DNA from: Ginglymostoma cirratum
Lineage: Eukaryota
Direction: 5' to 3'
Assembly: GCA_024137785.1 (NCBI GenBank)
Contig: JAHRHZ010000065.1
Span: 19,765,350-19,827,853 of the forward strand
DNA length: 62,504 nt
The notes beneath the pieces are model-generated. The model was not told where the DNA came from, made no database searches, and worked only from the letters and a program-made list of their open reading frames with translations. The position numbers and the translations under genes are program-made. This document shows positions 1 through 62,504 of the stretch, piece after piece (the first letter of the stretch is position 1; each line of letters opens with the position of its first letter).

Positions 1-3000
1 TGTCTCCAGTATTCTATGTAAGTTAATTTCCTTTATCATGCTCTTTGACATTCTGCTATCATGCAACAACTTGAACTTTCATCTTTTTACTTCTGTAGAG
101 TCACAAATACATCCCTCAAGCTGTCAATGATTCTTTCGTACCACTATTTTGGATGCCATCGATCTTTGGGTCTCGTCTACAGTGTGACCACAAGCTCACA
201 TATTTAACAAAGTCTGTACAATTAATGGATAGTTGCTATCTTAATACTGCTGGGGCAAGTGTGACTGTATTGGGAGAATATTCGGAACAACAATATCGTT
301 TGTAGTCTTAACATTCCACTCATGAGGGATAATAACAAATTTCAAAAGTTCTCAGAAGCTGTCAGGCAGTCTTTTCCAGCTGTGGTCTCAGTAGATAGTG
401 TTGATGAACCATGGAAGTGTTGCAGTCAAATCATCTTTTTTATTCATTCATGAAGTATGGGCATTGCTGGCTGGGCCGATTATTTCCTTTCTCTAATTGC
501 TTTTGAAAGTGTGCCTTTTTGAACTGTAGCAGACCAGAATGTACGAAGACCCATTTTGCTGTTGATGAAGGACTTCCAGGATTTTGACCCAACATCATTA
601 CTGGAACAGCAATATATTTCCAAGTCAAGATGGTGCGTTGTTTGGACGGTAACATGCAGGAGGTGGTGCTCCCATGTATTTGTTGCCCTTGTCTATTTAG
701 AAGGTAGTGGTTGGAGGTTTGAAAGTGCTGTGTAAAGTCTTAGTGAATTTCTGTAATGCAGATTGTAGATAGTATACACAGCTGCTACTGAGTGTTGGTG
801 GTGGAGGGACGGAATGTTTGTGGATGTAGTATCAATCAAGCAAGCTGTTTTGTCCTGGATGGTGTCAGGTTTCTTGAGTGTTGTTGGACCTGCACTCATC
901 CACGTATATTTCATCACACTCCTGACTTGTACCTTGTCAATAGTGGGCAGGCTTTCAGGAATCAGGAAGCGAGTTTCTCATGGCAGGACACTTAGGCTCT
1001 GACCTGCTTCACTGGTTACTAGAGAAAATCAGTTGTCGTCCTAAACCCCTGCAAGAAATACATCAGCAGCATACATCCCACACCAAGGCAAGGGACAACT
1101 CATTGCCTTTCCAGAATCGGTTTAGCCAGCCTAAAAGGAAGAGCATTAGACCATCTAACCAAAGATCAGATGTTGCCCTATCATTTTTATAGATGGAAGG
1201 ATGCCAATCAGACTCAACAAGCAACTTGAAACCTGAAAACAAGAGAAACTCATGATCTTGGCATCTCAATATTTGTGCATGCTGATGGCACCTGGCACTA
1301 ATCCTGGCCAAGAATGGAAGTCCAGTGAAATGTTGACGTTTTAATGTGGCAGGCAGATGGTAACAGCCAATAGAAGTATATATCCATTGTTCACTAGGTG
1401 GGAAGGATGCAAAATGTGTTGGGTTGCTTCGTCCAGAGGGATGAAAGTTCTCACCCTCCTTTTGAGTTTCCTAGCCCCACAAATATGGCTGCTGCCATTC
1501 TGTCATTATTTTTAAGACCTGTAAGAAGCAAAGTTATGTTCCACCTTCTGGAATCCAAATTAGCCCTAGAACCCCCAAGACAGTCTCCACTTATTTTGGG
1601 ATATTGACCTGTTGCTGCTGTGGTGTTAGGCTGGAGAGGGGGAAATACACCGACTGCACTTTTCTCAAGTATGAAACAGTCACTTTGCATGCAGCAGAAA
1701 TCTGCATTCATAATATTGGTCAGGGTAACCAAGGCAAGCCCTCCTTTTTATCCTTGTCGTGAAATATTTTATGTCTACCTGAGAGTACAAACAGCTGGGC
1801 TTTGTCTGACCACTTCATCTGTAAGATAGCACTAGTCAATGTAATAAGTCATTAAGAGATGACTGAAGTTAATGAATGTATTAATTGATTAGCGACAACA
1901 TCTGGGGCTAGTTTTTGGAACCACTTTATGACTGAATAATTAAACTCTATTCACAAAAGTTTCTTGGCTTCTGTTTCACTGATTAGCTTGGATCTAAGTT
2001 GACAGTACATTTGATGGTGGAGCACTTACTCAGGACGAGACTGAATGTTAGCCTAGATATTGCGCTTAAGTGTTTGCAGGCTCTCTCTTGGCATCACAGC
2101 ATTCTCAACCCAGGGTTGAGAATGCTATCATCTGAGACATATGGACAGTTGAGCAGGCAAATTCTTTACTAATCCTGATTGATTGCTACAATATTAAACT
2201 GGAAATTTGTAGAACGCAGTCACATAAACTAAGATTTAGGTGAAAAGAGCTTTGCTAAATCTCTGCTTCAGTGTTAGTAACTTGGTAATTTGCAAATATT
2301 TACTATCCTATTACTGTCTGAAGTGCTGATATCATACTTCTACATTACATTATTGACCATTTCACTTATCTGAATTATATTCTCAAATGACATCTGACAT
2401 GTATCTAAATTCATAATTTATGCTTAGAACCAGATTGCCATTCATATAAAATACCATATTGATTTATTAACTGAGAAATCTATGTAATTATTTTATGATT
2501 TTGAATTGTTAATTTAGAAAGATAATGGTGGTTAAGCCTTTTGATCTGTACATAATGTTCGCTCTCTGCACCTTCTATTTACGTATAGGGCTTTCAGACC
2601 CATGTTAAGTGCTGATCTTTCTAGCAGCTGTATTTTCTGTCTAGTGATAAACCTGGATGATAGCCAGCAGATTCCTACAAGATATTGTTTCCTTATATCA
2701 AATTTCAACTAAGTCCCCATTCAGCCCTACCTCATCAGAAGTCCAAATCAATCACCTTGGCCTAACAATTAGTACAACTTTTCATGGTACTTCTGAGAAA
2801 TGTTATTACAAGCCTTCTGCTCAACAAGAAGCTTTAAATTGTAGATCGTTACAGCTTTGTTTCAAGATTGCCTCAAATTATTCCAACTAAACATGAGGTT
2901 AAAATTTCTTGCTGACTGTTCATCCAGCCCTTCTGGTAACTTGTGTAAGATTCTTAATTCAGAAGAAACTCAGAAATACAAGAAACATGCAATTGCGTAG

Positions 3001-3578
3001 AACATGAACCTTGCTGAAAAATGATTCAGGCTGCTGAAGCTTTTTGTCGTGCACTCTTCAGAACAAAGCAAGAATGTCAAATTACAACAATGACAACAAT
3101 TTAAACCAGAGGAGAGAAAGGTGCTAATTTGTCTGGGATACTAACTCTGATTGGTTGAGGCCAGAAGGAACTATAGGCTCTCAAATAAAACAACAAGATC
3201 TGGAGATGCTGGAGATCTGAAACAAAAACAGAGATAGCTTGAGAAACTCAGCACGTCTGGTAGCATCTGTGGAGAGAAAGCAGAGTTAATGCTTCGAGTC
3301 TGTTGATTCTTCATCGTGTATAGTCTCGCAATGTCCCCAGGTACTTAAAAAAGAGTGCAAAACCTGAATATTTTCCTTTTATTTGGAGAGAACGGGTCCC
3401 TGTATCTGTAGAGGAGCGGTGTAGTAATGTTCCAGGATCACCAATCTAGAGGCCAAGGCTACAGCTCAGCACAATAGATGCTGGAGTATGAAATACATTA
3501 ATAAATCTGAAATTAAAAGATCATCTTAGCCACACTGACCATAAGTGTCCAAATATATGAACATTTGAATATACATAC

Positions 3579-3798
3579 TGTCGTGATTGTAATACAGTCA
3601 GCTAGATGGACCTCATAGAATGTGAGTTCCGTGATTGTAGCTGTTAACTTGGTCCAGTCAGGGAGCCCTAGCTGACAGATATAAACAGGAGTGTCAGGGA
3701 TTCTGTTCACCCTGAGGGCTGGCTCTGAGGAAGCTGGTTCAGTGCCAAGTACTATACATGTGTAAATAAAGGATAACAGCCTCTGTGGAGTTATTTAA
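3579..3798 (+). mobile_element. Solo LTR of the same Gypsy family
   Basis: Shares gtgattgtaa, cagggagccc..gctgacagata, ggagtgtcag, ctggctctga and gcctctgtggagttatttaa with the LTRs. Flanked by CATAC / CCTAC (TSD with 1 mismatch). Confidence 0.85.
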
Positions 3799-3829
3799 CC
3801 TACTAACCTACAAATTAGGAACCTAGGTT

Positions 3830-5215
3830 GTCATTTGGGCCTCTTAAACCCTCTTTACCGTTCCATAGGGTCATAGCTGATACGTTTTTGGATTTTCAAA
3901 TTCCACATTCCAATCTACCCCTGATAACCTTTGATTCCCTTGCCTAATAAGAATCTGTCTAACTCAACCTTAAAATATTCAATTAACTCCCTTCTGCAAT
4001 CTTCTGAGGCAGAGTTCAAAAGGAACGCTTAGAGGAAACAACATTCTCCTCACCTCAGTCTTAAGAGGGAAGTCTTTAATGTTAAGTCTTTAAGTGCCCC
4101 TTAGTTCTGGATATACCCAAACAGGAAACATCCTTCCATATCAACCTGTTCAAGAGCTTTTAGGATCTTATAAGCTTTGATCAATCACCCCTCACTCTTT
4201 TAAACTCAATGGAAGCAAGCTCAGGCTTTCTAACCTATGGTCATAACACTCTCACTCAAGATATCTGTCTAATAAACTTCCTCTAAACAACCTCCATTTT
4301 ATTTGCATCTTTCCATAAATAAGAAGGCCAAAACTGCACCTAGTATTTGCAATGTGGTCTCACCAGGCCCTTTATAATTGGAGCATAACACCTTTACTTT
4401 TATGATCAATTCCTCTTGTAAAAGAGGACAACATTCTCTGTGCCTTCTTAATTGTTTGTGACACCTGCATACTAACATTTTGTCCCTCATGCATATATCC
4501 CTTTTAGCCTTTCCTATTCATGTACTTATCCAAATGTCTTTTAAATGTTGCAACGGTACCCACATCCATCAGTTCCTCTAGAAGTTCATTCTATGCACGA
4601 CCACTCTCTGTGTAAAAAAGTTGCCCCTCATGTCCTTTTTAAGGCTTTGTCCTCTCAGTTTAAAAATATGCCCCCTAGTTTTGAACCTCCCCCCACCCTA
4701 GGGAAAAGACCCTTTTCGTTCACATTATCTATGGCCCTCATGATTTTATAGACCTCAGTAAGGTTACCCATCAACCTCTTATGCTCCAGTGAAAAAAGTC
4801 CGAGCCTATCCAGCCTACATTTATAACTGAAACCCTCCAAAAAACAACGCTCCACCATCACCCTCTGTTTCCTTCCATCAAACCAATTTTGTATCCAATT
4901 GGCAAGCTCACCCTGAATCCAATGTGATCTATCTCGACTAATTAGTCCACCATGCCTTGTCAAATGCTTTACTAAAGTCCAAGTAAATATTGTCTACTGT
5001 TCTGCCCTTATCAATCCTTTTGGTTACTTTCTCAAAAAACTCAATCAGGTTTGAGAGATACAATTTCCCATGCATAAAGCCACTCTGACTGTCCCTAATC
5101 AGTCTTGGCCTCTCCAAATGCATGTGAATCCTATCTTTCAAAATCACCTCCAAACACTTACCCACGACCGATGTCAGACTCACAGGTCTATAGATCCCAG
5201 GCTTCTCCTTATTCA
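3830..5215 (-). mobile_element. Nested CR1 LINE fragments
   Basis: Minus-strand ORFs with PGIYRPVSLTSVVGK, YLDFSKAFDK and LGLFSLEHKRLMGNLTEVYKIM. Confidence 0.88.
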
Positions 5216-5220
5216 ACCTT

Positions 5221-5886
5221 TCCAAGGTGGCCTTCAGGATACAAAACGATGCAGAATCCCTGGGCAGAAATTGATTGCCAAGATCCATACCCATGAAGAC
5301 AGCCTCAACCATGATCTTGGATCCATGTTGCGCTACATGTGACCCCACCACACTGTTCTGTATCTGAAAAATCTCCCTGACTGTCCTGTTTTGACACCTT
5401 CACTTTGATAATTTGTTATGATTTCTCTACCTTAATTAGTTTGTACAGTTTGGGATTACTGGTTACTTTGGTTAGACCCTCCGCATGTGACTCTTATACC
5501 TACCATGTTATTCCATCCATTTGGTTTGTTTTCAGCATGGTCTTATTTTTAATTTTTTGTAATTATCTCTCTGCTTCAATTAAATGGACTATAAGTCATC
5601 CCTTCACTTGTTATTCAGCCATCGAAACTATACTCACAGCATCTGACACTTTTGATCACCTGCAAAGACTTATTATTCAGCCTGTCGACACTCCACTCAC
5701 ACCATTTGTATGATATTTTGATCTCTGCCTGTAAATTATGTGCCAGTGTGCCCCTCTTCACTTCACCTGTTGAAGGAGCAGTGCTTCAAAAGCTTGTAAT
5801 TTCAAACAAACCTGTTGGACTATAACCTGGTGCCATGTAACTTCTGGCCTTGTCCTCCCCAGTCCAGCATGGACACCTCCACATCA
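5221..5886 (+). mobile_element. Penelope-like element 3' fragment (family C)
   Basis: GIY-YIG C-terminal-like QGGLQDTKRCRIPGQKLIAKIHTHEDSLNHDLG; ends in the pseudo-LTR shared with 10575-10700, 21185-21368 and 33493-33652; decayed hammerhead at 5764-5798. Confidence 0.7.
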
Positions 5887-5889
5887 ATG

Positions 5890-6080
5890 CTGATCTTCTT
5901 AATGTTGATCTTGTCTAGCACACATCCTGTGTGGTGTAACCTGTATGCCTTACTCTGTCCAAGTTTTTTGTTCACCCTATAATTTGTGTGTCCTCACTTA
6001 CTATGAACCGCCTGTATTGTTCACAAAGAAAGATTTTCACTGTACCTAGGTAGATGTGACAATAAATCAAATCAAATCTT
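5890..6080 (+). mobile_element. Non-LTR 3' tail, Rex1/Babar-like
   Basis: ttttcactgtac..tgtgacaataaatcaaatcaaatc terminal tandem repeat. Confidence 0.45.
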
Positions 6081-6508
6081 AGTGGATTCAACTTACATCT
6101 TGCTCCAAAAATCTTCCATGTTGGACTCCACACACCAACATCTCAAGAACACTCGTGGGTACCAGCCACACACACCCAAGTTCTACAGACATTGTCAACC
6201 AACTTGTGTCAGCCTTGATAAACACACACAGTAGATTTCCAATCCACTTACAGTATGTTTATGAACTTCAATGCTACACCTCACTGCACCAGCAGCTATC
6301 ATTGTTAATGCTGCAGGAAGGATATATTATGTTCAGGGAGACACACTCAACTCATGGACTGCACCATACTGCGTCTCCAGGCTTTACACTTGCTGTCATA
6401 GTACTCACTCACTCTCACCCTGCCTGGATGCTCATAACATCCCTGCCATGCATCGCCTTGTCTTGTGAGATTTGCCTCCTCAGCCAGAGATACCAAGACC
6501 ATATTATT

Positions 6509-6742
6509 CCGAAATAAAAACCAAAGGAACTGCGGATGCTGTTAATCATGAACAAAACAAAGTTGCTGGAAATGCTCAGCAGGTCTGGTAGCATCTGTGG
6601 AGGGAAAAACAGAGTTAACATTTCGGGTCCGGTGACCTTTCCTCAGAACTCAAGGGTCACTGGACCCGAAACGTTAACTCTGTTTCTCCCTTCACAGATG
6701 CTGCCAGACCTGCTGAGCTTTTCCAGCAACTTTGTTTTTGTT
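6509..6742. repeat. Fold-back (inverted) PLE family B insertion
   Basis: Arms of about 95 bp are reverse-complementary; 11-bp TSD accatattatt (6498-6508, 6743-6753). Confidence 0.88.
6612..6651 (-). ncRNA. Minimal hammerhead motif (family B)
   Basis: Reverse complement gagtt-CTGAGGA-a-aggtc accg gaccc-GAAAT-GTT-aactc; 5-bp stem I, mismatch at the base of stem II. Confidence 0.55.
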
Positions 6743-9700
6743 ACCATATTATTACTGTCTTGCCATGTCATTTTGCACAGACACAAAGCTAGGAAGCTTG
6801 TTGTGGTTGTCAGCAGGTCTCATTTATGTCAAGGTCTGATAACCTTTGCTCAAAACATCATGACACATTAAGTCAAAGGCAGCATCCAACTCCAGTCCAG
6901 GTTCTGCTTGAGGCATTCAGAGTCAGGATCACCTGTTTGCAAGGAGTGAAAAGTTGAATGAATGGCAGCAAACTATCCATTTTCTGTCCTATTGTGGTCT
7001 ATTTTGCTCCTGGACTGAGAGAGAGGCAGATATTATCAATAATAAAAGTGAGCGGCACAACTATTACTGGTGGTGCAAGCAGGGACGATTCCTGAGTGAA
7101 CGGGTAGGCCAAGCAGGGGGTGTACAGGATGAGCAGTGTTGCAGATTGGGCTCAGGGTGAGTGGAAGGATTTTGCAGGCATTAGAGAGAGTGATAGCACA
7201 CTAGCCTTGATGGGAGGTGAGTCCATTAGCGGGGACAGAGTAAATGTGTAGGAGCAGAAAGAAGATGCTAGCACTCACTTTGGTAAAGTGGAGAAGGACA
7301 TTAGCATTTTTCCTGCAGGGCTACAACTACTCTAACCTAGGTAGCAACCTGGGACCAGGTTGGCATCATTTGATGTCATGGCCTCCGCTGCTATTCTTGG
7401 TGGAAGAGGAAGTCCCACCTATGTCCACTGATCCAGCTGGAACTCTGGGACCATGCCCACACTGTGTGGCAAAGATTTCCCTGTTCTGCCAATATTGGGT
7501 CAAATGTCAGAAACTGCACAGGGCAGCTGACATTACTTGTCTTGGTCCACAATATATTTTAAACATGGTGTTGGCACAAGGGACTTTTCAACTAATCAGC
7601 ACCCTTTTGTTCTCCAGTAGAAATTGTTGCAAGTGGTTGAAACTTTACATTCTTGTGTTAATCCTGATCAATGCAAGACAAAGAGCTTCAACAACATCTC
7701 TTTTCAGCAAAATCCAATCTTCTCCCAAAGTCATGAAGGACTTCCATTATGAATGGTCAACATAGAAATGATTTTCAGCTTCCTTTTTTCACATGCCCAA
7801 TCTGCACTCTTTCTGAAATATATTGTTCCAAAGTTTGCATGTCCCACTCAAACTTCAGCGAACTCATATTTTGACCACAGAGAGAAAACAAAAGAATCGC
7901 AATGTTTTTTTTCCGAAAGGAGAAATGGTTGAGTGGTAACTTGTATTTCTCAGAACAATTCAGCTTTCTGTGAGGCCCTTACTTCTGTGTGGTCCTGTGT
8001 GTGCCTTCAGACCAGGCTTTGGAAAGTGAAGTGTACATCCTGAAGGGCAGAATAAAGCCAGGGTTGAAAGACTGACAGCGAAAAGAAAAGATCTGAAATT
8101 CTGATCGCTCTAAGGACTGTATCCAGTTTTGCCATTATACCTCTGGGGATTTTATCTCTGTTAACTATGTGGAAAAGCATCACAAACCTTTACTTTAAAA
8201 ATAAATTCGCAATGTCATTATGTGCAATCTGCGCTGAAAATTTACTGATATTTGTAGTATTTCGAACAGGCATTTAAAAAAAAGACAGATTTGGTATTGA
8301 AATACATTTGAATGATTACCACCCTGGAAAGTCTATTTTCTACAATCTGATCGAGTAAAATTGCCTAGGCATGAAGTCTCTATAGAGAAGACGATAATCA
8401 CACCGAGGTAGGAAACTTTTTTTAAAATAATCTACCAGAAGGACAAAACTTGCAATTATATCACCACATTCAGAACCTCATGATGTCCCAATGCACTCTA
8501 CAACCAATTAAATACATTTTTAAAGTGCAGTTACTGTTGTAATAAGCACTGAGGACAATTGCAGAAAATAAGCTTTTTCAAAAAGTGAAGTGATACTGAT
8601 CAGATTAGTTGTTTTTTTTAAGTGATGTTGTTTAAGGGATAGATATTGGTCAGGGTCCCATGGAGAGCTCTGTTCTCCTCTTTGGAACTGTACAATGATA
8701 TCTTCTACCTCAAACCAAGTGGACAGATAGGACCTCAGTCTAACACATGATCTGAAAGAGTTGAATATCTTCTTTTCATAACGTAAAGGAAGCAGCATTG
8801 CATTGATTTGTCAAGATACATTATGTAGTTGTAAAGGCTTCCTTTGATTGTAAGGAAATGTATTAAATGTGTTCTAACAGATTTACAATTTCACTCAAAT
8901 TACCAAACCAAAGTAACCTTCTTACAAAAATTTACAAAGTTGCTACGCACTGCATTTGGAGGAATGCTTGCTAACGTGGTACAATTAATGAAAATTAAAC
9001 TCAAGGAAATGTTTACAAAAAATTGGTATTAGTAACAAGGGAGAAATACATGGAATCTGATAAAGGGGTCCATTTCTGTGAAAACAATGTAACAGCAGAT
9101 ACCTTATCATGAACAATGTGGCAACCTAAAAGTTAGTTTTAAAATCTAATCTCCAGCTCACTGGAGAGAATAATGTGGTTTAAAAACTTCTTCAAATAAA
9201 TTACCTTCATACAGAAGTCACAACTTGCTACAGCTTTTTCTCTGCAATTTGCATGAGCTAACTCAACTAGCCATTGATTTGAGGGTGTGAAAGAATCTTA
9301 CAAGGTGATTTTAGCAACAACTTAAATTTCAGTTTGTGCTATTATACTCACCCAGTGTGGGCACCAATGAAAGTAAAGCAAAACAAACGTTGTCAGTGGG
9401 AATAAAAATCCTTTCCTTCTAGAATTCAGTGTCTGGTTTTTCCTTTCTAGGAGAATGATTCAAAGTCCTTTGACCATGCTGGCACTGATCCTTTGTTCCA
9501 GCCCGTATTGCAGAAAGCTCCTTAATGATTAACTTCTAAATATATTTATCCAGAATTCTCACATGGTAATTATTAAGTTGCTGATTATTGGAAGGCCTTC
9601 TGCTGCTAACACAATTGTGTTTTAAGAACAAACGTCCTCTTCATCCGATACACAATGATTTGTCATTAAAACAATGGGCAGAAAGTTTAACCATAACTCT

Positions 9701-10134
9701 GAGCAGCAAGCCTGAAATTTGGATTGATTGCATTCCAGACTGTAGCAGTTTTAAAACATTCAGAAAATCAAAAGGTGAATGCTGGTTATGAATAATCCGT
9801 TTTCCAATAAGAAGTTTATTTTATTCTGTCACCAAAATCTTAATAGGCCATAGCATTTCACACAAATATTTCAACCCAAAAGTGGGATATTTATGTACAC
9901 TCTCAGCCAACTGATGTCATTCCATCCCATTCCTATTCATCAAGCTGTTTGCATAAATTCTATGAACCATCAGTCCTTGCTGGCTTCAATATATTACTTT
10001 GGTACACTTTATTTCTAACTTATTGAAAATTAGATGGTTTTCAATTGAAAGCCACCTAATTTTTAATGTTCTCCAAGTTAAGGATCATCAAATCCAAAGC
10101 TCATCTATTATGATTTATGAGAACTATCTCATAA

Positions 10135-10411
10135 GGGGCAGCATGGTGGCTTAGTGGTGAGCACTGCTACCTGACAGCCCCAGGGACCTGGCTTCAATTC
10201 CAGCCTTGAGTGACTGTCTGTGCAGAGTCTTCATGTTCTTCCTGTTTCTGCTGGGTGCTCTGGTTTCCTCACACAGTCCAAAGATGTGTTGGTTAGGTGG
10301 ATTGGCCATGCTAAATGCAGGGTGATAGGGTAGAGATGCGGGGTGTTCTTTGCAGGGTCATTGCAGATTCAGTTGGCTGGATGCCCTCTTTCTGCACTGT
10401 AGGAATTCTAT
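10135..10411 (+). mobile_element. tRNA-derived V-SINE (HE1-like)
   Basis: A box (tggcttagtgg), B-box-like ttcaattcc, V-domain ggtgctctggtttcctc..cagtccaaagatgtg, CR1-like tail. Confidence 0.82.
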
Positions 10412-11525
10412 CTCAATCACTTTGTCTTTTGTTATGGTTACCAGCACCCAGTCCACATTCATCAGAAATTTCTCTTTTCATCAATTTTGATGGGGGAAGA
10501 TATGGATGTTTGAAAGAGTGGTGTAATATTGTTAGAAAGTATTAATGAAACTTCTTTGCTGTGTTTAGCATTGCAAAAAATCACATGACAACAGATTATA
10601 GTCCAACAGGTTTATTTGAAAACACAAACTTTCACAGCTCAGCTCCTTCCTCAGGAGTAGTGTGTGAGAGGCGGTATAAGACACAGAATTTATAAGCAGA
10701 AAGCATTACCCTGAGAGATTTCTTGCCTCTTCAACCATGGCTTGATAAACAATTCCTGATAGCCCATCATCAGAATGTCATATCAATGCCAAGATGCGAA
10801 CATCCAAGAAAATGATGGCATGTGTGCAGTTGTCAGCGTTTATGCTGCTCTCTGATTTCCTTAGAAATTTGCACTGCTGCATCAAAAATCTGATGAACAC
10901 TGGGATAAGTTCATGGTCATATTCACGCGGGCAGAAATTGTGAATTTCTCTTATTTATGCTAGTTTTCTTGCCACTTCTAATTATGTCAAAATTGTAACA
11001 CAGAAGAAGGGTCTAGACCCGAAACATCAGCCTTCCTGCTCCTCTGATGCTGCTTGGCCTGCTGTGTTCATCCAGCTCCACACCTTGTTATCCAGGATCT
11101 TGTTTGACTGATTGAGACATAAGTTATTCTCAGTGCATTGAGAATGTTAAAAAGTTATAGCCTCCTCTTTAACTATTGAAATTGCACACATTGATTCATT
11201 TCTGTTTCTCAGCTGCTGAGATCCTAGATTTTGCAAAGCAAAGTTCTGTGATTGTCTAAGAATAATACTTTTAAGATATCATTCTCCCATTGCATTCAGA
11301 AGGGAAAGGGATTACATTGGGTTTTTACAATCCTTTATTCGGCATTATTATTTTCTGGTTGAAAAAGAAGAGGAGTACAAGGTAGAAAAAATGGTACATA
11401 ACCTGCCATGGCTGGAGTCTGCTCCAAATTTTATGATTACTATCTAACTGGGACACAGCTCTGAATGCTGGTAAAGGTAATGGTTTTGGGTAATGCAACC
11501 AGAGCCTAGTTCACGGATATCACAG

Positions 11526-11924
11526 CATCCCAAAACCAGCCCAGCTCATCTCCACCTCCCTAACCTGTTTTCCCTCTCACCTATCCCCTCCTCCCACCTC
11601 AAGCCCCACCCCCATCTCCTATCTACTAACCTCATCCCGCCCCCTTGACCTGTCCGTCCTCCCTGGTCTGACCTATCTCCTCCCTACCCCCCCACCTACA
11701 CTCACCTTTACTGGCTCCATCTCCGCTTCTTCGACTTGTCTGCCTCCTCTCCACGTATCCTCTCCTCTATCCATCTTCTATCCGCCTCCCCCTCTCTCCC
11801 TATTTATTTCAGAACCCTCTTCCCCTCCCCCTTTTCTGACGAAGGGTCTCGGCCCGAAATGTCAAGTTTTCCTGCTCCTATGATGCTGCTTGGCCTGCTG
11901 TGTTCATCCAGCCCCACGCCTTGT
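11526..11924 (+). mobile_element. Penelope-like family A 3' UTR/pseudo-LTR fragment
   Basis: Nearly identical to 16278-16620; flanked by tatcacag (11518-11525, 11925-11932). Confidence 0.85.
11833..11866 (+). ncRNA. Minimal hammerhead motif (family A)
   Basis: ttt-CTGACGA-a-gggt ctcg gccc-GAAAT-GTC-aag. Confidence 0.6.
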
Positions 11925-14094
11925 TATCACAGATAACACAGATGGCTTAGCTGTGCAGAAGGTAGATTCATAAAGTAATTGTAACCAGGAATTCTAGAGT
12001 TAGGGAAACAGACAGCTGTTTCTGCTGCAGTAGATATGACTCCAGTATGGTATCTGCCTCCCTGGTGCCAGGGTCCAGCATGTCATTGAGTGGCTACAGA
12101 GCTTGCTGAAGTGGGAGTGTAAATAGCGAGAGGTTGTGTTTCCTAGAAAGAGGAATGCAATCGTGCAAGCAGAGGTTAGGGAGCTAGGAAATAGATTAAT
12201 AAGCAATACCTAACCATTTGGTGATGGAAAACAACATTCTGTTGTGTGTAAAAGCACTTCCAGATAGCTTGAAAAAGAAGGAGATCAAAGGAATGTTGGA
12301 ATCCCTCTATCACGGTTGTCTGCAACTGCTCAATAAACCAGGTGATCATGATTTCAACAGCAATATTGCCATGGTAACAATTGAAACAATGGTGAATGAA
12401 GGTTGTAATGTTTCTATGTCTTGTATAACTATGGTTTCAAGTGAAAATGCTACAGGTGTTCTCATTTATGTTATGGCAGACTGTGGCGCATGCAACAGCT
12501 GCTATATGACCTCATTACAAACACTGGCATTGAACTTCTACATATTATTCAGATCATCACCACGTATTTCTGCTGAGTGCCTTTCAGTCGTAAAACATTT
12601 CAGGTTTCCAGCCACATGTTCAGTGATACATTGTCATACCTGTAACACCCTTTTCAATATATGAGAATAATGCTCTCCATCAAATATCTGCTCACTTTTC
12701 TTCAGAACCAGTTAACCAGCGTGTTTTTGCTCCTATGATGCTGCTTGACCTGCTGTGTTCATCCAGCCCCATGCTTGTTAACCAGCGTGTGTATTGTTTT
12801 CTTTTTGGAATTTCTTCTTTGAACTTCCAATGGAGGCACTGTAACAAAATTGCATATTATTTTACATTTATATCAGCTAAATGGCCTGTCAATAAATTGT
12901 GAAATATTAAAGGATCATTGCTATCAGTGCATCATAATTGTTTCCTAGCTCTTGTTATTACTGTATCCCTTTACAAACTGCAGTTTAGACACATTTCATG
13001 TTTTAGATCCTTTAGTGGATGCACAATAGCAATCTTCATTGCCTCAAGTGTACCTATGTCCATCACTGATACTCATCATGCTTTGTCCTTTTTCTCTTTT
13101 AAAAATCATTTCTGATTCTCATGTTTTGTTGCTACGGTAATTGAATGAGTAATTAATATGAATAATTGAACCTGATTTACATGTAGAAACAAGAGCATGT
13201 TCAAGAGCCTAATAAGAGTGACAAATTTCTTATGAAAGAAAGAGTAATGGAAACATTCCTGGGACTAAAAGCTGACAAATCTCTTTACTGCCAAAATCCC
13301 AGGCCACCAAAAGAAGGAAATGCAAGCAAAGTGGTTGCAAAGTGATTATGATCTTCCAAAATTACCAAGAGTCAACAATGCTGTGAATGGATTGGAAGGC
13401 AGCGGCTGTGAGATTTTTACTTCACAAGTTGACCTGATACAATTCGGTGATAGGTCTTTATTGACAAATCAACGTAATGTGGTATATTATGGCAGTGGTT
13501 TAGAACTTTGTTTGCTTATTAACTACTCAGTCACTGGATAGAATACTCTGTAATGTCCTATTAGCCCCCTTGTCTTTGAGTAAGCAAATGTTAGCTTCCA
13601 GACAGCAATCATATTAACCTCCATAAACCCAATGATTGAGTCACAGACTTTTGTCTTTTATGTCTCAAAATGACAGTCACCCCCAATCATCTCTATCGTG
13701 ATTAATTTAAACCTTGAAGGGAGGTGGTGGTGGTGAAGTGGTATTACCATGGGACTAATAACTGAGGGGCCCAGACTAATTATCTGTGAACATGGGTTCA
13801 ATTCCCCCTTTAGCAGCTGGTGTTATTTAACTTATGAAGACAATAAATAGGAGAAGCTGTTAATAGATGAAAAATAAACACATAGGTGATGATTGTGTGT
13901 AACAGCATTTCTGGATTATAAAAAAACAGAAAAAGTATACAGGAGCAGATACAGGCTGTGGGGGCCCTCAACCCTGCTCTGTCATCCAATAGGATCTTGG
14001 ATGATGTGTTTGCTTTATAAATTCCATATTCCCAGATACTCCTGATAATCCTTTGATGCAATCATCTCCATTGCGAATAATTTAAATTTAGAGA

Positions 14095-14455
14095 GGAGGC
14101 AATCAGATAGCAGTAATGACAGGGGGCTAGTAATCTAAAAACCAATGCTAATGCTCTGGGGTCACAGGTTCAAAACCGACTATGGCAGATCGTGAAATGT
14201 GAATTTACTGAAAGAAAGACAGCCTATTAGTACCCACTGCTGATTGTCATAAAAACCTATCTGGTTCATTAAAGCCTTTTAGGGAAGGAAATCTTTACCT
14301 GGTCTGACCTATATGTGACTCCAGACCCACAAACATGTGGTTGAAACTTAACTGCCCTCTGAAATGGCCCTACCAAATCACAAAGATTAAGAGGCAATTT
14401 GGGATGTGCAATAAATATTGGCCCAGACAGCAACTTCCACCCCTATGGTCAAACA
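14095..14455 (+). mobile_element. Second tRNA-derived SINE family (other copies about 3415-3545, 13725-13830, 38655-39170 minus, 59585-59890 minus)
   Basis: Shared ctagtaatc..gctctggg..ggttcaaa head and catctggttcactaa / gtgactccaga body. Confidence 0.6.
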
Positions 14456-14459
14456 AAAA

Positions 14460-15644
14460 GATTCTCTTGGCTAACAAGAATGTATCTAACTGTACCTTCA
14501 AAGTATTTAATAACTCTGCCTCCACTGCCTTCTGAAGCAGAGAGTTCCAAAGAAAAAATATTCTCCTCATCTTTATCCTGAAAGGGTTAACCATAATTTA
14601 AAAATATTTCCCCCTAATTCTGGACATTTTCACACGAGGAAACAGCTGTTTCATGTACACCTTGTCAAGAGTAGTTAGGGATTTCTTCATTTCAATTACA
14701 CCACCCCTCATTCTTCTAAATTCCAGTGAAAACAAGCCCAAATCATCAAACATATCCTCGTGTGACAAGCTGCTCATTCCGGTCATCATCTAGTAAACCT
14801 CCGCTGAGCCACCTCCAAAACACTGACTTCTTTAAATAAGGAAACCAAAGGTGTACACATTACTTGAGGTGTGGTCTCAAAATGCCCTGTATTTGAAGCA
14901 TAACATTTTTACTTACGCGTTCAATTCTTCTTGCAATAAATGATAACAACCTGTTAACCTTCTTGACTATCGGCAGATTATTCTCTGCAACTAATGAATT
15001 AGAACACCTAGATTGCTCTGTATTTCATACCTGTACAGTCATATTCCATTTAAGTAATGTTCTGCTTTCTTCCTGCCAAAGTGAACAACTACATATTTAC
15101 CTACAATAGGTTCCATCTGCCAGATTTTGTTCAGTCACTCAACCCTGTCCACATCCATCTGAAAAGTCCTTGTAACTTCATCACAAATACTTTCCTACCT
15201 ATTTTAAGTCATCTGCAAATTTGTCTACCATGCATTTTCTCCCCTCATCCTAGTTGTTGACGTAAATTGTAAGTAAGTGACGTCCCAGTATAGACCCCTT
15301 CAGGTCGCCACTTGTCATATCCTGCCAATCAGACAAGGACCCTTCTGTACATACTTTCGGCTTTCTCCTAGCCAGTAAATCAACTTTGCATGCTAAAATG
15401 CTAGCCCCTACACCATGAGCTTTTATTTTCTGCAATAGTCTGCTGGCAAATCTTCTTTACGTGCCAATATGTTAACGCCTACACCATGAGCTTTTATTTT
15501 CTGAATAGTTTTTGTAGTTTCTTGTCAAATGACTTCTGGAAATCTAAGTACAGTCCATCTACAAGCTCCCCAAATCTACAACTAATGTTAATCCTACAAT
15601 TTTATTCTTATTTAATAAATTAGTTCAACATGATTTCCCTTTTA
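14460..15644 (-). mobile_element. CR1 LINE fragment, interrupted at 15644 by a PLE
   Basis: LGLFSLEFRRMRGGVIE; KIKAHGVG..GSILG..LLTIYVN; sequence resumes at about 16617. Confidence 0.82.
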
Positions 15645-16620
15645 AGAGACAGTAGGGACTGCTGATACTGGAGAATCTGAGATAACAAGATGTAGAGCTG
15701 GATGAACACAGCAGGCCAAGCAGCATCAGAGGAGCAGGAAAGCTGATGTTTCAGGTCTAGACCCTTCCTTTCCCCCCAAAAAAACAGAATCGCCTTCCCC
15801 TCCCCCCCAAAACAATCTGACCCCACTACCAAAGACATTTTTCCCTCCCTACCCTTACCTGCTTTCCGGGGGGACCATTCTCTCCATGACACCCTTGTCC
15901 GCTCCACGCTCCCCACCAGCCCCATTACCCCCGGCACTTTTCCCTGCAACTGCAGGACGTGCTACACCTGTCCCTACACCTCTCCCCTCACCCCCATCCC
16001 AGGCCCCAAGAAGACCTTCCACATCAAACAGATGTTCACCTGCACATCTGCTAATGTGGTATACTGTATCCGTTGTTCCCTGTACCTTCCAGTCGCGAAC
16101 CATTTCAACTCCCCCTCCAACTCCTTGGACGACATGTCCATCCTGGGCCACCTGCAGTGACACAATGATGCCACTCGAAGGTTGCAGGAACAGCACCTCA
16201 TATTCTGCTTGGGAACCTTGCAGCCCAATGGTATCAATGTGGACTTCACAAGCTTCAAAATCTCCCCTCCCCCTACCGCATCCCAAAACCAGCCCAGCTC
16301 GTCCCCGCCTCCCTAACCTGTCCTTCCTCCCACCTAGCCACTCCTCCCACCTCAAGCCCCACCCCCATCTCCTACCTACTAGCCTCATCATGCCTCCTTG
16401 ACCTGTCTGTCCTCCCTGGGCTGACCTATCCCCTCCCTAACTCCCCATCTACACTCACCTTTACTGGTTCCAACCCCGCCTCTTTGACCTGTCTGTCTCC
16501 TCTCCACCTATCTTCTCCTTTATCCATCTTCTATCCGCCTCCCCCTCTCTTCCTATTTCTTTCAGAATCCCCTTCCCCGCCCCATTTCTGAAGAAGGGTC
16601 TGATGAAAACATCAGCTTCC
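15645..16620 (+). mobile_element. Penelope-like element (family A) 3' fragment with inverted terminal copy
   Basis: TFHIKQMFTCTSANVVYCIRCS...PVANHFNS...EQHLIFCLGTLQPNGINVDF (GIY-YIG domain, YIG segment deleted). Inverted pseudo-LTR at 15647-15770. Flanked by ttccctttta (15635-15644, 16617-16626). Confidence 0.85.
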
Positions 16621-16849
16621 CTTTTATGAAACCATTTTGACTCCTCCCAATTGCCTCAGCTTTTTTTTCACTTCAATTATTAAGTGTGAACATAACATAA
16701 TGAATTAGGTACTTGGGGAAAATGTCATGTCTGTCTAAAACTTTATAAGACACTGTTTTTCAAAGTCAATTAACTTTTTCTGTAAACAAATAAGCAATTT
16801 TTTTTAAATAACTATTTGACTGTCCAGTTCAAAGTAATCAAGTAATCAA

Positions 16850-17320
16850 AGTAAGGGTGCAGAGGAGATTTACTAGGTTCTGCATGGACTGGAGGGCAGG
16901 TCTTATGAGGAAAGGTTGAGGGAGCTACGGCTTTTCTCGTTGGAGCAAAGAAGGATGAGAGGGGACTTGATAGAGGTGCACAAGATGATGAGAGGCATAG
17001 ATAGAGTGGATACCCAGAGACTTTTTCCCAGGGCAGAAATGTCTATTACAAGGGGGCATAATTTTAAGGTGATTGGAGGAAGGTATAGCGGAGGTGTCAG
17101 AGGTACGTTTTTTACACAGAGAGTGGTGGGTGTGTGGAATGTGCTGCTGGCAGTGGCAGTGGAGTCAGATACTTTAGGGACATTTGAACGACTCTTGAAT
17201 AGGCACATGGATTGTAGTAAAATGTAGGGTATGCAGGTTAGTTTGATCTTAGTAGGATAATAGGCCAGCACAACATTGTTGGCCGAAGGGCCTGTACTGT
17301 GCTGTACTGTTCCATGTTCT
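16850..17320 (+). mobile_element. CR1 LINE 3' end
   Basis: LRLFSLEQRRMRGDLIEVHKMMRG..FFTQRVV; tail gctgtactgttccatgttcta. Confidence 0.9.
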
Positions 17321-17389
17321 AATCACATGATACACTTATACTTGGAATTTTAAATGGTAACTGATAAGACATGACATGACAGAACATCA

Positions 17390-17424
17390 TTTCTGATGAA
17401 GGGTCTAGGCCTGAAACATCAAGC
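17390..17424 (+). ncRNA. Minimal hammerhead motif, CpG-decayed (family A)
   Basis: ttt-CTGATGA-a-gggtctaggcct-GAAAC-ATC-aag. Insert 17387-17518 is flanked by cagaaca. Confidence 0.5.
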
Positions 17425-17624
17425 TTTCCTGCTCCTATGATGCTGCTTGGCCTCCTGTGTTCATCCAGCCCCATGCTTGTTATCTCGGATTCTCCAGCAT
17501 CTGCAGTACCTTTTATCTCAGAACAGGTTGCTACACAGGTTAACAGTTCCAGGGATGACAGGAGCATATTAGTATAATGGAGTATTGGTCAAAGGACAGA
17601 AAATGGAACATTGGAAATAATCAG

Positions 17625-18130
17625 AGATAAAAGGTACTGCAGATGCTGGAGAATCCGAGATAACAANNNNNNNNNNNNNNNNNNNNNNNNNNNNNNNNNN
17701 NNNNNNNNNNNNNNNNNNNNNNNNNNNNNNNNNNNNNNNNNNNNNNNNNNNNNNNNNNNNNNNNNNNNNNNNNNNNNNNNNNNNNNNNNNNNNNNNNNNN
17801 NNNNNNNNNNNNNNNNNNNNNNNNNNNNNNNNNNNNNNNNNNNNNNNNNNNNNNNNNNNNNNNNNNNNNNNNNNNNNNNNNNNNNNNNNNNNNNNNNNNN
17901 NNNNNNNNNNNNNNNNNNNNNNNNNNNNNNNNNNNNNNNNNNNNNNNNNNNNNNNNNNNNNNNNNNNNNNNNNNNNNNNNNNNNNNNNNNNNNNNNNNNN
18001 NNNNNNNNNNNNNNNNNNNNNNNNNNNNNNNNNNNNNNNNNNNNNNNNNNNNNNNNNNNNNNNNNNAAAGTTTTCCTGCTCCTATGATGCTGCTTGACCT
18101 GCTGTGTTCATCCAGCCCCATGCTTGTTAT
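17625..18130. repeat. Fold-back PLE family A insertion spanning the assembly gap
   Basis: Antisense arm before the Ns and sense arm after; 16-bp TSD cattggaaataatcag (17609-17624, 18131-18146). Confidence 0.8.
17667..18066. other. Assembly gap (400 N)
   Basis: Run of N. Confidence 0.99.
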
Positions 18131-18339
18131 CATTGGAAATAATCAGTCAGGTTATGGTTGTAACTAGTACAATGCTGTTAAGATCAGTGCCAGGAACTCA
18201 GCTAGTTACAATCTATGTTAATGACTTAGATGAAAGGATCAAGTATAACCCATCCAAGTCTGCTGCTGATACAAATTTAGGGGAAAATGTTTTCTGTGGT
18301 AAGAAAACAATGTGTCTTTTTCTCTGTGTGTTTATAGGA

Positions 18340-19200
18340 TTGGGCATCATTGACTAGGCCAGCATTTAATTCCGGTCCCTGATTGCCCTTGAGAAGTTTT
18401 TGCTCAGCTGCCTTCTTGAATTGCTGCAGTCCATGAAAGGTAGATACACTAATTGTGCTATTAGGAAGCGAATTATAGGATTTTAACCCACTAACCCTAA
18501 AGAAACGGCGATCTACTTCCAATTCAGGATGGCAAGTGGCCTACAGGGAAATTTGCAGGTGGTGGTGTTCACACCCGTCTGCAGTTTTTATCCTTCTAGG
18601 GTTAGAGGTCCTGGGCTTGGAAAGTGCCGTTGATTTTGCTACAGTGCATCTTGAAGATGATACACAAGACTGCCATTGTGCATTGGTAGAGGAGGGAGTG
18701 AATATTGAAGGCAGTGCCAATGAAGTGAACTGCTTTGTCTCAGATGGTGTCAAGCTTCAAGTGTTGTTGAATGTGCATGGATCCAAACAAGTGGAGAGCA
18801 TTCCATCAAATTCCTAACTTGTGCCTTTTCAATGTGGACAGGCACTGGGGAGATAGGAGGTGAGTCATTTGCTTTGAGATTCTGAGCCTCTGAACTACAC
18901 TTGGGGCCACAGTATTTATGTTGCTGGTTCAATTCACATTCTGAACAATTGTAACTCCCCAAAATTCAGCAGTGGTAATGCCATTGACTATGAAGAAGTT
19001 CATGGTTAGATTTGCTCTAGCTGAAGATGGTCATTGCTGGTACTTGAATGGCACAAACATTACTTGACACTTAACAGCCCAGGCCTGACCATTATCCAGG
19101 TCTTGCTGCATTTGGACATGGATTGCTTCTGTACCTGAGTCATTGGAAATGATGTTAAACCTTGAACAGTCACCCATGTATATCCTCATTTCCTGACCTA
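18340..19200 (-). mobile_element. CR1/L2-group LINE 3' fragment (related copies about 440-960 and 32050-32490 on minus, 50680-51205 on plus)
   Basis: QMQQDLDNGQAWAVKCQVMF; GLQQFKKAA..LLKGN shared between copies; the 50722 ORF reads GIRGTILCWLES..VLGP..FISDL. Confidence 0.7.
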
Positions 19201-19364
19201 ATAATGGAAGGGATATCAGAGATGAAACATTTGAAATCCTAACCATTTGCTGGTTAAAGAACGGCACTGTTTATTTGTTTCTTTTGTCTATCATGTTAAA
19301 TCAATGTTCATTGGCCCTCCATCATTTTGCCCACGGGAACAGAGTACAACAGTCAGGAAGTTAT

Positions 19365-21872
19365 GGTGAACAATATTCTCTTAGGAAATAAGGCAGGGCC
19401 AGTGACTGAAGTGTTAGTGGGGGAACACTTTGGGACTAGTGATCATAATACTATTAGTTTTAAAACAGCAATGGAAAAGAAAAAGTCTTCCAAAGAAGTT
19501 AAAGTTCTTAAATGTAGTACAGCAAATTTTAAGGGTATGAAATATGAACTTTGAAAAGTTGATTGGAGTCGACTGTTTGCAGGCAAAGAGATGACTGACA
19601 AATGGGAGCCCTTCAAAAGTGTGATAACCAAGAGTTCAGAAGCATTATGTTCCTGTTAGAGTGAAAGGCAAAGCTGGTAAAGTTAGGGAACAATGCATGA
19701 ATAAAGACATTGAAGTTCTAGTCAAGAATAAACAAGAATCACATATTAAATATACATACCTCGGATCAATTGAATTTCTTAAAGAGTATAACGTGTGTAG
19801 GGACAGTCTTAAGAAGGAAATCAGGAAGACCAAGAGGAGAGATGAGGTAGCCTTGGCACATCAGGTTAAAAATGATCCAAAAAGATTCTAGAAATACATT
19901 AGGTGCTGGAGAGCAACTAGAGAGAGAGCAGGACCACTTAAAGGTTAACAAGGTTGTCTTTGTGTTGAACCTCAAGAGGTGGGAGATATTAAATGAATAT
20001 GTTGCATCAGTTTTTACTGTTGAGCAAGAAATACAGACTACATAACTCAGAGAAATAAATACTGATGTTTTGAAAACAGTTCATGATGCAGAAGAGGAAG
20101 TGCTGGAGGTCTTAGAAAATATAAAGGTGGATGAATCTCTGGGACCTGATCAAGTGTATCTTACGACTTTGTACGAAGTTATGGAGGAAATTGTGAGGCC
20201 CGTGTCAGAAATATTTGGTTTGTCTATAAACAGGGGTGAAATACTGGACGACTGGAGGGTAGCTAATGTTTTTGCAATTCTTTAAGAAAGTCTGTAAGAA
20301 GAAACCTGGAAACTATAGATCTGTGAGTCTGATATCAATGGTGGGTAGGTTGTTGGAGGTGATTCTGAAAGATGGGATGTACATGTATTTGGAGAGGCAA
20401 GGAATGATTAGGAACAGTCGGTATGGTTTTGTGCAAGGAAAATCATGTTTCACAAGCTTGATTGAGTTTCTTTAATGAAGTAACCAAAATTATCGATGAG
20501 GGCTGAGCAGTAGACATTGTTGACTTGGACTTTAATAAAGCTTTGACAAGGCTCTGCATGGTAGACTAATTAGTAAAGTTAGATCACATGGAATTTAATG
20601 TGAGCTTGCCAATTGGATACAAAATTGTATGGTACTTTATGGTAGGAGACAAAGTGTGGTGGTGGAAGGTTGTTTTTCAGACTGGAGGCCTGTGACCACT
20701 GGTGTTCCACAGGTACCGGTACTGGATCCACTTTTGTTTGTCATTTATATAAGTGATTTGGATGAGAATATAGGAGGCATGGTGAGTAATTTTGCAGATG
20801 GCACAAAAATTAGTGGTATAGCAGACAGCGAAGGTTATCTAAGATTACAAAGGGATCTCAATCCCCAGTGGGCTGAGGTGTGGCAGATGGAGTTTAATTG
20901 GATAAATGTGAGGTATTGCATGTTGGTGAAACAATCAAGAGCAGGACTTATACAATTAATGGTGGAGCCCTGGGTAATTTTGTAAAACCTAAAGGTTCAG
21001 GTACATAATTCTTTGAAATTTGTGTCACAAATAAGGTGGTTAAGAAGGCGTTTGGCACGCTTGCATTCGTTGCTCAAACCTTTGAGTATAGGATTGGGAC
21101 ATTTTGTTGATGCTGTAGAAGACTTTGGTGAAGCCTCTTCTGGAGAACTGTGTGCAGTTTTGGTCACCCTGTTGTAGGAAGGATGTGGAGGTGCCGGTGT
21201 TGGACGCTGGTGGATGAAGTCAGAAGTCACACGACACTCTCTTAATCCAACAGGTTTATTTGAAATTGCAAGCTTTTGGAGGGCTCTCCTTCATCAAGTG
21301 AAGGAGCAGCACTCCAAAAGCTTGTAATTTCAAACAAACCTGGTGATGTGTGACTTCTGACTTTGTTTTAGGAAGGATATTATTCAACTGGAGAGAGTTC
21401 AGAAATTTTACCAGGATGTTGCCACAAATTGAGGGGTTGAGATATCAAAATAGCCTGGAAAGACTGGGACTGTTTTCATGGAGTATATGTGGTTGAGGGA
21501 TAACTTTATTGAGGTTTACAAAATCATTAGGGGCATAGGTAAGGTGAATGACAAGGGTCTTTTCCTTAGCATGGGAGAGTTCAAAACTGGAGGGCATATT
21601 TTTAAGGTGAATGGAGATTTAAAATGTACATGAGGGACAACCCTTTTATGAAAAAGTGTTTAGTGTGTGGAATGAACCGCCAGGGAACATGATGGATGCA
21701 GGTACAGTTACAACGTTTAACAGACGTTTGGATAAGTTCATGAATAGGAAAGGTTGGAGGGATATGGACCAAGTGCAGGCAGTTGGGATTCATTCAGCTT
21801 GGGAACATGGTCAGCATGGACTAGTTGGACCCAAGGGTCTGTTTCCATACCATATGACTCCATGACTCTAAG
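19365..21872 (+). mobile_element. CR1-clade LINE, 5'-truncated ORF2 plus 3' end, interrupted by a PLE hairpin
   Basis: End of APE domain (GEHFGTSDHNTISF), PGNYRSVSL, GFVQGKSC, GVPQ..LLFVIYISDLD, FADGTK; 3' tail atgactccatgactcta. Confidence 0.92.
21185..21368. repeat. Fold-back PLE family C insertion inside CR1
   Basis: aagtcagaagtcacac..ccttca / tgaagg..gtgtgacttctgactt; 10-bp TSD taggaaggat (21175-21184, 21369-21378). Confidence 0.88.
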
Positions 21873-22169
21873 AATTACGAGATTATGTGTGGGTGTCAAC
21901 AGTTACAACTGAGTTGATAATGTATGGCTTCCTTTAAGAAAATGTTGTTTTGATAAGCGTACGTCTAACTCCAAAGATAGTGACAGAAGAGGTCATGCTA
22001 CATTTTAGGTTTGAGAAGTAATTTCTGCAAGAGTTGGTCTTCTTTTCCTTAATTATCCAATCAGAAATTGATAGGCAAATTGTTTACTTGGAAACTTGAA
22101 CTAAAGATAGACTATATAACATTTGAGAAGATGCATGATACACTTTATTTTTCCGCTAATGTAACAAGT

Positions 22170-23360
22170 TGCCATTGACGCCGCACTCCTGCACTGAAGT
22201 CCAACGGGTTACGTGTTAAGGATTCTTACAGGTTACAAAAATGGCATTCTCGTTGCTGGTCGTAAACAGTAAAACTTAAAAAGCTCCAACCTACAGCGGG
22301 ACTGATTTTAAGAGAGTGGAGAGGGGCTGTCTTGTGGATCTGGACACAAGCAATTCCAACGTTTGTTTCCACATACATATCCACGCTTTACACAACTCTG
22401 GCTCTGAGATTTGGAGGGTGCTGTTAAATTAAATCGTGAAAGCCGCCAGGAGAATCCACAAAGGGAAGGATCATTGTAACTTTGAAAAGTTGAATAAAAC
22501 ATTCGGTCTGTTTGGATCCTGACTTTCAAATCCACCCCTCTCTCTCTCCCTCCCTTTTAGCAGCACACTCCTGCGGCTCAGTGAGGACTGTATGAGAAGA
22601 ACATTTGTCATTTACAGGGAACTGGCTGCTCACAGCTAACGGGACTCCCGCCTCCACCGCATGTCCTTACATTCAGATATTGGTTTGATATTGATCCGCT
22701 TTGCAATTTGCCAGGCTCAGTCTGCAAACCGGCCGCCGGGCCGTGTGATAAACCATGCCACCAATGCTTTCCGCCACTAACTCAACAACATTACGCCATT
22801 AATTGATACATTTCTGTACGGCAAGCGAAAGAGCTCAGTCAGCAGCACATGGCTCAGCTCCAGTAAACAGCAGCAGCATCTGAGAAAAGAGTGCGTTTGT
22901 TCCCTCAAGTCGGTTGTCTCGCAGAAGGCATCACCAGAGTACCAAGTACATCTGAACTGATTTCCATCCCCCCTCCCCCCTCCTTCCACACAGGCACAGC
23001 AAGCTGTGGCGGAATTTCCCCGGAGCTGGTATATTGACAATTTCAGTGTTATTTCAAGAAAGGGAGCAGCACTGTTCTAAACAGGCGGGTGTACAGCAAA
23101 ACCCTTACCCGGTGAGTAATTCTTCACGATCATGTCAGTTTTAGCATTCAGATGCATCGCAAGGAGATCTTCACGAACTGATCATATAAAGAGCTGGCTC
23201 TCGGATTAGCTGCTTCTGAGTTTGCTTATCCGCATGTTCGTTCCAGTCCATTGCAAATTAGTTTCAGTACTAATTGATCTGTAGAGACCAAAACCTGCAA
23301 GTGATTGGAAGAATTAGAAACCAATGCGGTAATGGCTGTAAACTTTTCCTTGCCCCCTCC
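22170..23360 (+). promoter_or_regulatory. CpG-enriched promoter region of slc6a11
   Basis: CpG retention is visibly higher than in the flanks and the region is repeat-free. GC-box-like CCCGCC at 22647; CCAAT at 22761. CpG richness continues over exons 1-2. Confidence 0.65.
22800..23111 (+). other. slc6a11: Probable non-coding 5' UTR exon of slc6a11 (start uncertain)
   Basis: Strong donor ccG|GTGAGT at 23112. Strong acceptor (ttttccttgccccctccAG, ending 23362) lies 6 nt before the ATG. This implies a 251-nt UTR intron. Confidence 0.6.
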
Positions 23361-23368
23361 AGGCCGAG

Positions 23369-23588
23369 ATGACAGCGGAGAAAGCGATTCCTATAATCAA
23401 TGGGAAGCCAGACGATGCGATGGACACCGAGGCATCGAACGTCAATTTAGTTCGTACCAACGACAAGAAAGTGTCAGACAGAGGCCAATGGAATAACAAA
23501 ATCGAATTTGTCTTGTCTGTGGCTGGAGAGATCATTGGATTAGGAAATGTGTGGCGATTCCCATACCTCTGTTACAAGAACGGAGGCG
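23369..23588 (+). CDS. slc6a11: Sodium/chloride-dependent GABA transporter 3 (GAT-3), coding exon 1
   Basis: [13 protein letters not shown]...[36 protein letters not shown]. The N-terminus MTAEKA and the [18 protein letters not shown]1 motif match GAT-3. ATG context gagATGa; donor G|GTACTG at 23589 (phase 1). Confidence 0.95.
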
Positions 23589-23853
23589 GTACTGTTATAC
23601 GGAATTTATTTGCTTTTCATCTTTAAATTCGTATTTTTAATTAGCATAGTCGCTGAATTATTTATGTTTTACAAAGCAAAATGCCCCGAATCCAGGGGGG
23701 AGAAACGGTAGTATACGATGTCTATATAGTGCGTCTAACTATCGTGTGCGTGTAAATAAGTTGCACTGTCCGAAAGTAATATAAACTCAGGAGCACTTCA
23801 ATGGTAACTAGAGTCACATAAGGAAGTGACAAATTCGAACAACTTGTGGTTAA

Positions 23854-24030
<177 letters not shown>

Positions 24031-24103
24031 TAGCTTGAACGTGACTGGCATCGATACAGAGCTTTCAGAAACCAGTAAGCTATTGCTTGCTATTCACTTG
24101 CAG

Positions 24104-24244
24104 GTATCGGCTATGCTACTCAGGTGATTGAAGCACATTTGAATGTGTTTTACATCATTGTTTTGGCCTGGGCCATATTTTACCTGTTTAACTGCTTTAC
24201 AACTGAACTCCCTTGGGCTACCTGTGGACATACTTGGAACACAG
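24104..24244 (+). CDS. slc6a11: GAT-3 coding exon 3 (141 bp)
   Basis: Acceptor ttgcAG; encodes (G)[46 protein letters not shown]; donor G|GTAAGG. Confidence 0.96.
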
Positions 24245-24381
24245 GTAAGGTGTGCACACTGCCATCCCTCTGTGATAGCATTAATTACAATAACTTTTAA
24301 AGTGCCAACATGCAAGCATTAATTTTCACTAATTAATAATTACTGTTTTAGTTATGGAGTGTCTTTTTATTTTTCTTGAAG

Positions 24382-24472
24382 AAAACTGTGTAGAGTTTCA
24401 GAAGCTGAATTCCACCAATTGCAGTCACGCAGCTGTACCAAATGCAACTTCACCTGTCATTGAGTTCTGGGA
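24382..24472 (+). CDS. slc6a11: GAT-3 coding exon 4 (91 bp, extracellular loop 2)
   Basis: Polypyrimidine tract plus gaAG acceptor; encodes (E)[29 protein letters not shown](E); donor GA|GTAAGT (phase 2). Confidence 0.95.
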
Positions 24473-26756
24473 GTAAGTATGGAATAATCTGATTACAGAA
24501 AAAATGCTCGAATAAAATTAATAACCACATGTAAAATAAAATGTGCATGTTTATTAAAAGTATTAAACATTTCAACCAATTATATTTATATTGTTATTGA
24601 ATTGGGTGTACATTCTTCCTGAAATTGTAAGAGGGTTCCAACATAGAAAGATGCCCACTGGGCTTATGCCAGCTCTTAGAACTGCTTATTATTCATCCAT
24701 GGTCTTTTCATGTAGGTGCAAAGAATTTTTGAAACTCAAGTTTTCTCAGTATTTTGGAGAGTCTTGTTTTCGAGCTAAAATGAATGCATTTTCTCAATGC
24801 ATAAATGCAGCCATGTAACCACAGTACTCGGTACAAAGTTAATTGTGACCATTCTGTATCCAATCAGGAAAATTTAGTTCAAAATTATCTTTAGCATTTG
24901 TTATACAATCCTTGGAAGAATCATGTTTTTCCCCCATTGAGGTCAATATTCTCTTTTTCTCTGTGCAGGTTTTGTACTCAAAGGCAATTAGCTAAGTCAG
25001 GGAACAAATTAGAAATGTTTGGAGTTACTAATCGTGGGAACCCCAAGGCAATAAGATATTATTTGTGTCTGTATATGACCATTTGTTATCTAGAGTATCA
25101 CTCACATGATACTCCTCTCTGTGCAAAATTGCTATTTGAGAATAACCTGCTATGGTTGTTTTCTAAGTTTACTGAGGATGTATGCTCACTCAAGCAAGGT
25201 ACTTTGGAAGATCCTGGTGGCATTGAAATATTTTGCCTACAGGAATCAACACATTTTTTCAAAAAATCTATTAAATTATTCTAGAGAGTAGCTCCACAGG
25301 TACTGCGTATTGCCACATTGCCACTTTCAAAAATAAGTTCAGAAACAGAACGTTCAGCTGATCTGCAGAATACATTACAAGTGAAAGCAACACATTACAT
25401 TTGATACTGTCCAAGATCACGGGATTGTTTTGTTATTGCTGGACATATATTGGTAAGGCTTCCAATTCATTAACAGAGATTAAAGTTGCCACAGAATGTA
25501 TCTGGAAAGAAATTTAGAGACTTGCAGTAATATAAATTTCTAAACACTTGTATGCTCTCCTGATATTTCACTGACAGTACTGCTATATTGAATATGTTTT
25601 AATTTAACAGTTTCAGAATGCTAATTCTGCTAATTAGGACAAGTACACAGGATGTAAAATCGGTGCATTGTTCATCAGTTAACACTAGACTTTGAACCAT
25701 GGGACCCAAGTTTAAAATCCAATCAAATCAATTACAATCAGAAACTGTTCATTAGATTATGTGAGGGTATGTTCTTAGGAGGAAAGTTGGTGAGGATGAA
25801 TTATTTCTCATACTGAAACAAATTCTCTAGTGTATTAACTAAAAAGGTAACATTAAAAATATTCACACCAACGTTCTTATCTAGAATAGCTAACTTATGA
25901 AGAAAATGTGGATGTTAATGGTGTGAAACTTAGCAAGGGGAAGAAGCAAAGGGAAAAGTGTTGAAGCATTATGAGAAGCCTTTAACCAGGATGAAAAATC
26001 AAAGCTCGGAATAGGACAGCAGCAAGTGAATTATGATAGTTGTTCACACAAGTTAAGCAGTGGAATGTATCATTGAGTTTATGACATTCAATTTACAGCA
26101 AAAGTTAAAGAAAGTTGTTGACCAAATTGCAGTGTGGAGCTCTTTGAATGATTAGTTAAACATAGCTTGTCATGATTATATTTAACTACCATTTTTCTAG
26201 CAGGTAAAGCTAGTGATTATTTTATATTTTTCACTCAGCTAATTACCACATGACTTGCTTCTATAATTATCGCTAGCATCCAGAAGATAAATTGAGATAT
26301 AGATTTTAGCGGAAATGTACATTGACATAATTTTGTAAGAGATCTATTAAGTTGGGAGGAATGTAGTGTAAGTTGTATTAAACCAACTCCACAACTGTAA
26401 AACTAAATTAGAATGAGAGTGAATCTTAGCTCCATGTATTCAATGTGTTTTTCAGTGGAGGTCAAACAATTTTTTTTATATGTTAACCAATGCAAAATTC
26501 ATGATGTGATGTGTGAGACTTGATCACTGCTTGATGTGACAACATTTGTTTCCTAGACCCAAATACAAGGAAAGTTTTTTGATTTGATCCAATTTTCTGC
26601 CTGGCTCACTGTGAACATTGAACATAGTCCTGGGTGACAAGTTAACAGGTCCTAATTGCATGCAGCAACATAAGTGTCTTTTTTGCCATTGCATTTTTAT
26701 ACTTCAATTTGTGCTTGTGAAGTAACAAGAAACATCTTGTAGGTAGACCTATTAAG

Positions 26757-27185
26757 TATCAGTGGTAGTTTGATAACATCACTGATTAGTCAGAAGGCTG
26801 TGAGTTCAAATCCAACTCCAGTAACTTGAAAACAAAATACCAGATGATACTCTCATTAGGTATTGCTGTCCTGTCAAAGATGTTGCCTTTCAGAGGATCG
26901 ATGATCGTGTGAACTGGAGCACCATCTGCCTGCTAAGGTGGATGTAAAGGGTTCCATGATATTATTCTAAAGAACAGCAATGGACTTCTCCCCAGTGTCA
27001 GGGATGATTTTTAACTACCATCTACATTGAGAAAATAAATTACATAGATTATTGCTATCTACAAACTACTTGTTACTTGTCCTGTGCTATTGCAATGATA
27101 GACTTCAATTATACTTAATTAACTGTGGAACTGTTTAAGATGTCCTGAGGTCAAAAAGGGGTTAAGGAAATACAAGTTTAATTTA
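26757..27185 (+). mobile_element. DeuSINE-like element (related antisense copy about 8440-8800)
   Basis: tRNA-like head (gagttcaaatcc), Deu-domain-like middle (gctgtcctgtcaaagatgttgcctttcag..atctgcc..aggtggatgtaaa), L2-like tail. Confidence 0.6.
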
Positions 27186-27344
27186 TTTATATGAAGATAT
27201 GATGGGTAAATTTCCTTGTCAATTTTGATATGTAGGAATTAAGCAGGTCTTTTTATAACTGAGGAAATTTGGGTGAAAGCAATTTTCACTACTTTGTACT
27301 TTTAATTTGCATCCCTGGAATTTCCACATGTTTATTTGAGTCTT

Positions 27345-28580
27345 ACAGACTTAGAGACATTTATAGCACAGAAGGAGGTTTCTTGGCCCGTTATGTCTGC
27401 CAGTCAACACTAAACTGACTACATTAATCCCATCATCCAACTCTTAGCCCATAACTCCAAAGGCAATGGTAACACAAGTGAATAACTAAGTACTGCTTCA
27501 ATATTACAAGAATTACTGGCTCAACCACCCTTCCAGGCAGTATGTTCTAGACTCCCACCACCTTCAGGATGATAAGAATCGCTCCTCAGCTCTCCTCTTA
27601 GCTTTCTACCTCTTGTCTTAAATTATCACCCCTAGTTAGTGACCCCTCTAATGATGGATAGAAGATACCTTCTTATCCACCCCCTCTATATCCCTTGTAA
27701 TCCTATATATCTCTATTAGGTTCCTCTTCAACCATCACTGCTCAAAGGAAAATAACCCCAGTTTGGCCAATCCTTCCCTATAGCTTAGACCCTCCAGCCC
27801 AGAGAGCATCATAGTAAATCTCATCTGCACCCTCTTGAGTGCAATCACACCCTTCCTATAATTTGGTGTCTGAAAATGCAATAATCCAGTTGTGATATAA
27901 CCAGAATTTAATATAATTCCAGTTTAAACTCCCTATTCTTGTATTTAATGTCTCAGCTAATCAAGACAAATATCCTAAATACCCTCTTAACCACCCTGCC
28001 CACCTGGCTTACCTGCATTCAGGGATCTGTGAGTCTACAGTCCAAGGTCCCACAGGTCTTCAATACTTTCTAGGTGCTTTCCATTCATAGTGTAATCACT
28101 TACCTTGTTACCTCCCCAGCTCATTCATGTTTTTTTGGATGAATTCCACGTACCAACGTTCTGCCCATCTAATTAGTCCATTAACATTATCCTGCAGTTT
28201 ATGGATATCCTCCTGACTATTTACCGTCCTATCAATTTTCATGTCATCTACGAATTTCTTAATCATATCTCCTACACTTAAATACAAATCATTAATGTAC
28301 ACCATTAGGGCCCCAGTACAGGCTGTGTGGAACTCTACATGGAAACAGATTTCCAGGCTCAAAAACATTTATCTATTATCACATTTTACTTCCATTCTCT
28401 CAGCCAATTTGGATCCATTGTGTCACTTTGCTGTGGATGCCGTGAGCTCTATTCTACCAGGAAGGACCTTATCAAAAGCCTAGTTAAAGTCCATGTAGAC
28501 CATATCAGTGCATTGCCTTCATCAACACTCCTGTTATCCTTCTTTAAAAATTGGATCAGATTTGTTAAACATGACCTTCC
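27345..28580 (-). mobile_element. CR1 LINE fragment
   Basis: VYINDL..KFVDDMKI..LQDNVNGLIRWAERW on the minus strand; CR1-type tail. Confidence 0.85.
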
Positions 28581-28744
28581 CAATCCCTTCACAAATTCCA
28601 AGATACAGCTTCACTAATGGACCAATTTGCTTGTGTCAGAGTGGTGACCAGTACAGTGGCAGTTCCCACTTTCTTGGCCTTACTTTGCTGGGTAGCTGAG
28701 ACTGAGATGTACAAGATACATCAGCTGGCAGAATGATCTGAGGA

Positions 28745-29815
28745 ACAAATCAAGTTAGATTTATATAGCACCTTAAACAGAATAAAACTTCACAATTTCT
28801 TGCTGGAAGAGTTTGTTTTTAAGGAATGTCTTAAGGAGGAAAGTGAGGTAGAAGATGAAGAGATTGAAGAAGGGAATTCTAGACAGTAGGGCCAAGCTGA
28901 ATGAAAGTACAACCACCACTGTTAGGGTAATTGAAATTGAGGAAGAGGGCAGAATTAGATGAGAATAGGTACCTTTGGCAGGTTGAGGGACTGGATTTAA
29001 TTACAAAGATAGAGAAGGGGGAGACGTCAAAAGGATTTGAAAACAAGGATGAGAATTTCAAATCAAAATATTGCTTGGCTGAAAGCCAGTGTAGGCTAGG
29101 AAGTGTAGGGGTGATAAGTAAATGGGACTTGGTGTGAGTTAAGTGAAAGCCAATTTTACAATTTTGAATGTCTTCAAGCTTACAGATAGCAGAGTGTGGA
29201 ATAATCATTTGCAGGAGCAATAAAAGAAAGAATGGGAGTTTTACCAATAGATAAACCCTTAATAGGGTGAAGTTACGCTTCATTTCAGAGGTGGAAATGT
29301 ATGGTCAAAAACAGATTTTGTAGACGAACATGATACCAAAATCGTGAATAGACTGATTTAATCTCAGACTCTTACTAGTAAGAGAGATGGGGTCATTAAC
29401 TAGGGACCAGAGTTTGGAGCAGGGGCCAAAAGCTAATGGTTTCAGTCTTTACCATATTTAACTGAAGTGGAACGTGTGCATGTAAAAAGTAAGAAAAGCA
29501 AACATTGTGGATGCTGAAAATTTGAAACAGAAGCAGAGAATGCTGGAGAAACTCATTAGGTCTGGGAGCATCTGCAGAGAATGTTTTGAGTTTATGACTG
29601 TTTTTCAGAACTTTTTTGAAAAAGAGTCATGCTGGACTTGAAATGTTAACTCTTGCAGATGCTGTCAGACCTGCTGAGTTTCTGCACCATTTCGGTGGTT
29701 GATTGTGAAAAATAATGCTTTGTTTTTGGATGATGTTGCTGAACCAAGCATTTAGGTGAGAAACAGGTAGTGATCAAGGATAGATCCTTGGGGGACACAA
29801 GAGGTAACTGTGCAG
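28745..29815 (-). mobile_element. L2-clade LINE 3' fragment interrupted by a PLE hairpin (related copy about 55070-55440, plus)
   Basis: ITPTLPSLHWLSAKQYFDLKF matches the L2 ORF2 C-terminal HITP..LHWLP..RI.FK motif. Confidence 0.75.
29494..29700. repeat. Older fold-back PLE family B insertion
   Basis: gaaactcattaggtctgggagcatctgca / tgcagatgctgtcagacctgctgagtttc. Confidence 0.75.
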
Positions 29816-32800
29816 GGCATCAGGATGAAGTGAGGATTTCTTGAGTTTCAACAGCCTGAAGCCTTCTCAGAGAGATTGCTGAGACATAGAACTGCATTTC
29901 AAACCTGTTTTAAGAATGTTTCCACATAGTTCTGATCTTGATTCTGACCGATTTTCTAATGTATTTCCATGGGCATACCATGGTATGGTGTTAGCATTGA
30001 GGAGAAAAGGAACAATACAGAACAAACGGAAGGAGAGTCTTACACTGTTTAAGGCAGATGCCATTCCCCCATACTCTCTAAAGTGAATAAGCTGGCAGAA
30101 TAGTTCATATTCCTTCCTTTCTCAGGAGCTCTACAAAGAAGCGCGCCATGCTTCGCATACAGAAAGTTACCATGATGTTTTCATCATTCAGCATTTAAAC
30201 CTTTACAACTTCTCCAGGGATGAGAATCAGATCCATTGATGGTTTCTACATGATAAAGCAGACCTCCAGCTCCTCTAACAGGTGCCTTAATGAGGCTGTC
30301 CCATCGAGAGTATGACATGCAGCACATGGCTGATGAATTTGTCAGGGTAGTGAAAGTTGCCTGGGTAGGTTTGATGGTGGGAACAGCAGAATGCTGCAGA
30401 TCAGGTGACCAGGATATAGGTAATCTGCCATGTGCTTCACAACCAAGTCATACTGGAAACACTGATATGCAAAATGGCTGAGAAGGCAGGCATGGCTCTA
30501 GTCAATCCAGGATATCAGAATGCAGCCTATTTTGAGGAACCCTTGCTGACTGTACCATGGAGCACCAAATGTGCACAGAGTTTTGTCTTCATTATAACTT
30601 GGTTTTCCTTGCCCCAACCTGCAAATAAAGAGATAGTCACCCAATTAACTATCTGTCCTAATACATGGCAATATAGCAATTGTTTTTGACCTGTTGTGCC
30701 TGTATCGGCAATGACCATCTGAATGACTGATCAGCATCAAATGAGTGCAACAGCTCCTGTATGACAATATCTTTCATGAATAATAATCCATTTCAGTGTA
30801 CTACCTGTTTAAATACAATAATTGAAAAGTGCAACAATTACCCAATTCTTACCTGACCCTGTTTCCCAAAGCATCTACACATGACTTACTGTCATATGTT
30901 ATGTTACTCCTCCTAAATGACATCGGAGGGTCAGGATCACAGGAAGTATTTGACTGGTCATGCTGTATGGAAGGGCATAGAGCAAAGAGATGCTTCATCT
31001 GCATGTAGACAATATCTCTAGGCTGGGTCTCCTGAATAGCTGGTTTTGTCTTCCATGTTTCACTAGCATATTGTACTGAAGGGTAATGCCAGATTCATGG
31101 CATGTCTCGTTGCCCTGAGGCATGACAATACCCAAGGCAGAGGACACTAGCAATAAGTATTCCTTTAGGCCCTAGTTAACTTCCTGCCAATTTCAGTGGT
31201 ATGACTAGTATAATGGCTGTCAGGTTCTGAAAACCCCAAGATGCGCTATGATCAGCAAGTCAAAAGGCAACCCTGCATTTTAATCTCTTTATTCTTACCT
31301 AAAAAGATGTAGTCCATGCTTCTGTGGAAATGAGAGCACTAACTGGTTACAGGCCACTCCTTGCATGACAGCTGCTGTAGATGCAATTCAATCTGCTCCA
31401 TCAGTACCTGGAAGGAAGGGAAAAATTTTGGTGCGATGGATGTCTTTAAACTTGAAATGTTCGACCCATCAGTTGGAAGTTAATCTTGGAGCTTGTCTGT
31501 AGGTATAATGTACCTAAGACATCTTTATTCACTGAATTTTGGGGCCCTTAGTGCATTGAACACTGGGGAGGGATGACATGATTGCAGTTGGTGGGTTGAC
31601 CCCATCATTCTCTTTCTCGTCATCATAATAAGTGAGCAACACCTCCCCCAACCCTGACCCTACCCATTATCATCTTCCATTCACTGCATTTCTGTATGAT
31701 TACAGTGAATCTGCAGCAAAGGAACGGTAGAAGGCAAGAATTATTGAACATTATCTCCTAAAGATCTGGGAAGCAGAGAGTGGGGTAAAGTATAGAAGAA
31801 TTTTGAAGTGACAATATGAATGCCTAGTCAGTAATCTGGCATGAGAAAGATGCTGCCAAACTTGCGTCTGTCATAACTGTTGGGAAGTGAGCCTCACTCG
31901 AAAGGTTGTAAAGATTTAAAGGGGCGGGGTATTCTCCCTCTTTTCACCTCTCTTTGGTGGGTATTGGGCACCAACACATCCTGCAGGAACTTGAGTGAAT
32001 GAAGGCAAGGCCAGACGTTGAAGATGAGAGGACCATTACTATTCGTGGTATGTGGATATCTTTAACAAGGCCATTATCCGTTGCCTGTAACTAATTATCC
32101 TTCAAAAGAAAGTGCTGAATCAAGTGTTTTGGTACACCCACAGTGCTGTTAGTGAACAAAGTTCAGTATTTTGACCTATTAGTGATGGGAAAATACTGAT
32201 AAATTTCCTTCAGAAGTAACATCTGGCTTGAAGGGCAACTCGAAGATGCTGGTGTGTCCATGCGTTTCTCCCTTGCTTTTCTTGGTGGTGGGAGTCATGG
32301 TTTTGGAAGATGCTATTGACGAAGCTTTTATGAATAGCTGCAGAGCATCTTACACAAACTTTCATCACTGCGTAGTAAGTGGTGGAGGGAGTAAATGTAT
32401 AAATTGGTGAATAAGGTACACTGGAGTGTTTTATCCTGGATGGTGTTGAGTTTTTAAAGTGTTATTGGAGCTGTAGTCCTTCAGACGAGTGACGAATAAT
32501 ACGTGAGAAGTTGCTGTGAAGGTCGCTGGATTGCCATAGTAAGCCACTGGAAGAGCTCCGTTCTTCACCAGCGTGCAGTGTGAAAGGTTAGTTGTGGAAA
32601 TGCTGCTTTAACATTTAAAGAGTATTCAGTGTGGCATAGGAAGAAAATGAAAGTTTGTTAGCTTGCCAGCATTGGTGAGGTTGCAGAATGTTTTGCAGCT
32701 TTAGTACGCAGTTCTGTGTGACATCACTGCAGAAAAGACAAGTTTCATTTTTGGCTGGCTTGGTTGTTCGCATACAAAGAATTTTGTACTTTCTGACTTT

Positions 32801-33221
32801 AAATTCTTTGAGGAGCGGCTTGGAGATTGAATTAGTGAAGTTTGGCTTTTTCCTCATTGTTGTGGTGCCACGTTTTGTTGCCTTCAGGGCCCAGATGGAA
32901 GCTGTGTAAGCAGAACATAAGTGAATCATGAACGATGTGTTTGTAGTAGTCTGTTGGAACAAGAATAATGCTTGTTCATGGCAAAAGCCTGCAAGTGAAA
33001 ACCATTGAACTGCAGATTCCACACAGTTCTGGCCAACCAGGAAAATACCTCAACTCTCACTGCTTGCCATTGGTTTTTCAGGAGGATTCACAGATTGGTA
33101 ATCACCCTGTTTGGCCATACAATGAGGTACCTTTTGTAGCCATCAAATCTTGATGTGGAACCAGAGCCTTGAGCTTATGGCACAGAGTTTGGGTTACTAC
33201 CTGCTCCATAAGACCTCCTCA

Positions 33222-34570
33222 TAAGACCATCAGACCATAGGAGCAGAAATAGGCCATTCAGCCCATAGAGTCTGCTCTGCCATTCAATTAGATCATGGCT
33301 GATCTGATGATCCTCAACTCCACTTGCCTGCCTTTTCTCCATGGTCCTTGATTCCTTTACCCATCAAAAATGTGTCCATCTCAGCCTTAAATATAATTGA
33401 TGTCACAGCCTCAACAGCCCTCTGCAGCAAATAATTCCACAGATTCACTACCCTCTGAGAGAAGAAATTGTTTCTCATCTCTGTCTTAAATATGATGTGG
33501 AGGTGCTGGTGATGGACTTGGGTGGACAACGTCAGAAATCACACGACAGCAGGTTATACTCCAACAGGTTTTTTATGAAATCATGAGCTTTCGGAGCGCT
33601 GCTGCTTTGTCAGGCGAAGGAAACACCTGTCAAAGGAGCAGTGCTGCAAAAGGACTCCAACTAGGACTCCCAAACCCCTGTGTTTGTAGCTTTTTGCAGC
33701 TTTTCTCCAATTAACTAATATTCAACTCCTCAATTTTTCCTGCTGAAGTGCATAACCTCACACTTCCCCACATCATATTCCCGATGCCAGGTTTATGCCC
33801 ACTTGCTTCACCTGTATATATCCATTTGCAGACTCTTCCTGCATTCTCACCTATTTTTGTGTCATCCACAAAAGTTGGCTTACAGTAAATTCCCTTTTCT
33901 CATCCAAATCATTAATGTACATTATAACTAATTGTAACCCCAGCACTGATCCTTTTGGCATGCCACTAGTCACAGATTGCCATCCTGAAAATGACCCCCT
34001 TAATCCCAACTTTCTGTCTTCGATAAGATAGCCGATCCATGCTAGTGTGTTATGGGCTGTTATCCTATTAATTAGCCCAAGTGTGATACCTTATCAAATG
34101 CTTTCTGAAAATCCAAGTATGTTACATCTTTTGCTTCCCTTTTGCTTGTCTTGCTTGTTATCTCCTGAGAGATTTCTAGTAAATTTGTCACACATGATTT
34201 CTCCTTCATGAAGCCACGCTGAATCTGCTTGATCATATTATGGATTTCTAAATACTTTGCTATCACTTCCTTTGTAATATAACTTAATATTTTCCTAAAA
34301 ACAGATGTTAAGTCTTTGGCTTATACTTTCCTGTTTTTTTGTCTCATTCCCTTTTATAAATAAAGGTGTTACATTGACAGCTTTCCACTCCTCAGGGACT
34401 TTGCTAGAATCTCAGATTCCTGAAAGATTACTACCAGTTCATTAACTGACTGTAACTATTTCTGGTAATATCCTAGGATACATCCGACTGGGTCCAAGGG
34501 ATCTATTGGTCTACCCCACCATTAGTTTCCCCAGCATTTTATCACTAGTGATAGGAATTGTATTTATTTC
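33222..34570 (-). mobile_element. CR1 LINE fragments with a PLE insertion at about 33493-33652
   Basis: RNNFFSQRVVNLWN; GFMKEKSCVTNLLE..YLDFQKAFDKV. Confidence 0.85.
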
Positions 34571-35604
34571 CTCTCCTCCTACCTATTTACTTTCCAATAA
34601 ACTGATGGAGAAAGTAGGTGGACCGTAATTGATTTTAAGATCTACATGGGCTTTTCCAAGTAATTCAGCTGCTTTAGACTGGGTTTGCACCCATACCTTA
34701 CTGATGGGAATGAGTAGTACCAGGAAACGATATATAAACTCCACGAGAGGCCATTAACCCATGGAATATTTTTAATGGAGCAACAGCTGTTTAATTCATT
34801 TCAAGGAGATACTCGGCCATGTTTTTGGCAGCTGCATTTCAAGCTGCTCTGATGGAGAGATTTATTAATAACAAATGGCATGTCTGGAAGGATGAACAGA
34901 GGACGTGGGACACATATCAGAAAAAGTTACTGGAAGAGAGGAGGAAGGTGAGATGAGTTTTCAGTAAGGGGCCACATCCTTTTAGGGTATTTAGGGAACA
35001 ATTCCCCCACCTAAGCCTCTGTGAGGAATAGTATGGGTGACACTTTCCTTTCACTGGGAATGTCTTCACTGTCGTGTGCCACTTTTTGCAGCCACAACTG
35101 CAACTTCAGGGTAAGGTAATGATGAGATTGCTAGTTTGTGTAAATGTGAGCATAAGCATTAATCCTTACACTATTCACTCCACCCATGTTGAACCCAGAG
35201 AAACTTGCACTATCTTACAGCTTGCTGCCTGCTCTTGTGTAAGGAAGGTGGCTGATGTTCTTGCTTTAAAGAGAGTTGATGACTTCTAAATCTGTTTTGC
35301 CAAAGAGTGGCAGATTAAACAGCCAGCTTCATGAGAATTGAAGGCTTTCCAATGGTGCAAGGTACCATCGAGTATATGCAACTTATTTGCAGGCATCTCT
35401 GAGATGTACCAGTTCTGAAAGAGCCTCCGTTGCGTTCCTGGTATTAGAGCCCAGGTAGCAATATGGTGTATATTGGCACAGTTGTGATGCATTTATACTG
35501 TGGCAGTCTGCATTTGAGGTGTCATAACAAACAAAAGGCTGAATAATGGACAATAAATGCTGACTGCATGGCTAATAACTCCAGTTCATGCAGAAGCTAC
35601 CATA

Positions 35605-35912
35605 TAGAATCCCTACAGTGAGGAGCCAGGCCTTTTGAATCTGCACTGGCCTCCAAAGACCATCTGACCCACATGTTTCCCATGGCTAATCCACCTTGCC
35701 TGCACCATCCCTGGACACTATGGGCAATCCATGTTACCTGCATGTCTTTGGACTGCAGGAGGAAACCAGAGCACTCAGAAGAATCCCATGCAGAGACAGG
35801 GACAGGGACAACGTGCAAACTCCACACAGACAGTCACCCAAGGGTGGAATCGAACCTGGGTCCCTGGTGCTGTGAGGCAGCAGTGCTAGCCACTGAGCCA
35901 CTGTGCCACCCC
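35605..35912 (-). mobile_element. tRNA-derived V-SINE (HE1-like)
   Basis: Reverse complement of the same family, with intact A and B boxes. Confidence 0.85.
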
Positions 35913-36993
35913 AGCCACTATGTAGCCCATATAAAATGTGACAGAGCAGATCAGAGGGATTCTGGACCAATGCTCCCACTACATGGAAGGTGCCCCACAG
36001 CACTTAACACTGCAGCTGTCAACCCTCATGCTGGCTTGCTGTATAACTTCACCATTGTGTGGGTATATCTCTAGCCACCAGTTCTCTGTGAACAACTGAG
36101 GAAGAGGAAGAGAGATGGTGACCTAGCCCCTTTGTGGCTTAGCTGTCTGTGAACAAATTGACCTGCATTGATACCAGCAAGCAGAATCGCAATTTCCCAG
36201 TCACAGACAAAGCTGCAGGTTACTTTCTGTTTGTTGCTGACTATCAGAGTGCCTGCCTGGTCACTATGCAAAATTAAAAACCATCACAAAATAGTCCTTC
36301 CAAATCCAAAGCATACATCAAATCAAATCATGCCATGTTACATACAAGTGCCAACTCATCATCCTTTCGCATTTCCATACTGTTGGTTGTCCTTGTGCCT
36401 TTGTCTGACATAGAGCCACCCCAGCAATGCGGCATGGTTTTGCAAAGCTGCTGACCTTCAACACAGGAGATTATGGTTGACCTTGGATGATGATCTTGAG
36501 CAGCTTGGCTACAGAATGCCTGACTTTGGACTGCTCAATTCTAGTGTGGCTGGTAGGCCGATGAGCATCAGCAGGCACACGAACAATGTTGCATTGGTAG
36601 GAGGCAAATTGTATTTTCCTGAGAGAAAATGGTGGGTTCATGCTCACAGTACCTCTGTCACCCTGCTAGATGTCTGCGCTTTCCTCCTCCTCCATTTGGT
36701 GAACAGATTGCTAGTTGGCTGGGGCACTTTGTAAGCCTTTTTGAACACTGGCATTTGCAGCTCAGTTGGCAGCAGCCTACAATTGCATGATACAGTTTGA
36801 GCTTTCACTGCAGGATCCAAATAAATGCTGGGTGACTTCTGTTTGTTGGATGCCGAAGGCTATGTCCTCAGACACTTCCTGCTAGAGAGGATGAGCTCCA
36901 AGCTCTGAATAAAGTTTTGTGGAATGTTGGTGCCAGATTCTATCCTGTACCTTGTACAAGCTTTATACCAAGTCAGCCAATGCACTAAGTCAT

Positions 36994-37032
36994 GAGTTCT
37001 GAGGAAGGGTCACTGGACCTGAAACGTTAACT
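36994..37032 (+). ncRNA. Minimal type-I hammerhead ribozyme motif (family B)
   Basis: agtt-CTGAGGA-a-gggtc actg gacct-GAAAC-GTT-aact; 4-bp stem I. The insert is flanked by tgcactaagt / tgcaccaagt. Confidence 0.68.
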
Positions 37033-37624
37033 GTTTTCTCCTTCACAGATGCTGCCAGACTTGCTGAGCTTTTCCAGCAACTTTGTTTTTGCACCAAGTA
37101 CTTTACTGTACATGCCAACAGCTCCTTATATCAGCGTCTGAACTGGTAGCTGAGTTTGAGATTGAGCAGTGGTGTTTATCACCCACTGTCATCATGTTCT
37201 TCCACTTGTTTCTCCCACAATACTACCTGGCCATTTTCAATTCTTTGTGATCTGAAAGGATAAAGGTAAAAGCTTAAGGTGGTGATGAAGTGAGGTGATG
37301 GGAGTGAAAGGTATATGCTTACTATGTCTGTAGCATCCAAATTAGCAAAGATTGTGAAATGGAAATGAGATATAAGAAAGAGGGATTAGATATCTGAATA
37401 CCCCAGTCTTTCTTTTGTTTCGGCTCAACAACTGGCCAGATTCTCAGTAGTGTTAAGCTCCCTGATGGTGAGTACATCTCCTCCACGGGGATGAGGAAAT
37501 GAGTCTGTTCCTGCCAGTCAGCACTCAGTGCCTCCAGTTAAGAGAGAAATATTAGTACTGAGTATGGTGTCATTTATTTGGCTGGTACAGTTGACATCAC
37601 TGAATAATTAACGCTTTCTTCTTA

Positions 37625-38220
37625 CATTACTTAGTCAGTCCCACGAGAGTGAAGATGATTTTCTTCTACTCTGGAGTTGTTGGTCCTGAGGAACGAAGTA
37701 ATCCAGTGCTAGATTCGTACATCCTGCTGCAGGTGGTATGTGCAAAGACCTGAGAGAGGACCCTGTTATTGGAATACCTGTCCTGCCAAGAATTTGCAGG
37801 ATCTTGCAGAGGCAACTCTGTTGATATTTGTCTGGGGATTGAGATGTCTGCTGTACATTGTTCATATCTCCACTGCAGGGCAGGTAGTGCTGCTGCCATG
37901 TAAAACGAGAGCTTGGGGCTGGATTTGAGGCCTTTGTCATCAGACATTCTGATCCTTAGATGGCCATATGATGCACTAGCCATTGGAGGTGGTATTGAAC
38001 TTCATCATCAATGTCTGCCTTCATTGTGAAGAGGCTCCCAAAGTATGCGAATTGATTGGTGTTGTAGGAGGCATAGGCCTCTAGGAATACTTCACTCATG
38101 ATCTTGACCTCTGAATGTGCATACATGCAAACTTCATCTGCACACTGCAGCTGAATAACTGAGTTTGGCATGTTATTGCTTCTGAACTGGATGCAAGCCT
38201 GGTTGAACAGTTGCTTGCAT
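37625..38220 (-). mobile_element. RTE-clade LINE fragment
   Basis: IQLQCADE (degenerate LQYADD), FAYFGS, KLSFY.AA.LPAL and YQQSCLCKILQI..WQDR..N..VL motifs across frameshifts. Confidence 0.75.
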
Positions 38221-40819
38221 TAGATTAGATTAGCTCCACTCTAGCGGGATCCTTCACGGTTATGGGTGAAGTGTTGCAGTGAGGAAGAGTAACCAGTGAG
38301 ATCACATTCCTGCTTGACCTCAGTTTGCATTCATATTCTGTCTATTGTGGGTTTGTTGAAAGGATTATGACTTGTATGTAGTTGTGCAGCTGGCAGTGTG
38401 TGAAAACTGTGAGTGTGAGACTTGTAGCAGCGCAAAATGTGTGAGGCTGAGGTGAAGTTATGAATGTTAGGTATGATCCTAAGTGATAGAGCGTGATGGT
38501 AGGTGGTATGACTTGTGCAAATGTAATGCTAAATGCTAGCTGTGCAGTTGGCAGGATATGTCATATGTGTGGACCAATTTTGACCACTCACTTTAGGTCA
38601 TTGTCGTTCCTGTGACACTGCATCCAGATCCTTGAGATGTGACGCTTTGCAATAGCTGCTACAATATTTTTCTTCTTTCCTGGGATATGGGCAACAATGG
38701 AAAGACCAGCATTTGTTGTTCATCCTTAATTGCCTTAACCTGAATGGCTGGCTCAGCCATTTGAAATCAAGCAGATTGCTGGGACCTGGAGTCACCTGCA
38801 GTCCAGATCGGATTAGGAAGACAGGTTTCCTTCCTTACCGTGAACCAGATGGGTTTTTAACCAATAATCATTGTTAGTTTCATAGTTTTCATTCCTGTGA
38901 TTTATATTAATTGAATTAAAATTCCACCAGCTGCAAGGTGGGATTTGAAACCCAGCCCCCAGGGTATTAGAGTTAATATTGTTCAGTTCTGAGAGAGAGT
39001 CAGACTGAAGTGGAAGGGTTAACTCTGTTTCTCTCTCCACAGATGCTGCCAAATTTGCTGAGTTTCTCCAGTCTTCTCTGTATTTGTTTCAGTTTTCTAG
39101 CATCCTTGGTGTCTTGCCTTTATTCCAGTGTTAGTCTGGAGTATAGATACAGGGATGTTACCACTTCACTACCATCTGTGGAATTTATCTGAAGGTCGTT
39201 CTGCCCTATCCCTCATCTGTGGCTTGTGCACAACTCTCCTCATCTTCGTTTCCTTGTGGATCACACCTCTTGTATTCTGGCATTCTGTCTTTTCCTAGGA
39301 CAGAATCTGTTGGGAAATAACTTGCAGCACCTGCCCAGTCATAATTCACCTCCTTTTCGAGCTTTACTTGAGAGTTAAATAGTGCAGGCTAGCTTTAACT
39401 GATGCTGGCCTCAGTTGATATTGGGCTCACTCCTGAGATGGGCAGCCACTGAACAATATGGTTAGCACTGGCTGCACTCTGCAGTCATGCAAATAGTTAA
39501 CGTGAAATTGGCATCTGCTTCCACTGGAATTAAACTGCACAGGTTAATCCAATATCTCCATCTCTTTGCCCAATTTGGAGATGGAGCTGCCAAATTAAGT
39601 CCCCTCTTAGCTTTTCAGCAATTTTCCATGTCTGTTTTGTGGACATTTAAGGTAGTTATTTTTCATTCCTTTCCCAGTTTTCATTACATGCATTGATGAT
39701 CATGGATATGATTACACTTTTACATAACGTGCTAGCTTAGAACCATATTTCATCAACAACAAAAGTTGCTACACCCTTTAGTCATCTGGCTTTACAGATA
39801 ACATTAGTACAGCCCCCATGATGCAAACACTGAACCTAGTAGTCCGTATTGGGAGAATCACTGAGTGTCCTGCAGCCCTTGCACGTTTATTCGCACAGTG
39901 CACTCTTTCTACTTTGACAGTTAATGATCTCCCTCAGACTCAATTCTTTTTATTACAACGTCAACCTTTGCTTCTCCCATCCCTAATATTTAAAACTCTC
40001 TCTCATGCTCCCCTCTCCTAGCATGTGCACCTTATATTTATTCTGATGGATATGATCAATTGGAATAAAAATATTCCTGACATAGTATCTAGTATTTAAT
40101 GGTATGTGGAGAAGGTCACTTCAGTCTTGTTTTCAGTCTTGTTTTTGGCCGTTCAGTAAAAGGGCTGATCCTTTAACTGCATTTTGGGATTTGTTTTGGT
40201 GGCTGTGGCTTTTTTTGGCTTACCAATCACATATATATGTCTGTACTTCATAATTTTGTTAACACGTCCAATCCTTAATGACTATCTTCCAAAAACTATA
40301 GTGCATAGTGAGGTTTGGGTATATCTAATCAACCTGTTGAGGTGAAACATATGTCATTTATGTACATTATTAGTATTTGTTTTCCAGGTTTGGATTTCGA
40401 ACTAGTGGCATATTGGTATTGGTCTATTTTTTTGTGAAGGGGTTTAAAAATTAGTTAGGTCAGTCTTTTGGGAAGTATGATTTTAATACTGTCTGTTCCT
40501 CCCGAATTGTTAAACAAAGTTAATTTATATTTTGGGGTTTTACTACAGCAGAGAATAAACATTGAAATAAATCAGCCTACTTTCAGATTTAGAATAATTA
40601 AGGATTGATTTTAGCTTAGAAAAACCCAGAGATTGTAAAGCTTTTGCAGATCTTGAAGGAGGTCTGACTGAAGTCAGATGCAAGTAGTTTCTCTCAGAAA
40701 TAGTAGATTGTTCAGAATAGTTAGGGATATAAGTTACCTCAGAGGAAAGTATTAGTCTATGAAACATTCAGACCGAGGAATACTTGCTTAGAAATCTGCA
40801 TTAGTTATCCAAAGCTAAG

Positions 40820-41051
40820 TGTAAGTGATTGTAACAAGGTCAGCCAGATGGACTTCATAGAACATGAGCTCCTCAATTGGAGCTATTAATCCACTCAGGG
40901 AGTCCCGGCTGACAGATAAGAACTGGAGTGTCAGACATCCTGTTTAATCTGAGAGCTGGCTCTGTCGGAGCTGGATTAGGGTCAAAGACTCTCCCATGTA
41001 CATAAAGCGTGACTTGGTGAGGGACCTGCCAGCCTCTGCGGAGTTATTTCA
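40820..41051 (+). repeat. 5' LTR of Gypsy element
   Basis: TGtaagtgattgtaac...gagttatttCA; aligns with 44843-45071 and 3579-3798. Confidence 0.9.
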
Positions 41052-44000
41052 CCAAGGTCTGGGCAAATGGCACTGGGGGAGATGAAAAGCAACGAGTAAT
41101 TCTTCTGAAAGCTTGTGGACCCGCAGCTTTTTCAGTTGTTAGGAGCCTTACTTTGCCTGAGGCACCAGATACTGAAAAGTTTTAAGAGTTGACAGATTTA
41201 GTTAAGGACTATTACAATCCCAAACCTCCTCGAATTGTCAGACACTATCGTTTTAGTCAGCGATTTGAGAACCAAAGAATCTGTATTGGGATTTTTGACT
41301 AGTTTAAGGCAACCGACAGAGACATGTGACTTTGGTTTAAACCTTAATGAGATGCTGAGAAACCATTTGGTGTGTGGGATTAATGATGTAACCATGTAAA
41401 AGCATCTACTAGTTGTAGCCCAAATGGACTTCAAACAGACACTACAACTGGCCTTATCATTGGAAAATGCAGCAAGTGGAACATATGAGTTGCAGGGTAT
41501 TCTGATGGAAGTGGACACCCTCATCGACTAAGCTTGGCCACTTCAGTGAAGGCAATTGCATAGCGTCACTCAAGACATATCTTGAACAGACGGACTTTAG
41601 GTCAGCCCACAGCAAAATTGCAAAACAAAGCCAAGCCTCGGCCAAATGGTCAAATATTTCTTCAGGATTCAGGCCGGCAAGCCATTGCAGCTGCTGCCAG
41701 TATGCAGACTTGAGACTGCAGAAGAGTCCCACTAAACTTAAGTGAAGTAAGAGAACTGATCAGCTGGTATCCAGGACAGTGCGCACCCTGGAAAGTCCAC
41801 TTACATCTGGTTTGGAACAGTTACATTGCTTGGCAACATTCAAATCAGAACCAATCAAAATAAACGTCTGGGTAAATGGTCACCTGGTTCTAATGGAGGT
41901 CAATGACAGTGCAGCAGTCTCAGTGACTGCAGAACGGGCCTTTAACAAAATTCATCCTGGACTCCAACCTTTAAATTTGTGCAAGGCCTCGGCTAGACTG
42001 AGAGCCTACACCGGGGAACCTTTACAGGCTAAGGGTACAACTTTGGGTCTCGTGTGTGAGAAGCAGCTGGTTCAGTTGCCACTGATTGTAGTAAAAGGCT
42101 CAGGCCCAAGCCTGATGGGGAGGAATTCGGTGAGAAAGATTCACCTTGATTGGTTCAATGTTTTTCGATTAGAAAATGGCTGCCTGAGTGAAGTCCTAAT
42201 TAAATAGGAACTTTTTTCAGGAGGGTCTAGGGACTATCACAGGATCCGAGGCCACTTTGCATGTTGACCAGGAAGCAATTCCACGATTCTGCAGGGCCCA
42301 CCCAGTGCCATTTGCCTAAAGTGTAAAAGTAGAAGCAGAAATCAGAAGGCTGGAAAGTGAAGGAATCATCAAATTGGTCCAGTTTGAACAACGGGCAGCA
42401 CTGGTCGAATCGATTGTGGAGCCCAATAGGTCAGTTTGGATTGTGGGGATTTTAAACAAAAGGGCAAACCACTCCTTGCAGCTGGATAAATACCAAATCA
42501 CTCGCACAGAGGATTAATGCATAAATCTGGGAGGGGAGCTGTCCTTCACGAAGCTGGACATGAACCACGCGTACTTGCAGTTGTGGTTAGGTGACGATTC
42601 CCAGAAGAATGTAGGAGACTATAATTTAGGGTATCATCAGTTTGTGCACTTTTTCAGCTTCAATGGAGAACATTTTACAAGGCATAACCCAGATTGCCAC
42701 TTATCTGGATGACGTGCTAATAACAAGGAAGATTGATAAGGGGCATTTAGAGAACTTCGACATAGTCCTTAAACGTTTCGCCCAGGTGAAGCTTAGGTCT
42801 TTCCTTGACGGGTGACTTATTATGGAAAGTTCATACATAACGTGGGGGCCTCCATCCTGGCATCTTTGCATCAACTCTAAAAAGAAGGGTCAGCCTTGAA
42901 AATGGTTGCCAAGCCATAGCTTTTAGGGAAATGAAGAAACAACTATCATCCTCAATGGTGTTGGTACATTGTGATCCCAAGCAAGATCTGGTATTGACAT
43001 GTGATGCCTCCTGATATGGCATCAGGGAAGTATTGGTTCATAGATGGCCCAATGGAGAAGAATGCCCAATCGCATATGCATCCAGGATTTCAGCTAATGA
43101 AGAACGTGAATACACCCAGATAGAGAAGGAAGGTTTGGCCATCATACTTGGAATCAGGAAGTTCCACCAATACTTTTATGGACGTAAATTCATAATAATA
43201 ATGGATCACAAACTCCTGCTATTTCTGCTTAAAGAGGATAGAGCAATGCCGCCCATAGTTTCAGGATGATTTCAGTGGTGAGCTCTAATAATAAACACAT
43301 ACAATTACAAGTTGGAATACAGTCCAGGAGGCCAAGTAGCAAATGCAGGTGCATTGAGCCCCCTCCGCTGGCAGATACCCCACTGGTGGTACAGCCACTT
43401 GAAGAATCCATTATGGTTTTAAATTTTATGGATGCATTTCGAGTCACAGCTGACAATATCAGACTGTGGTCACAGAAAGATCTAGTCTTGGCAAAACTGA
43501 AACAGCTGGTGGTGATGGGAGAAACCAAAACGCTGTCATTACGAGAATTGAAATCTTTTTGCACTGCAGAGACCAGATCACAACAGATGATGGGCATTTT
43601 AGTATGGGGTGATATGGGCGAGAGTGATTGTCCTGAGCAAAAGTCTCTGCCATGTACTGGCTGAACTCCACTGGGGTCATCCAGGGGTGTCCAAAATGAA
43701 GATGTTGCTGAAACGTTATGTCTGGTGGCCAGGATTTGGATGCAGACATAGCCATGTTTGTGGTGCAAGCTGCCGACAAGAACAAAAATTACCACCAGTA
43801 GCTCTCCCACATTTGTGGGAATGGCCAGGTAAACCCTGGACTCAGTTACATGTTGACTATGTCGGCCCTTTCATGAGCTCAATATTCTTAGTCATCAAAA
43901 TGTCCGGACGTGCGTAGAGTTCATTTGTCAAACATGGAGACGATGATAGAAAAGCTGCGCGTATCTTTTGTAATACACAGACTCACGGACGTGTTGGTCA

Positions 44001-44842
44001 CAGATAACAGGCCATCCTTTACCAGCAGGAAAGTTGAGTATTTCCTAAAGTCAAATGGTATTCAACATATAGGGACAGCTCCATTACTATCCATCATCCA
44101 ATGCTCTGGCAGAAAGGGCAGTCTAAACTTTGAAGGCAAACTTAAAGAAACAGCCTACAGCTTCACTAGATACCAAAGTGTCTCAGTTCCTACTTGACAA
44201 TAGGACCACCCCTCATGCAACTGCGGGGATAGTTCCAGCATTGTTATTGGAGAGAAGACTCTGCACCAGGTTAAATCTGATTTTCCTGGACCTGAGACAG
44301 GGGAAGGGTGAAACAGCATCAGGGATGCCAATGCCGGACACAAGACTCTGCTAAATGACAGAGAGAGTTTACTTAAGGGGATGAAGTGTGGTGTAGGAAT
44401 GAGGAGAACAGCCCTGCATGGGTAAGAGGCATGGTCAGTGCAAGGTGAGTGACATATAAAGTTCGGGTAGGTGCGACAGTCCTGAACAAGCATGTGGACC
44501 ATATGAAAGCTGCAAACGGTGCGGGAATATAACGTGTCGGCTCCTCAACAGCTTTTCCAACCGCTCTGGAATTTGTGGATTCTCCCTGTCTGTCAAGCAT
44601 TGAAGAAACTTTGGAATCTGAGATGGACATGGCAGTTATTACTGTCTTTGACGCCTTTGCCACCTGAAGAAGGGAATTAATTTTTTCTGAGATACTGTGG
44701 GTGCAAGATGCGAGCTACTGTGCATGACACGCTGCCCATATCGGAGGCAGAGATGGAGAAATCGGACCCAGTGCTACAACATCCCAGGAGGAACTACAAA
44801 ATTAAGAATTGGCCTATGTCCTCAGACTCAGAGGGGGAGGGA

Positions 44843-45071
44843 TGTAGTGATTGTAACGAGGATATGATTAACAAGGAATATGAATTTCCTGGTTGGGGTG
44901 TTAATCTGGTCCACTCAGGGAGCCCTGGCTGACAGATATGAACGGGAGTGTCAGACATCCCCTTCACTCTGAGAGCTGGCTCTGACGGAGCTAGATCAGT
45001 GTCAAGGGCTCTCCACATGCAAATAAAGGGTGACTTGGTGACGGGATAGCGGCCTCAGTGGAGTTATTTAA
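44843..45071 (+). repeat. 3' LTR of Gypsy element
   Basis: Starts TGtagtgattgtaac directly after the PPT; ends gagttatttaa followed by the TSD. Confidence 0.9.
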
Positions 45072-45885
45072 CTAAGGTCTCAGCTGTGTGAGGATTCCTG
45101 GAAAAGATTCACAGCTCACATGACGGGAACTGAGGGAAAAAAGCAGTTGCCAAATGTACAGATTTGATCAGGAAGGGAAGTTTCTCTGGTTTTGAGTAAC
45201 TGTGAAATGGTGGTGTTGGGGAGTAGATGTAATTTTCTTTCGTCCCATGTTTTGAAACCTTCCAACTCCGTTATGTCCAGATAGTTTTCTTTGTTTTATT
45301 GTACTTATTTTTCTTATGCATAATAAAATTCTGTATTATTGTTAAAATCAAATCTGTAATCCTGTGTGTTTGAGTTTCAGTGAAGACCGCAAAGGTTAAA
45401 AAGAAACAAAATAATCTATCAAGCCTGATCTCATTCTGGAATCTAATTTGTCTAGTAGTAACATCAGTTGGGATCATATTAAAGTCAATGTAATAGAATT
45501 CTATAAAGTCGGCTTATGTAGGTTGTGATCTGTGGTGCCTTCATCATGATATGAAGTGCACTTTTAAATATATCTATATAGAGTTAATCAAATGCTAAAT
45601 ATGTTCGTATGTAAGGTATGATAGGTTAGAGTCATAGAGTCACAGAGATATACAGCACCTCAAAAGTGTTTCATTGGCTGTAGAGCAGTTTGAACTGTAT
45701 AGTGATTTTGAAAAGTATGATAAGAATGAAAATCTTTTTTCATATAAATTTCCAACTACTGATAACTTTTAGTTGAAAAGAAAACCTGGCAGAATATAAC
45801 GAAACCCAATGATCTTCATTGGACCATGTGATGGAAAAGATATATTTCAAGAGATTTTTAATAAAACATTATTTATTATCCTCAG

Positions 45886-46018
45886 ACGTAGAGTGCTTGG
45901 ATTATCAAGTGGAATTGACCACATTGGAAGCGTACGATGGGAACTGGCTCTTTGTCTTCTTGCTGCTTGGATTATCTGTTATTTCTGCATTTGGAAGGGA
46001 CCAAAGTCCACTGGAAAG
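45886..46018 (+). CDS. slc6a11: GAT-3 coding exon 5 (133 bp)
   Basis: Acceptor ctcAG; encodes [44 protein letters not shown]; donor AAG|GTGAG. Phase matches exon 4 across a 21.4-kb intron. Confidence 0.95.
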
Positions 46019-47919
46019 GTGAGCTGAGATCTATTAACTTATAATTCACACTTGAAACGATTGAAACATTAATGGCACATATATAGTTTCCTCAGTAAAA
46101 CCCAGTTGCTTCCTTCCAAGCGATAATATTGAATGTGTCTTGATATCGCTAGTATTTAATTGTGCTTCTACCTCATTGTTGTCATTAATTCAGTAGATTA
46201 GAGTAATTTATTTGTCAAAGCCAATCACACCAATACCACAATTAAAATAGCTTTCTTGTCTTCCAAAAGAAACTAGCCCTGGCATACATGGAAATAAATT
46301 GTCATTGGCTTATGTTATAGGACCCTTTCATATTTTTAATATTTTATCATTGTTAGTGTAGATCTGAAGAAAGCAAGTCTGTAATATATAATGAAATTGT
46401 ATACGGGCTTCTTATTGAATTGCCTCTTTCACATGCTTAATGTTGTTGTAGCATTTGATAAATCAATCCCTCTTAGCCAACACTTTTGTACCTAACATCT
46501 TTAGCCGAAGAGGAAGAATTGTCAGAGATACACGTTCATTCATGACTATGGTAAATACCATTCAGATTTTCGTCATAAGACCATTCATTTGTCACTTGCT
46601 GTTTTCTCTGGTGGCCCAACTAATCACGGTAAATCTTGCTTATTGAAAGCAGGCACATGTGAATACAAGCCAAAACTGAAATGTTATCTCCTCACTCTCT
46701 GGTTTCTTAACTTCTAAATTTAAACTGCAACCATGCATGACCACAAGTAATTCTATTTACAAACCTTGTTACAGTGTATATAAATTAATTAAAAACTGAA
46801 GTTAGAAAGCTGATGTCAAACGATAGTGACAAAACATATTAATGAATTTGCAGACCATATTTCTGCTGATGCAGAAAACATGGAACAGTGTTGTGATCAA
46901 AATCTTTTGCGATACGAGTAGTGAATTAAATAGTAGTCTATCCTAATGTAATTTACTGTAGTAAATGTTTGCACCTATACTTTTTTTACTTGACCAAAAC
47001 TTCTCTGGTGAGACTTTTGGAAATGCCTTAACTTGACGACAAAACACAATGCGACAAGTTTATAAGCAGCAGTATAGTAACCCTGGTTTATCCCAGTCCT
47101 CCTTTAGTGTTTAGAAGTACAGTCTGGAATATAGCTCTTCCAGGTGCCGCAATAACTTGTTTAGTTACGGTAAAGAACGTGAATTAATTTTTTTTGAGGT
47201 TTCTCTACAAGTAACAGTTTGTAGTAAGATTCACAGCAAATTGATATTTGTAGTAAAATCATGACAAATGTGATTTGGGTTGCCTTTATGAATGCAAACT
47301 AAACTGATGTATCAGTGATCATAACCTGGCATGCCACTGTATTTGTGACCATTTGTTGCGTTGTTTCCAATTCAAGGAATTACAAATAATGAATTTCACA
47401 AGTATTAATCTCCTTCCTTCTAATACCAGACAAGATCCTGACTGTGGTTCATTCGACATATTGTCAGGCCAGGAGGGTTGATTGGCTTCCCTCTTTTTAA
47501 CCCCCTCTCAAGTTGATTGCAACAAATATTTTTACTTCTTAACAATTCAATTAAGCTTAGTTAACTCAGTCAAAAATGAAAGCAAGGCAATTCCAAAGTT
47601 TCTTTGAGAGAATGAGTGGAGTTTTATTACTAAGCAAAATTTAAAAAATAGAAAAAGTAAAGAAAATATAAAATAACACTAAGAAAATGTGATGTTAATA
47701 ATGTGTTTGCAAAGTTGGGTGGGTGCTTGTGGATGTCAAGTACAGACAGGAAGATAAAGCAGTTGCAGTTTAGAATTTTTCACTTGAATGTGTCAAATCT
47801 GAGTCTCAGCTGCTGTTGACCTGGTACATCAGCAAAGGTAATGTTTGTAGGTAGCCTAAGCTCTCAGTGAAGGCTGTTGTTCCATTTGTTTTTTTAAGGA
47901 GGTATTGATTTCTTATCTT

Positions 47920-47955
47920 GAGAGGGAGAGAGAGAGAGAGAGACAGAGAGAGAGA
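47920..47955 (+). repeat. (GA)n microsatellite, imperfect
   Basis: Seen directly. Confidence 0.85.
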
Positions 47956-50191
47956 CTGGCAGAGAAAGTGTCTTCAATTCTTGCTTACAAATGGATTTTT
48001 CCTACCTGCAGCTTAGAAGTAGCTGTTGATAAAGGTCCATTTGTACACTTCTGAGTCTACACATTGTTTTTCCGAATACTCCACAAAAAATCTATCATCT
48101 CAGTGTGTAAATTTGAATCAACCAGTTCCAGTGCCTATTTATTACAATGTTAATTTTGGCTCAGACTGATGTTTGCTGAGTTGTTTCATGAGCTTGTCTC
48201 AACCTAGTCAGGTAATCACAACAGCTATTTCAAATGAGCATGTGTCCTTTTTTTGTCTATAGAAATCTCAAGTCTTAACAGCAAATGAATGAAGTTGAAT
48301 ATTGATAGTCCATTTTCAGTACAATTTGAGTCCACTGGACTTCTTACTTTCAGTGATAATTAACCCTTGTTTCCGGAAAAAAACGCCTGTAATGTGGCTA
48401 ATAACCGTGCTGTATTTACTCTTAAAAGAACTGTTTCAATGAACATTCAAAGTCATATTAATTGCATCTATCAGTACCACATACACAATCATGACAGAAA
48501 TGTCACTTTGAAGTCTTTAATGGACAAGTTTTAAAATTAAAAATATGCTGTTGTAAACGAGTTTGAGAAATGAACTCAAGCCATAGACTCCTTCTACCTT
48601 TGCATTTTGTGCACTTTCCCTCACATTAGAAGAGGCCTGACTTACACTGATGCCAGCAGCTTAGATTCTGTCATTGGTTGCGCTCAGAAGGGTTTTCAAA
48701 AGCACACTATAATGAGCCTAATGGATTCAATGAGGCATAAAGGAACACTGGACAAAGGAAAAGAGATGTGTGAAATAAAAGGAATGAGCTACATTGTGAT
48801 GACCTAGGAAAAGGAGCTAGGCAGCAATGATTATATCTCCTGAAGTGTCTTTTGTTTCAGTCTGCAGTAGTAGCAAAGAATGGTCCTTCACGGAGAGGCA
48901 TTAATAGTAGGGCAAAGATTGATCTCTGTATTCACAGGGGGGAAGAAGAACATTCATGAGATGCATGCAGAGTTTCTGCACTCCAACCACCCCTGTGTGG
49001 GGAATTAAAGCAGCCAGTGAAAGATTTTTTTCCTGTTGAGATCTAAGCATTCAAGTCGGCCTCCAGGCTGGTTGCTGCATGTCTTTGTATTTGTGGTTGG
49101 AAAGTTTTTCACATATTTCTCAACTCAGGAATAACGGTAAACCAATACTCAAAAGGCTCAAGCAGTCAACAAAGTCTTGATGAGCATATAATACAGAACA
49201 ATCTGACAGACTCCTAAAAGGAGTTGTAGCAAGAAAAGCAAACGTATATCCAGAGAGAAAAACAAACTTATGGGGCTAGGGGAGAGAGAAGGGAAGCTGG
49301 ATGATTGAGATGACCGACACAGTTAGAAGAGTCCTCCTTTATACTTCAGTTTTCTATCGAAGGTGGGTCTGGCCCACAGCACGACAGTATTTACCGTGGG
49401 AGGGGAAGAAGCTAGGTCTCAAGTCTACTGCAACCAGACAGAGACTGAACTCCATGGTATTGACATCAATCTGATCCACACAGCTATCCAGCTGAGTGTA
49501 TCAACTGGTTCCCTGACTGTCACAACATATATAAACTTCATAGAATCATAGAATCCCTGCAGTGTGGAAGGAGGCCATTCAACCCATCGCGTCTGTGCCG
49601 CCCACCAAAAAGCATCCCACTCAGACCCATGCCCCTAACCCTGTCCCTGTAACCCTGCATTTCCCATGTCTAATCCACCAAACCTACACAGCTTTGGACA
49701 CTATAGACAATTTAGCATGGCCAATCAACTTAACCTGATCATCTTTGGACTTGCATGTTGTAGCCTGGAGCTATGGTAGAGACTCCAATTTCTTTCCATA
49801 ACATGGCTGACCACGAGTCATACCCTAACCACCTGCCATTGATGTATGTTGGAAGGACTCCTGATATGCTGGCAGTGTCTCACAGGTGCTCTTTTATTCC
49901 TCCTGGCAAATGTTTCTACAACAAGGTTATGTTGTAATCACAATGCTGAAGTGTGCATTTGTGGGATGGAGGGAAATCAACAGTGGCTTGAAGTGACTTG
50001 ATCATTATTCAATGAACTCCAGTACCTTTTTCAGATTTTGACATAAATTTTAATTTTATTTTGATGCCATTTTCTAGCGTACCATTAGTATTCAATTTAC
50101 GTGTAATGATGACTGTTCAATTTATGCACTAAGTCTGATTGGATTGTGATAAAACCCACCCAAGAGCACATCATGGCTGATATCCTGTGAT

Positions 50192-50556
50192 GGGGCAGCA
50201 CAGTTGCTCAATGGTTAGCACTTCTGCTTCACAGCACCAGGGACCTGGGTTTAATTCGACCCTCAGGCAGTTGTTTGTGTGGAGTTTGCACATTCTTCCC
50301 TGTGCTTGCTTGGGTTTCCTCTGGGTGCTTCAGTTTTCACCCACAGTCCAAAGATGTGCAGGTTATATGGATTGGCCTGCTAAATTGCCCATAGTGTCCG
50401 GGGATGTGCAGGCTGGGTGGATTAGCCGGGGGAAATGCAGGATTACAGGGATAGGGTAGTGGGGATGGGTCTGGGTGGGGTGCTCTTCTGAGGGGCAGTG
50501 TGGACTTGATGACCTGAATGGCCTGTTTCAACACAGTAGGAGTTCTATGGTTCTGT
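50192..50556 (+). mobile_element. tRNA-derived V-SINE (HE1-like)
   Basis: Full-length copy; a 3'-only antisense copy lies at about 49538-49752. Confidence 0.85.
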
Positions 50557-53045
50557 GTGCCACCGTTGACAATTAGTGAGGAATATAATTTGTACATTTT
50601 CTAAGTAATGCATAAATCAACCCCACAAGTGAATTATTTCACAAAAATGGGTCAAGTAGGGAGGTGAGAGTTGCTCAAGGACTCATTTGCCCAAGTGTGA
50701 CATCAAAGAGTCCAAGCAAAGTTGGAGTCAATAGGTATCAGAGGGACAATTCTTTGCTGGTTGGAATCAGACCTGGCACAAAGTAGGATGATTGTGGTTG
50801 TTGGAGGTCAGTCACCTCAGTTTCAGGCAGAAGTTAGTGTCCTGGGCCCAATCACAGTCAGCTGCTTCATCAGTGACCTTTCCTCCATCATAATGTTAGA
50901 AGTGGGATGTTCACCAATGATAAAGCATTGCATATCCAAATACTAGAGTGTTGCTGCTGGAGGTCATGCTTATGCTGCAGGGAAGCGTGGTACCCCAATT
51001 TTGAGTTGTAATCAACGGATGGGTAACACCTGAACAATATCCAGGCCTGGGTCAGAATCATGGAACTTTCTCCCTCATGACAATGTGGGTGTACTAACAG
51101 CAAATGGACTTCAGTGGATCACAAAGGAAGCTTACCACCAACTTCTCAAGGACAAATAGGGCTGGGCCCGAGCCAGCGATGCCCACTTCAATGTGTGAAT
51201 TAAGAAAAGACCTCCCTGGGTTTCCTGTGTGTAGCAAAATTCTGTGTTGATTCTATGACCTATAGAGATATGTTTTTCTATTTTTTGTTATGTTGTATTG
51301 GAGTTGAATTGTGCAGTTCGGGTGGCAGAAAAGGGGTAAGTTAGGCAAGAAACCACAGCAATTGCTACATCAAACAATAGATGATGATATCAACAGTAAC
51401 AGCCATCTGAAGGCAATGCTCAGAAACTTTTTCAAACTAAATACACCATAAAGCATCCAAATTAATGGTATATTATTGGTAATAGTATTTTACCTTTAGC
51501 ATTGTATAAAAGGCTTACTCTGAATAACCAGTCCATTCAGAGTAATAATGAATTAAAAGACATTTCTTTACATGTGCAGCAAAGGTATATTCAAAAGTGA
51601 GAAATTTACCTGACAAATTCATGTGTGAAACAAATTCTAAACATTTGTCATGAGGAGAAAGTTATTAAAGGAGTGAATAATTAAAGAGCATTTCTCTGAA
51701 CAAAGTGTCACTAAATTATCGTGTTAGTTAAAGACAAATCAAAATATTTCGAATATCAGAAGGGAATTCTGAAAAGGTTTTAATTCGGTTCAGATTATAG
51801 AAGTTTTGTACTTTTGAATTATTTGACCTTTGGAAATGTCAGAGTTCTTTTATGCCTGTAAAATTGTACAGTAACGATTGACTAGAATTATGCAATTGTT
51901 AGTGCTGTAAGGAACACTTTAAAGTAAAGGGTAAAAACATAAGTGAGTGACACATTAAATATTGTTCATTGCGATTCATAAAGCTAACCTGAGATTGTAA
52001 GACTTCGGGAGAATCTGTGTTCAGCAAAACTTAGCAATTATTTTATATGGATATTTGTGGGAAACTACCTACCACCATTCAACCAGTTAATGTATAATTT
52101 TGATACATTGTATGAACATAAATTTGATATGCAGTTCTATTTAGGACTGAAAGCTACTTAAATTCAACATTTATAGTCTAGGACAGACTGTTTTGAGAGC
52201 CTTTACTGTTGACGTCAATCCATTTCCTTTTATCTCTATATCTTCAGCATAGCTGTCACTCTCTCACCATAAATAAGGCTCCGCTGAACCTGATGATCAC
52301 TTGTTCAATTGAAAGTCACGGATGATTTGTGAAAAATTTTATCTGTGCGCCTTTTTTTTGAACCAAAGACAACACATAAACTGTGGTTAAATGGCAGCAT
52401 TTTATTAAGGATCTTAAAACTAGCAGCACTAAATATTTAAAATAATTGCACGACAAAATGTGACTGAGTGAAGAAAAGTAGGATAAATGAAGCAGAATTA
52501 TGTAATATTAAACATTATTATGATTACATTATGGTATTTCTAGCCTGGGTTGTAAATATTGTTAATTATGGGTCATTAACTCTGAATCTTGCATTGCGTT
52601 AATATGAAATTTTCTAAATGATTGCTCTAGAATATCAAATCTAAATTCAAAGTAACAATTAGTAGCTGTCATAATAATCGCTCTTGTATATTTTGTTAGC
52701 ATGAATATTAAAGGACCTAATAATTATTAATTGTTGCCTGTTAGTTAAAGCATTATCTTTGTTCAATGAATAACAAGAAGGGCATCTTGATAGCCACAGA
52801 AAAGTTTACATGTACTACATGCAATTTCCTGAAGCCATCTCTTGATTAATGCCGTAATGCATTTTTAGGACACTGGTCAAAAGTCCAAAGTTTGTTTGGT
52901 ATTTAAACAATAAGTGCAATTTATAGTGTACAACACTGAATAGCGTGATGTGAAATACACTGCCCTAAGATGGATCAGTAAATGATTGGCATGTATTATT
53001 CACTGTATGGTGCCATAGCAATATTCTGGAGTGTGACATTTATCT

Positions 53046-53407
53046 TAGAATCACAGAATCCCTACAGTGCTGAAAGAGGCCATTTGGCCCATGAAAAGTG
53101 CACTGACCCTCCAAAGAGCATCCCATATAGACCCAGCCTCCTACCCTATCCACATAGCCCTGCATTTATCATGACTAAACTACTTAACCCCTGCATCACT
53201 GGACTCTATGGACAATTTAGCATTGCCAGTCTACTAACCGGTACATCTTTGGAGTCTGGGAGGAAACTAGAGCACCCAGCAGAGAATCATGCAGACATTT
53301 GAGGAGCATGCAGGCTCCACACAGACAGTCACCCAGGGCTGGATTTGAACATGGGTTACCTGGTGTTGGGAGGCAGCAGTGCTAACCACTGAGCCACTGT
53401 GCCATCC
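53046..53407 (-). mobile_element. tRNA-derived V-SINE (HE1-like)
   Basis: Antisense full-length copy. Confidence 0.82.
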
Positions 53408-53799
53408 TGGTTGGGGAGGGGTGGGGGATGGGGTGGTGGGGAGTGGAAGAGCATCTTCTGATGCTCATAGTTAAAGTTCTCGATAGCTGCGACAGTTGGT
53501 TCTTTAGCTGTATGAACTTAGTACAGCAACATCATAACAGGGCAAGCCTCTGCTGATAACTTAGCCCCTTTTCCCTTGGATCTTAGGTGATTGAGGCTGA
53601 ATAGCTTTCCATCGATTCTGGCACACCAGACATCCTCTACAGATAATTTCAAAACATATGACGGCAGCAAATTGAAGAATAGTCCAAAGTGTCAGTGCCA
53701 GAGCATAGCTGTATTTGACCCCAATGTGGATTTCAAAGTGTAACATTACTTCTCCATCATAGAGAAGTTATTCATGGCTTTTAACTCGTATTGAAACTA

Positions 53800-54608
53800 G
53801 TTAAATCAGGATCTTGATCAGCTGGGCCAACAGGCTGAGGAATGGCAGGTGGAGTTTAATTTAGCTAAATGTAATGTGTTGCATTTTGGTAAGACAAAGC
53901 AGAGCAGAACTCACATGGTTAATGGTAGGGCACTGGGGAGTGTTGTCAAACAGAGATACCTAGGGGTTCTGGTACGTCGTTCCTTGAAAGTGGTGTTACA
54001 GGTAGATAGCATGGTGAAGAAGGATTTGGCACACTTGCTTTCATTGGTCAGAATATTGAACATAGGACTTGGGACATCATGTTGCGGTTGTACAGGACAT
54101 TGGTGAGGCCACTTTTGGAGAACTGCATATAGCTCTGGTTGCCTTGCTATAGGAAGGATGTTAATAAATTGGAGAGGGTGCAAAAAAGATTTACAAGGAT
54201 GTTACCAAGACTGGAGGGTTAGAGTTATAAGGGGAGGCTGGATAAGCTGGAATTTTTTTTTTCCCTGGAGCATAGATGGTTGAGGGGGTGACTTTATATA
54301 GGTATATAAAATCATGAAGGGCATAGATAAGGTGAATAGCAAGGATCTTTTCCCTAGGGTAGGGGAGTTAAAAACTAGAAGGCATGGGTTTAAGATAGGA
54401 GGGGAAAGATTTAAAAGGGAACTGCCAGAGGAAGTGGTAGATGTGGGTGCAATTACAATAGTTAAAACATATTTGGACAAGTACATGAATAGGAAATTTT
54501 TAGAGGGTTATTGGCCAAGTTCTGGCAAATGGGACTAGTTTAGTTTGGGAAACCTGGTTGGCATGGATGAGATGGATCAAAGGGACTGTGCGGTATAACT
54601 CTATGATT
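53800..54608 (+). mobile_element. CR1 LINE 3' fragment
   Basis: EFNLAKCNVLHFGK; KGIDKVNSKDLFPRVG; tail actctatgatt. Confidence 0.88.
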
Positions 54609-56197
54609 CACTTGAAGGAGCCCTGAATGGGGTCAAAGTAAATATAGTTTCTTTCCTGAAAAACAAGCGTAGAACAGTTCAATGAATTCACAGTTACCTC
54701 AGCAGAAAAGTTTAGTTTGTACAACTCCCAAACCAGGTGTGTTTGGTTAGAAATCTGCAGGTTATTAAAAGCTGAAAAATATAAGCTCTCAGTTGTGAGA
54801 TCATTCATGTAAGGAGGCATTGCAATTCACAGTAAATAACTGGGAAGAATCAGTTATGTTGAACTAAAAGATTTAAAGATTTGATTTAGAGGTGTAATTC
54901 CTCTGGATTTGCATCACTGATGATGTTGAGGAATAGATAGAACATTTATTTTGCTGGGTGTTTTAAGATTTTCTCTAACTGGACTCTATATTTAGGTAAC
55001 TAATATTTTTTGTCCTTTGTTTAATAAACTTTTGTTCTATTGTTAAAGAAGGATTCTGCCTCTATGTCCTAACTTGCACCAAGCCCATTCACTGATTACC
55101 CCTCCGTTTGCTGTCAAACATCATTGGCTGCTCATTTTTTAATGAGACTTCATCCATGGTGCTCTCTCTCTCTCTACCTCTGTCATCTCCTCAAACTCCA
55201 CAACTCAGAAGATAACTGCTTTTCCAGTTCTGGCCTCTTGCACATTCTTTATTTCAGTTGCCTCATCATTGACGGCTGTGCCTTCAGCTGCCAAGTCTCT
55301 AAATTTTGGTGTTTCCTCTTGAAATCTCTTTGTCTCTCTCTTTCTGTTCTGTCCTATAAAACACTCTCTGAAATCTACCTCTTTGTCCAATCTTATGGTC
55401 ATCTGCCCAAATATTGCTTTGTGTCTCAGTGTGAAATTTTGCGTGCAAGAATACTTGCAAGTACAGTTGAAAGTTTTGACTTCAGACTTGCTGCACTTTG
55501 TAATAATTTTCTAGACATCGAAATATTTAGAATAGAAAAGGAAACATATTTAGAAGATACCAGGTAGTCAAAGGTAAAGGAAAATCAATGAGGAGTGAGT
55601 TCTATTCAGAGTACTTGCTCACTTTACATTGAAAAAACCATGTGCTCATGAAATATTTGCCTATCTTTTATTAAATGTTTACCTCCTTGGAGCCATTTGA
55701 TGGAATTTGCATTTCTTCCAAGCTTTTGTTGGTTCAGGCAGTGATGAATACAAGAAAACCATTCCCCCACTCTGCTTAGTGGGTGTTCTTAAGCAATGTG
55801 TTTCTCTAATTGAATAGTTTATGATTTGTTTTCCTGTTTTCTTTGATTAAGCTCCTGAGTCACATGTTTGGACAGTAGCCATAGCTAACCCATAGAGCAG
55901 AGCTTTCATCCTCCCTTGGTTGCCTCATCAATGGGAGAGCATTACTTCTTTTATGGGATATTCATATTGTTTCGACTGGTGATTTACCTTCAAATTAGCA
56001 TAGTTCATTAAGATAAGGCTCATTAAGAAAGGTTTCCTCTCTGATTTTCGCTCTGTCAGGAGTGCACATTCATTCACTAAGAATGGCGTAGATTCTCATC
56101 ACAATAGTGACATTATTTTTCTCATGGTGCAATTTCAGTGACACTGCCACCTACCTGGTACTCTGTGTATTTTTCACTAGTAGCAACAATTACTGCA

Positions 56198-57082
56198 TTG
56201 AGTTGGGAGGTCATGTTGTACAGAACATTGGCTAGGCCACTTTTGGAATACTGCTTTCAATTCTGGCCTTCCTGCTAAAGGAAAGATGTTGTTAAACTTG
56301 AAAGAGTTTAGATAAGATTTACAAGGATGTTGCTGGGTTTGGAGGGTTCGAGCCAGAGGGAAAGGCTGAATAGGCTGGGGGGGAGCTATTTTCCCTGGAG
56401 CGTTGGATGCTGAGGGGTGACCTTATCGAAGTTTATAAAATCATGAGGGGCATGGATAGAATGAATAGCCAAGGGTTTTTCCTCAGGGTAGCAGAGTCGA
56501 AAGCTAGAGGGCATAGGTTTAAGATCAGAGGGAAAAGATTTAAAAGGGACCTCAGGGGCAACTTTTTCATGCAAAGGGTGGTTCACAAATGGAATAGGTT
56601 GCCAGAAGAAGTGGTGGAGGCTGGTACAATTACAACATTTAAAAGCTTATGGATGGATACATGAATAGGAAGGTTTAGCGAGATATGGGCCAAATGCTGG
56701 CAAATGGGACTAGATTGAACAAATGAAAAAGTACAGCACAGGAACAGGCCCTTCGGCCCTCCAAGCCTGTGCCGACCATCATGCCCTAATTAATCTAAAA
56801 AAACCCCTGCCATTTCTTGATCAGTATCCCTCTATTCCTTCCCTATTCATGTACCCATCTAGGTGCCTTTTAAATGTCTTCAATGTGCCCACTTCCACTA
56901 CCCCTTCTAGTAGTGCATCCCAGGCTGCTACCCCTCTCTGTGTGGAAAATTCGCTTGCACATCTCCCTTAAACTTTCCTCCTCTGACCTTGAACCTGTGC
57001 CCCCTTGTAATTGAGGATATCTGGTCAGCGTTGACCAGTTGAAACAAAGGGCCTGTTCCTGTCCTGGTCAACTCTATGACCC
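56198..57082 (+). mobile_element. CR1 3' fragment containing a nested antisense CR1 tail (about 56720-57010)
   Basis: LRGDLIEVYKIMRG..RGNFFMQRVV; the inner segment reads RGHRFKVRGGKFKGDV on the minus strand. Confidence 0.82.
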
Positions 57083-57519
57083 TGTGACTACATGGATGTG
57101 TAATTTGGGCCAGAAATACAGTCACAACCAATGATAAAAATAAGCCGAGAATCCCAGTTGAAGTAGCTAAATCGAGCTAAATAGAGACTGGGTTATATCA
57201 GTGGATTATTTCTTATATTCTGGAAACCTTCTCTGAAATGCTATTTGATACTTGAGTCCTACCAAAAAGGACAGGGCCCAGCCATGCCATAAACTTGACA
57301 AGTCATTCAAAACAACATCAGAATGAAATTGATCTCCAGCTGGTGGAGTTGAAATTTCCCCTCCATGGAAATGACAAGGTAGATTGCAGGAAGTAAAGGG
57401 AGATACCACCCCGTTCCCACCAAATCAGCAATTAAATTTTGGGCAATGAGGTCCATAGCCTATCTTTTTTTTCTGCTGCCAGTCCAGGCCTTTAAGTGGT
57501 CAATTTAAAAGCAAACATA

Positions 57520-58030
57520 AACACAGAACATAGGAACGGGGTAGGCCTTTGAGCTTGGTTTGTCATTCATAATGATCATGACTGATCATCCAACTCAATA
57601 CTGTGTTCCTGCTTCCCCCCCCGCCATGTCCTTTGATCCCTCGAGCTGTAAGAACTATATTTAACTTTTGTTGAAAACATTCAATCTTTTGGCCTCAACA
57701 CTTTATGTGGTAGAAAATTGCACGGGTTCACCACTTCGAGGGTGAAGAAATTTCTCCTCATCTCGGTACTAAATGGTCTACTTCACATCCTTAAACTGTG
57801 ACTCCTTGTTCTGGATTCCCCAGTCGCCGAGAACATCTTTCCAAAGTTTCCCTCACCGGTCCTGTTTAGAATTTTATAGGTTTCCTAAAAATCCCCCTCA
57901 TTATTCTAAGCCTGATAAGTACAGTCCTAACTGATTCAGTCACTCTTCATACATCAGTCCTGCTGTCCCAGGAATCTGTCTGGTGAACCTTTGTTGCGCC
58001 TACTCCAGATTCAGAACATTCTTCCTAAGG
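57520..58030 (-). mobile_element. CR1 LINE 3' fragment
   Basis: Antisense CR1 tail, similar to 33222-33490. Confidence 0.75.
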
Positions 58031-60318
58031 AGTAGGCCTTTGTCCTGTTTCAGTTTTATCTCAGTGGGAAAGACATGTAACAGCCTTTCCAACTGCTACA
58101 ATGGGGTAGTCTCCCTGCAGGTTGTTAGGGGAATGGAGGGGAGGGGAGCGTTGATTTGCCCCAATTTTGGGACATTCGGGTGCATAGGTGGGTCTTTGAG
58201 CAGTCCCTTACGTCAGTTCCGATTCAGCTGAGTTCTCACTTAGTATGGCACCCACCCTGCGATCACTCTGCGGAATAATGGCTGATTTTCCCATTACTCC
58301 TCACCTTTGGTGCTGCTATGGAGCCAAGACCCTGGCCCTCTAAAGTGACACTGAATGTCAAATTGGCTGCCAGCCTCTGGCCTTGAGTTGGGGGAGAGGG
58401 AAACACCACTTTTCCAGGACCTGATTGGCTAAGAGGCCTGTCTGATTGACACTTGATCCAGAGAGAGCTTTCTCATTGGTTGGGGCAGAGGTCAGTTACC
58501 CCTGAACCCATCCTGCCCTTACACTTGGTGCTTTAGCAAAACTGGACTGGGCTATAAAATTGATGTTAGTCACTTTTTAAGACTACTTCAGCAACACTTT
58601 CAGATTGTAATACTCTTTTTTTCTTACCTGAAAGTTTCTTCCTTCCCTCCAGGTTTCTGAAGATGCTAATTTCTCAAAAGGGCACAGTCCCAAAAGTGGC
58701 AACTGTCACTGTTATTTCACCCAATGTCGATGCCTGTGAAGGCTTTGCTAATTTTGTTCACAGTGTCTTGCAATGATTTAAAAAAAAGTACTATTTTATA
58801 TAATGCTCATTCCACAGAAGTTTCAAACCTTATTTTGAAAAAGCGAAATACTGGCTGCCTAGCAACCACAAAAAGAATCACATGACATTGAGTTTCGCAG
58901 TCTGACGCCACATTGTAACGTCTAAATATTCTTAGCATGCACAATCAGATGTGGAAATTGTTATTAATTCTTGCTGTGACCTTTACGATCTTCTTCAAGC
59001 TGCACTATCTATTTAAAATAAAGGGGCTCAATTGTCATAAAAGCACAACGTAATTTTCATGAGGGTGCCACTCTCAGAATCTTGCTAGCTGTAAATACAA
59101 AACCTTTGCATGAAAAGTTGTTCTAATTTAATCATGCAATACAGCAAAAAACGCTGCCACACCCAACGACAGGAATTAATGTACAAAAACACCCAAGCAT
59201 CCATTTCATGTGGATACACCAGGCAATGAAGAAAGGAGCTAATATTCATTAATTGTTGCACATTTAGCATCAATATATCTGACATGACCAGAAACTGACC
59301 CAGTGCTTTGGGTGCATGTTTGGCCAGCAAATATTTTGTTTGTATTTAACATTGATATCTCTCTGGTAGCCAGCACATCCTGTAAAAGAGGGGATATTTA
59401 AAAAAGAGAAAAAACAGTGCTTTGCTCAGCCTTAAGGATTTTCAGACTTTCCTGCTGCTTTATGTTCTAATCATTTCTCTGCAGCATTTCAGAAGTTGTG
59501 ATAACGATATTCTTTGAACTTAATCTCTTCCAGCTCCCCACAGAATGTACTGATAACTCAGCTTCTGTAACTATGTTTTTTTTAAATTCATTCACGGAAT
59601 GTGGGCATCACTGGCTAGACCAGCATTTATGCCCATCCCTAATTGCTCTGAGGGCAGTCAGAAGTCACCCAGATTGCTGTGGGTCTGCAGTCACAGGTAG
59701 GCCTTTCCTAAAGGACATCAGTGAACCAGATGGGTTTTTTTTCAATAATGGTTTCAAAGTCATCGTTAGACTGTTAATTCTAGATTTTTTTTATTGAATT
59801 CAAATTCCAGCACCTGCGATTATAGGGTTTGAACATGGGATTCCACAACATTACCTGGGTCTGTGGATTCGTAGTCCAGTGATAATATCACGTATTGTTT
59901 GTTGCAATATCTACAATATGGTGAATGTAAATTGTTTCACCATTGAGGCAGGATAGAGTTCCAGTCAGTCATTAGAGCTCCATACGTTCTGGAAGGCCCG
60001 GGGTTTATGATTGTTGTCAGTGAGTGAGTTGAAGCAATGTAATTGTAAGTGAATAGAACAAAGTGAAAGATTTGAGTTTTACATTTTTCAGAACTTTATG
60101 TTGGGTTAGTTGGATGACATGTAAAGCAGACAGACAATACACAGTCGCAGTCAAACTGATAAAGAGGCACTGCAGCTAATATCTGTTGCTCAGTAATGCC
60201 AGTTGCATAGGAAGCTGTGGACCAGTATTACATTTTATGAAATTAAAACCGAAATTGCTGGCAAAACTCAGCAGGTCTGGCAGCATCTGTGGGAAGAAAA
60301 CAGAGTTAATGTTTCGAT

Positions 60319-60514
60319 ATTAAAACAGGTCAATCCGATTCCCGGAGCAAGGCTTGAACTCACAACCTCATGATTCACAAACCAGAATACTACCACAGTT
60401 GACATTTTCGGTTTCAACATTAAAACAGGTCAATCCGATTCCTGGAGCAAGGTTTGAACTCACAACCTCATGATTCACAAACCAGAATACTACCACAGTT
60501 GACATTTTTGGTTT
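60319..60514 (+). repeat. Tandem duplication, 2 x about 100 bp
   Basis: attaaaacaggtcaatccgattc...gacatttt.ggtttc repeated, with 3 substitutions by eye. Confidence 0.92.
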
Positions 60515-60546
60515 CTGATGAAGGGTTTAGGCCCGAAACGTCAAGT
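60511..60546 (+). ncRNA. Minimal type-I hammerhead ribozyme motif, intact core (family A)
   Basis: gttt-CTGATGA-a-gggt ttag gccc-GAAAC-GTC-aagt: conserved core, stem II, ACGT palindromic stem III, short stem I. Confidence 0.7.
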
Positions 60547-61944
60547 TTTCCTGCTGCTATGATGCTGCTTGACCTGCTGTGTTCATCCAGCCCCATGCTT
60601 GTTATCTCGGATTCTCCAGCATCTGCAGTACCTTTTATCTCTTAATGTTTCGATAGCAGCTAGGTAAAGCTGATATTTATGCTGAAGATGAGGTTTGGGG
60701 GTTGAAGGCTGGAGGAGGACCGAGAGGTGAGAGGATAAGTGGAGATGGAACTCAGAAAATGAGAGAGGTATATAAGGGACAGGCATTGGTAAACAAGGGA
60801 ATTATTTATAATAGGCCAAGACAGAAGAGAAGCTGAGTAAGTGATAATGAGAGCTGAGGATAGCAGAGAATGGGTAGTCTGTGTTGAAAGCCAAACATGT
60901 ATTGTGATAACAGGCCTGAGAGCAGTTGCAAATGGATTGGCTGTGCTAAAAGCAAGCCATGTCATAATGGGACTGGAGGTGAGGTGGGTAAAAATCATGG
61001 AAGGATGGAATCAGGATCTAAAGTTATTGAACTCAACGTTGAATGACAGTGGCTGCAGGTCCTCAAGCGGAAAAATGAGGTGCTGTTCTTTGAGCTGGCA
61101 CCGAAACTCGTTGGAACACAGGGCACACTGCTCCTCTCCTCCTCCATTCCCAACTCCCCCTCACACCCCCTCACAGCCCCATGGCTTCTTACTATGCATT
61201 TGCAAAATGTGTAATACCTGTCTGTTTATCTCCTCCCTTCTCACTATCTAAGGCCCTAGACACGCATCCCAGATGAAGCAGCAATTTGCCTACACTTTCC
61301 TCAATCCCTCCTTTATTCACTGCTTACATTGTGGTCACCTCTGCGTTGGGAGATGAAGTGCAGACTGGGCGACCACTTTGTAAAATACCTACATCCTGTG
61401 TGCAAAAAAATGACTTTGAGCTTCCAGTTGCCTACCACTTCAACACGCCGTCATGTTCCCATGCTAATATTTCTGCCGCAGGCCTGCTGCAGTGTTTCAA
61501 CTAGCCTCAGTGCAAGCTCGAAGAACGGCATCTCCTTTTCTACTTGGGGACCCTACAGCCTCTGGGACTTAACATGGATAGCAATAATTTTAGAGTCTGA
61601 TTCCATCCGTCCATGTTTTTCACCCACACCATCCCAGTCTTGTTATGACATGAGTTGCTTTTAGCATAGCCAACCCACTTTCATCCAGTCTCCGGCCTGT
61701 CATCTCATTACATGGTTTGCTTTCAGCACAGACTACCCATTCTCTGCCACCCACTGCTCTCGTTATCACTTAGTCAGTTTCTCTTCTATTCTAGCCTGCC
61801 ATATATAATCCCCTGGTCTACCTATCCCTCTCAATCTCTCTGGGGCTCCATCTCTACCTATCTGCTCATTCCCATCCCTACAGCACAACCACCGTCACCA
61901 CCTCCTGTTCAACATAAATACCAGCTTTTCCTGGCTGCTGGTTT

Positions 61945-61980
61945 GTTCTGATGATGAGTAACTGGTCTCGAAACATTAAC
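61945..61980 (+). ncRNA. Minimal hammerhead motif, decayed (family B)
   Basis: gtt-CTGATGA-t-gag..ctc-GAAAC-ATT-aac. Confidence 0.45.
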
Positions 61981-62159
61981 TCTGCTTTCTTCCCACAGAC
62001 ATTCCCAAACCTGCTGAGTTTCGCTAGCAATTTCTATTTTTATTTCAGATCTACAGCACACACAGTTCTTTGTTTTATTTTACTACGTTTTCAGAATCAA
62101 CCAGCATGAAAAGCAAAGCAGGAACTGTGCAGAATGTGAGTGCTTTGGTGTGAGTATTT

Positions 62160-62480
62160 CTAGAATTGTGGAAAAGCTCAGCATTTCTGGCAGCATCTGT
62201 GGAGAGAAATCATAGTTAATGTTTTGCAATGGGACACTGAGGAAGGGTCATCGACCCAAAATGTTAACTCTGATTTCTCTTCACAGATGCTGCCAGACCT
62301 GCTGAGATTTTCCAGCAATTTCTATTTTTGTCTGCAGAGTTTGTTGCTCATAAGGCCTCAAAATGACAATGAAAGCAGAATGTGAGATAACAAGGTGTAG
62401 AGCTGGATGAACACAGCAGGCCAAGCAGCATCAGAGGAGCAGGAAGGCTGATGTTTTGGGCCTAGACCCTTCTTCAGAAA
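62160..62480. repeat. Fold-back family B insertion (62160-62332) plus antisense family A end (62384-62480)
   Basis: Inverted arms; both hammerhead cores have GAAA mutated to AAAA. Confidence 0.75.
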
Positions 62481-62504
62481 GCTTCTCTCAGTCAACTGGG
62501 ATTG

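What the first reader, a model, noticed from the sequence alone, without database searches (positions are those of the whole stretch)
3180..62480. Three distinct Penelope-like families, each ending in a minimal hammerhead ribozyme
Seen: three families with otherwise different ends share the layout stemI-CUGANGA-A-stemII-GAAA-palindrome-UH-stemI'. Family A is ttt CTGAtGA a gggtctaggccc GAAAC GTC aag. Family B is gagtt CTGAgGA a gggtcactggaccc GAAAC GTT aactc. Family C is cac CTGAnGA a ggagc nnn gctcc GAAAG CTT gtg (consensus reconstructed from decayed copies). Stems I and II covary between families while the core is fixed, which argues for real structure. About 20 fragments occur in 62 kb. Established: PLE pseudo-LTRs carry minimal type-I hammerheads thought to cleave as dimers, and an extra nucleotide between A9 and G10.1 is tolerated in natural hammerheads. 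Inference: these are the self-processing ends of shark PLEs.
Basis: partly seen in the sequence, partly recalled or inferred. Interest (0 to 1): 0.7.

Follow-up and report, generated by a model that had tools for sequence, protein, structure and literature searches.

The report
Hammerhead-headed Neptune retroelement stubs in shark
The window is peppered with mostly broken pieces of three Penelope-type jumping genes, each carrying a tiny hammerhead RNA motif of a kind known since 2014; the motif sits at the front of the pieces, and most were likely copied from RNA that the ribozyme had not cut.

Summary
Real, but a known class. The window holds 24 fragments (8 A, 11 B, 5 C); 7 keep all 11 core bases and 3 pass a strict descriptor (shuffles: mean 0.01). 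All three motifs lie downstream of Neptune-type Penelope-like (PLE) coding sequence; A has an open 850-aa RT/GIY-YIG frame elsewhere in the genome. The core is fixed across five A/B lineages (11 of 11 columns against 27 of 54 in the tail), while single copies decay neutrally. Corrections: A and B share their tail; the hammerhead begins the pieces, with 55-105 nt behind the cut. Of 124 A/B copies, 45 start in the five bases before the core, at an initiator-like site about 30 nt behind a TATA-like box; 3 start at the cut. Genome-wide, 91% of young A tails run through the cut site. So the templates were likely capped and uncut, in line with the anole PLE in vitro. A cut-site footprint proposed in earlier scan notes shows here only as a weak step, not a peak. 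The scan has reported this many times, in this genome and others.

The parts
3191..3315 (-). old B-type leader copy, 5' core bases lost (8 of 11)
5762..5884 (+). C copy with upstream 3' UTR running on at least 198 nt; 9 of 11 core bases
6518..6750 (.). head-to-head B pair: 6651-6518 (-) with all 11 core bases, 6652-6750 (+) starting inside the hammerhead
10555..10658 (-). C copy, 11 of 11 core bases but stem II damaged; TATA-like box upstream
11003..11109 (+). short A copy starting two bases into the core
11522..11943 (+). A 3' UTR followed by an intact hammerhead (core from 11836, predicted cut after 11863) and tail
12728..12786 (+). A tail without hammerhead
15650..15768 (-). A leader copy, inverted arm in front of the coding fragment
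15813..16631 (+). decayed A endonuclease fragment (72% to P0002), 3' UTR and a damaged hammerhead core at 16588
17390..17667 (.). A leader copy (+, 11 of 11 core bases, starts at the initiator-like site) and an opposed tail piece 17626-17667
18068..18141 (+). A tail beside a run of N; start not readable
21183..21370 (.). head-to-head C pair inside a CR1-type fragment, 10-bp flanking duplication
29504..29707 (.). old head-to-head B pair, decayed
33494..33617 (-). C leader copy, 10 of 11 core bases
36994..37099 (+). B leader copy with intact hammerhead (core from 36999, predicted cut after 37028)
38985..39110 (+). old B-type leader copy, 8 of 11 core bases
60243..60316 (-). B tail with half a hammerhead
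60512..60641 (+). young A leader copy, intact hammerhead (core from 60515, predicted cut after 60542), long 3' end
60778..62069 (.). old B-type element end: inverted arm 60778-61119, endonuclease fragment 61183-61597 (+), 3' UTR, hammerhead and tail 61945-62069 (+)
62169..62332 (.). head-to-head B pair
62372..62480 (-). A leader copy, 10 of 11 core bases

Best explanation
The fragments are pieces of three Neptune-type Penelope-like retrotransposon families whose pseudo-LTR carries a minimal type I hammerhead that likely forms the first 32-36 bases of the element's RNA, and most inserted copies were likely made from RNA that had not been cut. Shown: motif, conservation across lineages, link to coding sequence, two 3' ends about 35 nt apart, pile-up of 5' ends just before the core. 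[quoted passage not shown] The ribozyme is kept by selection in the master elements but would be slow, needing a second RNA (palindromic helix III) or the element's protein; it would cut only a minority of RNAs or cut them off the copying path (for instance removing the cap-bearing head). Inserted copies are passive and decay.
For: A: open 850-aa frame with Pfam RVT_1 and GIY-YIG above their cut-offs and a CxxxxCxxC-type linker, followed by the A hammerhead; B and C downstream of endonuclease fragments 37-56% and 32-43% identical to A's. Core 11 of 11 invariant across five A/B lineages against 27 of 54 tail columns, p 0.002; position 7 takes all four bases; compensatory changes in stem II pair 2 (B1 against B2), stem I pair 4 (C1 against C2) and the helix III pair (A/B against C). 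Within lineages core and tail decay alike (p 0.10-0.75). 5' ends: 73 of 165 usable copies start from 8 nt before the predicted +1 to 2 nt into the core, 6 within 3 nt of the cut. Genome counts: 88,116 of 97,004 young A tails extend 8 nt across the cut, but 36,176 of 53,289 A and 2,098 of 9,506 B heads extend 8 nt beyond +1. Three of 7 readable ORF-bearing heads start at +1 and one is a tandem junction. TATA-like box at -29 to -31 in all three families. The anole PLE primes internally, uses uncut RNA and cuts only with protein (PMC11167929).
Against: No direct mapping of the RNA start: a poly(A) run showed no pile-up of read starts at +1 or at the cut (library looks unstranded and is dominated by passengers, so uninformative). 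One ORF-bearing copy (L353) starts exactly at the cut, and breaks are about three times more frequent at the cut than one or two bases upstream (684 against 209 and 239). The five lineages are related, so p is optimistic. The upstream C-run of A is mutable, which inflates the drop at +1. In the 140-nt leaders of A and B the hammerhead fold has near-zero predicted probability. D. virilis Penelope uses a TATA-less internal promoter (PMC2377424), so the layout is not universal.
Confidence: 0.75

Rival explanations
1. Self-processing ends (first reader; Cervera and De la Pena model): the ribozyme cuts tandem transcripts into unit-length RNA, perhaps circularised, and this is the template.
For: Core kept across lineages; palindromic helix III words in all three families; step up of breaks at the cut; about 20 of 30 sampled copies lacking the base before the cut are junctions, not substitutions; L353. 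A ligated circle would also give copies that read across the cut.
Against: A circle or a cut RNA does not explain why 5' ends pile up at the first base of stem I behind a TATA-like box. Only 1,990 of 97,004 tails lack the base before the cut. The step does not fall back after the cut (508 and 610 at the next two positions, partly one-base deletions and variants). Several junctions there are fold-backs through the palindrome or through stem I complementarity.
Confidence: 0.15
2. The 100-140-bp pieces, B above all, are an independent SINE-like element that is transcribed and copied on its own.
For: 28 of 29 usable tail-selected B copies are short; flanking duplications are visible by eye in several.
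Against: 22% of B heads continue into a shared 3' UTR, with endonuclease sequence upstream in the long copies inspected; short copies lack the TATA-like box; they have the same two 3' ends as long copies.
Confidence: 0.06
3. The 5' pile-up is a stop of reverse transcriptase at RNA structure or bound protein, not the RNA's end.
For: 38 of 165 copies end inside the hammerhead, so the region does disturb copying.
Against: The peak lies after the whole hammerhead has been copied, and coincides with an initiator-like site at fixed distance from a TATA-like box in three families with different sequences.
Confidence: 0.04

Closest known systems
Minimal hammerheads (min-HHR) of metazoan PLE pseudo-LTRs, including fish Xena, Poseidon and Neptune (Cervera and De la Pena 2014, PMC4209133; parts 1-2 of 4 read)
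   Same: Type I layout, no real helix III, palindromic 15.2-16.2, extra base between A9 and G10.1, G10.1-C11.1 pair, short helix I, several families per genome, mostly single truncated copies, pairs on opposite strands.
   Different: Helix II is 4-5 bp (7-8 bp in the schistosome examples); no shark is named in the parts read; copy numbers here are far higher (tens of thousands of exact matches against 4,000-9,000 motifs in coelacanth and frog).
Poseidon of Anolis carolinensis (PAc; Frangieh 2024, PMC11167929; parts 1-2 of 4 read)
   Same: Hammerhead in the pseudo-LTR; two 3' ends 30-40 nt apart; uncut RNA as the main template.
   Different: PAc is Poseidon clade and its ORF starts inside the hammerhead; in A the long frame opens about 135 nt after +1, behind the tail.
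Neptune clade of endonuclease-bearing PLEs (PMC8557442, passages; PMC3846280, passages)
   Same: RT then zinc-finger-like linker then GIY-YIG; partial tandems, inverted 5' arms, optional tail; TATA and initiator-like motifs were already noted in a rotifer pseudo-LTR.
   Different: No tree against reference clades was built, so Neptune rests on the linker motif, which Nematis shares.
Non-LTR retrozymes (PMC7229834, passages; bioRxiv 10.64898/2026.07.22.740005, parts 1-2 of 5)
   Same: Type I hammerhead, proposed PLE origin, reported in one chondrichthyan genome.
   Different: Retrozymes are head-to-tail arrays; the window's pieces are single or head-to-head and belong to coding elements.

Membership tests
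min-HHR of PLEs | Core CUGANGA, GAAA, UH with stems I and II | tested here: met
   3 window copies and 14 in 448 kb pass a strict descriptor, shuffles about 0
min-HHR of PLEs | Extra base after A9, G10.1-C11.1, palindromic 15.2-16.2 | tested here: met
   all lineage majorities
min-HHR of PLEs | Core conserved and stems covarying across families | tested here: met
   11 of 11 against 27 of 54 columns, three compensatory pairs; lineages are related
min-HHR of PLEs | Located in the pseudo-LTR of a PLE | tested here: met
   A: tandem junction L332 and ORF copies; B, C: behind endonuclease fragments
min-HHR of PLEs | Self-cleavage as dimer or with protein | not testable with these tools
   RNA reads showed no end pile-up; genomic break counts inconclusive
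EN+ PLE, Neptune clade | Single ORF with RT and C-terminal GIY-YIG | tested here: met
   family A, L317, 850 aa without stop; for B and C only decayed fragments were seen, and the C fragment alone gave no Pfam match
EN+ PLE, Neptune clade | CX2-5CxxC linker between RT and endonuclease | tested here: met
   A residues 699-707; similar in B (L313, L227) and C (L076) fragments
EN+ PLE, Neptune clade | Optional 30-40-nt tail, inverted 5' arms | tested here: met
   two 3' end clusters in each family; 8 of 24 window and 39 of 129 sample fragments in adjacent head-to-head pairs
EN+ PLE, Neptune clade | RT phylogeny groups with Neptune references | not tested
   no reference set at hand
Non-LTR retrozyme | Head-to-tail tandem units each with a hammerhead, no coding partner in cis | tested here: not met
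   window copies are single or head-to-head; the rest of the genome was not screened for arrays

The most novel reading that the evidence does not exclude
In these Neptune families the hammerhead is the capped head of the mRNA, and roughly a million genomic stubs form a fossil record showing that retrotransposition uses uncut RNA, while about 1% of copies, including one ORF-bearing element, come from RNA cut by the ribozyme in the germ line. The ribozyme would then be a switch that decaps or retires the element's RNA rather than a cutter of unit-length genomes.
Probability: 0.35. Interest if true: 0.55.

Novelty: new member of a known kind. Interest (0 to 1): 0.27.

Why it matters
The class has been in print since 2014, so the catch itself is not surprising. 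What PLE hammerheads do is still open (PMC8557442, PMC11167929). A very young family with near-identical open frames and about 10^5 countable copies gives in vivo statistics on where templates began, and names exact positions to test by cap mapping and by cyclic-phosphate sequencing.

Tried and rejected
Rfam scan: no hammerhead family matched; microRNA hits at 6553, 17478 and 21253 are the head-to-head pairs. No tRNA gene in the window. No RNA holder was listed as such by the run search; two raw RNA runs were laid: X22 covers the motifs deeply on both strands without start or end pile-ups, X23 gave 12 and 114 reads; uninformative on cleavage or start site. Folding: hammerhead-only stretches of B, C1 and C2 fold with stems I and II, A does not; whole leaders favour other folds in A, B and C2; free dimer folding did not give the helix III dimer. 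The first B search selected copies by a base that is not the lineage base, so its 30 loci showed no shared upstream sequence; corrected with tail-selected loci. Automatic search for flanking duplications found one in 13 window sites. A sharp cleavage footprint was looked for and not found; loci for the control position were not delivered, so only the cut position was inspected by eye (30 of 1,990). Rows dropped in the 5'-end tally: 71 of 236 (start beside N, or under 85% identity); some kept rows are two arms of one insertion, and one window row (62224) is misaligned. Literature: 'shark, Penelope, ribozyme' gave 2 irrelevant hits and 'hammerhead ribozyme, elasmobranch' none; supplements of PMC4209133, PMC11167929 and the 2026 preprint were not seen and may hold shark motifs or 5'-end plots.
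Full report
Observation. A regular-expression scan and profile searches confirm the motifs. Profiles built from 30 genomic copies per family find 24 fragments in the window, 8 A, 11 B and 5 C. Seven keep all 11 core bases and three pass a strict descriptor that also demands stems I and II and the 15.2-16.2 pair; 100 shuffles of the window gave a mean of 0.01. In 80 stretches of 10 kb taken across the genome (448,050 unmasked of 800,000 bases) the descriptor gave 14 hits and 20 shuffles none; the profiles gave 129 fragments, so the window is ordinary for this genome, and a rough extrapolation is about a million fragments.

What they belong to. Upstream of A lies a frame with RT motifs, a CxxxxCxxC-type linker and a GIY-YIG domain; L317 holds 850 codons without a stop and passes both Pfam cut-offs. 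Many copies are 97-100% identical to it, so A is young. Long B copies share a 3' UTR and carry endonuclease fragments 37-56% identical to A's; the window has one such end at 60778-62069, with an inverted arm. C lies 600-900 nt behind a more distant endonuclease fragment in L076 and L147. The linker points to the Neptune clade (PMC8557442, passages); no tree was built. Each family has two 3' ends about 35 nt apart, the PLE 'tail', and 8 of 24 window fragments sit in head-to-head pairs, both known PLE traits (PMC3846280, passages). A and B are homologous behind the hammerhead; C is not.

Is the structure selected? I clustered 378 non-redundant copies (216 A, 111 B, 51 C; central hits chosen by hammerhead patterns removed). 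Across five A/B lineages the 11 core columns are invariant, against 13 of 28 other hammerhead columns and 27 of 54 tail columns (p 0.002; lineages are related). Position 7 takes all four bases. Compensatory changes: stem II pair 2 between young and old B, stem I pair 4 between two C lineages, and the helix III pair between A/B and C. Stem I is weak, 2-4 pairs in A lineages. Within each lineage the core decays like the tail.

Where the hammerhead sits. Copies chosen by their tail, or at random, mostly begin at the 5' strand of stem I. Of 236 hits, 165 were usable: 37 run on upstream, 73 start from 8 nt before the predicted +1 to 2 nt into the core, 38 inside the hammerhead, 6 within 3 nt of the cut, 11 later. 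For A and B outside the window, 45 of 124 start in the five bases before the core and 3 in the five around the cut. Genome-wide, 91% of young A tails extend 8 nt across the cut, but only 68% of A heads and 22% of B heads extend 8 nt beyond +1. Of 30 loci holding the start of the A frame, 9 reach the leader: 3 begin at +1, 1 is a tandem junction, 1 begins at the cut, 2 begin later, 2 are unreadable. In long copies of all three families a TATA-like box lies 29-31 nt before an A in an initiator-like context (the initiator consensus is recalled). A similar pair of motifs was noted in a rotifer PLE (PMC3846280); D. virilis Penelope has a TATA-less internal promoter (PMC2377424, passages).

Mechanism. 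Inferred: the tandem arrangement puts the TATA-like box of one copy in front of the next; the RNA starts with the hammerhead; the protein primes internally at the tail sites, as shown for the anole element (PMC11167929, parts 1-2); priming on the leader yields run-off stubs. That paper also found that cleavage needs the protein, is not needed for insertion in vitro, and leaves no read ends in public RNA data. Cervera and De la Pena saw no monomer cleavage and weak dimer cleavage (PMC4209133, parts 1-2). The genomic record here fits: mostly uncut templates, ribozyme kept for a slow or conditional cut.

Evidence for some cutting. Prompted by earlier scan notes I counted breaks base by base. 1,990 of 97,004 A tails lack the base before the cut; of 30 inspected, about 10 are substitutions or a deletion in a whole hammerhead, 1 is unreadable, and the rest are junctions, several through the palindrome, stem I complementarity or target-site microhomology (by eye). 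In one variant, transversion-type breaks number 239, 209, 684, 508 and 610 for starts two before, one before, at, one after and two after the cut; the last two include one-base deletions and variants. This is a step, not a clean peak: inconclusive, with a ceiling near 2%. RNA reads did not help.

Known and new. The kind, its home in fish Neptune elements, and the dimer idea are in print. I found no paper on shark PLE hammerheads in two searches; a 2026 preprint reports retrozymes in one chondrichthyan (passages and parts 1-2), and unseen supplements may hold more. The scan has 156 notes on this theme in at least 17 genomes and 106 in this one, several with the same shared-start reading; my reading was recorded before I looked, and those notes are not independent support. 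Verdict: real, new members of a known kind, modest interest.

Noticed in passing
L148:3827 (-): A fourth minimal hammerhead type with a 7-bp stem II and U as the extra base; 5 exact matches of its core stretch in the genome.
   Followed up: partly
L353 (G000:C39, start of the A frame): An A copy that starts exactly at the predicted cut and has a frame open for at least 773 codons to the end of the locus.
   Followed up: partly
L332, L348, L355, L357: A copies with an intact head whose second hammerhead follows after only 1.6-2.1 kb, so they appear internally deleted.
   Followed up: no
family A stem II, e.g. window 11008-11019: Stem II with its loop is itself a perfect or near-perfect palindrome in A, which could give a second way to dimerise; the predicted dimer uses it.
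   Followed up: partly
window 60311-60510: Two 100-nt tandem units, 95% alike, wedged between a B tail and a young A copy; tRNA-like by eye, not called by ARAGORN.
   Followed up: no
window 41746-44200: Decayed LTR-retrotransposon-type coding stretch with an integrase zinc-binding match at 43603-43917; described only.
   Followed up: no
window 4500-5400, 16877-17227, 20295-21800, 53800-56700: CR1-type LINE fragments by their look; RVT_1 match at 4938-5399.
   Followed up: no
L098:1802-2761, L102:1922-2866: Single-exon rhodopsin-family receptor frames near A insertions.
   Followed up: no
B tail, e.g. window 37030-37050: A pyrimidine run, CAG and ATG behind the B hammerhead look like a splice acceptor or a start codon.
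   Followed up: no
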